From: Octopus bimaculoides
Taxonomy: Eukaryota
DNA length: 64,000 bases
NCBI RefSeq assembly: GCF_001194135.2
Contig: NC_068995.1
Span: forward strand, 28,053,863 to 28,117,862
Direction: 5' to 3'
The stretch's first letter is position 1, and every line of letters starts with the position of its first letter. This document shows, in pieces, positions 1-64,000 of this stretch. The position numbers were made by a program, and so were the translations under genes. The notes beneath the pieces were generated by a model that was not told where the DNA came from, did not search any database, and saw only the letters and a program-made list of their open reading frames with translations.

Positions 1-1500
1 GCTGCTCCTTGATAAACTTGTTTTCATAGTGGAATCTGTAACAGAATTAGAAAACAAATTCCTAGTGTGGAAGTGAATCCTAGAATCAAAGGGCCTTAAA
101 ATTAACTTATCAAAGACCAAAATTCTAGTAAGCATGAAAACTAGTAGGATTCTACTTCCTTCAAGTAAATAGCCCTGTTAAATATGTAGGAAAGGTGTAG
201 GCAGGAATCCCATACGGTATACTTAGTGAAAGCTATAGAGATACAAGAGAAGCAGTGGAATCACAGAGAAAGTAGTGCTCATGTGCAGAAAATGCACAGG
301 AGCCATAAAGACTATAGATATATAGAAAATTGATTTTCTTGAATGCCATGGAGACTCTCTCTAGAGATAGTTGATAATTTCTGTTACCTAGGTGACCTAA
401 TTAGCTGTGGAGGAGGATATTCCAGAAGGAGGATATTCCAGAAGGAGGATATTCCAGAAGGAGGATATTCTAGCTACTACAGTAGCTAGAATAAGAATAG
501 GATGGAGAAAATCAGAGAGCTTTTACTTTTGTTGACAACAAAGGGTTTCCCTCTCTAAATGAAAGAAATATCGTATGATATTGTGTATGAACTGCATTGC
601 TACATGGTAGTGAGACATGGGTCCTAAATGCAGAGGACATGTAAAGACAATAGATGAATGAAACTAGTATGCTCTGTTGGATGAGCAGTGTCAGTGTGTA
701 TGTATGACAAAGTGCCAGTGTATTGAGAGAAAAGTTATACATAAGAGAAATCAGATGTAGTGTGGAAGAGAAAAGACTACGAAGATTGGTCATGTGATGT
801 GTATCAATGAAGACAGTTGAATAATGAAGTGCTGAATGCTTAAAGTGGAAGTTGTGGAAAAGGGAGACCCAAGAAGACAAAGGACAAAGTCACCTTAAGA
901 AGATGATGATAAAGAACCAAGATGGTTGTTGTTTTGCTGTACTTGAGAAGACCCATCCACCAAAGTGGAAATGATATCCTAATAGTGCCTTAGTAATGTT
1001 TTATGTGTAGGGCTCTGTCCCACCTCCACTCTCTCAGCCCTATCAAGCATTTCTCCCACATTTTATCCTCTCACATTCATCACTTCTCTATCTATGAGAT
1101 TCAACTACTGCAATCACCTGAGGGCAGAATATGTACATACTACATCTCCTCTCTTTCCTCCCTGCTCCTAAAACCTCTTCCTTTTCTCATTACCTTTCCA
1201 CCAATCAGCTCCTTTCTGTGCCTTCAGCCAGTGTTCTCTCCCTGCTGCAATATTTCACCTTTAACAACTCTCTTATCTGCAGTGACTCTCAATTCACTCA
1301 CATATTTATCATAGCATCTCTGAGCCACTCCTTTTCACTTACTACAGTCACCTCTACCCCATCTCTAATGATCTCTCCTCACACTCTTAGGGAACTTCCC
1401 TCTGTCCCTACTCATCCTATCTACTCCTTTGTACCATTTCACTTACTACCCATCTATGATGGAGGCATAAAATGAGGGAGGGAAGTCATAACAGCAGTAT
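1..1500 (+). mobile_element. Degenerate RTE-clade LINE 3' fragment with pyrimidine-rich 3' UTR
   Basis: Homology to the RT C-terminus of the other RTE copies (gggccttaaaattaac..., tacatggtagtgagacatgg); the CT-rich 1000-1480 segment matches the reverse complement of 21300-21780. Confidence 0.75.
412..470 (+). repeat. 16-bp tandem repeat GGAGGATATTCCAGAA x3.7 within the RTE remnant
   Basis: Directly visible. Confidence 0.95.
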
Positions 1501-1864
1501 ATATTGAGAAATGTGTAAATGGACTTGAAAGATTACTGGGTGATGTCTTAGAGAAATCACATTATTGTTGGTGATACAGCATTCTATTGCAGCTATATGG
1601 CATGTGTTGGCGACTAAGTGACATGTGATGATGATTCACTCCTAAACTGAAATAGGTTCCCAGCCTCTGCATCATGGATGGTTATGTGGACAACTTCTAA
1701 TGAAAACCAGAGCTTTCTTCGATCACTATATTAAGAAAAAATGTTATTTAGATATCCTTTTATTTTAGTTGTTTACACTATTTTACGCTTGCTTATACAT
1801 TCAAAGTTCACAAATTTCCTTATTTAAATTAGGAAACATATTCCTTTTGATAATGTCAATATGA

Positions 1865-2200
1865 TTACAAAACTTCTTTGTAGATGATATTTTCTGTTTG
1901 GTCGACACTAATTTTCAAATTAGTGGAGTCTGTTGCTTTATTCATAGCGACGCATAACTGGCCAAGTGTAAACACCAGAGTGGGTAAAAATACACCTACA
2001 CAATCTGAAGCCTGGCCCTGTGTCTTGTTTGCTGTGAATGCACGAGCAGAATTTTTAGGGTTGCAAAATATCAAACTAAGACTTACCTCTCAGTGTTCTA
2101 TGTGAATAAGGTCTGGATGTTCTGGTACCATGGGTTATTTTGATTGACAAAACTGAGATGTAAACAACAGCCATTTCGAATCCTTCTTGAGACTGACATA
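1865..2200 (-). mobile_element. Helitron PIF1-helicase C-terminal remnant
   Basis: ARAFTANKTQGQASDCVGVFLPTLVFTLGQLCVAMNK matches the helicase motif AFAMTINKSQGQTL..VGVYL...VFSHGQLYVALSR. Confidence 0.85.
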
Positions 2201-2414
2201 CTTCAATAACCACTACATAATCACACACACTATATACTGACATACTTTTTCCATTTTATTTTCGCTATTGACTATCCTTGCGACCCCCTTTGATGGGGTC
2301 ATGAAAATCCAGAGCTACTTGTGGTCGATGAATTTTTAATAAAAATGTGATGGTAGTTTATCAATTCAAAAATCGATATCCATGAAATAATTTCTGATTT
2401 TTTAATGCTAAAAA

Positions 2415-4250
2415 TTATTGGGGCCCTGGAATATGTAACACACTGCCTAAATACCAATCTTGAGAAATTAAGCTTCTCAAAACCAGAAAGAAAGCTATTT
2501 TAATTCGAAGACTACAGACCCAATCTATCACTGGAACTGTAAAAATCTGTAAAACTTTCCAGAAGTTTATCATATAAATACATATGAGCATGTCATACAT
2601 ACATACAAACAGGGTTTACAGAAAGTATAAACAACATCACAGAGAAACTGTCCCCTTGGAATATGCCTCTGCAATACTGTATTCTCTCAGTGATAACACA
2701 GTCACTCCTTGTGTTTAATTTCAAGATGGTGGCCCGTGATGAAGTCAAGTCAGCTATGGCTTTGATTATGCTCACTGGAACTTTAGCACTGGAACAAAGG
2801 CTTTCATGTAGTCTAGCCACATTGAAACTAGGTTCCTTCTATGCTCCCACACCTCTGACATTACAGTTTTGTTGATTAACAAATGTATGTATGTATGCAT
2901 GTATGTGATTGTTCAGTTTTATTTCAAGATTTCGTGCCAATAGAGAAAGAGCCGCATTCTAACCTAGATTCAAAGCTCCTTCATTGGAATTTCAACATCA
3001 ACAACAGGGTATTTTTGTTAGTGTGTATGTATGACATGCTCATATATATTTAAATGATAATCTTCTGGAAAATTTTACAAATTTTTACAATTCCAGTGAT
3101 GGACTGGATCTGTAGTCTTCGAATTATAATAGCCTCCTTTCTGGTTTTGAGAAGCTTAATTTCAGAAGATTGATATTTAGGCAGTGTGTTACATATCCCA
3201 GAGCCCCAATAATTACAGGTATAAACCTGAACTTGTAATCTGGATAGAGTAACTGCAGATTTCTGAATAGTTCAGCATAGGTGTTCTCTTTTTCACTGAT
3301 CTTCAGCTTTATGTTAACATCCACTGGGCAGCTAATTTCCGCAACTGTACACAGTTTCTCTTCTCTATCCCAAATCATTATATCAGGTCTGTTGTGCTTA
3401 CATTTTATTGAGGTTTTCACTGGGACATTCCACCAGTTCTCCTTTTTATCATGAGTGTCTTATGGCTTCCACCATGCTGTGGGTTCTTATTTCTTTGTCC
3501 TTGGAGTTATCCTTCTGATGGATTTCATTATAGAGTATCTTAGCTACAACATTATGTCTCATCAGTAGATAATACCTTGATGAGATTTTCAGACAACTGC
3601 TTATGATGTGGGTGATATCTTCAGTGTTAACTCCACAAAGTCATTGGTTATCACATTTAACTGCTTTTCCTGCATTTCTATCCCTTTTGTGCATCCTGTT
3701 CCTGGATTGCAAATGAATACCCTTCAAAGTGGAAGGTAGTAATCCGGCTATCGGTCCATGATAGACTGCTTTCATGATCAAAGTTACTATCATCTCAGAG
3801 CTTTCGGATTTTTACATCATTGGCTCAGATCTCACCAAGTGTCCAATCCAATCAAGCAACCCAAATGTTGGTATGAGCACAGGCACTGCAAACACATTGT
3901 GGGCTACTGTTTTATTGAATGCAGAGAGTTCCGAGGTTCAAATTTTCTTTATTCAGCTGTAATATTCTTTAGTGACATGTGTTTTATTACAGGTGCCATT
4001 GTAAGATGTTTTCATCCACCTGTAACATTCTTTGTCAGATATAGGGGAAACAGTCAAATCATTGATGGAGACGTTGCTAGTCTGGTTTATAGTTTTCCCT
4101 CCTTTTCACAACCATACAATAATATTTATCCTAACGAAACTCCAATCCTACATCCTTTGAGAATGTTGTAACTAGGCCAAGGCTCTTTTTCATCTCATGC
4201 ATATTCTTTGCATAAAGTTTCAAGTCATCCACAAAGAAACAGTGTAAAAT
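2415..4250 (-). mobile_element. Rearranged fragments of an REL-endonuclease non-LTR retrotransposon (R4/Dong/NeSL-like)
   Basis: Minus-strand REL motif RPDIMIWDREEK...EISCP...EK...Y (3124-3420); RT motif RGIFQGDSFS (2610-2820); tail (TACA)n at about 2885; a second 3' end on the plus strand at 2415-2608. Confidence 0.85.
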
Positions 4251-4282
4251 TTTGATGTATGTGTATATATGCATGTATGTAT

Positions 4283-7200
4283 CATCCTCATCATTGTTTA
4301 ATGTCCACTTTCTATGCTAGCATGGGTTGGACGATTTGACTGAGGACTGGCGAATCGGATGGCTGCACCTGGCTCCAATCTGATCTGGATGCCCTCCCTA
4401 ATGCTAACCACTTCGAGAGTATAGTGGGTGCTTTTATGTGACACCGGCACGAGGGCCAGTCTGGCGGTACTGGCAATGGCCTCACTTAAATGTTGTTTTT
4501 TATGTGCCACCTGCACAGGTGTCAGTTCAGTGGCACTGGCAATGACCTTGCTTGAATGTTTTGTTCACATGCCACCAGCACAAGTGCCAGTAAGGCGACG
4601 CTGGTAACGATCATGATCAAATGGTGCTTTTTACGTGCCACTGGTACGGAAGCCACACAGCTGCTCTGGCAGTGATCCCGCTTAGTGCTGTTAGTGCTCC
4701 ACTGGTACAGGTGCCATTCATCGAATTTGGTTCAGTTTCGATTTCACTTGCCCCAACAGGTCTTTGCAAGCAGAGTTTAGTGTCCAATGAAGGAAGGTTG
4801 GTATGGGTGCCAGTTGTCGAATTTGGTTTGATTTCAATTTCACNNNNNNNNNNCACTTGCCCCAACAGGTCTTTGCAAGCAGAGTTTAGTGTCCAATGAA
4901 GGAAGGTTGGTATGGGTGCCAGTTGTCGAATTTGGTTTGATTTCAATTTCACTTGCCTCAACAGGTCTTTGCAAGCAGGGTTTTGTGCCCAAAGAAGGAA
5001 AGGTACACATAAGTGGGCTGGCTACACCCCTGGTAAAGGCCACAGGTTATGGTCTCACTTGTCTTGCCGGGTCTTCTCACGCACAGCATATTTCCAAAGG
5101 TCTCGGTCACTAGTCATTGCCTCGGTGAGGCCTAATGTTCGAAGGTCGTGCTTCACCACCTCATCCCAGGTCTTCCTGGGNNNNNNNNNNNNNNNNNNNN
5201 NNNNNNNNNNNNNNNNNNNNNNNNNNNNNNNNNNNNNNNNNNNNNNNNNNNNNNNNNNNNNNNNNNNNCTGTGGCACTTTTTCACACAGCTATCCTCATT
5301 CATTCTTGCCAAATGACCATACCAGTGCAGTCGTCTCTCTTGCACACCACAACTGATGCTTCTTAGGTCCAACTTTCCTCTCAAGGTACTTACACTCTGT
5401 CGTGTATGCACACTGACATTACACATCCATCGGAGGATACTGGCTTCATTCCTTGCGAGCTTATGCATGTCTCAGCAGCCACGGTCCATGTTTCACTGCC
5501 ATGTAGCATGGCTGTTCGTACACATGCGTCATACAGTCTGCCTTTTACTCTGAGAGGCCCTTTGTCACCAGCAGAGGTAAAAGCTCTCTGAACTTTGCCC
5601 AGGCTATTCTTATTCTAGCAGCTACACTTTCAGCGCACCCTCCCCCACTACTGACTTGGTCACCTAGGTAAAAGAAGCTATCAACTACTTCTAGTTTTTC
5701 TCCCTGGAATGTGACAGAAGTTGTTCTCTGCACATTTTCAGTGTTTATTGCTCCTGAACATCTGCCACATACAAAAACTATCTTCCTAGTTAACCTTCCT
5801 TTGATATTGCTGCACCTCATATGTGTCCAAAGCTTACACTGGGTACATCTTATAGAGTTTCTACCTACGCCTTTTCTACAGATCGAGCAGGCCCATGTAC
5901 CTGAAGGGGTTTGTGGTTTGTCTACCTTCCTACTTATTTGGACTTTGGTCTTAGCTAGGTTGACTGCAAGGCCCTTCAATTCTAATCCTTGCTTCCAAAC
6001 CTGAAACTTCTCCTCTAGTTCTGATAGAGCTCCCAGGGGCATCCTGTCTTGAATTCCTGTGTTATTGCCTGGAGGACTATGATAAATAGGAGGGGGCTGA
6101 GGACTGAACCTTGGTGGACTCTTACCTCTACCCAGAATTCTTCACTGTACTCGTTGCCAACCCTCACCTTACTGACAACGTCCCTGTACATAGCTTGCAT
6201 AGCTCTCACTAACCATTCATCTATCCCTAGTTTTCGCATTGACCAGCAGATAAGGGATCGGGATCCCCTGTCAAAGGCTTTCTCCATGTCAATGAAAGCC
6301 AGGTACAGAGGTGTAGTGAAACCTCTCTATCGGGTATTTATTTACGAATGATAACGTAGCAGCTAACATCTAGCTTTCAGCTGCTTGGACCCTGATTGGC
6401 TCTTATTTGCGTGGCATTTATCTTCAGTCCTGTTTCGTGCCAGGGTGCATACCGTCCAATCGTGGCCTTCTAATGTCACGTGAGAGAGTGTTTTCTACTG
6501 TTTCTTCAGCCCCTTTTTATCTATAAATAGCCCTGCTTCATCCATGCCAGTTGGTCTCGACTTTAGACCTCTTACAGCTCCAGCCAGTTTCCAGCGACGA
6601 CATCAACACCACCACCAGACTACACGCTACCAACAGCAACCACGGTTCCTTCTCAACACTGTTTGTGTGGATTGTTTCCACCTTGAAAATAACAGCCAGA
6701 ACCAACCTGCGAGGATCTTCTGTACCAAGTAACCGGTCGCAGCATCGACGCTCAACTTCACATACATGTGACACCTCAGCTCTGCTATTCAGCCACGACC
6801 TCGTGTACAAACATTCTACCTACTGTGTAACTCTTCTATGAACAGGTATTTTCTTATCTTTGTGTTCAGGACTCTTATAGTCTATGTTACAGACACTTTC
6901 CATGCTCTGTATTTCTCATTCACACACACACACATATTATTGTATACATACTCTTGTACAAGAAGGCCTGTCTTATATATAGTGTTACTTATATTGCCGC
7001 ATGCACGCACACACTGACACACTGTTGATCACCCTAATAAAGCTTACTCTCGATATATATCTAACGGTTGTGTCTCTCTCTTTCCTTGCTCGCATCTCAC
7101 ATGCGAGCCCTCTTATGTCGTATTATATGTTTTGTGTCGACCGTGTGACGTGTGAAAAAGAGCTTCTTTCGTTTGTCGCCGTCTCCTTTGGTTCGCATGG

Positions 7201-8830
7201 TCGTTCTCTTCAGAGGTTTATCTTTGGCTAGGTATTTCTCTTGCAGCTGTCTTACCAGAAATATAGCATCAGTGGTGCTTTTCCCTAGCATGAACCCAAA
7301 CTGCATCTCATCTAAACTGACTCTCTCCCTAATTAGTTGGGCTATGACCCTCTCTGTGACCTTCATTACCTGATCCAACAACTTGATACCTCTGTAATTA
7401 TTTGTGTCTAAAGCGTTACCTTTACCTTTGTAGCAGTTGACTATGGTGCTGCTACACCAGTCATTGGGTATGAATCCTTCGTGTATCACTCGGTTAACTA
7501 TATTTTGAGTCTCTGCAGTGAGTCTATTTTGAATCTCTGCAGTGATTCCTGATGAGCCGGGGGCTTTCCCTGTCTTCACACACTTGATTGCTTTATCTAC
7601 TGAGGTACTGTCAATTAGGATAGCTGGTCCCTCTGTTGGGTCGACATTCAGCAGACTCTCTGTCTCTCATTCATTCTCTTTATTGAGCAACCTTTCATAG
7701 TGGTGTCTCCAAATCTCTCTCTTTGCAGCCTTGTTTTGTTGCAAGTGAACCATCATCCACGCGGACACATTTCTCTCCTATGACATCACGATTCTCTCTC
7801 ACACACTGTCTTGCAAGACGAAATACTTCAAGTCTTTGGTCCTCATGGCACAGAACATTGGCAAATTTTTTCTTATCTGCTTCCCTTCTGGCTAAATAAA
7901 CCTGTCTCCTAGCTTCCCTTCTGGCCGTCTGATACAATTCCCTGCTACCACCGTTCTTCCAAGCCTGTTTCTTTTGTCTAATAGCCCTGTCAACCACATT
8001 GTTCCACCACCACGTTACCTTGGTTCGAGAGGGGACTTTGCAGCATCCACAGATCTGGTCAGTGGCTCTCAGCAGGTTGTCCTGTAGAAACCTCCAGTTG
8101 TCTTCCACATTATGTGATGCTATANNNNNNNNNNCTAACTACTAATCTATGTTGAAGGGTAAATTCTTCACCTGGGAAGGTTTTGGCATTTATAAGCAGC
8201 TCTCTTTCCCTTTGTCTGGCGAGGATGTAGTCAATTTGGCTAGTGTGTCTGCCAGAACGGTAGGTGACTAGGTGACAGGCAGGTTTCCTGAAGTTGGTAT
8301 TGCAAACCATAAGATCATTTGCATCGCAGAACTCCATCAGTCTGGTTCCCTCCTCATTGCGGGAACCAAAACCATAGCCTCCATGTATGCCATGGAAGCC
8401 CCCTGCATGTTGTCCAACATGTCCATTGAAATCACTAGCCACAAAGAGAAGGTCCCCGTCATTCGTCAACGAGGTAGTCTGCAATAGGGTGTCATAAAAT
8501 TGGTCATTCTGACCATCCAGCAGCCCTGGTTGAGGGGCATAGGCCGAGATATTGGTAGCTAACCTATGATGAAGTATTAATCTAATCTTAAGTATTCTGT
8601 CACATACTCTGACTACCTCGATTACCCATTTCTCCGCAAGAAGTATACCCATGCCCCCGACCCCATCAATGTTCCCTGCCCAGAAAATCTTGAAACTGTG
8701 TTCTTTGCCTGTGAGGAACCTAGCAGAACCTCCTCTCCACCTTACTTCTTGGATGCAGCACAAATCTACACGTCTCCGTTCAAGCATCTCAACAATCTCA
8801 CCAGACCTACCTTTCAGTGTGCCGACGTTG
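4283..8830 (-). mobile_element. Near full-length but defective RTE LINE (APE 8110-8787, RT 5055-7579, tandem-repeat 3' UTR, (GAT)n tail)
   Basis: APE motifs CCIQEVRWRG, SAYAPQ, DFNGHVG; RT motifs GKAPG, NYRGIKLL, QFGF, EKAFD, HQGSVLSPLLF; broken by frameshifts and an LTR insertion. Confidence 0.92.
6312..7212 (+). mobile_element. Solo LTR (901 bp) inserted in the RTE RT region
   Basis: Begins TG (tgtagtgaaa) and ends CA (tctcttca); flanked by a GAGG duplication (6308-6311, 7213-7216); removing it restores the sequence seen in the RTE copy near 46130; TATAAATA at 6522-6529 and AATAAA at 7036-7041. Confidence 0.85.
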
Positions 8831-9084
8831 AGTGTGCCAACTCTATCAGCAGAGAAATTGAAAATCGAGTAGGGGAAACAGAGTATTGCACTGGTTCATA
8901 TAGAGTTAGGGTCAGGGAGTTTGGCGAATCAGGTGGTAAAATCGAAGAGAGAGAGAGAGAGGGGTCCGAGTTAGGTGGACAGACAGTGAATACAACACGA
9001 GGAAGAATATTCTTTGGGATTTTGGGTAACATAATTTAATGAAACGGCAAATGCCGAAATCGTGAGATCTATGTACATATGTAT

Positions 9085-9165
9085 AAGGGTCAGCTGAAAA
9101 GTTCATAGGGTGACCAAGATACTCTTATGGAATGTGATCAAATGAGGTTTATTTTTCAATAAGTG
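9085..9165. mobile_element. Short mariner-like terminal fragment
   Basis: ggtcagctgaaaagttcatagg...gaccaagatactc...gaggtttatttttcaa resembles mariner terminal sequence (recognised from memory only). Confidence 0.45.
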
Positions 9166-9371
9166 TTTTAATGATCTCAAAACTAAAAGAAAGGCAAAAG
9201 ACAAATGATATTGCTGGATTTTCTCCAGGCTACATTTTAATGGGTATCATGGACTACTATAACAATAACCAGCCTACCTGAAATTACATTATAATATTTG
9301 CATATTGACCAGGGGCACTTTCACATAAGCTAAAAAATAAGTTTAATTATTCAACTCCAACTTTTCTAGTT

Positions 9372-10098
9372 TCATCCCAAAGATAAAGACAATGCACTTT
9401 CTTGATTGGGAAGAGAACCATGTGCTTCACTGGTAGGATTGGAAGCAACATCACTTAAGCTTAATGATTTCCTTTGATTTGCTTGTAAAATAACTCTTCC
9501 CTCATTAGAATCCAGAGTTAAGGTATTTTTTTTGCACTGAAGGAAGTGTTGCTCTACAGTTTCTGCAACAGTCATCTTTTTCTGATCTGATCCTGAAGTT
9601 TCAGCAGTAGCAACTGAGATGCTAGGCCAGTTATCAAGAGTTTGATGTCCATCAGTTACAGAGAGTATTGAAAAGCATGAGTTTGTAATACTATTTAAAG
9701 TTTCAATAAAAAATTGGTCATGTTTAACATCTGTTTTGTTAGTTGAGCTATGTGATGTCTCAGGGGAAGTTCTATCATTAGTGGTTTGTGACTGTTTACA
9801 AATGTCTTTTTGATTTGGACTAGAAAATGGAAATAATATAGAAGTAGGGTTTGAATTTGTTGTCATAAATTCATCTGGTAGATGTGTAGAATTTGATGTT
9901 TCTATTATCTTCTCTAAATTATCAGGTTTTTCATAGAAGTGTTGTTTACTTATATAACTTCCTTCTAAATCAGTGAAAGATCTCTTCACTATGTTTTCAT
10001 CCATGTCATCCAAAGGCTCCAAAGGGCAATGATAAACTGCAATGATTGTTGGAGACATTTTGGATTCTTGAAATGCTGATACTGTTGTCACATTGAAT
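9372..10098 (-). CDS. CEP97: Terminal coding exon: FN3 F/G strands (FNVTTVSAFQESKMS) plus S/T-rich low-complexity tail, TGA at 9374-9372
   Basis: Acceptor ttattctcttttattctaactag| at 10099; 727 nt uninterrupted frame (ORF 9372..10232); phase 2 matches the previous exon across a 138-nt intron. Confidence 0.85.
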
Positions 10099-10236
10099 CT
10101 AGTTAGAATAAAAGAGAATAATTTATTAAATATGATAAGGACATAAAGAAAGTGAACATTATAACTAAAGAAACCAATGAAATAATGAAAAATACCATTA
10201 AATAAACAATTAAAATTCTTTTTAAGATTCACTTAC

Positions 10237-10333
10237 TTATAAGTTAATGATGGAATTAAGTCTGAAATTATAATTCTAGTCTGTGATTTAGGCACAAGAG
10301 CTTTTGGTTGCCCATTAATGTATATTTTGAAAC
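10237..10333 (-). CDS. CEP97: FN3 middle exon (GFKIYINGQPKALVPKSQTRIIISDLIPSLTYK), phase 1->2
   Basis: Acceptor cttctgttgcag|, donor TATAA|gtaagt; 97 nt; GFKIY and L.P...Y are FN3 consensus motifs. Not in the ORF track. Confidence 0.88.
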
Positions 10334-10591
10334 CTGCAACAGAAGATTTGAAAGATTTATAAAGAGCTTTTCAGAATCAATTTGCTTCTCCATAGAACTA
10401 GTAGTTGTGTTTAGTTTGTCTAACATTATGCAATTATGAAATAAATCTTCACCTGGGTAGACTGAAAGACAGTCAAAAGTGAATTTTCCTCACAACCAGA
10501 TGAATATATATGAAGACGGGAAATACAAACTCCAGCAAACACACACATCCTACCTAGAAAAACTAATCATTTGGGAAGGATGCCAATAATA

Positions 10592-11348
10592 CAGGGTGTC
10601 CCAAAAGTCACTGATGGGTTTCAATTTTTAGTAACTTCTTAATTTTACAAATAAATGCATGAAATCTTGATACAATATAAATGACATAATGGAAATTAAT
10701 ATGCACAAGTCAAATTTTGCAACACCACTGAATCACATATGAAAAATGACATCGCTTAAATGGCAACCATTTTCCAAAACTTGCACCATAATACCCTGAA
10801 GAGTTTTAGATCTCACTTCTCTGATTTCTCTATTGATGTTCTTCAGTTGCACCAGAGTCTCTGGCTTGTTGACGTAAACACTCTCTTTCAGATATCTCCA
10901 CAAAAAAAAATCTGGTCTAACCAAGTCTGGGGAACATGAAAGCCAGTTGACATTGCCGTAGCAGGAGATTATTCTCTCTCCAAAGCACTGCTGTAGAAAC
11001 TGCATTGTTTCTCTTGCGGCATGAGCAGTTGCCCCATCTTGCTAGAACCATGTGTGAGGTCTACTTTGAATGGCCGGGTGCAAAAAGGTCTCAATCATGG
11101 ATACCTGAAAGAAAGGGTTGACATCAACAGATTGGAGACCCTGGTGCAACTGAAGGAGAACATCAACAGAGAAATCGGTGCAAGCTTTGATGTCATTTTT
11201 TTGCATGTGATGTAGTGATGTTGCAAAATTTGACTTGTACATATTAATTGCCAATATGTCCCTTATATTGCATCAAAATTGCATGCATTTGTAAAATTAA
11301 GGAAGTTATTAAAAATTGAAACCCTTCAGTGACTTTCGGGACATCCTG
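10592..11348. mobile_element. Foldback derivative of a DD41D (rosa/Visitor-type) Tc1/mariner element
   Basis: CAGGGTGTCCC...GGGACATCCTG ends flanked by TA; long inverted arms; transposase C-terminus on both strands; WF*QDGATAH to SPDLVRPD gives 41 residues between the catalytic Ds. Confidence 0.85.
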
Positions 11349-11559
11349 TACATGAAAGTAATCACAAGGCAGTAACTTTGCTTATTATAGGATATATTAT
11401 TAGTGCCGTTGCACTGTTGAATACTCTAAGTTGGTTATTTCTATATATTAATACAAATAAATTATTATTATTATTTCGTATACACACAACAGATGAGACT
11501 GTTGGTAAAAAAAAACACTTCTTAACATCGAGCTACAACAAGTAACCTTAGATGCTAAG

Positions 11560-13240
11560 AACTTTCCTAAGAATCCCTACTATTTTCTGAGTTGCCTATA
11601 TCCATCTGTTCTTCCATTCATATTGAATTCCTTTCTAGTTCTTCTGTCTAGAATTGCTAATTCAAATATGTCCAATCTACAAAAGCTGCTGAATATCTAA
11701 GTAGAAATACTACCTAATTATTTACAACCTTCACTAGATTCAGGCCATTTAGCTTCAGGTTCATTAACATAGTTAATCCTGTCAGATTCTAATACTCTTC
11801 TTTCAGTGATTTTAATGTTTGGCTAGCTGGTAACTGAATGCCTTCACTGCTGACTACCTGTCCTTTTTTTATGACTAATATTGCGCACTTATCTATGTCA
11901 AATTCTGTACCTATATCTTTGCTGAAGAGTCTTACAGTTGTATTAAGGAATCTATCTCTTTTTAATTTTAACTAAAAAGCTTCAGATCATCCATGTATTA
12001 GGTTTCAACTAAGTTTCTGCCATTTTTCTAAATTTTAGAATCTATTTTTATCAAGAATTCTATTTTTGAATTATTTTGGAATCTATTTTTTTTTTTTTTA
12101 ATCTAGTTGATTTTAGTTAATTTTTGTTTATTTTCAGATCATTAAAATGGAATGTCAAGTTATAAAAACGAGCATTTTCGACACCTCTTTCTTTTTGCTT
12201 TTAATCAAGGTTCTAAGGCCACAAAAGTTGCTCGCGACATTTGTGCTGTGTATGGAGAGGGTGCCATGGCTGAAAGAACCGCTCGTGATTGGTATGCCAA
12301 GTTCAAAAATGGAAATTTTGACCTCAAAGACACATCTCGTTCTGGCTGTCCAGTTGAGTTCGATGGAGAGGGATTAAACCAACTTTTGTATGAAAATTCT
12401 CATCAAACGACAAGGGAACTGGTAGAGAAAATGGAATGCTCTCACACTGCTATAGAGAAGCATCTTCACTTGATGGGAAAGGTTCAGAAGTATGGAGCAT
12501 GGGTTCCACATGCTTTAAGTGACAACACTGCGCATGAAACAAGATCTTCATCCGTGTAAAAGATGTTGTGCGTATGGTGGGACTGGGAAGGGATTATCCA
12601 TTACAAATTACTTGAATGGAACCAAACGGTCAACACGGAACTCTATGTTAACAGATGGAATGACTCAACATGGCTATTCAAGAGGGAGATTAAACATACT
12701 ACAAATAGTCATCCAATTAGATACAACTCCATTCAGGCAATCCTGAAGTTGTTCTCCCCTCTCTTGAAATTAACTTTCCCAAAGGCTGTTTCACCTGAAT
12801 AGAGATTTACTTTCCATTTCTTCATGATTAACTCATTTATGCTGTCTGTAATACTGAGAATATTCTCAAACACATGAGTGTGGAATCATGCATGTTATAA
12901 GCTTTCTTATAATCTATCCTTGCTATTGTTAAATTTTTGCTTCTAGATTCCACTCCTTTTAGGGCTGCTTTGTCTATGTGTTCATGTGTTTCTTTAGTCT
13001 TCTTCCTGCAACCTTTCAGTTTTACTGAAAGTAAATTCTGACTGTGAAGATGCTTATAAATGCTTACTGAGAGCATTCCTGTTAACAGCTTCCATGCCAA
13101 TGGTAAACAAGTGATTGGTGTATAATTACTAGCTATATTGCCTTTGCTTTTGTCTTTCCTAAGAAGTACTGTTCTCCCTCTAGTCATCCAATTAGATACG
13201 ACTCCATTCAGGCAATCCTGAAGTTATTCTCCCAGTCCAA
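11560..13240 (-). mobile_element. R4/Dong-like RT remnants interrupted by a mariner fragment
   Basis: WMTRGRTVLL.KDK.KGNIASNY.PITCLPLAWKLLT, IDYKKAY (12837-13187); LFSKDIGTEFDIDKCA (about 11890-11940). Confidence 0.75.
12090..12690 (+). mobile_element. Mariner (Mos1-like) transposase remnant with internal deletion
   Basis: HTH region (ARDICAVYGEG...WYAKFKNGNFDLKD..RSG.P), WVPHALS, and the catalytic-domain piece MLCVWWDWEGIIHY.LL..NQTVN.ELY. Confidence 0.9.
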
Positions 13241-13279
13241 TTAAGTATTCTTCCTAACACATTATCCATTATTATTAAT

Positions 13280-13640
13280 ATTATTATCACCTCTGCCTTA
13301 GCATGGACAGAGCTATTGTTTTCAGTTGTGTTTGTTTGTTTGTAGACAAGATATCTCAAGAACTGCTGGATAGATTCAGATGAAACTTTCAGGGATGTTT
13401 GGCCTCGTGACTGGCATAAACTTATTAGATTTTGGGATTATCTGGTACTGGACAAGGATTCTAGATTATTTTTCTGGTTTTTTCACTTAATTTTTGAGAG
13501 CGGTCAAGTTCATTTTTAGTATTCTCGTTTGTGAGAGCAGCTAAGTTTATTTTAGATATTCTCATTTTAAAAATCCTCTGTGGCTAATCGTTGAGAGGAC
13601 ATTGGTGTTGCTCTGGCGGAGGTTTGTGCTCTCTGAGTGT
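13280..13640 (+). mobile_element. Non-autonomous Helentron-associated (HINE/DINE-like) element
   Basis: Subterminal inverted repeats acctctgcc (13289-13297) and ggcggaggt (13615-13623), followed by a short hairpin gtgctctctgagtgt. Confidence 0.6.
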
Positions 13641-14199
13641 CATTGCCGCCGCCACCACCACCACCATCAGGTGGATCTATGGAGAGGTCACCAATTTCAT
13701 GGGTTCAAGGAGTAGATTTTAAGTGTAAGCATAACATGTCTGAATACATATTGTATTTATTGTGTGCCAGTGGAAGTGTTAAGGGTGAGTAGAAGCAGCC
13801 ATAAAAATAAGAATAAAGCAGAAATAAGGAGAAAAATATTAAAGGAAATATCAAATTAGAGTCACAAAAAACAGTGTTCAACATCATTTTGGTCAAATGT
13901 AGTGTTTGCATGCACTTGTCCACACTGTTGAAGTGTATGCATAGAGTAGTTGGATTGTTAATTGTGTGTGCATATCTTACATAGTATCTTTTGTTTCATG
14001 TCTGTATTTGTGTATGGAGACTGTTTCTTTGTGTATCTGTGTATGTGTGCTTGCGTGTGTATGTGTTTGTTTGCATGTGCATTATATTCATTTTGTTTTA
14101 TCATATATATGTACAATGTGTGCCCACAATACTTCCAATTCACATGTACAAATTTGGGATTTATGGTTTTTTACTTAATACCTGTCATATATAGGTATA

Positions 14200-14398
14200 T
14201 GTGTGTTTGTCACTCCCACCCCCACCCCAACAACGGGCTTCTTTCAGTTTCCGTTTACCAAATCCACTCACAAGGCTTTGGTCGGCCCAAGGCTATAGTA
14301 GAAGACACTTGCCCAAGGTGCCACGCAGTGGGACTGAACCCGGAACCATGTGGTTGGTAAGTAAGCTACTTACCACACAGCCACTCCTGCGCCTATGT
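14200..14398 (-). mobile_element. tRNA-headed SINE (family also at 27870-28190+, 29490-29915+, 31270-31465-, 34545-34720+, 34985-35165+, 35760-35900-)
   Basis: Head ggagtggctgtgtggtaag...ggttcagtccc with A/B-box-like motifs; shared core ttgggcaagtgtcttctactatagcc. Confidence 0.85.
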
Positions 14399-14889
14399 AT
14401 ACATGATTGCAATCTATTTATATTTTTGAAGGCATCCATGTTTTTGGTGGTGTGCATCTCAGAAGTATTGTACATGAGGTTGGTTTGTGTGCAGTTCATC
14501 TGCATAATTGGATGATTGTGCATGAATGTGCCCATGCTCTAGTGGATGGATGTGGAGGTAAGCTTTGGAGAGATGTTGCGTACATGCATACACACCTACT
14601 CACATACACTCTCATACCTCACGTGGCAGATTTAAAAAAAAAAAAACATGCAAAACCAGACGATTTTTTTTTGTCTGGTTGCTCAGGAAAGTATTAGAAT
14701 TTAAATATTGTATATATTTATTTAAATATATATGTTATCATTATCATACGTAAGCAAAACTGAAATATCTTGTCTTCTGTAAAAAAAATAAATAAATTGA
14801 AAAAAATTGGAAAGACTGTTTTAAATAAAAGGAAGGGATAAATAAAAGCAAAGAAACATTACTCGCTTTACTTGTAGTACTTTTCTTTC

Positions 14890-16876
14890 ATTACATGGCT
14901 ACTTTGAATGAAATGCTTCAAAACATGGAGTTACACATAATGGAACTTTGCAAATTTTACACATATAACGGGATTCTTTGCAAATTTTACACATATAACG
15001 GGATTCTTTGCAAACTGGCTTTCCATAGGCATCCCATTTTTTTGCACATTCCACACACTTTCTTGTGGGAAATTTCTTCTTTTCTGTGAGAGGAATATCC
15101 ATGGGAAAATGTTCAAATGAGTACTGAGTAGGATGAGATGAAGATGGTCATCCAATTCATTGACGAGGAACATCAACATGATTTTCAATAACTTCAAGTC
15201 TGTATTTCATATGAGACATTAGTTTTGCTGTGGCTGCATTCATTTGAGTCAATGATTCTTTATAAAGTATGTATGAATTCCACACTGCCAGTCCATCATG
15301 TGAAAAAACACCTTCTTGTACTACCTCTTTCCATGTTTTTGGGATACGGGGTAATCAACTAAATGTTGGTTGAGTTTGTCAACTACACCAATAGTGAAGT
15401 TGTAATCATAAACCACTTGTGGCTTTATTATCTGTTTCCTTGGATGGATTATGAATGGTAGAGATCATAGTAACATCTTTTGTATCCTTCTATTTTAGTG
15501 CCATCACCTTTCCTCTTTGAAAAGCACAAATTTCACTTTTTTTTTTTTGGCAAATCCTTTCTTGTGAGATGTATTGTTTCTAGAAAATCTGTGTAATTAG
15601 CTACTAAAATATCTGCTAGTTCTGGATAAGCATAAAAATTGTCCACAGTTAGGCGATATCCTTTTCTCAGCAAAGGTTCCACAGGATTCATCACTATTCA
15701 TGGTGTCATAGTAAGTTCTTGATATTTGTTGCTAATTTGGGTTCCCTTTTCACAATAAATCATAAATTCCCACACATAGCTAGTGTCAGATTCACATAAC
15801 ATGAAATATTTAACTCCAATCTATTCTTCAAGGGTAAATATTGAACCCAACCCAATCTGCCTTTGTATAACATGAGACTCTCATCAATGGAAATGTCTCA
15901 TTTTAGCATGTATGAATGCTGAAACTTCTGTTGTAGCTTAGAATATATATCATATATTTTATGCAACTTAGGATTTGGGTGACTTGCTTTGTCATAAGAG
16001 TCATTATCAACGAAATGTAGATATTCTTTTATTTTACAAAATCGCTTTAGAGACATGACAGTTCCATAAATTGGCTGTTCAAGAAGAGGATGCTTTGACC
16101 AGTGCATTTCCAAATCCGGTGCCTTTATAATACTTCCAAGTATGTTCACAGCAAAAAATAAACGCATTTCCCTGACTGTAATAAGGTGCCAATTCTTATC
16201 TCTAGGTGAAGTTTGTTGTGCAAATCTATTTGTCTCACTGCACATAAAGTCAACTAAATCATCAAAATAAAGGGATAAAAAAACCAAGGAGTCATTTCCA
16301 AAACATCACAATCAATTGATATTCCTGGGTCTCCAATGAAAGGAAATGGTGGAGTAAAAGGTGCAAGATTATCTCCAACAGGAAGCCGATACCATTGCCT
16401 GGCAGCAAGCAAGGCATCATCATTACTATCATTATCATCATCATCTCAGAGAATAACTTCTGGATCCAATTCACTTGCATTAGAATCTGAAGAGTCAAGA
16501 TTAGCAAAATTCATGTCAATTTCACTGTTGCAGCTCATTTTAAAAATTAAAAGCAAAAATGCAAAATGTGTCCTTGGAATAAGTAAACGTATGTTCGTAT
16601 GTGTGTGCTAATGATGAATGATTGGTAAGTGCAATGATGTGAGACGTGAGTCATGTTACTGAAGTGAGAGCATGAATGGCATGATGTGCAGCCAGATGTA
16701 TGATTAGGACAAACACTTGTTTACACCTGAAAAGCACCGTAGAAGAGTTGAGTTAGTCAAGATATTCTGTCCCAGCCATTATTTGAGAGAATAACTTTTG
16801 GACGAGATATTTCGTACAACTCTGAAAAAGGTCAAACATACAAAAACGAGATATCTTGCCATTGCCAGGCAAGGGG
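14890..16876 (-). mobile_element. piggyBac element (PGBD4-like transposase pseudogene)
   Basis: 5' end TTAA|CCCC at 16880-16873 with repeated cgagatat subterminal motifs; acidic N-terminus; ETNRFAQQ, PDLEMHWS, MS..RF..IK.YLHF.DN; cysteine-rich C-terminus; several frameshifts; 3' TIR not found. Confidence 0.88.
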
Positions 16877-17499
16877 TTAATGCCTGCACACACAATAATT
16901 TCAATCATATTAATAAACCTCAGTTCTAAATATTGTATTGATTTGGAAAAAGAAACATAAAACAGAATAATGGGATATCAAGTCTAATAACAAAATTAGC
17001 TGTCATGTAGATTGATGTAGAATTAATATATTCACTTTTGTACAGTAAATGCATTAAATACAAGCGAAAGGTAAAGATGATGAGATTCATAATGGCTATT
17101 GCCACCATAGTCTTAATTGTCATTGTTTTACATCAGCTTTTTATGCTGACATGAATTGGACGGGTCATTTCTGCACTCCTAAAATAGATGACACTCCTTC
17201 TACATGCATACTTACACAAACTACAAACATCCAAATCAGGTGCAAACCCATCTACCAACACTAATTGCTTAGTACTTTGCAATAAGTAGTAAGAACATGT
17301 GTGAAAGAGAAACTGACCCTCCACAATATCTAGGAAGTTTTCTAAAAAGTAGTTGGTAGCTTCTGTTACCTAGGGGATCTAATTATCAGTGGGTCTCAGT
17401 GTTCTGAAAGCATAGTAGCCATAGTAAGAATAGACTGGTAGTATAATATATTAATGTTATCATTAGTTGCTCCAAAAGAATCGAATTAAAATATTACTT

Positions 17500-18485
17500 A
17501 AGAGGGAAAAAGCAGAGTTGTTAACACACCAGACAAAATGTTTAGCGGCATTTCATTTGTTTTCATATTCTGAGTTCAAATTTCACCAAGGTTGGCTTTG
17601 CTTTTCATCCTTTTGGGGGTCAATAGAATAAGTACCAGTTGAACATTGGGGTTGGTGTAATTGACTAGCTCCAAACCCCAAATTTCAGGCCTTGTGCTTA
17701 TAGTTGAAAGGATTATTTAACAGGAAAATATTTCAATATCATGTGATTGTTGTAAATGACATTCAATTCCAATATTCTATGGAAAAATATTACCTTGTTT
17801 GGAAACAGGTAACAGCTGACGACAAGAAGGGCATTTGGCTATCGAAAATTTGCCCCAATAAACTCCATCTGACCCATGCAAGCTTGGAAAAGTGGACGTT
17901 AAAAAGACAATGAGGATAAGTTTGCTAACACACACCATTGAAAACAAAAACTACAAATTTTGCAAAGATTTTGAAGAAAGTGAAAGAATAAACCTGTAAA
18001 CTTACCTAAAAGTTTATCTGCCCTTAAATTTTCCATATCATTTACCAAATTCCAAGAAAGTACCACAGTCTTTTTCGATGTTGATACAAGAGTAAAATCT
18101 GCTGGAGGGAAAGTCTCATGGACTGTTTCTTGAGAAACTGGGTTCACTAAATCATTCCTTTCATTAATTTTACATTCAATACTTTTAGAATCTACAAGAA
18201 AAAAATAACTTTTTGAAATGTCAAATTCAAATCCAATCAAATATATGAAGAATAATAATTTGTATAGCTTAAGGCAGCAAGATGGCAGAATTGTCAGCAT
18301 GCTGAACAAAATGCTTTTAACATTTTGTCTATCTTTTACATTCTGAGTTCAAATTCAGCCAAGGTTGACTTTGCCTTTCATCCTTTCGGCATTGATGAAA
18401 TAACTACCAGTTGCACACAGGTGCCGATGTAACCAACTAGCTTCCTCCCCATAAATTTCAGGCCTCGTGTCTATAATAGAAAAGA
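17500..18485 (+). mobile_element. Two copies (17500-17720, 18265-18485) of a second SINE family flanking the FN3 exon
   Basis: Shared core ttctgagttcaaatt..gccaaggt.gactttgcctttcatccttt; the same family occurs at 19720-20385, 57036-57710 and 57990-58110. Confidence 0.85.
18006..18191 (-). CDS. CEP97: Exon encoding linker and first FN3 strands (...TFPPADFTLVSTSKKTVVLSWNLVNDMENLRADKLL), phase 1->1
   Basis: Acceptor ttttttcttgtag|, donor TTTAG|gtaagt; 186 nt; PP..F.L..TS..TV.LSW is the FN3 A/B strand signature. Confidence 0.85.
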
Positions 18486-18518
18486 TTATCATTTAATATA
18501 GTTTATTAATGCTGCTAA

Positions 18519-19081
18519 CCTTCAGCACACTGATTTACCCCTAGAATACTTTCCTCTGCCACTGTATTATTTTTGAAGGACAAAAGATATGAGCACCTAC
18601 TGTTTTAAAATTGTTATAACTTTTGTTGTATTGTGTGTACAGACTTGATTTTTTTGTATACCAATAAAAGAAGGGATGAATAATATTTTTATGTAAAGCA
18701 TTAAGGAATAAACAATAGAGTTGCCCCTCAGAAATGTACCTCCTTGAGGCCAGTACTTTCTTTAAACTATCTAGCTATGGATGATAGTATCCACTCAGCA
18801 TATCCTCGAATAATTTCACCATCTATATCTGCCTGAATAATTCCTTCAAAATTGTCATCTGAGTCAGAATCAAATAAAATTTCTTCCAGAAAACCTTCAA
18901 ATGCAGGAGTGGCCATTTTCGGTCAGTAAAAAATTCCCAAAACTAAGTTCGATTTCAAAGCTTGATTACCTTGTGGTTAGTATATAAACAATGAAAAAGG
19001 TGTCAGAAAACAGAAGTTTAGCCTTGTTCGGAATTGAAAGTAGCTACAGGGCAACAAACTGCAGCAACAGTGAGGAGAAGG
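18519..19081 (-). mobile_element. Non-autonomous piggyBac-like element (about 560 bp)
   Basis: Imperfect 14-bp TIRs (ccttcagcacactg / ccttctcctcactg), TTAA on the right and CTAA on the left; acidic MATPAFEGFLEEILFDSDSDDNFEG stub. Confidence 0.55.
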
Positions 19082-19719
19082 TTAATTATTAATATGCTTA
19101 TAACTATATCTTTCTATGTAGTACTTGTTACAACACATGAACTTTATCTTGTATCAATTTCTCGCTACTAATTAATATGAAGTTTTTCTGCTTAGATTTA
19201 CTAAAGAAAATTGCATCTGCTGCAGTAAAAGAAAAAAAAATTTCTGTCTAGATTTTCTACAGAGTAAAATCTGACTACTGTTTTAAAGAAATTTCTCACC
19301 AAGATGTCCAACTAAGAGATGGGAATTCTAAGAAAACAAAAGAGCTTAAGTCTTCTTATGCTTCCATCTGCCTTACACATTCCAACATCATTTCCAAGTA
19401 GTTTCTTGTAATACACTTACTATGAAACTCTTATCATTACCCAACCTTGTCCTGAAAATGCATATGGAGAGCCCAATCTCCATATCTATATCTTTGTAAG
19501 TCCCATACTTATATACATTGATGTTCCTGCTCTTTTACATGACTCAAACAGTCACAAGGTGTGTTCCTATATTTCATGTATGCTAAAGTTACCATCAATT
19601 TGCAATTGAGAAATTTACCCCTTATGTCACAGACTAAGAAAATAGCACTAGTCATGATGAGCTTTGTATATTTGTACTCCAGTGTCACTTTGATGGTATT
19701 CACTGCTCTCTCACTCAAT

Positions 19720-20385
19720 AATCATAATCCTTTCTACTACAGGTACAAGGAAGGGGCTAGTCGATTACATCAACCCTAGTCTTCAACTGGTCCTTATTTT
19801 ATTGACCCAAAAGGAAGAAAGGCAATGTTCACCTTGGTGGAATTTAAACTCAGAATGTAATGATAGATGAAATGCCACTATGTATTTTGTCTGGTGTACT
19901 AACGATTCTGTCAGCTCACCACCTTAATAATAATAATAATAATAATCCTTTCTACTGAAGGTACAAAGCTTGACATTTTTGGGGAGGGGACTAGTTGTTT
20001 ATATTAATCCTAGTGTTTCATTGGTACTTCATTTACCAACATTGAAAGGATGAAAGGCAAAGTCGACCTTGGCAGAATTTGAACTCAGAACATAGCAGCA
20101 GATGAAATATCGCTAAGTATTTCACCTGGCATGCTAACGATTCTGCCAACTCACTGCCTTACTTAATAATAATAATAATCCTTTCTACTATAGGTACAAG
20201 ACATGAAATTTGAGGGAAAGGACTAGTCTGGTACTTATTTCATCAAGCCCAAAAGGATGAAAGGCAAAGTTGACCTCAGCGGAATTTGAACTCAGAATGT
20301 AGTGACAGATGAAATAACGGTAACCATTTCTCCCAGCCTGCTAATGATTCTGCAAGTTCACCGCCTTCTTAATAATAATAATAAT
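19720..20385 (-). mobile_element. Three head-to-tail SINE copies separated by (TAA)n
   Basis: Unit taataatcctttctact...aaggatgaaaggcaaagt.gacc...gaatttgaactcagaa...ctaacgattctgcca repeated three times. Confidence 0.9.
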
Positions 20386-21239
20386 AATGGTTATTCATAG
20401 TAATTCATTAAAAAATGGAAGCAGCTAACCATGTATGAAAAACTTGGTTGCTGCCAAGTGATTGCAAAAAAACTTTCTTCTTCATTTTAGATAGAGAAGG
20501 CAGAGACCAGCCAAAGGATCTACTTTCAGAATCTCTCTCTCTCTTCCTGTCAGAATAACAACTATAGAGTGACAACTGTCAATGCTGGTACCATAAAAAA
20601 TATTATATTCACAGTAGGTTGAGTAACTGTGTTAAAAAACAGTCAGTGGCTAGTTGTGGTTATTTAGCCCAAGGCCAGACCTACTAAAGCAGACAGGTCT
20701 ATGATCAAAGGCTATTCCAGATGTTATCACACCATCATTATGTATAGAACAGTGTAACTGAAACAACATTATCCAATGTGTCTTTTCATACGATGGCAGT
20801 GTGTTTGAAGAAAACTTCACTGCTATTTCTAGTAGGTCAAATGACAATGTAGAAGCTTCCTCATTGGATTATTGCTATCAAATAATATAATGATGTTAAA
20901 GTTGATTTATTTGGAACAATTTGAGAGATGTATGGTGTGTGTATGGGGGGAGGTGTCATCATCAACATCATCACTTAACATCCACGTTGAGCTCTAATGT
21001 TAGTTTTGGAATAGTTTTTACAGCTGGATACCCTTTTTAAAGCTAACTACTTAAAAGAGTGTACTGGGTGCTATATTTGTGCCACTAGCACTAGTGATGT
21101 TGTGTAATTTGCAACAGAAGAAAACAAGGAAAAACAAAAAGAAAAAGCTCCCACTACTAAGTGGGGATTATCTGTGATGAGAAGGTGGCTTTACACCAAG
21201 TGTTGAAAGGCTAATGTATACTCGCTATAGAGGAGACAC

Positions 21240-23420
21240 TTGGCTTAAGGAGATGAAAGGAAGGTGAGCATAAGAGAGGATATGGACAGCGGGTCATGGG
21301 AGGAAAGGAGAGAATGGATACATTCATAAGGGTGTGAAGGGGGAGTAACAGATGGTTAAAGATGGTAGTGATGAATGTGGTGAGTAATGAAGAAGGGTGG
21401 AGGTGCAGTTGAAGGGAGACACCAGTATGGAGAGGGGTAAGGTGAAAGATATATGACTGGTTCAGGAACAGATCAGAAAGTAATAGAATGAGGTGAAAGG
21501 TGCAGAAGTGACAGAGAAGGGGCTATAGTAAGTGGGGCATGATGATAGATAATAGAGGGCATTGAGAAGGATAGCAGATACAAGAGGTGTTAAGAATGGA
21601 GCATAGTAGAAGGGAGAGAGTATTGGCTGAGGGCATAGGAAGGAAATGATTGTAGAAATAGTGAGCAGAGATAATAATGAGAAATGGAAGTGGTTCTGGG
21701 GGAGGGGGTATGTAATATGTGCTGATTCAGCTCTCAGGTGATTACAAACAGCCAAGTAATACCATACATAGGAGAGTGATAAGTGTTAGAAGATGAAAGT
21801 TGGGGGAAATATCAGAGAGGCGGTGGGTTTTTAGGATATCATTTTTGCTGTGATGGTCAGGTCTTCTTGACCACAGTAAATCACCAACCATCTTGGTCCT
21901 TTGTCATCTGCTCTGCAAGGCTCTGCATTTTGAGATCCACCTTCAATAATTTGTCCCATGTCTTCTGGGGTCTCCCTTTTCCATATGTTTCATCCATATT
22001 AAGCATTTGGACTTCTTTATGTAACTGTCCTCATCCATATGCATCATATGATCAAGCCAATTCAGTCTTTTCTCTTGCACACTACATGTGATTCCTCTTA
22101 TGACCAATTTTTCTCTCAGTACATTAGCATTCTGTCTTCCGTGCACTCTGACATTGCTCATCCAATAGAGTATACTAGTTTCATGCGTCTCTAGTCTTCA
22201 TATGTCCTCTGAATTCAGGGCTCATGTTTCACTACCATATAGCATTGCTGTTCATACACAAGCATCATACACTCTGCCTTTCACTCATAAGAGAGACAGT
22301 TTGTTGACAACAGCAGTAATAGCTCCCAGAACTTTCTCCATCCTATTCTTATTCTAGCAACTATATTTTCAGAACATCCCCTTCTACTGCTAATTAGATT
22401 GCATAGGTAATGGAAACTATCTACAACCTCTAAGGTATTTGAGAAAAACTAATTTCCATCAGCCCTTAGTCTTTATGGCACCAGTGCATCTTTCACATAC
22501 AAACACTACTTTCTCTGTTAGCATTGCTGTGATTCCTTTGCACTTTTTGAAGTCCATAGATTGCACTGGGTACACCATATGGGATTCCTGACTCCACCTT
22601 TCTCACATATTCAACAGGGCTATTTTACCTGAAGGAGGTAAAAATGCTACTAGTTTTCATATTTACAAGAATTTTGGTCTTTGCTAAGTTAATTTTAAGT
22701 TTCACTTTCACACTAGGAATTTCTTTTCTATTTCTGTAACAGATTCCACTATGAAAACAAGTTTATCAGCATATAGTAGTTCCAAAGGGCAGCTAGTCTT
22801 GAAATTTTCTGTTCTGCCCTGGAAAATAATGAATTGGAGGGGATTGAGAACAAGCCCTAGTGAACACCTACCTGTACACTAAATTCACCACAGTACTCAT
22901 GGCTCTCACCTTACTGACAGCACCCCTGGACATGGCTTGTCTAATTCTGTTTTTAATCAGTCAGACAATAAAATCTCTATAACTTTTATGCTCTGGTTCA
23001 GCAATGTAATACCTCTGTAATACTTGTATCTATTATCTAAGCCATCTCCTTTACTATTGTAGCAGCTGACTATAATGCTGCTACACCAGTCATTAAGGAT
23101 AACACCTTTCTGAATAATCTGATTAATTATACGGATGACTAGACCGGATCCTATCTGTATTTGAGTGGTAATTCCCAGTGGACCAAGGGCTTCCCTGTCT
23201 TCATATCCAGACACCCTGACTACCTCAATCACCTTATTCACCTATTTCTTTACCAAAAATATATGCCCACCACCTATTCATTTAGAAGAATTTGTATGTA
23301 TGTTCCTTGCCACAAGCAGTCTAGATGAGACTCCTGTCCATTGTGCCTTTTGCACACAACACACATCTACATGTCCCTATTCAAGTATTTCAACAATCTC
23401 ACCAGACCTATTTTTCATTG
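21240..23420 (-). mobile_element. Heavily degenerate RTE LINE (pyrimidine-rich 3' UTR subfamily)
   Basis: Fragments NDWCSSIIVSCY..KGD.LD..YRGITLL and QEKRLNWLDHMMHMDED; APE start at about 23400. Confidence 0.75.
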
Positions 23421-23719
23421 TACGAACATTGATTGTAGTGGCTTAAGTTTGTAGACTTGTGAAGCATGAAAGGGTAGTCTGAGGACTGTTTCCAGTATCT
23501 GCAAAAAAGACTTTTGCAGGCACATGCAGCAGGTCCTTATGCATGTCAGTGTAAACAGATATTGACTAAAACATGAATTGCAATTTCCTTCAGTTCCACA
23601 AAGCCTCCATGGATAAGCAACTGCTAGTAGAGGGGTGAGTAGACAGGGACGAGAAAGGGAAATTCTTTCTTGTCAATAGGCAGCTTCTGGCAGCGGAGAG
23701 GTTATGGAGCCTACCATGG

Positions 23720-23721
<2 letters not shown>

Positions 23722-23774
<53 letters not shown>
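23722..23774. repeat. (AT)n microsatellite
   Basis: Directly visible. Confidence 0.98.
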
Positions 23775-23777
<3 letters not shown>

Positions 23778-24659
23778 GAAAAATAGTTTGATAAGTGCTA
23801 ACACACAAAACTCTTGGCCCTTGAATCACTCTGTTGCTTCTGCTAAATATCAATATATATTTATAGTACACCTCTTTCATAATATCATTGAGAGAAATTT
23901 TTAAGCTACTTACCATTACAGACAGACAGATAGAAAGAACAAATTACAACTACTACTAAAGGCATGGGAATTTTGAGGGGAAAATTAGAGAAGTTGTGAA
24001 ATGAAGTAGGGTCCCTATGATAATTACTGCATCTACTCTGGAAATTAGCATAGCTGTTTTTTGTATCTATCTCTTAATACTGTTTATGATCTGGCAAGCA
24101 TGGCAGCCACTTCTCTTCTTCTTGTTGCTGCTTTATATATAAACCCCTTTGGATATGCATTGTCCTCAAAATTACTCTGCTCGTGACTTTCTTCCATATT
24201 TGACAAAATGACCAGCTAAGTTGTTGCTTCTTCTTTGCCTTTAATTGTACCTCATTCATCTATTTGCATTTCTACCGAGTAAAATACTAACCTGTCTCTA
24301 ATTTAATTTAAACTAACTTATAATCGCAATTTTGTCTCATTTAGCACACCTAGTAGTAGTTTAGACATTTCCTTACGTGTCATGCACTCAACCTTTCTTG
24401 CCACCACCACCTATACCAGAACCCCCCCTCTCTTTCTCTCCCTCTTTCACTTCTGTACCAGAACCTCTCTTAGAAACTCTTCCTCCTCTCAGTAGTCTTT
24501 CATCCACATTACTGCAACACACATGCTGCAGTGTATATCCTCTGTGATTGAAGAGTACCTATCAACTAATTAATTAACTATTTTAATTTTATTAACAAAG
24601 CTTGCATAGCACTCACTTTAAGCAGATGCAGCTAGTGCAACATATATGAATGATGATAG

Positions 24660-26710
24660 ATTAAAGACAACTGTTATGACATGTCTCTTGACAAACGCTT
24701 GTTCAAACCTTCCTTTCAAATGCAAAATGCCACCCCAGTTCTCCTTGATCCCTCCCTCTACCCCCTTCACATCCTTAGAATTGGCACTGTCAATATAGGC
24801 ACAATGAAAGGTAGGTCTGGTGAGATGGTTGAAATGCTTGAGTGGAGGTGTGTCCATGTAAACTGTTTTCAAGAAGTGAGGTGGAGGGGTGCTTCAGCCA
24901 GGCTCCCCAGAGATGAAAAACATAACAGTAATGAGGTGGGTGGTGTGGGTACACTCCTAGCTGAGAAATGGGTGGATAACGTCATTGAGTTAGTCAGAGT
25001 GTGTGATAGAGTACTTGGGTTTAGACTAGTTTTACAAAATAGTATAGCAACAATTATCTCTGCCTATGCACCCCAACTGGGCCTGCCAAATGAATAAAAA
25101 GATCGTTTTTATAATATTCTTTTACAGACTACCTCAAAAACAAACAACTGTGACCTCTTCATGGCTGGTGATTTCAAGTGACATGCTGGGCAGCTACCAT
25201 GTATCTTCTGCAGAAGGCATGGTGGCCATGGAGTTGGTTCCTGTAGGTGGAAACAAGGTTTCTGGAGTTCTGTGATGTAAATAATCTTATGATCTGCAAC
25301 ACCAAATTTAGGAAGCCTGCCACTCGCCTGATAATCTATCAATCTGTTGGCAAAGCTAGCCAAATTGACTACATTCTCACCAGAAAGTGAACTATTTTGT
25401 TGTTCAAAAATGCAAAGACCTTCCCTGGTGAAGAATGTACCCCCTCAATATTGGTTAGTCATTAGTGACTTTAGACTACAGACTAGATGAATTTCAAGAA
25501 GCAGACTAGTCTGAAAAAGAAAGTTCTGGAAATTTAAGGATCCTTTGAATAATCAGAGATTTAGAGAGATTATAAATGAAGCAGGAGTTAGAGATATGTA
25601 ATGTAGAGGATAACTAGAAGTTCCTATGAGACAACTTACTGAGCCACAGACCAAATTTGTGGCTGGTGCAAAGTCCCAACCAGACTTAGGGTGACATGGT
25701 GGTGGAACAGTGTAGGTGGCAAGACCATTAGAGCAAAGAACTATATCAGTTAGTTAGAAGGGAAACTGGGAGGCAGGTTTACTTAACTTGGGGAGAAGCA
25801 AAAAGGAAGAAGCTTGCCAATGTTCTGAGGTGTGAGGACAAGCAGCTTGAGGTGTTTCAGTTTGCAAGAGAGTGTGTCAGGGAAAACTGATGTTGTAAGT
25901 GCGTTTGCATGGATGATGGTTTACTTGTAGTTAGTGACTCTGCAAAGAAAGAGGCTTGGAAGTGCCACTATGAAAGGCTGTTAAATGTAGACCTAACAGA
26001 GGAACCAGCTATCCAAATAGACAGTAACATAGTAGATGAATCTATGAAGGATATGAAAACAGAGAAAACCCCTGGCCCATCAAGAATCACCACATCTGGT
26101 GGAGTGGGATATGGTCTAGTTACTGTATAGTTAATCAGGCTTGAAAGGAATGAAGCTAGTATGCTCCATTGGATGTGCAATGTCAGTGTGCATGTATCAC
26201 TGACTGTGAGTGTCTTAAAAGAAAAATTGAGTATAAGAGGATCAAGTGTAGTGTGCAATAGAAAAGATTGTGCTGGTATGGCCATGTGATGTGTATGGAC
26301 AAGAACAGCTGAGTAAAGAAGTGTTGACCTCTAACTGTGGAGGAAACCTATGGAAGAAGTAAACCCAAGATGTAGGATGAGGTGGTGAAATATGATCTTT
26401 GGATGTTGTGTCTCATGGAGACAATGACAAGTGACTGACACTGCTGGCAATTTGCTGTGTCAAGTTTAGTGAAATCATAGTCATGGCCAGTGCTGATGAC
26501 ACATAAAATGCACCTGTGCCGGTGACACGTAAAATGCACCTGTGCCGGTAACATGTTAAAGGTACCTGTGTACACAGTGGAGTGGTTGGCATTAGGAAGG
26601 GCATCTGGCTGAAATCTGATGCAGCTTTCCAACTCACCAGTTCTAGTCAAACCATCTAACCCATGCCAACATGGAAAATGGATGCTAAATGATGATGATG
26701 ATGATGGTGA
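24660..26710 (+). mobile_element. Degenerate, internally deleted RTE LINE
   Basis: APE LRIGTVNIGTMKGRSGE...FQEVRWRG...ISAYAPQ; KEAWKCHYERLLNV; 3' end and (GAT)n tail at about 26700. Confidence 0.85.
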
Positions 26711-27158
26711 TATGAAATGTGAAACAATGAAGGAAGTCACTTATTAGAACATGAGGGTGAGAAAGAGAAAAACAGAGAGAAGAAAGGAGAGAAACTTGAG
26801 TTAACTTAACTGAAAACTGAGAGACCAGTATACCTGGTTTGGCTGCCATAAAAAAAAAAAAAAATGAAGCACAACATGTTTCATAATATCCTGATGCATA
26901 TGAATATGAGAACTGACAGAAGAGCCATTTATTTTACTACTATTAAGATAGATAGATCAATAAATACACAGACAGATACAAGCATGGCAACATAACTGAA
27001 ACTGGGAGGCACCCATTTTATAATACATATATTACAAGTGTAAGCTAGTAGACTAAAAGTAATATACACATACAAAGTGCTCCATAATTGCCCTGAATGT
27101 ATCTTTTCTGTCTCATGATATAAATTACAATGCATATTAAAGTCAACTCTGTTCATAC

Positions 27159-27230
27159 CCCAAACACCATCATTAATTTCTTTTCCAGAACAAAGAGCTG
27201 CATTGTTTTCCAAGAACATCTTTGGTGAAT
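27159..27230 (-). CDS. CEP97: CEP97-like exon (SPKMFLENNAALCSGKEINDGVW), phase 1->1
   Basis: Strong acceptor tttctttctttcttcatatttatcag|; donor GGG|gtatga is weaker; 72 nt symmetric exon. Confidence 0.62.
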
Positions 27231-29326
27231 CTGATAAATATGAAGAAAGAAAGAAATTATGGTAGTTTTAACAATGTTTTTTCTAAAATTTTTGTTCAAG
27301 AATAATTATGGACTGGTATGGCTATAACTGTGTTTTAATATTAATGAAATATAAAATTTCTATTCAAATCAGTTTTTTAGTATGAGAATTTCTAATAATA
27401 TAACATTTAATATGTAATTATTATCGACTATTAAAAAAAAACATAACATGAAAAGAAATCAAATTTAGAACTGTAAGCTATAAAACAGTTTAATACCAAT
27501 CCTAAGTTTGGTTGGCGTTAATACTGAAATCTGTTGTTGATGATGATGATGATAATGATGACAACAACATAATTAACTTAAATGATACTGTTTTCCTGAA
27601 ATCAATTCAAGCTGGTACTTGGTATTAGACAATTTTAAATACTTCTTGATTTTTGGAATAGAGTTCATCATCATCATCGTTTAACGTTCGCTTTCCATGC
27701 TAGCATGGGTTGGACGATTTGACTGAGGACTGGTGAAACCGGATGGCTACACCAGGCTCCAATCTGATTTGGCAGAGTTTCTACAGCTGGATGCCCTTCC
27801 TAACGCCAACCACTCTGAGAGTTGATAAAAAGAATGTATTTTCATTGTCATAGATATTTTTCACATTCACAGGCATAGCTGTGTGGTAAGTTTGCTTCCC
27901 AACCACATGATTTCAGGTAGCAAAGCCTTTTCAGTAGATTTGTTAGATGGAAACTTAAAGAAGCTCATTGTGTGTGTGTGAGACTCTCTCCTTAATTTGG
28001 CATTGTGAAATAGTTGTAAACAAGTGTCACTGTTATAAAGATAGTCTCTGTCTACTCAAGGGGAAAAATTACTTACTTGGAAACATACAAGGATTAGCAA
28101 CAGGAAGGGCATCTAGCCATAGAAAATCTACCTCAACAAATTCTTTCCAACCAATGCTATCATAGAAAAGTGGACATTGGAATGACAATGATTATGACTT
28201 CTTCTGCTGGCTTAGATTAAATGACAGTAATATGATAAGATCATTATTAACTCTTAAAGTCCAGTAATGCTATCTGTATATAAATTTCCTAATTTTGTTA
28301 GAAACTTGAAATTTTGATGAAATGCAACTGCATTTCATCAAAATTTCAAGTTCAGTATAAAAATCATAAAAATGTAACTACTCCATGAATTTGGAGGAAA
28401 TTTGCCAATATGGCATGATGATTGTTTATGTACGTTATGAATGTAGTTTTTATTCTTTTATTTTTACCTGTTGTCATATCATTTTACCTGCCAAGATATG
28501 CTGAATAGAGTTAAGTTGATTACATGAAATTGTTTTCACATATACTCAGAAGTTATTATTTCTTGGACAAAAAATTCCTGTATCAGAGCTAAATTTGTGA
28601 TCTGCTTATTCTGTGTGACTTGAAAACTGTATAACTTCCATGCAATAACTATGCTCTCCTCACAAACCAACCAGTATGCAGGGACTCTACATTTGAAATA
28701 TATTAGCAAATTAATGTTTTTATAAAATCCTTATCATTCTCTCACAAAAGCATTGGTACAATATGAACTTCATGAAAACTCTATTCCTGTTCAATGAAAT
28801 ATCACACTAATTATCTTATCCAAGCTCAAGCTCTCTTTCTCTAATAAAATCACTAATAAATAAATAAAAACAAATGTTTAATCAACAATATCACCAAAAT
28901 TCTAACTCATCACTTGAGGTATTAATCACTATTATGCAACAAAACTTGTAAATTAAGTCAATCCAATGAGTAATCCAAACTTAGCCAATATGATAAATTA
29001 CACTGATAATAGTTTCACCCAAATTTCATTAATCAACTTTTGGAAGCAATTTTATATTCATTTTCTCCAGATAATATGTTTTGAAGAGCCCTTATATGAT
29101 TTTCAAAAAATATCATTCATGATAGAATAATATTCAGCATAGGTTAGATGAATATATTATTGATATACTGTTTTACAGCCAGATGTGCCTTCCTATCACA
29201 AAACCTTATCTGTTTTCCGAGTTAAGAATCTCTCAATCCTCATATCTTCATATGTACTTCTATCCTAGGTGCAAAAAAACAATTCACACATGAATACAGA
29301 AATAACCCTTCTAATGAAAGAAATAC

Positions 29327-29399
29327 CTTTATTTTTTGCTTCAAAATACTTGAAACTGCCCATCATAAATGTGTGAAGTGTTTCATGAAGATGTTTTAC
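29327..29399 (-). CDS. CEP97: CEP97-like exon (VKHLHETLHTFMMGSFKYFEAKNK), phase 0->1
   Basis: Strong acceptor tttttttatcttttaatttttag|, donor AAAG|gtattt; 73 nt; continues the heptad pattern SYNSLQIQ|VKHLHETL. Confidence 0.72.
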
Positions 29400-29576
29400 C
29401 TAAAAATTAAAAGATAAAAAAAATGTTCATATTATCATTTCACTCCTTACAACACTACTATACACACATACTTATTTAACCACAAGCATAAAGAAGTATA
29501 TTTCAACCATGTGGTTCCAAGTTTAGTTCCACTGTGTGGTTCCATGAGCAAATTTCATTTATTCTAGTCCTGGGCT

Positions 29577-29689
<113 letters not shown>

Positions 29690-30439
29690 ATGCTTGTGTG
29701 TCTGTCTTGACATTGTGCAATAGTTGTAAATGCATATCACCATGCACATACCAGCAGTACCCCTTGGTTTGAAGTTTTAGTGAAAACATGTCTCAGCATG
29801 GGAAATACTACTTTGCTTGGAAACAGGTGAGGGTTGGAAGAGCAAAGGGCACCTGGCTATAGAAAATCTGCTGCAACAAATTCAGTCTGACCTATGCAAG
29901 TATGGAAAAGTGGAGGAATATTGTGTGTGCATATAATTTGATTTATAAATCTTTTTTTTTGCAAATTTACCTTGTTTTTATTTGTTATTTATCTGTAAGG
30001 TGTATGAAAAATTTAAATTAATTTGTATTGCGAATCATTATCATATTTATTTTTGTGTATTTATGTATGTATTTAGAAGATGGTATGGGTATTTCATTTT
30101 CTAGTTTCCTTCAAATATAAATTCCAATGTTTCATTGTTTTACCTTTACGGCACACTTGTCTTATGTGCATCAAGTTCAACTGATAGATAATCCAAAAAT
30201 TTGAACAAATTTTCTATATTGAAATTTTGCTGTATACCCAATTGACTATCAGCTAATAAATCATTTTCAATGAAGATATTGAAATAAAATTTAAATAACT
30301 TTATATTTTGTTGAATTTACCTGTGTTTACCTGAAATTAGATTCGCTTTGAGGCAAAAATTATGCAATAGATTTGGTTAAGAATCTTCTGTTAAATTGGG
30401 TTCCAAAATTTACATTTATATTTTGATAAATAGTTAGAA

Positions 30440-31810
30440 ATGTAGTTCTAAAAGGGTCATAGCAAGACAAGATTTCACCAGCTTTTGTTCCTTTTGGGCC
30501 TGATGGAAGTCATCTGGCAATACAAATACCACTCCTTCCATTTGAGATTTATTTTCACATAAATTCTAAAAAGTCCTGCCCAGAGTCTCCAGAGCTCTGC
30601 TGCCATTTGGCATCTCTTATGGATTTGTTAAATTCCCGAACTCTTGGCATTATTGCAAACAGGTGCATCATTTGAATCCAACTCCAAAAGGAACTTGAAA
30701 GCAGAATATGCTGTACAATCCCCAGGAAGAAGTGCGGTTGCAATGCCTGAAGAAAAACTTTATATTGATAGACTTTGTGAAACAATAAAACTGATAAAGA
30801 ATGTCTTCTCAGATACACCATGAATACTGAAGTAGCAAATTCCAACTTCTTGCTGTCAAACCCTGTTAAAAATAGCAGAAGAAACTGCCCTTTTGCATTT
30901 TGCATTTGATCTGTATATCCTGTTTTCATGCAAGGGTACATCTTCAGTAAGGTCCTCATGATACTTAAGCCAAAGCTGCATTTGCAATGTTTTAAGAATA
31001 TGATGACAAAAACATTAAGACACTTATATAAATATAGTGAAAAGAACATGAAGACATGAAGAATAAAACATCTTTGGAATTTGGCTATTTTTTGAAGAAA
31101 TTTACTTGAATCTCACACTTCATAGAAAAGTTGTAGAAAGAAGCATTCATGCTGACTTCTTGTCATCAAATCATCATGTAACATAATATACCCCATGACC
31201 AGACATGTTTTCATGGAAGATTGGAAATGAAGGACACTGCTTGCATGATGGTGACATTTGTTTATGACTATCACAAAAGGCAAGGAGACAGTAACACACT
31301 CTCACATACATACACATCAGTCTTCTTTCAGTTTTTGTCTACCAAATCCACTCACAAAGTTTTGTTCAGCTCTAGAAGACATTTGTTCAAGGTGCTGTAT
31401 AGTGGGACTGAGCCTGAGACCATGTGGTTAGGGAGCAAACTTCACCCTACACAGCCACACATATGCTTAGTACCTGGTGTACATAGTAAACTCTCTTTGT
31501 CATAATTAATGTCAAGTTAACTTTCAACAGATATCTTGCTTTCTGTATCTCTATTGCTTGATGTTCCTTGTATTGTAAAACCTGAGGGTACAGCAATGTT
31601 TTTGCAGTGTTGTGTCCCTTACACCTTGTGCTTGCTGTGCTGTGGTTGTTTAAGTGAAGTAAACCCACTGGCTAGTATGGTGCTGAATACTGGGATATCT
31701 TCATGAATGGGAAGGTCAATAAATTGCCAGAAAGCCTCACTACTGCTGATGCACTGTCCTTTCAGGAACTGATTAACTTCACTGCAGCTATTCCACTTTG
31801 TCTATCTATC
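30440..31810 (-). mobile_element. Helitron RepHel remnant (pre-helicase region and helicase N-terminal motifs), split by a SINE
   Basis: Hand translation of frames not in the ORF track: EVNQFLKGQCISSSEAFW..DLPIHE; AKTLLY; QLWLKYHEDLTEDV; SSGIATALLPG.CTAYSAFK..L; DDFHQ. These match Helitron EI.QY..GRYISS.EA.W, ASSGIAATLLPGGRTAHSAFK and GDFRQ. Confidence 0.8.
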
Positions 31811-31858
31811 ACATTGGTAAATAGAAACTGTATGGAAGCCTGTTGTATGTGTGTGTGC

Positions 31859-31904
<46 letters not shown>

Positions 31905-32673
31905 GTGTGTGTGTGGATCTTCACATTGATACCATTTGGGTGACAGTGATGTATTTATGTCTCCCAAAAATAATATGTCCTGCAGTTTAGCTTTTGTCAG
32001 TAAAGGTATATATCATACTTTCAAATCAGGTCAAAGTTGGCAACAAGAAGGGTACCTGACTATAAAATACTACCTCAACAAGTCCTATGCAATCTATGCC
32101 AGCATCGAAATAGCAGATGCAAAAATGATGATGATGATAATGATGAATATNNNNNNNNNNNNNNNNNNNNNNNNNNNNNNNNNNNNNNNNNNNNNNNNNN
32201 NNNNNNNNNNNNNNNNNNNNNNNNNNNNNNNNNNNNNNNNNNNNNNNNNNNNNNNNNNNNNNNNNNNNNNNNNNNNNNNNNNNNNNNNNNNNNNNNNNNN
32301 NNNNNNNNNNNNNNNNNNNNNNNNNNNNNNNNNNNNNNNNNNNNNNNNNNNNNNNNNNNNNNNNNNNNNNNNNNNNNNNNNNNNNNNNNNNNNNNNNNNN
32401 NNNNNNNNNNNNNNNNNNNNNNNNNNNNNNNNNNNNNNNNNNNNNNNNNNNNNNNNNNNNNNNNNNNNNNNNNNNNNNNNNNNNNNNNNNNNNNNNNNNN
32501 NNNNNNNNNNNNNNNNNNNNNNNNNNNNNNNNNNNNNNNNNNNNNNNNNNNNNNNNNNNNNNNNNNNNNNNNNNNNNNNNNNNNNNNNNNNNNNNNNNNN
32601 NNNNNNNNNNNNNNNNNNNNNNNNNNNNNNNNNNNNNCACACACACAGATGAAATGGACGTGTGTGTGTGTGT

Positions 32674-32711
<38 letters not shown>

Positions 32712-32869
32712 TAGAGAGAGGTTTGTTGTCATGTATACGTACATGCATAAATATGCATACATCTGTGTGTGTGTGTGTGTATGAGAGAGAGAGAGAGAGA
32801 GAGTAAATCCTATATACACACCGCTCTCTCACTCTGTCTCACACACACACACACACATACATCTAAAAA

Positions 32870-34520
32870 TGATGGATGCATATGACAACACACCCCTTGA
32901 CTCACTCACACTCTGTCGGCGATCTTTCGATACCAATCCTCCTTTTTGCTTCAGCGTTTGTTTACATCAATTTGGCAATTTCCGTAATGAAAGAGGGAAA
33001 GGAGGAAAGTGGGAAAGGACGTTAGTCAGCGACAGCTCTGATCTGTTAGGTAGCAGACAGCAGGGTTAGGGTTAAGGGAATGTGAGAGAGAAAGCTAGAG
33101 ATAAGTGACATGTGTTTTTAAGGGAGTGTGAAAGAGATAGAGAGAGAAAGCGAGAGAAAACTGGCATGTGTTACGTCAATACCGGAAGTTGGCATTGAGG
33201 AACCTTTTTAAAGAAATGAATCATAAATATAAAGCAATATTATTTTTTTTAATTTAAAAAATCAAATAAAGAGCCTAACATTTATCCGAGGTCAAATTAT
33301 TCATACATCACAAGTATGGAAGCAAATGGTGAAGCCGTTTTCACGTGATAAGCGATTACACACACATCTCTGTTTTATATATAGTATATATATATATATA
33401 TATATNNNNNNNNNNNNNNNNNNNNNNNNNNNNNNNNNNNNNNNNNNNNNNNNNNNNNNNNNNNNNNNNNNNNNNNNNNNNNNNNNNNNNNNNNNNNNNN
33501 NNNNNNNNNNNNNNNNNNNNNNNNNNNNNNNNNNNNNNNNNNNNNNNNNNNNNNNNNNNNNNNNNNNNNNNNNNNNNNNNNNNNNNNNNNNNNNNNNNNN
33601 NNNNNNNNNNNNNNNNNNNNNNNNNNNNNNNNNNNNNNNNNNNNNNNNNNNNNNNNNNNNNNNNNNNNNNNNNNNNNNNNNNNNNNNNNNNNNNNNNNNN
33701 NNNNNNNNNNNNNNNNNNNNNNNNNNNNNNNNNNNNNNNNNNNNNNNNNNNNNNNNNNNNNNNNNNNNNNNNNNNNNNNNNNNNNNNNNNNNNNNNNNNN
33801 NNNNNNNNNNNNNNNNNNNNNNNNNNNNNNNNNNNNNNNNNNNNNNNNNNNNNNNNNNNNNNNNNNNNNNNNNNNNNNNNNNNNNNNNNNNNNNNNNNNN
33901 NNNNNNNNNNNNNNNNNNNNNNNNNNNNNNNNNNNNNNNNNNNNNNNNNNNNNNNNNNNNNNNNNNNNNNNNNNNNNNNNNNNNNNNNNNNNNNNNNNNN
34001 NNNNNNNNNNNNNNNNNNNNNNNNNNNNNNNNNNNNNNNNNNNNNNNNNNNNNNNNNNNNNNNNNNNNNNNNNNNNNNNNNNNNNNNNNNNNNNNNNNNN
34101 NNNNNNNNNNNNNNNNNNNNNNNNNNNNNNNNNNNNNNNNNNNNNNNNNNNNNNNNNNNNNNNNNNNNNNNNNNNNNNNNNNNNNNNNNNNNNNNNNNNN
34201 NNNNNNNNNNNNNNNNNNNNNNNNNNNNNNNNNNNNNNNNNNNNNNNNNNNNNNNNNNNNNNNNNNNNNNNNNNNNNNNNNNNNNNNNNNNNNNNATCAG
34301 GCTGATGAGGAATAGATAAATGGTAAGAATTTGTTAAATCCGAAACCTGGTTCCTGTTTAATAATGATTTTTTTAGGTGATTTTAAATGTCTTGCCCGCT
34401 CACGTTTTTGGTATGCTGCTATATTTCATGTTGAGAACCTTTTAGGTCTTAATAGACACAAAATGTGATCTATTTCTAGCGCATTAATTGTCCATGTTAG
34501 TGGTCGACGTTATTTTTAAA
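32870..34520. promoter_or_regulatory. CpG-retaining, promoter-like island inside a CEP97 intron (interrupted by an N gap)
   Basis: Visibly many CpGs outside any recognisable repeat. TTACGTCA (CRE/ATF-like) at 33171-33178 next to CCGGAAGT (ETS) at 33182-33189; E-box TCACGTGA at 33341-33348; minus-strand donors gtgagt at 32909/32905; plus-strand ATG|gtaaga at 34320-34328. Confidence 0.6.
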
Positions 34521-37029
34521 ATATATATATATATATATATAGATGTAGGCATGGCCGTGTGGTTAGAAGCTTGCTTCCCAACCACATGGTTCTGGGTTCA
34601 GTCCAACTGCATGGCACCTTGGGCAAGTGTCTTCTACTATAGCCTTCGGCTGACCAAAGCCTTATGAGTGGATTTGGCTGACGGAAATTGAAAGAAGCCC
34701 ATCGTATATATATATTTATATTTGTGCTTGTGTTTGTCCACCCTATCATCGCTTAACAATTGATGCTGGTATGTTTACGCCCTCATAACTTAGCGGTTTG
34801 GCAAAAGAGACTGATAGAATAAGTACTAGGCTTACAAAGAATAAGTCCTGGGGTCAATTTGTTTAACTAAAACCCCTTAAGGTGGTGCTTCAGCATGGCC
34901 GCAGTCTATGAAACAAGTAAAAGAATAAAATATAACCACACAGAATAATAAGAATAAAATAATAAAATACAGCCACACAGCCATAGAAGTGGCAATGTGG
35001 CCAAGAGATTAATTTCCTAACCATGTGGTTTTTGGGTTCAGTTCCATAATATGGCATATTGACAAAGTGTCTTTTATGATAGCTTCAGGCTATTGTAAAA
35101 AAATGTCTTATGAGTGGATCTGGTTGACAGAACCTGAAAGAAGCCCACCAAATGTGTATGTATGCATGCATGTGTGTCAATATGTTTGTTTACATCTGCA
35201 CTTCAAGTTACAAGCAGTGATGTTAACATTTCCCAGTCAACAAATTGTCCATTGGCTTCACACCTTTGAAGATAATTAAAATGAAAGATCTCTTACTTCC
35301 ATTCAATCTTTTAAAAATCCTATTATATTTTTGGATTAAATAATATTAGGAATTGTATGTTAAAAATTGTTGAGATATTTGGTGCATTGAAGAAGTATAA
35401 GCAATATAGTGCACATAAATTTTAACAACGAAATCTTACATGGACCTCCAAGGGTCATGTAGACTCTTGTTGAGAACCAGTTGTCTAACTTAAGCTAGAG
35501 TAGAAAAATGAAATAAACACAAATTATATCCTCATCATCACTGTCATTGTTTTAACATTCACTTTTCCATGTGTTGAGTGGAATTTGGTGAGGCAGATTT
35601 TCTACAACTGGAAGCCCTTCTGGTTGTCAACCTTCACCTATTTCCAACTAAAGTAATATTTTCCCTTGACCAAACATGATTTCACAGAATACTGGAAATA
35701 GAGGAAACCGTTTGCATGACAGTGACACTTGTTTACAACTAACATGTGATATCAAGGTAAGGAGACAGTAACACACATACACACACAAATATATATATCA
35801 CACATACACGTCTACCAAATGCACTCACAAAACTTTGGTTGGTCTACAGCTATAGTGAAAAACACTTGCCCAAGGTGCCAGGGAAAATGTCTTCTACTTC
35901 AACCCTGGTCCTACCAAGGCCTTGTGAGTGGACTCAGCAAAACACAAAAGAAGGCCATTGTATATATGTCACAGAACCTCTCAAAACTAGACACCATTAT
36001 CTAAGTGTTATCCAAGCCTTATATGGATATCATTATGGTTTCCACAACTAGGCAGTAATATTCAATCCAGTAGTGTCAACAACATTAATAACAAAAGTGC
36101 TGCTTGGGAGTCAATAGAAATCAATAGGAGTGAAACATTAGCATAGTATATCCATTACACCAACATCAAATTAAACAAATTAATATTAACTTATAGTTAC
36201 AAAACAGTATCTATAAAACAAAGAACTCTCAAACAAAGGACATTGTGATCCTAAAATTATAGTACAAAATAGAGCTAGTGAACTAAACTTATTGAGGACA
36301 AAATCATTCAAAACCTGATACCAAATATAGTAACACCAACACAAGGAACAGCAAACTTAGAACTTAAAACATATAGACTATTTGAAGAACATAGACTACT
36401 AGATATGTTGCTTCTCAATCTATATCATATTACAAACATGAAATTACACCAAAAACAAGCCTAATATAAACTAGTGGAACAGTTTATATACCTCTAAACC
36501 AACATCCTTGAAAAATGTACAAGGAAAAAGACAAGCATAAATCAATAAATAAAATATGTTCAGTTATATAAAATAAATTAACCAAATAAACTGTAAATCA
36601 GAAGTAAAACAAAATAAAATTATATTAGAATTAAATTAAATTAAAAATTATATATAAAATAAAATAGACATGGCAAAAACCACCTAACTAAAACAAATTA
36701 TAACATAAATAAATGTCTTAATTACAAAGAGACTCAATCAATTAAATGGCAACATGCCTGTTATCTGAGAACAACTCAAACTAAACTTAAATTTATAGAA
36801 TAAACAAATATATTTGGAATTTAAACTAGCACATACTCCTAAAATCTATAAACATTTATGAGGTGTGTGGCTTAGTGACCGGGGTATTCAGCTCACAACC
36901 ATAAAGCTGAGTTTGATTCTCAGCTGTGCATTGTCCTTGAGCAAGATACTTTATTTCTCATTGCTTCAATTTACTCAGCTGGCAAAAATGAGTTGTACAA
37001 GCAATTCTTCTTTAACCAACCTTTTATCA

Positions 37030-38900
37030 TTGTAACCTTGTTTTTTCACATGTACCATTAAATTTTGAATCCTATCTAAAAACATTCCAACTATATTTAT
37101 TATTCTACTCTATCTAATTACTTAACTGGAAAACATACAACCGATCCACAGAGAAATTGTAGCCCATGGCAATGATGCAATGCATCAAAATTGTTTGACC
37201 AAACCTATCCTTTTACTACAGCATAGATCATTAAGGATATCGAATTTGCATGAAGACAAATATAAAATCTGTTAAAAAAGGGCTACAATTACCACACATT
37301 AGAATCCCCTTAATTTGTCTAAAACTATCCCAGCAGATGTAACATTTATTATTAACAATAAAGCTGACCATCTCCTTTAGTCTACTTTTACTAAAACATG
37401 TATAACCATCAAATCTACACTTAGACAAAAAAAAAAAAACCTTCACCTTTTTAATAGAAATATACTTATAACCCTTATCAAACACTAAATATATCTTTTC
37501 AAATCAAGATTAGTGTAGTGTAGAAAAATCATAAACATGCATGATCTTAATTACTTTAACACTTTGTAGTTTAAAAATTTGTTATTGGACCTTATGCTCC
37601 AAAATAGGCTTACCCCAGAATTCCAAAAGATTAATTCACAGTGTCCATAAAGTATTATCTAACAGTATTTAAAGCTCCATTAAGCAATAAAGATAGTAGC
37701 TAGGACATTTTCTGGAACCGCAATAAATCTACTTTTATATAGTACCTAGAAATCAAAAACAATTTTCCACTTCAGGTATTAATTTTCTTATTACCTTGGT
37801 AGTTTTATTCAGTACAATCCTATATGTACTATTACCTTTAAAGCTAAAGTCACTGCTTACTCACCAGTCATAACCTAATACCATTTTGAAATATATTTTC
37901 CCTGCTGCTTTATCTGCCAGTATTATAATGTACTTATCATGTAATGCACTAATATACTCCTTAACTTCAGGTTTACTTAAAGCTGATTCACTTCCTATTG
38001 AGTCATTCATTCTTCTAATATGTTTCACTGATTAAATAAAAACTTCTCTGGAGAGTTTTCAATGACTAGTTCAAATACGTATGCAAGTGTAAAAAGACCA
38101 TAATTGTATGGGCCAGCATGGAGATTAGTAATTTGAACTTGAACTGAAGGAATTATGTTTGTTTGTGGCAAGTAGAGTGTTGTTATCTGTGTAGTTAGCT
38201 CTTGTAATGCTGGTAAATTTAAGTTGTCATAAACATCTCTGAAAAAATTGGTTGATAAAATAGAATTATTGTTTTTGATGTGATGGATAAACAATGTGCA
38301 GTTTGGACTATATGTTAGAAATTCCATGTGAGAAAAAATGGTAGGTTGTATTGGAATTTCAGGAAAATTTTCAGCTATTATTTTTCAAGCCAGTGCCAAC
38401 AAGTTTGTTACATAACATTTACCCCAAAAGTAAAAATGACTTCTCCTCATATTTCAAACCAAATGTTCTCAACCAATATGTTCCCTTGTTCATTAGCTCA
38501 GAGGAATGAGAAATCAACTTTTTCTCAAAGTTTGTCAGACAATTATACAAATTCTTCTTAATGTCTGCACCAAGCGGTATTAATTTTGAATTATAGTGTT
38601 GAATAATAGTGTCCATTATGTAAAATGAATTGCTCTCACCAATCAATTTAAACTTTTGAAGCAATGAATCGTCAGGCTGTGATGTACACACATTGGTATG
38701 TTTGATATAAGATCTTCAGGTATAATCTGTTCTTATCTGCATGTATCCAGAAATGATAAATGGCTTCTCATTTTTTAAAATTCATATTTGAATGGTACAA
38801 AATCCATTGGTTCAGGATTGGGCTCGACACTGGGGTCTAGTGAAACTACTGGGCTGACAAAATAACAGGTGAATTTCATCACATTTACACAAGACTATTT
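37030..38900 (-). mobile_element. Naiad/Chlamys-type Penelope-like retroelement remnant with a Ulp1/C48-like module
   Basis: RT motifs LHDKYIIILADKA, YKSRFIA, NSGVSLFWSI, VYDFSTL, RQIKGILMCGNCSPFLTD, thumb ..R.SRI...F..R.....KQGY; upstream N-terminal RSHLSFL..C...IIP and a protease-like block (38025-38420). Confidence 0.75.
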
Positions 38901-39513
38901 GACTAAATATTCTTTTTGCTTTTACCATGCTTGTATACTGATTTTATTAATATCATGCTACTAAAAACATTTCATGGACTACATAGAATAACATATAGGT
39001 CATTGTTGCTTAACTCTGGATAAACTTTGATTAAAGGCATTAGAACTATGTCCATGCCTTCTTTGTTTCAGGTAAAGTGTAGCTCTGAGTACATTATATC
39101 CAATGTAAATAATGTTTTCCTTTTAAGCTAGTAGTGTGAGGTTCTAGAGAATTGGTGTGCAATTTCAAGCAAATATTTATCCATGCAAATATTATCCTCA
39201 TTTTCCTAATAGATTGCTTGTTCATTACAAGGTAATTCTCCTACATAAACCCGTGCATATTTTCTAGATAATTAAACTGAGACATAACATTAAATGTTTG
39301 TAGTCATGAATCCACAACCATTAAATTATCCATCTGACTATTAAATTAACTTCCATTTGAAATACCTTAAAAAATGTTTGGAAATGCACTTTTTAATAAT
39401 ATGAATCTTTCATAAATAGAGGATTGTGAAGACTAGCAGTTCTCTGTAACTAATTAAAAAATAAAAGTAACCATAAAAGAAATATTTTGGAATCCTTTTT
39501 GGATCTTCCTTAC

Positions 39514-39621
39514 TTGTATTTGAAGAGAGTTATAAGACTCCTTTAAAATATCAATTTCTGATAGAAATTTCTTGGTAGCTGGTTGTTCATCGGCTGATAG
39601 ATGTGTTTGCTTCAGATGGAA
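39514..39621 (-). CDS. CEP97: CEP97-like exon (FHLKQTHLSADEQPATKKFLSEIDILKESYNSLQIQ), phase 0->0
   Basis: Acceptor catgtttcttttcag|, donor TACAA|gtaagg; 108 nt; only phase 0 is open. Confidence 0.8.
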
Positions 39622-40317
39622 CTGAAAAGAAACATGGAATAAATTTACAAAAAAAAGTAGATAAAGGAGTGAAACTTCTTGATCTTATAATTAAGAAAAT
39701 AAGTTTTTAACCAACAGCTTTCATTAAAATTGAAATTAAGCACTATATGCAGATTAGCTTGTTTGAATGGCTTTACAATAGTTTTCTTCATTGTTGCAGG
39801 CTAGATCTAAACTGGAATTCTGAAACAGACAGCTTGTTCATGCCTGCACACTGATTTTATCAATATCTTGAACTACAGTGATTAACCAGATGTGTTGTTG
39901 CTAAAGTGGATAAACTTTCTTCAAAAGTATTCTATGTCCATACCATATGCAAATCTAGTTGATTTCAAGATTTGTCAAAGCATTTTTTACAATTATGTGT
40001 CCTTCTTGACAGCTGTCCTTCAATAAATAAACACTACTTATGATTAAAGATGAATGAAAGAGAAAACAACTTCAATTATGGGTCAGTTGATCTGCTGTTT
40101 GGTACCAAATGACTAACATTATCAAGTTAGGATATTAAGCTCTTTATAAAATATTTGAAATTTCTAAAAATTATTCTTTCTCTAAAGATAAAAACTGTTT
40201 TCAAAATGAAATATCTCTCAATTTCAAATCATGATATTATCACTTGCAATAACTACTGATGATGTCATTAGTCACTCACTCAACTTCAAAACATTCACAA
40301 ACTGCAACACATACTAT

Positions 40318-41095
40318 ACTAGAATGAAAAATGCGAGTAAGGGATAACAACAACAATATTTAGTAAACCTGGAAAAATACAGGACAAGAAGTAAGCCTAA
40401 AATAAAAGAAAAGAGCTTAAAATACTGCAGCTAAATATAAAATTCAATAAAAATAATCTGATGCTTTATCATAAATTCCCATGTATCAAGTAAAAACTGC
40501 TTTAAGATTTTTGAAATAGAGATTCATTTTTGCCTGTCTATTATTAATATAATGCTATAAGGATGATCTTTATTTTCTTTCATTATGATTAACTCTATGA
40601 CATCTGCATTTGATCTGACAAACAGTTAACTAACTAAAAATAAAAATTTTAAAAGTGAAGTAAAATAATTTTGCCAAAAATAAAATGAAAACATTTAATT
40701 ACTTAAATAGGCTTAAATTTTACAATAGTCAAACATTTAATTTATTTACCCACTTTCTTTATATTTGTAAAATATTTTAGTAAATAAAAAAAATTTAACT
40801 ACTAATGTTACAAAATATAACCACTTTATTTTCATATATTAAAATGATTTAAAATTTATTTACAGTTAAGCTTAGCAATAGTGAAATAATTTGGGTGAAA
40901 GATGGTTGATCAGTATTGAATGGCTTGGCTTTTTTGAATATTTTATTTAATTGGCAACCCATTCAAATTTTATTTGAGCAGCAATATTTTACGCTCTTTT
41001 CTTTTATTTTAGGCTTACTTCTTGTCCCGTATTTTTCCAGGTTTATTAAATACTTAAGAATATTGTTAGCCCTTGCTTGCATTTTTCATTCTAGT
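40318..41095. repeat. About 128-bp inverted repeat pair with about 520-bp AT-rich spacer
   Basis: actagaatgaaaaatgc...aaacctggaaaaatac.ggacaagaagtaagcctaaaataaaagaaaagagc at 40318-40445 and its reverse complement at 40966-41095. Confidence 0.9.
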
Positions 41096-41474
41096 CCACT
41101 TTTTTTACAGGTGGTGCAGAAAAAATTAGTAGTTTTTATTCTAATGATAAATTTAGCTTACTTTTTTTATATTATTTCATTTCTTATTGATCTTTAATTG
41201 ATTCCTATTCATTTTTGTTAGAAATTCTAAATTGAATAGTATTTTCTTTACATTGAGTATTATGAAATCTGCCTATTTAGAAATAATTTTTTAATTAATA
41301 TTTATCAGAAATAAAATTTTTTAAAAAGAGAGCTGTAATAAAAAAACTATAAAGCACTAATTATAAGTAATGAGGAAAAAATGAATTAGGAGAAAAGGTC
41401 AACTAAAAAAAACAAAGCAAAACAATTATAGACTGGATTTTATGTTTGCCTTGGATTGACAAGTTGTCATTTAA

Positions 41475-42718
41475 CCCTTTTGCCACCAACCCGGCTGAAA
41501 AATTTTTTGGTTCAAATGACCAACCTGGCTGTAGCTGGCCGAGAGTACCCATAGATATTTAAATGTGAATTTGAACACAAATTTTGTTAATACATCCATG
41601 GAAACATGTGATTTCACTTTGTAAATAGTTGAGTAATAGTATCCGATATTATTTGTCGTGATATCTGAACTCAGTGAATTTTAGGAGATTTTTTTCCACA
41701 TTTTTTCAGCGTCAATTTTTTCAACTTTGAAAATGGATAGGAGTTTCATGCTGTCAAGCAGTGATTCTGAATTTGAGGGTTTGTCAACGGAAGATATAGA
41801 GATATTGAGAAAAAGAATGAATGAAGTACAAAAGCACATGGTGTACAAGAATCATCATCATCATCATCGTTTAACGTCCGCTTTCCAGAGGCTGCACCAA
41901 GCTCAATCTGATCTGGCAAAGTTTCTACAGCTGGATGCCCTTCCTAATGCCAACTACTCCGAGAGTGTAGTAGATGCTTTTACATGACACCGGCACAAAA
42001 GCCAGTCAGGCGGTTTTGGTAATGACCACGCTCAAAAGATGTTTTTTACATGCTACCTGCATGGGAGTCAGTCCGGAGGCACTGGCAATGACCACACTCG
42101 AATGTTGTTTTCCACATGCCACCGGCACATGTGCCAGTAGGGTGACTCTGGCAAGGATCACGCTCAAATGGTGCTTTTCACATGCCACTGGCATGGGAGC
42201 CAATCCGTGGCCCTGGCAACAATCACGCTTGGATGTGCTTTTAACGTTCCACTGGCACGAGTGCCAATCAGGCGGTACTGTTATCAGCCATGCCAGCGAT
42301 TCTGATTTGTTTTCACTTGCCTCAATAGGTCTTTGCAAGCAAAGTTCATTGTCCAATGAATGAGGGGTACTCATAAGTGGGTTAGTTACACCCACTGGCA
42401 TAGGCCATGGGCCATGGTCACACTTGGCTTGTTGGATCTTCCCAGGCACAGCATATCTCCAAAGGTCTCGGTCACTAGTCATATTTTGCTCAGTTTACCA
42501 GTATTGACCTGTAATTAGAGTCAGTTTGAGACAATAGTTATGCAATAGAATTGATTAAGAACCCTTTCTTCAATTGTGCTCCAAAAATCACATTAATATG
42601 TTGATAAGTAAAAAGGTTACAGTTGTTTAATGAAACTGGTCTAAATTCATGATTATTTTAGAATTTAATTGAAACTCATGAGGGGTGTACTTTGATCAGA
42701 AATACAGTAATGAAAGGG
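41475..42718 (+). mobile_element. Non-autonomous piggyBac-like element carrying an RTE 3'-end insertion (41851-42482)
   Basis: TTAA|CCCTTT ... AAAGGG|TTAA ends; acidic MDRSFMLSSSDSEFEGLSTEDI stub interrupted by (CAT)n plus RTE 3' UTR on the minus strand. Confidence 0.6.
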
Positions 42719-43169
42719 TTAAGTATCTTTGTAATTGCAAGTAAGACAGATAATTACAATTATATAAATATTTATAAACATAATTAATATTAGATCTGCT
42801 GTAATACATATAATTTATAAAGTTTGTATAGTTATTTAATGCGCCAAGAAAAAACATACGAAAAAAATGAAAACACACAAATTCCATGTAAAAAAATAAG
42901 AAATAAATTTATGCATAAAGAAAAAAGTAGCTAATAATAATGCTAAGAGAATGAAAAAACATTTTTTAGAGCAATAAGAGCATTCTAGTTTGCTTTTTCA
43001 CTTTGTGATATCGGACAATGTGAAAAGAGAGAAAAGCTAGGGCCCATCTTCATAAGAAAAATAGTCTGGGGAATGTCCAGTTACGCAGGGTCCATTAACC
43101 CATTCCCTAGTGTTTTGTAGCAGTAGAAGTCAGTTGTCACAGCAGTCACACTCCGAACATAGGTGTAAA

Positions 43170-44280
43170 CAAAACAAAATGAAACAACAAATTATCACAT
43201 TTTTTCATTACTTAAAGCTTCTTAACATTTTTCTATCTAATATCTTTTAATGAGGTCTTCACCAAAAGATTCTACTCATCGAGTTCTATAAGGGTGTAAT
43301 TGAAGTATAGTTTGCTTTTCAAATACCTGAGATATTTTGAGTCAAAGTCAATTTTAGGCATTACTTAACAATTTTTTGGCTACTTAAACCTGCATAACTT
43401 TTTTTCTATCTAATATCTTTTAATGAGGCCTTCACCAAAAGAATCTACTTGTTAAATTTTTCTAAAAGGGCATATTTAAAATTTAGTTTTTCCTTTTAAT
43501 AACTGAGAAATTATGAGTGAAAGTAAATTTTAAATGTTACCCATTTTTGGCCTACATTTTTTTTATCATAACCAAAATCAGATTATCTTATGTTAAAATG
43601 TAGCCCATCACTGCTTCATCATAGTACAAAAAACTGAATTAAGATTGAGCTAAAACTGAATTAGTGGTAAAGCATTGAATTGGCTGCGAATGAGTAAAAA
43701 TTGACCTTAAGAATATTATTCACACATTGCCATGTATGAATGATAAACACAACAAAACAAAACAATTATCACTCTCTTTTCATTACTTAAAGCTGCATAA
43801 CATTTTTCGAGTTCTTCTAAAAGGGTGTAATTGAAGTATAGTTTGCTTTTCAAATACCTGAGATATTTTGAGTTAAAGTCAATTTTAGGCGTCACCAATT
43901 TTTTGGCTACTTAAACCTGCATAACATTTTACTATCTAATATCTTTTAACAAGGCCTTCACCAAAAGATTCTACTTGTCGAGTTCTTCTAAAAGAGTATA
44001 ATCAAAGTATAGTTTTTTCTCTTAAATAACCAAGAAATTACGAGTGAAGGTACATGTCAGGCATTACTCTCCCATTTTTGGCCCTACATTTTTTATAACT
44101 TTTTTTCTACTGAATCAAAATTAGATTATTTTATGTTGGAATGCAGCTTACCACTGGTTCATCATAGTGCAAAAAACTGAATTAAGATAGAGCTGAATTA
44201 GTGGTAAAGCATCAAACTCACTGCAAATGAGTAAAAGTTGACCTTAAGAATATTATTCACACACCATGTGTGAATGATTT
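43170..44280. repeat. Two tandem copies (about 550 bp) of a complex repeat with internal sub-repeats
   Basis: ctatctaatatcttttaa..aggccttcaccaaaaga.tctact occurs 3 times; gaattagtggtaaagcat...gagtaaaa.ttgaccttaagaatattattcacac occurs twice. Confidence 0.85.
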
Positions 44281-44454
44281 CAGATTTCCATCATCAACAT
44301 TTTAACATTCATTTTCCTACATTGCATGTATTGAATAGTCTGTAGTATAGCATACCACAACTTATTTTAATCTTTTGTCATTTCATCCAGAGCAATACAG
44401 TCATTTCTTTATACTTTTAATGTCTAGCAGCTCACTCAGTCCATCTATGCTCTA

Positions 44455-47400
44455 TCTCATCATCATCATTGTTTGATGTCCGTTTTCCATGCTGGCATGG
44501 GTTGGATGGTTTGATTGAGGTCTGGAGAGCCAGCGGCTGCACCAGGCTCCAATCTGATCTCGCAATGTTTCTACAGCTGGATGCCCTTCCTAAGACCAAC
44601 CACTCCGAGAATGTAGTGGGTGCTTTTTACATACCACAGGCACAAGAGCCAGTCAGGCAGACCTGGCATCGATCATGTTCAGGTGGGGCTTTTTACATGC
44701 CACTGGTACAGGAGCCAGCCAGGCAAATCTGGCATCGACCATGTTTGGATGATGCTTTTTATGTGCCACCGGCATGGGAGCCAGTCAGGGGGCATTGGTC
44801 ATAGTTACAATATTGGTTTTATTTGACTCAACAGGTCTTCTCAAGCATATCATATCGCCTGACACATCAGGGGCACTCTTAACTGGGCCAGACATGCATG
44901 GCTGCGATCTCACTTTAGTTGCAGGGTCTTCTCAATCACAGCATATCTCCAAAGGTCTCCGTCTCCAGTCATTGCCTCTGTAAGGCCCAATGTTTGAAGA
45001 TCATGCTTCACCACCTCATCCCATGTCTTCCTGGGTTACCCCTTCCACAGTTAGGGAGTGGCACTTCCTCACACAGCTGTTCTCATCCATGCGTAACACA
45101 TGACCATACCAGTGCAGTTGTCTCTCTTGAACACCACATCTGATGCTTCTTATGCCTAACTTTTCTTTCAGGGTGCTTACACTCTGTCATGTATGCACAC
45201 TGACACTACACATTCAGCTGATCATACTAGCTTAATTTCTTTCAAGCCTACACATGTCCTCAGCAGTCATGGCCCATGTTTCACTGCTGTGTAGCATGGC
45301 AGTTTGCACACATACAACATACAGTCCACCTTTCATCCTGAATGAGAGAGACCCTTAGTTGCCAGCAGAAGTAGGAGCTCTCTGAACTTTGCCCAGGCTA
45401 TTCTTATTCTAGCCACTACACACTCAGAGCAATCACCCCCACCACAGACTTAGTTGCCTAGGTAGCAGAAGCTATTAACTACTTCTAGTTTCTCCCCATG
45501 GCATGTGATGGAATCTGTTTTCTGTACGTCTTCAGTACTTATTGCCCCTGTGCATCTGCCACACACAAAAACTATCTTCCCGGTTAACTTCCTTTGATAT
45601 TGTTGCACCTTTTATGTGTCCATAGCTTACACTGGATACATCGTATGGAGTTTCTACCCATGCCTTTTCTACAGATCAAGCAGGGCATTCTACCTGAAGG
45701 TGTCTGTGATTTGACAGAATTCCTACTTACTTTTGTTTTTGCTAGGTTAACCCTAAGGCCCTTCGATTCTAGACCTTGCTGCCACACCCTAAATTTCGTC
45801 TCTAGTTCTGGCAGTGACTCAGCTATTAGAGCAAAGTCATCATTATAGAGGAGCTCCCAAGGGCAGCCTGTCTTTAATTCCTCTGTTATTGCCTGGAGGA
45901 CTATAACGAATAAGAGGGGGCTCAAGACTGATCCTTGGTGAACCCCTACTTCTATTCGGAATTTTTTTACTATACTTGTTGCCAACTCTCACCTTAGTGA
46001 CAGCATCCCTGTACAGGGTTGTACAGCTCTTACGAAACACTCATCTATCCCCAGTTTCTGCATTGACCACCAGATAAGGGATTGGGGGACCCTGTCAAAG
46101 GCTTTCTCCAAGTCAACAAAAGTCAAGTACAGAGGTTTATCTTTAGCTAGATATTTCTTCTGCAGTTGCCCTACCAGAAATATAGCATCAGTGGTGCTTC
46201 TGCCTGGCACAAAACCAAACTGCATCTCATCTAGGCTAACTCTCTTCCTAATTAGTTGGGCTATGACCCTCTCGGTAACTTTCATTACCTGATCCAATAA
46301 TTTGATACCTCTGTAGTTATTTCTATCTAAAGCATCACCCTTGTAGCAGTTGACTATGGTGCTGCTACACCAGTCATTGGGTGTGACTCTTTCATGTATC
46401 ACCTGATTGACTATAGGAGTGACTAGGCTATGGCTGACACTGCCAGATATTTTAAGCATCTCTGTGGTGATTCTTGATGGACTGGGGGCTTTCCGTGTCT
46501 TCATATCCTTAATTGTTTTATCTACCAGGGTACTGCAGATTCAGGTAGCTGGCCCCTCAATTGAGCCAACCTTTGGCAGACTCTGCTCCTCCCATTCATT
46601 CTCCACATTCAGCAGTCTTTCATAATGGCATCTCCAAGCCTCTTTCTTTACAGAATCATTAAGCGCAAGGGCACCATCATCCATGTAGACACATTTATCT
46701 CCTATGATATCATGGTGTTCTCTCACACACTGTCTTGCAATCCGAAATACCTCAGTTCTTTGGCCCTAACGTCACTGAACATTGGCAAACTTCTTCTTTT
46801 CTGCTACTCCCTTGGCTAAATATACCTGTGTCTTAGCTTCCCTTTTGGCTATCTGATAGATTCTTCTGCTACCCCCGCTCTTCCAGGCCATTTTCTTTGC
46901 TCTAATGGCCCAGTCTATAGTATTGTTCCACCACCATGTTACCCTAGGTCTGGAAGGGACTTTGCACCAGCCACAGATTTGGTCTGTGGCATTTAGCAAG
47001 CTGTCTCGCAGGAATTCCCAGCTGCCTTCTATGTCACAGGACTGTAGCTCCTCCTCCCTCTCATCAAATTTCTTGGTAAGGATATCCCTAAATCTTTGAC
47101 TAGGTGAAGGGTTCTTAAGCTTCCAAGTCCTTCTTTTCTAGATTGATCTGCTTTTTGGCTTCCTTCTGGCCTGTTTAATATCACTAATAACTAGTCTATG
47201 CTGGGGGGTACATTCTTCACTAGTGAGCGTCTTTGTATTTGAGAGCAACCATGCATCCCGCTGTTTGGTGAGAATGAAATCAATCTGGCTAGCAGAGTCA
47301 CCTGATTGATAGGTTATCAGGTGGCTAGCTGGCTTCCTGAAGTTGGTGTTGCAGATCAATAGGCTATTTGCATTGCAGAACTCCAGGAATCTAGTTCCCT

Positions 47401-47490
47401 CTTCATTTCTGAAACCAACTCCATGGTCCCCACCATGGAAGATAGCAGGTTGCTGTCTTACATGCCCATTAAAATCTCCAGTCACAAAGA
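44455..47490 (-). mobile_element. 5'-truncated defective RTE LINE
   Basis: GDFNGHV, NYRGIKLLDQ, QFGFVPG, DLEKAFDRV, HQGSVLSPLLF, YNDD; tandem 3' UTR and (GAT)n tail. Confidence 0.92.
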
Positions 47491-48196
47491 TGAAACCATT
47501 GTAATACTACTTCAGAACAATAGGTCACAGCTAATTCCAGGCTTTTTAGTTATTCTGTAATTGCTGCCCATATCTTACCTTAAATGGGCAAAATTTTGTA
47601 GCCAGTATAGGTAGTATTTCTGTGTTTTTTCCCCATGCATTTCTTAATCTACATATACTTTCACTTCAATCATCTGCCTTCATTAGATTACAGAAACTAT
47701 TTTCACATCTACAAAGCCATCTTTCTTTCATGGTATATTTCCATTGCTAACTACATTAGTCACAACTGAAGATTTTGTTTATGATGATTTTCTGGAAAAC
47801 CTGTATTTGTTCTTAATTCATGTATCATTGTACCAACAACTATAGCAAAGAGCAGTGGAATGGTGATTACCTTTATCATGATCATTCATGTAAAAAGATT
47901 TCCGCATTGTATTTAGATATAAAAAATACTAGTGGTAACATAGAACACTTCCAGTAGATTGGTATTGAAAGGGTACACATTCTCATCATACTCATTTTAC
48001 TTTTTCCTAGTACACAAATTAACTGATAACTTTTTGTTTACATGAGTGAAAAATTTTGTATGAAATTTCTGCTTCTACATTTCCATCCATAACTTTCAAA
48101 ATTATCTTCTTACTTTCTATAATGTAGGAGGACACTACAGTGACCATAGGTTCATCCATTTTCTCTGGAATAAAAATTATAAAGAAGAAAACTTAC

Positions 48197-48272
48197 TTTG
48201 TTGCACAAAACTTGTACAATTTCCATAAGCTGCCTCAGAAGATTGGATTTTTTATCACATTGCATCTGCTGT
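48197..48272 (-). CDS. CEP97: CEP97-like coiled-coil exon (QQMQCDKKSNLLRQLMEIVQVLCNK), phase 2->0
   Basis: Acceptor attggcatttcag|, donor ACAAA|gtaagt; 76 nt; phases bridge the neighbouring exons exactly. Confidence 0.8.
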
Positions 48273-48649
48273 CTGAAATGCCAATAACAATAGTGAAAAA
48301 AAAAAAAGAAAAGAAAATAATAATAAGAAGGCTACAAGAAATGACTAGGAAAGTAGATTCTGTTATCAAGAGGATAGATACTTTATATTTTATGTTGAGC
48401 GCATGATCGATGAACGCCGCTACAGGTAGAAGGGAAGAAATATAAAAATTGCTAGAAACAACAGCCAAATCTCCCTTAAATCACACAAAGTAAACGGAAT
48501 TTTAAAAATCTAATTACTGCACTGGAAAGTTCACGTCAAGAAAATTCCATTGATGTAAAAATTTTTACGAAAAAGTGGAAAATGTGGATTTCTATAAACT
48601 TTTAAAAAGGCTTTACACAGACACACAACTTCACGTTTATTATATATAA

Positions 48650-51600
48650 GACAACATAATAATATTAGGGAATAAATTCCAAAACTTACAGGGCAAAATT
48701 CAATTTAGCAATACTAAATCAAATTTTCCAATATAAAATATATGTATATGATTAAGAGAAAAACCACTATTGAATAATTCAATAAAGAAGAGTTTAATTC
48801 ATACCCTCCAGAAAATAATTATATCATAAAAACTTTATTCAAAAAATCAACAAAAGAATAAAATACATAAAAGAATAACTAGTAAATGGTATAAAATGAC
48901 TACGCAAGGATATTCCTATACCATCTAGAAAGGAATATATTTTGAAACTTATTAATAATATTAAAGATTTTATTAATAGTATTAAATGGAAAGCCTACTA
49001 CAATAATTATATCATATCTAATATTAACGATGTAGAGAATTCTAATTATATCAATTCAAAATTTAAATCTAGAAAGGACCTCCCCCCCCCCCGTATAATA
49101 GCGATATACAGGTTTTAGAGAATAAGATTTGGAAGGTGGTGAAGAACATTAAATTTCATAAATACCCAAATAGACATAATGAATATTTAAGAAATCTAGC
49201 TATTAGAATAAAAGAAATGCGTAATATGGAAGGAATTATTGTACAATCAGATAAAACTAGGAACCTGTATAAACTAGATGTTAAATTATATGATAACCTA
49301 TTAGAGAAATAAATAAATAAAAAATATAAAATTGTTCCAGAAAATACTCTTTATAATACAAATAAGGATTCTAAATTAATTATGGTGAAATATAGTTTAG
49401 ATAATAAAGCTGAATCTTATGTACCTATGCACCCTAGAATTACTTTAAAAGACTATAAGGATAGTTTTTATTCTGACTCTAAAGTTAGACTTATTTGTCC
49501 ATGTAAATCAGATCTAGGTAAATTAAGTAAGATCATTTTAGATAAATATATCAATAAATTAAATGAAATCAATTACCTTAAACTTTGGAATAGTACTAAT
49601 GATACTTTAAAATGGTTTAATGATATTAAAGATAAAAATAGATATAAATTCATACAGATAGATATAGACAATTATTATTCTTCTATTAATGAGATTGTAC
49701 TCAATAAGGCCCTAACTTATGCAATGAATAAGGTAGGTATGACTTATGATAAAGTTAATGTAGTAAAAACGGCTAGGAAATTGTTGATTAGATATAATAA
49801 TAAATTGTGGGCTAGGAAGGATACTAAGGACTATTTTGATATACATATGGGGGCACCCGATTCTGCACAGGCAACTGATTTAGTGGGTATTTATTCATTA
49901 TCAGAACTTCAATGAGAAAAATTAAAGTTGGAGGGTGGTTTATATAGGGATGACCTTTTATTAACAACTAAGGATTGCACTAATAGAACAGAATTATATA
50001 AGAAGAAACTATATAGTTTTTTTTTAAGATATGGATTAAGCATAACTATATATAATGAGAACTATAATGTTAATTACTTAGATGCTAGTTTGAATTTAAT
50101 AACAGGTAAGACCCAACCTTTCCATAAAATTAATGAAAACATTAGATATATTAATGCTAATAGTAATCATCCACCCTTGATTAAGAAATCGTTGACAGAT
50201 AATATAGGTAAAAGAATATCGTTGCTTTCTTCTAATTTTCAGATTTTCCAAAAACACGCACCTTATTATAATGACGCTGAGGGAGGCGGGATATAATAAT
50301 AATATTAAATTCCTTAATAGTTCTAAATATAATTACAACATAAAAGATTATATTTTCAATAATTCCTATGTTTTTTATAATAAACCTAACATAAATAATC
50401 ATGATAAATTTTATTTAGGTAATTATAGAATTAATAATAGGGATTATGATAATACAAAACATAAATATAATAATAGTAGACTAAAAAATAAGATTAAATT
50501 TAATTCTTTTATTGATAATAATAAATTTTATAATATGAAAAATAAATGTAATAATATAAATAATAAGAACAAAATTTGGCTAATTATTCCTTATGGAGCT
50601 CAAGTTAAAACAAAAATTATTAAAGAGATTTTAAATATAAATGAGGAATTCATTAGAGATAATAAAAAATATAATAACATTTTTTCTAGTGATAATTTTG
50701 GAGTTGGTTACTTTACTACTAATAATGTTGGTAATATTATTTCTTCTTTTAATAAATTTAAGCTGAATAAGTTTTACAAAAACGAATCAAGTAATTATTC
50801 CAATAATAATAATACATACCAGAACATAACTAATTGTACATGTAGAGATAAAAATAAATGTAAATTTAATAATAACTGTAATTTGGAGGATGTAGTATAT
50901 AAATGTGTAGTGACTTTGCTTGATGATAATAGTATGAATGGTTATGATTTTAAATACTATTCATATAGGGTCGACTGCTAACAAAATTAAATTACGCGTG
51001 GCTAAACATATGAATTCTTTTAAGAATAGAAATTTAATTAATTCCACTGGCCTTAGTAAATATATATGGGAACTAAAATATAAAAATATTATGTACAATT
51101 TAAATTGGGAGAGTTTGTAAGGTTAAATCTTATCGAATAGGTAGTGCTTCTTGTTTATTATGTACTAATGAATTTAAGGAGATATTATTAACTGATAATA
51201 AAAAATTGATTAATTCCCTAGATGAATGAAAAATTAAATGCAGACATAAGTTAAATTACTTATATAATAAGTTTAGTTGAGTTGTGTATTTATATGAACC
51301 CTATTTTATGTTACTAATTGTTCTAGCTATGATTTGTAGTAGTAGAATGTGTATAAATTAGCACAAAATAAGAAAGGATATATTACATATTTAGAATAAC
51401 ATTAAACTAGGATGTTTATAAAATAAATAAATAAATAAATAAATTAATGTAAATAGATTGAATTATTATAATTTAGCTTCATTTTGTATATAATAAATAA
51501 TGTATTTTAGATTTAAGTTATTTAGACTTTAGTATTTTTAAGTAAATGATATGCTACAGTTAATTTTTTTTTCCTTATTCTCACATCTAAAATACATTAA

Positions 51601-51790
51601 GTCATCTTAACGGTTTAAATTCATATTTCTATCTCATTATTTCGTAATTTTTTTATTTACGCTGTATTTTCATGCGATATATTTTGTATAAATGCTAAGT
51701 TCTACGTATTACGTTTAAAATTTATGTTTAAAATTTTAGTTTACAGCAATTCTTCGATAAGATAAGTTGTGTTTTTATTTTAAGAAATAT
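48650..51790 (+). mobile_element. Penelope-like element (RT plus C-terminal GIY-YIG), extremely AT-rich, frameshifted
   Basis: SDKTRNLY, IQIDIDNYYSSI, MGAPDSAQATDL, LYRDD, SNHPP, C.CR..C...C..EDVVY, IGST...K.R...H..SF...STGLSKYIWELK; boundaries approximate. Confidence 0.9.
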
Positions 51791-52189
51791 TGTTAAATGT
51801 TTTTCGATTATACTCTTTACTCTTTTACTTGTTTCAGTCATTTGACTGCGGCCATGCTGGAGCACCACCTTTAATCGAGCAAATCGACCCCAGGACTTAT
51901 TCTTTGGATGCCTAGTACTTATTCTATCGGTCACTTTTGCCAAATCGCTAAGTTATAGATATTTAGTATAAGTTACATTGAGTTTTTTATTATTATTTTT
52001 ATTTTATTTTAGATCTGACGAGTGACTAATTTTGAATAGATTTAACTGTAGATTGATTTGATTATTAATCGAATATGATAATGAAGAATAATATGTATAT
52101 ATGTGCATGTATATACATGTGTGTGTGTGTATGTATATATGTGTGTATGTACATGTGTGTATATATGCACATGTGGATATGTGCATAGG

Positions 52190-53565
52190 AGAAGTTTAAG
52201 GTGTGGAAGCAAGGACTAGAATCGAAGGGCCTTAGAGTCAACCTAGCAAAAACCAAAATCCTAATAAGTAGGAAGGTAGATAAAACACAAACCCCTTCAG
52301 GTGGATGGCCCTGCTCAGTATGCAGTAAAGGAGTAGATAGTAACTCTATAAGATGTACCCGGTGCAAGCTATGGACACATAAGAGGTGCAGCAATATCAA
52401 AGGCAGATTAACTACGAAGTTAGTTTTTGTTTGTGGCAGATGTTCAGGTGCAATAAATACTGTAAACAAACAGGAAACAACTTCTATCTCATTCCAGGGA
52501 GAAAAACTAGAGGTAGTTGATAGCTTCCGCTATNNNNNNNNNNNNNNNNNNNNNNNNNNNNNNNNNNNNNNNNNNNNNNNNNNNNNNNNNNNNNNNNNNN
52601 NNNNNNNNNNNNNNNNNNNNNNNNNNNNNNNNNNNNNNNNNNNNNNNNNNNNNNNNNNNNNNNNNNNNNNNNNNNNNNNNNNNNNNNNNNNNNNNNNNNN
52701 NNNNNNNNNNNNNNNNNNNNNNNNNNNNNNNNNNNNNNNNNNNNNNNNNNNNNNNNNNNNNNNNNNNNNNNNNNNNNNNNNNNNNNNNNNNNNNNNNNNN
52801 NNNNNNNNNNNNNNNNNNNNNNNNNNNNNNNNNNNNNNNNNNNNNNNNNNNNNNNNNNNNNNNNNNNNNNNNNNNNNNNNNNNNNNNNNNNNNNNNNNNN
52901 NNNNNNNNNNNNNNNNNNNNNNNNNNNNNNNNNNNNNNNNNNNNNNNNNNNNNNNNNNNNNNNNNNNNNNNNNNNNNNNNNNNNNNNNNNNNNNNNNNNN
53001 NNNNNNNNNNNNNNNNNNNNNNNNNNNNNNNNNNNNNNNNNNNNNNNNNNNNNNNNNNNNNNNNNNNNNNNNNNNNNNNNNNNNNNNNNNNNNNNNNNNN
53101 NNNNNNNNNNNNNNNNNNNNNNNNNNNNNNNNNNNNNNNNNNNNNNNNNNNNNNNNNNNNNNNNNNNNNNNNNNNNNNNNNNNNNNNNNNNNNNNNNNNN
53201 NNNNNNNNNNNNNNNNNNNNNNNNNNNNNNNNNNNNNNNNNNNNNNNNNNNNNNNNNNNNNNNNNNNNNNNNNNNNNNNNNNNNNNNTTTTGTGCGGGTG
53301 GCACATAAGATGTACCATCCTGCGGGTGGCACATAAAAGACACCATTTCGAGCGTTGCCGTTTTCGTGCGGGTGACACGTAAAAGCACCCACTACACTCT
53401 CTGAGTGGTTGGCGTTAGGAAGGGCATCCAGCTGTAGAAACTCTGCCAAATTAGATTGGAGCCTGGTGTTGCCATCCGGTTTCACCAGTCCTCAGTCAAA
53501 TCGTCCAACCCATGCTAGCATGGAAAGCGGACGTTAAATGATGATGATGATGATGATGATGATAT
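52190..53565 (+). mobile_element. RTE LINE 3' fragment spanning an N gap, ending in (GAT)n
   Basis: WKQGLESKGLRVNLAKTK...CSVCSKGV..NSIRC..CKLWTHKRCS; typical 3' UTR. Confidence 0.92.
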
Positions 53566-53599
53566 TTTACCAGCTGCAGAACTGAGAGTACTGGGTGGG

Positions 53600-56500
53600 T
53601 ATCCAGTGCAAGATAGCTCACTCAAACTTTCAATGGTACAGGGGCCCCATTGAGTCTTTTGAGATAAACCTTTCTAGAGTTGGTGTCTCAATAAAAATAC
53701 TAGTGGTTGTGACACCGTCTCACCACTTTCTTCTGCATGAGAGTAATGGATAAAAGAATTAATACAAACAATGGCATAAATAAGGATGGAACTACAGGTG
53801 ACAGACTTTCACCTAGCAGGTGCCCAGTGGGTGAGCAACACAGGCCTGATCGTCATTATATGACTACCAGAACAAAATGGACTAAGACAATAAATACAAC
53901 TGTCATGGAATGTTATTTTTTGAGTAGACCTGTTGATGATGAAGGGAAGCCCATAAAAGGATACAGAAAGGAGATGCATGACATGTGGATGGAGATGCAG
54001 GGCTCACATATTATGGAACAAAGACTCTGGTACCAGGTAAGGACAATAAAGAAGAAAGGATGCTTAACAGCATTAGAGCTTGATGAGATTTAAAAACACG
54101 GGGAATGAAGTAGAAGTGGCTACAGAGAAAGTTGATGAGGTTGCATTTAATAAAGGTGCCTGGATGAATTATATTGGTCTAAGTCTTGAGAATATAGAAG
54201 GACTGAGTGATGAGGACAAAGGAATAATCAAAGACATCACTGAGAAAAATCTGGACAAGGAAGTAAATGGATTCAGGAAAGTAGACAGAATTTTACTCAT
54301 AAGATGTACACAGAATGTGAGTAAGATACTGAAAGAAATTAAAACATACAATATAACAGGAACAAATAGATTGATTAAAGCTTGTCATAGGAAGGAAAGT
54401 AGGCCTTGAACCAAACCCTAAAATAGGAAATGTAGAAAAAGAGCCTTGGAGGAAGAAAAGAATAAAGCGATCAACAAATGGACTATGAAAACAAACATAT
54501 CAACTCCTTGGAAAGAAAGAAAGAAGTTGAAATCAGGAAGGAGAAATATCTGGAATTAGAACATGGCTGTAGAATAAAACAAGGGTAAAGTGTAGTTCTT
54601 GAAGAGCTGAAACAAAGACTGCAGATAAAAGCTACAAAGATCAAGAGATATGACCAAGAATTGAACAATATAAAATCAGAGATTGTTATAACAGAATCAG
54701 AAAAGGGTTTATCAGCAGCTGAATGGGAAGTTTAACAGCAGTAAGAAACTGAATGTTGAAGAAAGTAAGAGGTTTTGGAGTAACATTTGGGATAATGGAA
54801 GAAAGTGTAAGAAAGATGCTGAATGGTTGAAGGAATTAAGTTTAGAGAAAAATGAAATGAAACAGAACAATATAAGAATAACAACTGAAATGGTAAATGA
54901 GCAGATAACAAAGATCCCACACTGGAAATGTCCATGCCCAGATGGGGTACAAGGGTATTGGCTGAAAAATTTCCCAGCATTACACAAAAGAATAGCTGCA
55001 CAAAGGATCAACAATGGGGTGGAAATTCTAAAGTGGTTGACCATAGGTAAAATGGTAAAGGTAATGAAATGGATAATTACTGGCCAGTCTCCTGCCTATC
55101 TTTGATGTGGAAGTTGATGATAAGAATAATATCTCATTGTGTGTATGACTTCCTGGAAATGAATGACAAACTGCCTGTGGAACAGAAGGGATGCAGAAAG
55201 AAAAGCCAGGGGAGAAAGGATCAACTTCTGGTTGACAGAATGGTGCTGAACGACTGTAAGACATACTAATCTGAGTATGGCAGAGATTGATTATAAGAAA
55301 GCATATGACATGGTCCCCATTTTGGGATTTTAGAAAGTCTTGAATTGGTACAGGTATTTGATAACATCGTAAATTTTATCAGATCAATGAAGAACTAGAA
55401 TATAGTTAACATCATGTGGAAAATTTGGGGCAAGGGTTAACATCAAGGAGATAGTCAGTCACCATTGCTGTTTGTGATTTGTATGATACCCCTCACATAT
55501 ACTATGGAATGTGATATCAGGGTACACCTTGGAAAATGGAAAAAAATTAAATCACCTGTTACATATGGATGACTTAAAGATCTTTGGGAAGAGTGGATGT
55601 GAAATAAATGGTCTGGTGTCAACAGTGCAGATATTCAGTAAGGATACTGGGATGGAATTTGGGATTAAAAAGTGGGTTATGGTTATCATGAAAGATGTCA
55701 AAGTAGTGTCATCTGATGGTGTAGAACTACCCAACAGTGAGAGAATAAAGGATGTTGAGATTGATGGATATAAGTATCTGGGTATTTTGTCATATGACAA
55801 AATAAGGAAGTGAGATGAAGGAAAGCTTTAGGTGAGAATATTTCAGAAGAACCAAATTAATTATGGAAAGTAGACTCAATGGAAAGAACAAGATCAGGTT
55901 AATGAATATATGGGCTGTTTCCTTAATGTGATATGATGAAGATGTTGTTAGGTAGACAGAGAACAAGCTTGTGTTGTCAATGAGGACAACAGTCTGGGAT
56001 GGTATATCAAACAGCAAAGTGAACCCTTGCTTGCCGCTATTAGAAATAGCAACACAATACCTACTGAAAATGTGATGCACCCAAAAACATTTAAGAATCA
56101 AGATGAAGAACAAAGATTAAACAACTGGAAAATTAAAACAAAGCATGGGCCATACCTCAAAGAAATTGAAAGGAAAGACAAGACCAACACCTGGAGGTAG
56201 CTAAGGAAAAATAATCTGAGAGGATGCACTGAGGCATTGATATGAAGTGCCCAAGGACAAGTTCTGAGAACAAATTACACCAAGTTCCAAATAGATAAGA
56301 GCAGTGAATCAGCCCTTTGTAGGATGTGTGGTAGCAAAAATGAAACAATCTCACATGTGAGTGAGTGTAGCAAACTGGTCTAAAAGCACTACAAAAAGAG
56401 GCATGATATTGTGACTAAGTTTGTTCATTGAAGACTGTGTGAAAAGAACAGTCTTGGAAGAACACAGAGATGATATGGACATAAATCAGAAGGTATCACT

Positions 56501-57035
56501 GAGAATAATGAATATAAGATCTTGTGAGATTTTACAATCCACTATGATTTTCTAATTGATGCTTGGAGACCAGATATTGTAGTGGATAGAAGGAAAAAGG
56601 AAACTAAAATCATAGATATTGCCATACCCAGGGATGCATGCGTAGGTGACAACGAGCTGAAAAAAGTGGTAAAATACAAGTTGCTAGAGGATAAAATTGC
56701 AAGAATATGAGCAGTGAAAAGAGTAATTGTCATCCTAGTAGTTGTAGCAGCACTTGGGGCACTAATAAACAAGTTTAAGAAATATGCTGAAGAAATTTGA
56801 ACTGACATTAGAGCAGAGCATGCCTCCAAAACTACTCTATTGGAGACAGCTAGGATTTTGAGATTGGTATTTGGGTGTTGAGTATCCATGATACTTAACA
56901 CCTTAGTACACAAGTTTTATAATTTGTGGATAGAGACCCAGTGAAACCTTTGACAACAGGATGCTCTCTGCTCTTACAGAATTAACCAGAGCAAGTAAGA
57001 TCAAGGGCTCTGAGGAGTAAAATATAATAATAATA
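53600..57035 (+). mobile_element. Near full-length degenerate R4/Dong-like REL retrotransposon ending at (TAA)n
   Basis: N-terminus KWTK..N..VMECY; RT WK.P.PDGVQGYWLK, QKGCRK, IDYKKAYD, HLL.MDD; CCHC-like CRMCGS..ET..H; REL RPDIVV...IIDIAIP; many stops and frameshifts. Confidence 0.88.
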
Positions 57036-57710
57036 ATAATGGTTTCAAATTTTGGCATAAAGCCAGCAGTTTTTGAGGGGAGAGGAAGTTGATTACATCA
57101 ACCTCAGTACTTGATTGTGAAAGGACGAAAGGCAAAGTTGACTGTAGTGGAATTCAAACTCAGAACATAAAGTGCCAAAAAAAATACTGCAAGACTCTAA
57201 TGGTTCTGCTAACTAACTACCCGAATAATAATAATAATCCTTTCAACTAAAGGCACAAGGCCTGAAATTTGGTGGGAGGGCACAACTCAATTACATTGAC
57301 GCCAATGTTTCACTGGTATTTAATTTATTGACCCCGAAAGGATGAAAGGCAAAGTCAACCTTGGTGGAATTTGAACTCAGACTGCAGCGACAGGCAAAAT
57401 ACCTATTTCTTTACTGCCCACAAGGGGCTACACACAGAGGGGACAAACAAGGACAGACAAACGGATTAAGTCGATTATATCGACCCCAGTGCGTAACTGG
57501 TACTTAATTTATCGACCCCGAAAGGATGAAAGNNNNNNNNNNAAACGGATTAAGTCGATTATATCGACCCCAGTGCGTAACTGGTACTTAATTTATCGAC
57601 CCCGAAAGGATGAAAGGCAAAGTCGACCTCGGCGGAATTTGAACTCAGAACGCAGTGGCAGACGAAATACCGCTAAACATTTCGTCCAGTGTGCTAACAA
57701 TTCTGCCATC
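57036..57710 (-). mobile_element. Cluster of second-family SINE copies (three to four, nested or tandem)
   Basis: Repeated aaggatgaaaggcaaagtc.acc..gg.ggaatttgaactcaga cores with (TAA)n tails. Confidence 0.85.
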
Positions 57711-58185
57711 ATCATCATCATCGTTGTTTAACATCCGCTTTCCATGCTGGCACGGGTTGGATGGTTTGATTGAGGACTGGCAAGCCAGAAGGCTGTACCA
57801 GGCTCCAATCTGATCTGCCAATAATAATAATAATAATGTTCTGAGTTTGAATTCCACTGCAGTGTGATCACCTGACCAGACACTGGAAACCAAACACTGT
57901 CATGGTGAAAAAAAAAGAGGAAGAACATGCATGATAATCAACATAGCATGTCCCAGTGACAACAGAATCAAAGAAAAAGTAGACGTGGTACCGGCACAAG
58001 GCCAGCAATTTTGGGGACTTATTTTATTGACCCTGAAAAGATGAAAGGCAAAGTCGATCTCGGCAGAATTTGGACTAAGAATGTAAAGATGGACAAAATG
58101 TTGCTAAGCATTATGCCTGGATGACAACAACAAAACCCAACTTTGAAGACTACCTTTAATTCATATAATGGAATTGTTTTCTTAC

Positions 58186-58330
58186 CGTTGTAAATCTGAA
58201 CTCAGCTTATTGATGTGCTTCTCAGCTCTTTGGTTTCTGAGCTCAAGCTGAATGTTTTTGACGTGACATACAAAGTTCCGACAATAATAACCTCGCCATG
58301 CTGCCTGGATACATGTAGCTGCACAGTGCA
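58186..58330 (-). CDS. CEP97: IQ-motif exon of CEP97-like gene (HCAATCIQAAWRGYYCRNFVCHVKNIQLELRNQRAEKHINKLSSDLQR), phase 1->2
   Basis: Acceptor cttccattctgacag|, donor CAACG|gtaaga; 145 nt. The IQxxWRGxxxR motif and following residues match my recollection of the CEP97 IQ region (AATKLQACWRGFYARNY...[20 protein letters not shown]). Confidence 0.85.
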
Positions 58331-59049
58331 CTGTCAGAATGGAAGCAAACAAAACATATTATCAGTGTTCAAATGTCCATTTCTCAATGGTAAAAATTGT
58401 TGGGTTGGTTTAGAGTAAATGATAATTCTATGTTAGTATCTGTTACATCTAACACACGGGTTGGTTATCACTAATGTAACTACATTTATATATTTATCAT
58501 TTTCATTGAATAATCAATGCATTTCCTGGGAGTTTTTATGGTTTCTAACATTGGTACAAAGTCATAAATTTAGTTGGAGTTGATTAAATCAAGACTCGTA
58601 CTTAACCAAGAAATTTCCCCAACCCCAGAAGGGTTGACATGTAATGAAATGAATTTCCTATACAAATTACTGCATGCTATATTACTGTCCATGTAATTTT
58701 TCTCTTTCACATAGTTTAAATGCTAATGAAAAAATATATTTCCTACAACTGATAAATATGCTAACATACCTATGCAAATTATTGTGTATTACTTTATTCT
58801 CTAATGTATCTTGCTTCACAGGTGTACCTATAGGACATCTTATTGGAATATAGGAGATATAACTTTTGTTAGTGAATGTGTGAACTAAGTGATATACTGC
58901 ATCAAAAGAAAAATAAATGTAAATAAAGATGTTTATCACTAAAAAGTGGCCATCTAGTCAAGTCAAAGTAGTAATATGTGTTTCTGCAGCCCAATTTCAA
59001 ATAGTCTAGCATTAAGGTGAGAAAAACAATATATAAAAAAAAAGTTATT

Positions 59050-59400
59050 GTAGCTTTCTACAGGAGTGGTTTTCTGAACATATCATTCTAGCACCCAAAA
59101 ATGACACTGTGCAGGTAATTAATGTTACCACCATTTAACAGGAACTAAGCCAATTCCCACGGTACAAGTCAGTTGACATTGTAGCTAATGTTAACAATTC
59201 CATTGCTGTTCCTTCTTACAATCTGCAATTGATAGTAAGTTACTACAAAATTTGAATGCACTAAAACTCTGTGAAGTCCAAGGCTCACTTTCAAGCACCT
59301 CCAGCTTCCTGTAGCACTGCTTTTTCAATAACCATCAACAAGTCTTAGCGATAATCTCTCAAGAGTTGTTGTTTAGTTGAACTGACAAGTCTATGTTTTT
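59050..59400 (-). mobile_element. Possible Tc1-like transposase remnant
   Basis: Weak, fragmentary similarity only. Confidence 0.3.
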
Positions 59401-60361
59401 CTCATTGTCAACTTTATGTTGCATGCTCATGCGGTGCCACATAAAAGCACCTGTGAGGTGCTACGTAAAAGCATCCAGCACACTCTGTAAAGTGGTTGGT
59501 GTTAGAAAGCACATCCAGCCATAGAAGCCATGCCAAATCAGACTGGAGTCTGGTGCAGCTTCCCAACTTGCCAGCTCTGATCAAACAGTTCAACCCATGC
59601 CAGCATGGACAATGAATGTTAAATGATGGTGGTGATGATGAAACATTTTTTCATCAAATCACAGAACAAGAAATGTGGTCTATCCCAGTGTTCTTGCAGA
59701 ATAAAAAACATTTCTGTTAGAATTGTTTCAGTTTTATGTATTGCATGTCAATTTATAATTACAAGGAGATATATGAAGTAAAATACAGTAATGCCTTGAT
59801 ATATGAGTTAATTTGTTCCCAGAGACTGCTCATAAAGTGAAAATTCATAAAGCAGAGCAATAATTTCCCATACTAGCAATGTTAGAAATTGTAATTCGTC
59901 CCCAGAAAAATATTTTACTGATAAAATTTATAATACTCGTAAATAAATAGCAATAAAACAACAGTAGTATGTAAAGAATATTTCATGTAAAGTAAAAAGA
60001 ATTTTGTGCTTGGAAAATAAAACTTGTAAACCTAGGATCTTGTAAAGTGGGGTATTACTGTACAATGATAGTATTTTCTTGAGTAAAAAGAAATAAATGA
60101 ATACAATCTGAAATAGATCATAAAACACCTGGACTTATTCAATTTTGGACAGAATTTGTTTTATAATAAAAAATTTAGGCAAATAATCAAAAAGTACTTT
60201 ATAAAAAAAACTTGCAATAATTTATTCACTTATAGGAATGAGCTCAAATTTTTTTTAGCAGAAATTTATACAGACCACTACCTCAATGATGTGATCTATG
60301 CCAGAACATGAACATATAACATATTACTTATCTCATAACTTTCTTGATGATAGAAATATCA

Positions 60362-60591
60362 TTGCAGCATGGAAGGTGTTTATAAGCCATTTAAAAACAC
60401 ACAAAAACCGTTAGATTCACTTCAACATTTAAATTTAATTTGTCACAACATTTAGCACGGAATTTTGTCAGTGAACAGGTCGCGGTCTCAAAGCGATGAA
60501 AATATTTTGACAAATTAAATTTAAATGTTGAAGTGAATCAAACAGGTTTTGTGTATTCTTAAATGGCTTATAAACACCTTCCATGCTGCAA
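60362..60591. mobile_element. Palindromic MITE-like element (about 85-bp arms)
   Basis: ttgcagcatggaaggtgtttataagccatttaa...gattcacttcaacatttaaatttaatttgtca mirrored at 60508-60591. Confidence 0.85.
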
Positions 60592-60721
60592 CTGTTTTTG
60601 TTTCAGCACACCATCTCAGATCAGGTCAATTGCTATGCAAGTACATCTCCGGAAATATCATTAAACAATTGAGAAAATAAAGCAGATACACAAGAAATGT
60701 AAAGTAATGAATACTACTCAC

Positions 60722-60827
60722 AGCTTGCTAAATATAAATTACTTTCTGCAGATACAATGGTAAATTTTCCTGGAGTGATTCTGAATATATCTGAATTTCT
60801 CTCTATGCCTAGCCTATTGGATTTTAC
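60722..60827 (-). CDS. CEP97: Probable internal exon of CEP97-like gene (VKSNRLGIERNSDIFRITPGKFTIVSAESNLYLAS), phase 0->1
   Basis: Acceptor tctactttcag|GTAAAA and donor AAGCT|gtgagt; 106 nt open only in phase 0; end phase matches the IQ exon. No recognisable motif, so the assignment rests on splice signals and phase. Confidence 0.6.
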
Positions 60828-62549
60828 CTGAAAGTAGATAATATATGTTTTCTGTATATATTTTAAGTGCAATAAGAGTTGTTTCCTTAGCACAAAATTA
60901 TACATGGTTTACTTCACTAATTTCTGTAGACATTGATTTAAAAAAATGTAGAGACAACATTACTAATGTCTCTTGTCGAACTAATTTTATGTACACTTTG
61001 TATGATCTCACACAGCATGGTACCCTAAAATTATCAACAGACCTGAATGAATAAGGTATTGGGGCAATCATGCTACCATTATTAATAGATATAAAGGAAA
61101 GTATACAGCAGAATAATTAGCAGCCAAGTGTAATAACTAATAAGTTAATCTATTCTTTGAATCTTAACTACTCAGGCTGGAACGTACTACTAAATAACAC
61201 GAACATATTGATTTGCATGTAACTAATAAAAAGGCAAAAATGTACCTACGCATCTCTAAATGAAATATAAATATGTAATGACTAATTGTAGGAAGATCAT
61301 TAGGGTAAAACAAAGCATGAGTGTCTGAAGGTAGAACAAAAAACAATAACCAAAATTTAATCTACAGATAAATAATTTAGAAAAGTTATGTTCACAACTC
61401 TTTAATATATTTTATACTCATTTTCCATTTTACCTCACTGAACAACTAGCCAATATAGAAGTCATGGTGATTTCAGTTACTGAAAGCAGCAATCATATTT
61501 TATACTCCACTTAACCATTTTAGGAAATTGGATGTCATAGTCCTAGATGCTCAATGTTTGAAAAGAAGATGAATCACAGGCAGCTCAATCTTGGCTGATT
61601 TGGGAGTAAATGACAACAACCAATCACTGAACAATATATAGTCATAAAAAGATTTTGTATTATTACTGTTATAAACGATTATACATTGTANNNNNNNNNN
61701 NNNNNNNNNNNNNNNNNNNNNNNNNNNNNNNNNNNNNNNNNNNNNNNNNNNNNNNNNNNNNNNNNNNNNNNNNNNNNNNNNNNNNNNNNNNNNNNNNNNN
61801 NNNNNNNNNNNNNNNNNNNNNNNNNNNNNNNNNNNNNNNNNNNNNNNNNNNNNNNNNNNNNNNNNNNNNNNNNNNNNNNNNNNNNNNNNNNNNNNNNNNN
61901 NNNNNNNNNNNNNNNNNNNNNNNNNNNNNNNATATATAGTACACTAGATTACAAACATTGTCTATGCAATTTTACACTTCAGTAATTTCCTTATTTTACA
62001 TCATTATTTAAAATAAGTTTTAATTACTCTGTTCAATTCTGGGTCTTTCTTTATTCAGTTATACGTTTGGGTTTCCAGAACAATTTGAAGCTCAACTTCT
62101 GTGGGTGAGAATTTTTAGAAAAAGATGGTTTATTCTAGGTTTTTACTAACATAAAAAAAAAGAAAAATCCTGAAGTGCAAAGTGCCAGCTAACTAAAAGT
62201 ACTACATGGCATTCCACCAGTAGATGTTTTGGGAGTACAGTTGCTTGAAGTAAACCAAAAGTAGTCTTGAAAAATATGTTCAAATGCAAGCAAGCAAACT
62301 GGTCAGATGAAAATGATGTATCTGAAACACAAAAGTAACATCAAGCAGTTCTCAATGGATTGAGTACATGACAAGCTATTAGCTAACTCACATGCAAATG
62401 CCTTGCTAGAAAAGAAACTTCAATGTCTAATGGTGTAGGACAAGAGGTAAATGAAATTCAGGCTCCTGCTGAGAGAAGTGTATGATTCCCAGAAAGGTGG
62501 AAATGCACCAATGAAGAGTAAGTTAGCTCACATTTTCTACACTGAGATA

Positions 62550-63030
62550 GATGATATCATCAAGGGCTAGCAAGTACACTCTAGGCTGGTATTAACTGGC
62601 CCTCAACAATTTCTTGCGAAGATCTGGACTGTTTACCACAAATTCTGAAAGATTTTGAGAAGGCTTTCAACAATGTAGGGAGGAGAGGGATTATGAACTG
62701 GGTATCTGGACAAATATGTGGAAATAGTCAACCAATTTAAGATAGAATGTCCATGATCTCTTTTTGAGGCAAAAGCTTCGATACTTTTCCAGTTGTCCAT
62801 GGTACAAAACAGGTTTATGTACTCATTCCAATACTACCTGTGTTACTTCTGGGTGCTATGTTTGTAAGGATGGCAAGTGAACTTGCAGAGGGATTGTATA
62901 TCCATTCAAGAGCCAAAGGCTGCTGCTGAACATATCAAGAATAGGATCCACCAGGAAGTAATGCAATAAGTATATTCACAAACTCCTTTTCACTGATGAC
63001 TTGACCTAGCAGCTCATCTACTTTTGTGTG
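62550..63030 (+). mobile_element. RTE/BovB-like RT remnant
   Basis: DFEKAFNNV.R.G; FPVVHGTKQ..VL.P; LFTDD-like motif. Confidence 0.55.
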
Positions 63031-63299
63031 CTATATGAAATAGTAGAGGTGTATGTACTTGTAAGTATACAAAGGTGGGGTAAGGAAGGGTGTAGGGGCA
63101 GGCAGAAAAGAGAAATTAAATGGTATAAATAATAAGGAAAGATAAAGATAGATATAAACAAGAAATATGGTGTTATTGTGAATATAATGGGAATATATTG
63201 GTGGTTTAATATTTAGTGGTTGTGAGGGTAAATGAAGGGGAATGTCTATGATAACAGTGGGGGCGGGTTAGGAAATGATGCGGTGGAGGGGTTGTTATT

Positions 63300-64000
63300 T
63301 GTATTTTGAGAATAGGTTGCATTATTGATGTTTGCATGTATTAATTACCCTGTCATGTTCGTTAAGACAATCTGTGGATTGCATAACAGTTAAGACTTCG
63401 GCTATGCAGTGATCACACTTTTTATTATAGCCAGAGTATGGTTTAGTATGGGTGACTATGGACTGCTTAAGAGTATAAGAAATTGATTTGCTCTTGAGTT
63501 TGTGGATAAGCTGAGATAAAGACGTACTGTTAGATTTTGTTTGGGACATGAAGCTGGAGTAGTGGTTGCCCACTCTAGCTTTGACTGTGGTGCTGCATGA
63601 GCTGATATATATGTAGTTATGGTTGGAAGCTGATACTGTGCACTTGTAAATGTTTTTAGTAAGACAGCAATTATCTAAAGGGCAGGAGGTTGGGTACTTG
63701 AAACTACATACGTTCACAGGTGGTGTTCTGGATGAATTTGCAGGGTAACTGTTATTTAGTGAAGGACCAGTGTTAGGTTCATTATTAGTGGTGGCGTTAA
63801 AATTGGTATTTATTAGGTGGTTGAGGGAAGCATTGAGGAGGTGTGTACTATGATAGTTTCCATGCCTGATGGTATCATCTGTATTATTCTTTATTATTTT
63901 TCATGAGGTATAGTTGAGTCTTGAGGTAAGTTTAAGGATCTGGTATTACTAGTGGAATCATAGTAGGAGGTTTAAGGGTTAGTGTTGGTAAGGGGATTGA
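63300..64000 (-). mobile_element. Penelope-like element 3' part with GIY-YIG endonuclease (runs off the window end)
   Basis: CPLDNCCLTKNIYKC...YI..CSTT.K.R..NH.SSF...STSLS..I..LK...C..C..E...CKH (ORF 63322..63717). Confidence 0.85.

Follow-up and report, generated by a model that had tools for sequence, protein, structure and literature searches.

Nine short exons on the minus strand of octopus DNA raise the question of whether they belong to a single gene, and whether this gene encodes CEP97, the CP110 partner at the centriole distal cap, together with a fibronectin type III (FN3) domain. We analysed the whole 64,000-nucleotide stretch of Octopus bimaculoides that contains them (the window). 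Judged by sequence comparison, the region 9372-60827 (minus strand) is in all likelihood the 3' part of the octopus CEP97 orthologue, starting just before the IQ motif and extending as far as the stop codon (probability roughly 85%), and the nine exons are best read as the 3' two-thirds of that gene.

Nine minus-strand exons join in one reading frame

We rebuilt the exon series independently, blind to the coordinates of the preliminary description. The nine minus-strand exons gave 1590 nt joined in frame, that is 529 amino acids and a TGA stop, with all junctions read from the genomic DNA, which is exactly the length described earlier. A pyrimidine tract with an AG acceptor and a GT donor was observed for every one of the nine exons; the splice signals at the eight introns are all canonical (16 of 16; 8 acceptors and 8 donors), and all 529 codons are open. 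The peptides quoted before were also found in their places, for example FPPADFTLVSTSKKTVVLSW at 18111-18052 on the minus strand.

Specifically, exon 1 of the window, which is internal to the gene (60722..60827, minus strand, as for all other exons), encodes VKSNRLGIERNSDIFRITPGKFTIVSAESNLYLAS, is flanked by AG/GT sites, and is entered in phase 0 and left with 1 extra nt; by-eye comparison places it in the 'RTHSDYxPGKYA' region of molluscan CEP97. Exon 2 (58186..58330, 145 nt) contains the IQ motif AATCIQAAWRGYYCRN and the beginning of the post-IQ helix, which is continued by QQMQCDKKSNLLRQLMEIVQVLCNK of exon 3 (48197..48272, 76 nt). Exon 4 (39514..39621, 108 nt) reads FHLKQ...FLSEIDILKESYNSLQIQ, is in phase 0 at both ends, and has a strong AG acceptor and a GTAAGG donor. 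Exon 5 (29327..29399, 73 nt; VKHLHETLHTFMMGSFKYFEAKNK; entered in phase 0 and left in phase 1) and exon 6 (27159..27230, 72 nt; SPKMFLENNAALCSGKEINDGVW; phase 1 at both ends, strong acceptor) are provisional. Exon 7 (18006..18191, 186 nt) comprises a linker, FN3 strands A-B and the next loop, FPPADFTLVSTSKKTVVLSW...ADKLLG; exon 8 (10237..10333, 97 nt) provides the middle part of FN3, GFKIYINGQPKALVPKSQTRIIISDLIPSLTYK; and exon 9, the last (9372..10098, 727 nt), contains FN3 strands F-G, FNVTTVSAFQESKMS, a 220-aa tail and the TGA stop. Division of the FN3 domain among three exons, as first described, was recovered in this rebuild. The predicted 529-aa protein consists, in order, of a calmodulin-type IQ motif, a CEP97-specific helix, a poorly conserved linker, the FN3 domain (exons 7-9) and a Ser/Thr-rich tail.

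A profile of molluscan orthologues has only minus-strand matches in the window, arranged collinearly, with E-values of 7e-12 for the IQ exon, 1.8e-5 for the middle FN3 exon (exon 8) and 0.09 for a tail motif, which argues that the exon series is not a product of chance. Four assembly gaps are present, two in intron 2 (57533-57542 and 52534-53287) and two in intron 4 (33406-34295 and 32151-32637); all four are intronic and touch no exon. Since the exons flanking each gap are consecutive in the scallop orthologue, no coding exon is expected within the gaps, and in the same comparison the exon order and orientation are consistent across all four. Octopus sinensis sequence aligns on both flanks of the 10-N gap, ending at 57580 and resuming at 57403, and leaves 176 bases, the gap included, unaligned. 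The introns of the gene are crowded with transposable-element ORFs.

The IQ motif and the following helix match CEP97

Molluscan CEP97 queries recover the IQ exon by tblastn at E=5e-9 to 1e-4. The Pfam IQ profile scores the octopus model at 19.0-21.1 bits around a cut-off of 20.3, a borderline and context-dependent match. A molluscan profile reaches 47 bits, and a vertebrate-only CEP97 profile (60 sequences) matches model residues 26-109 at 41.1 bits, both unbroken across the exon 2/3 junction. The sole close database relative is Octopus sinensis LOC115220282, a truncated 254-aa model labelled 'uncharacterized'; in an exhaustive phmmer search this protein first retrieved molluscan LRR-IQ-FN3 proteins, through the mid-region at E=2e-10 and also through the IQ region, and then lungfish and stick-insect CEP97 (E about 3e-4). 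The long molluscan relatives adopt the order LRR–IQ–FN3–Ser-rich tail, and the mussel protein aligns with lungfish CEP97 in both the LRR region (46.6% identity over 425 aa, E=3e-110) and the IQ/helix region (52% identity, E=2e-22).

Multi-IQ proteins such as ASPM were rejected as kin of the IQ region: their higher scores come only from adding up 7-19 repeats. The matches that form one long stretch and continue into the next helix are those to molluscan CEP97 orthologues and to lungfish and stick-insect CEP97; together with the vertebrate-only profile, they support the original assignment of the IQ region to CEP97. The IQ motif and adjoining helix of human CEP97/LRRIQ2, Xenopus CEP97 and Drosophila Cep97 likewise match the octopus sequence. 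In Xenopus CEP97, the IQ-adjacent segment is required for the binding of Dyrk1a and Plk1 (PMC8719716).

The FN3 domain is of the CEP97 type and precedes a Ser/Thr-rich tail

The Pfam fn3 profile scores the octopus sequence at 27.3 and 26.2 bits over profile positions 2-79 of 84, above the gathering score of 25; in the spliced protein, the 26.2-bit match covers residues 222-304 (E=9.5e-6). A CEP97-specific FN3 profile scores the same model at 55.9 bits, against 26 for the generic one, and the FN3 domain proposed from the letters alone is thereby upheld. Exon 7 is part of both matches, and exon 8 is found by tblastn with molluscan CEP97 (E=1e-4 to 0.8). The octopus domain aligns unbroken to the CEP97-FN3 family and retains the core W, Y and LTYK. 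For the scallop FN3 region, AlphaFold predicts a beta sandwich (pLDDT 84.8) that among PDB structures most resembles generic FN3 domains, those of RIM-binding protein, neogenin and titin.

Exon 9 contributes 242 in-frame codons and the TGA within a stop-free stretch of 286 codons, in DNA of 36% GC. Its tail contains 25% Ser+Thr, versus 14% elsewhere in the octopus protein, in line with the S/T-rich tail described previously, and is probably disordered. The motifs 'FIETLNSITNS' and KKMTVAETVEQHFL are collinear with molluscan tail motifs, and the exon is much reduced relative to other molluscs (727 against 1621 nt). In a set of 5.8 billion proteins, a query of FN3 plus tail retrieved no close homologue, and no annotated octopus protein containing these exons was found.

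The abundance of transposable-element ORFs in the introns might suggest that the open frame of the FN3 exons arose by chance or from a repeat, for instance as a fragment of such an element, yet Pfam fn3 scores above its gathering threshold, the family-specific profile matches as well, the intron positions within FN3 equal those of scallop, and the frame of exon 9 stays open over 286 codons in AT-rich DNA. We regard this origin as effectively refuted by the scallop intron positions and the 55.9-bit match.

Exon structure and intron phases agree with the scallop gene

Counted from the one with the IQ motif onwards, the scallop exons measure 145/76/228/85/90/198/97/1621 nt and the octopus exons 145/76/108/73/72/186/97/727 nt, three of them (145, 76 and 97 nt) identical in length. 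All eight intron phases are equal, from the intron before the IQ exon through the intron before the last exon, and the flanking residues match at six of these eight introns, the two flanking exon 6 being compared by phase and order alone. The donor at 39514 coincides in position and phase with the scallop intron at LQxQ|V (scallop LQSQ|V); the phase-1 end of exon 7 falls within the LLG|Y(F) codon, just as in its 198-nt scallop counterpart; and the scallop last exon likewise begins after LTYK in phase 2. The matching exon series and phases argue that the IQ and FN3 exons belong to one gene. With orthologues that contain both domains in one protein, this exon- and phase-wise agreement substantiates the joining of IQ to FN3 in the preliminary description.

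Exon 4 matches the conserved 'LEKTCASLQSQ' motif weakly, in collinear position. The bridge between the two halves is formed by exons 5 and 6. A search for homology of exons 5 and 6 to the orthologues returned nothing significant, and both are provisionally supported by splice-site quality, phase and position. Splice scores as good as those of exon 5 occur in 2 of 445 phase-compatible candidates; by homology it ranks 4th of the 445 at 3.7 bits, which is not significant, and it has the phases of its scallop counterpart and a similar size (73 vs 85 nt). Exon 6 ranks 272 of 531 by homology, with none detectable; it is needed for the total of 529 aa, has the same phases as its 90-nt scallop counterpart, and ends with W just ahead of the junction, as do the orthologues. 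Alternative in-phase donors for exon 6 lie at 27168 and 27129, and the reading frame survives skipping of this exon. Read-through past the 39514 donor yields VRKIQKGFQNISFMV, with a stop after 19 codons and no good donor; it resembles VSQLQEALRSVSSVV of the orthologues about equally to exon 5 (model scores of 88.0 vs 85.1 bits).

Comparison with Octopus sinensis and other molluscs

LOC115220282 of O. sinensis represents the same locus: its exons 1 and 2 are protein-identical to those of the window, and it has 134 extra N-terminal residues from beyond the window. Unlike the window gene, it lacks exons 3-9 and ends in a non-conserved exon. The counterpart of that terminal exon (56354..56455, minus strand) does not belong to the conserved gene, with 88.6% nucleotide identity, a neutral level; a 2-nt length difference shifts its frame, and with the same acceptor it reads RLFFSHSLQ and then a stop.

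The truncated model could point to two genes, namely a short IQ protein ending at the 56.4-kb exon, like the O. sinensis one, and an unrelated FN3/tail gene 40 kb downstream, with a coincidental in-frame chain between them. Such an arrangement fits a RefSeq model that ends after the IQ exon, the absence of a database protein joining the octopus exons, and bridging exons 5 and 6 without homology support, but it has to contend with a terminal exon that is neutral and frameshifted in the window species, and with exon 3, which lies past the end of the O. sinensis model and carries the CEP97 helix on unbroken. Furthermore, IQ and FN3 occur with equal spacing in one protein in orthologues of at least four phyla, the octopus FN3 is specifically CEP97-type, and exon number, order and phases are those of the scallop gene. 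Two genes are therefore very improbable, and a single CEP97 gene is the reading that we prefer.

Exon 1 is identical in amino acids between the two octopus species and 99.1% identical in nucleotides, versus a background of about 92%; exon 2 shows 97.2% nucleotide identity and no amino-acid change. Inter-species conservation, measured for exons 1-2 only, thus amounts to 5 nucleotide and 0 amino-acid differences, versus a background divergence of about 8%. The N-terminal LRR domain of the CEP97 family is of the SDS22 type, and its octopus exons would lie upstream of the window. A search for an LRR exon in the window and in 10 kb upstream in O. sinensis found none. In O. sinensis, an in-frame TGA stands two codons ahead of the annotated ATG, so that the joining to LRR exons is putative; introns within the CEP97 gene family extend up to 34 kb, so the octopus LRR exons could sit further upstream.

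Among molluscs, CEP97 of Mytilus coruscus ('CEP97'), Potamilus and Sinanodonta ('Centrosomal protein of 97 kDa'), Ylistrum balloti (LOC132549692) and Mizuhopecten (LOC110459051) contains IQ, helix, FN3 and Ser-rich tail in the octopus order. The octopus sequence shows much greater divergence and is more compact (exon 4, 108 vs 228 nt); the motif 'SLSPYPSEEE' and the tail motifs at the C-terminus of molluscan CEP97 are missing from it, and an additional intron divides the large mid-exon. On the CEP97 reading, the octopus copy is a compact, fast-evolving form in which exon 4 and the tail are shorter and 'SLSPYPSEEE' is lost.

The same features could mark a truncated or decaying copy, a paralogue or split gene that lost its LRR and now either starts translation at an internal ATG, giving an IQ-FN3 protein without LRR, or drifts towards a pseudogene. 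The divergence from other molluscan orthologues, far above that among themselves, agrees with decay, as do the missing motif, the much shorter exon 4 and tail, and, in O. sinensis, the lack of LRR exons in 10 kb upstream and the TGA before the ATG; 529 open codons, 16 canonical splice signals and exons 1-2 without amino-acid change do not, the family's intron lengths leave room for LRR exons further upstream, and an exhaustive search gave no second cephalopod CEP97-like protein. We consider a truncated or decaying copy unlikely. A reorganised octopus CEP97 (an LRR-less IQ-helix-FN3-tail protein with an internal start), or a fast-evolving paralogue, is similarly doubtful; if real, such a locus would part the CP110/calmodulin-binding and FN3 portion from the LRR portion, and would show, as a natural experiment, how the FN3 half of invertebrate CEP97 works alone.

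FN3 occurs in CEP97 of several invertebrate phyla

Returning to the CEP97 orthologue, we found FN3 in CEP97 of molluscs, a brachiopod (Lingula), nemerteans (Lineus and Tubulanus) and a sea star (Patiria). A profile of the invertebrate FN3 region had no match among 101 vertebrate, insect and priapulid sequences (best E=3.8), consistent with the earlier statement that CEP97 of vertebrates and insects is without FN3. Unlike the octopus protein, vertebrate and insect CEP97 also lacks a long Ser-rich tail, and vertebrate, insect and priapulid CEP97 would represent a shortened form. C. elegans CCEP-97 (R02F11.4), by its published description, resembles the octopus protein as a CEP97 orthologue with a predicted FN3 domain; FN3 is also reported in other nematodes, conserved in nematodes and absent in insects and vertebrates, and CCEP-97 has LRR, long helices and centriole localisation (PMC9020716).

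These findings remove the novelty that the preliminary description saw in the FN3 architecture, while the exon model is unaffected, and they favour its more cautious suggestion of an ancestral invertebrate feature lost in vertebrates. On this sequence distribution, FN3 was probably already part of CEP97 in the bilaterian ancestor, with losses in vertebrates and insects.

The TRIM class C-I proteins, MID1 and FSD1 (coiled coil-COS-FN3-SPRY) share with the octopus protein a single FN3 placed after a helical region, and belong to the same centrosome/microtubule field. The microtubule role that the preliminary description suggested by analogy with MID1/TRIM is hypothetical. Pfam searches of the octopus model and of the orthologues scanned gave no match to COS, RING/B-box or SPRY/B30.2, and membership in the TRIM C-I/FSD1 type was rejected, the likeness being one of layout only.

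Significance

The octopus gene is an ordinary, poorly annotated CEP97 orthologue, and an architecture of CEP97 with FN3 was already known. By analogy with the family, its product would work with CP110 and calmodulin at the distal ends of centrioles, and FN3 with the phosphorylatable tail would serve as an added docking or regulatory module. The practical gain is a corrected octopus CEP97 gene model. Since the 'uncharacterized' O. sinensis model breaks off after the IQ exon, octopus CEP97 seems absent or fragmentary; the window extends the gene beyond the IQ exon by seven further exons over about 49 kb, encoding FN3 and the tail.

To our knowledge, in-depth work on CEP97 is confined to vertebrates and insects. 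An FN3-bearing CEP97 is no nematode oddity, and its presence in Lophotrochozoa and an echinoderm is why the domain is probably ancestral to bilaterians. This spread makes a modest evolutionary point rather than revealing a new kind of system, and suggests a centriole-cap function beyond that studied in model organisms.

Nine-exon model of the octopus gene

Stop-free stretches and splice signals served to locate the octopus exons, independently of the exon list in the preliminary description. The resulting model runs along the minus strand through exon 1 (60827-60722), exon 2 or the IQ exon (58330-58186), exon 3 (48272-48197), exon 4 (39621-39514), exon 5 (29399-29327), exon 6 (27230-27159), exon 7 (18191-18006), exon 8 (10333-10237) and exon 9 (10098-9372), with a pyrimidine tract, an AG acceptor and a GT donor at every exon. 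The nine exons sum to 1590 nt, encoding 529 aa followed by TGA. This independently rebuilt model reproduces exactly the length proposed in the preliminary description, whose quoted peptides were also found on the minus strand at the places assigned to them. Pfam scores the FN3 domain at 27.3 and 26.2 bits against a gathering score of 25, and the IQ motif is borderline (19-21 bits against 20.3). Ser and Thr account for 25% of the last 220 residues, in agreement with the S/T-rich tail described earlier. A profile search of the 9.3 kb downstream detected no further tail exons, and a motif search of the window gave no convincing match to the pre-FN3 motif SLSPYPSEEE or to the C-terminal tail motifs KLLQKLQ, HSDD and SFHG.

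Counterpart in Octopus sinensis

Where non-coding sequence of the window can be aligned to Octopus sinensis chromosome CM016874.1, identity is ~92%. With exons 1-5 as the query, a single cluster was matched, namely the 254-aa O. sinensis "uncharacterized protein LOC115220282". The amino acids of exons 1 and 2 are unchanged in this protein; the two exons are 99.1% and 97.2% identical at the nucleotide level, against the ~92% background, and all five of their nucleotide differences are silent. The terminal exon of LOC115220282 (19943-20050 of the locus sequence, L001) has its window counterpart at 56455-56354 on the minus strand, with 88.6% identity, which equals the neutral rate; a 2-nt length difference there shifts the frame in the window and brings a stop after 9 codons. 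In our reading, this terminal exon marks a 3' end that was mis-called or is not conserved, and the 254-aa protein probably represents a truncated CEP97 prediction. A word-indexed search with the FN3 and tail region (335 aa) returned no close relative from a set of 5.8 billion proteins: the region is too diverged, and an octopus model containing it is absent from that set. When the O. sinensis protein was compared with PDB sequences, the only matches were a weak one to a myosin IQ motif and several to insect defensins, the latter dismissed as a spurious Cys-pattern.

Orthology to CEP97

Residues 1-222 of LOC115220282, used as the query of an exhaustive phmmer search, retrieved 1100-1600-aa proteins of scallop, freshwater mussel, limpet, clam, pond snails and oyster, which match the non-IQ mid-region (E=2e-10) as well as the IQ region, and, at lower scores, lungfish and stick-insect CEP97. 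ASPM-type multi-IQ proteins, which rank higher solely by summing 7-19 short IQ repeats, were set aside. According to Pfam, the molluscan proteins are comprised of an LRR region (~50-260), an IQ motif (~650), an FN3 domain (~890-980) and a long Ser-rich tail, whereas the lungfish, insect and priapulid proteins contain LRR and IQ only. The mussel protein aligns to lungfish CEP97 with 46.6% identity over 425 aa in the LRR region (E=3e-110) and 52% identity in the IQ/helix region (E=2e-22); the molluscan LRR–IQ–FN3 proteins are therefore CEP97 orthologues. Specifically for octopus, a profile built from vertebrate CEP97 only aligns to residues 26-109 of the model with 41 bits. This match and those to the molluscan orthologues bear out the CEP97 identity first proposed for the gene.

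Neither the window nor the 10 kb upstream of the O. sinensis gene yielded any LRR exons. The annotated LOC115220282 ATG is preceded, at a distance of two codons, by an in-frame TGA (L001 ~9980-10003), and the nearest upstream acceptor at this start, TTTTTTATAG, cannot be joined in frame. Because of these two observations, the octopus locus might be taken for a truncated or paralogous LRR-less copy of CEP97, which we consider unlikely. By eye, an AG within the LOC115220282 exon at this start (…TTATTTAAG, followed by TGAG) is a conceivable acceptor.

Linkage of the IQ and FN3 exons

For the octopus locus as a CEP97 orthologue, the linkage of its two halves was assessed with a profile of ten molluscan orthologues, run on the raw window frames and on the spliced model. 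The matches in the raw frames are confined to the minus strand and follow in order, namely the IQ exon (E=7e-12), a weak exon 4, the middle FN3 exon (E=1.8e-5) and a tail motif (E=0.09), while the spliced model scores 47 bits over the IQ exon and exon 3, 43 over FN3 and 7 over the tail. Additionally, an FN3-region profile derived from 21 invertebrate CEP97 sequences reaches 55.9 bits on the octopus model, twice the generic Pfam score, and detects nothing in 101 vertebrate, insect and priapulid CEP97 sequences.

The strongest evidence for the linkage is the gene structure shared with the scallop orthologue, whose introns were mapped exactly. The IQ exon (145 nt), exon 3 (76 nt) and exon 8 (97 nt) are of the same length in both species, while the scallop and octopus lengths are 228 and 108 nt for exon 4, 85 and 73 nt for exon 5, 90 and 72 nt for exon 6, 198 and 186 nt for exon 7, and 1621 and 727 nt for the last exon, respectively. 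Intron phases agree at all eight positions (1, 2, 0, 0, 1, 1, 1, 2), and the residues match at six of the eight, including those before the H of the IQ motif, between LQxQ and V, after LLG and after LTYK; a matching intron lies inside the R after the post-IQ residue (D in scallop, Q in octopus). Since the LQxQ/V intron is common to scallop, the 39514 donor, whose junction had been singled out for checking, occupies a conserved intron position.

Exons 5 and 6 are provisional. By homology, exon 5 ranks 4th of 445 candidates with 3.7 bits, which is not significant; only one other phase-compatible candidate has splice signals that good. The homology ranking of candidates for exon 6 gave no signal. 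This exon has a strong acceptor, the right phases, a similar size and a terminal W like the orthologues; two other in-phase donors exist, and its skipping leaves the frame intact. Read-through past the 39514 donor (39513-39463, minus) encodes VRKIQKGFQNISFMV, whose likeness to the orthologues' conserved VSQLQEALRSVSSVV at least equals that of exon 5 and could reflect chance or be a remnant of formerly different exon boundaries. Extension of exon 4 through this donor was rejected, with a stop after 19 codons and a poor available donor (GTTACT).

Assembly gaps and repeats

The window has 36% GC, is rich in transposable elements and contains eight assembly gaps. Four were considered in relation to the gene, and all lie within introns: 57533-57542 (10 N) and 52534-53287 in intron 2, and 33406-34295 and 32151-32637 in intron 4. 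The exons flanking each gap are neighbours in the scallop orthologue, and the profile alignment crosses the exon 2/3 junction with no residues missing; therefore no coding exon is expected inside the gaps, and order and orientation across all four are consistent. Around the 10-N gap, O. sinensis aligns to 57580 and from 57403, leaving 176 bases unaligned. Long (CA)n/(GA)n-type microsatellites, a typical cause of assembly gaps, occur in intron 4 (29560-29790 and 31810-32010), adjoining the gap at 32151-32637 and a short way 5' of exon 5.

LINE-type retrotransposon ORFs lie on the minus strand, that of the gene, in intron 3 (45587-47506, with RVT_1 at 45992-46540), in intron 6 (21900-23241) and 3' of the stop codon (5400-8895, with Exo_endo_phos at 8113-8895); the last, ~480 bp past the stop, may be connected with the shortening of the last exon. 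Intron 6 also holds minus-strand remnants of a piggyBac-type transposase (14902-16305; DDE_Tnp_1_7, E=3e-21) with a zf-Tnp_2 zinc finger, split among several frames. A short interspersed repeat encoding ...GHPAVETLxDQIGAWxS..., probably a SINE-like element, is present in at least five copies in both orientations (4301-4564, 27677-27799, 41749-41943, 44435-44626 and 57648-57899) and also in the O. sinensis locus. By eye, a 102-codon ORF in intron 7 (10736-11041, minus; …QDGATAHAARETMQFLQQCFGERII…) resembles a mariner/Tc1-type transposase fragment; it has no Pfam match at E<=0.001.

Phyletic distribution and type of the FN3 domain

A CEP97 profile search was evaluated over the best 120 of 1330 matches, all scoring above any cephalopod entry. 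Among the matches listed, proteins with LRR, IQ and fn3 come from many bivalves and gastropods, several of them annotated as CEP97 or "Centrosomal protein of 97 kDa", and from the brachiopod Lingula, the nemerteans Lineus and Tubulanus, and the sea star Patiria, while fn3 is absent from every vertebrate CEP97 listed; the domain coordinates were confirmed by a further scan. For nematodes, a predicted FN3 domain has been published in C. elegans CCEP-97 (R02F11.4) and is reported to be conserved among nematodes but to be lacking from insects and vertebrates (PMC9020716). Taken together, the CEP97 FN3 domain occurs in Ecdysozoa, Lophotrochozoa and one deuterostome. Most simply, it is ancestral to bilaterians and was lost in vertebrates and insects, and this distribution fits the earlier suggestion of an ancestral feature lost in vertebrates. 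AlphaFold models the scallop FN3 region with confidence (pLDDT 84.8), and the model matches ordinary FN3 domains, such as those of RIM-binding protein, neogenin and titin; the structure matches give no specific pointer to the TRIM/MID1-type FN3.

Implications for CEP97 function

All in all, the observation of the preliminary description is confirmed and its interpretation supported. The LRR–IQ–FN3 architecture of CEP97 is already known, and the practical gain is a corrected model of the octopus CEP97 gene. CEP97 and CP110 cap the distal ends of centrioles and restrain ciliogenesis. In Xenopus, the IQ-adjacent segment of CEP97 is required for association with Dyrk1a and Plk1 (PMC8719716). In the octopus protein, this segment is better conserved than any other part. 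An additional docking surface would be provided by the FN3 domain of octopus CEP97, and the Ser/Thr-rich tail may add phosphorylation sites.
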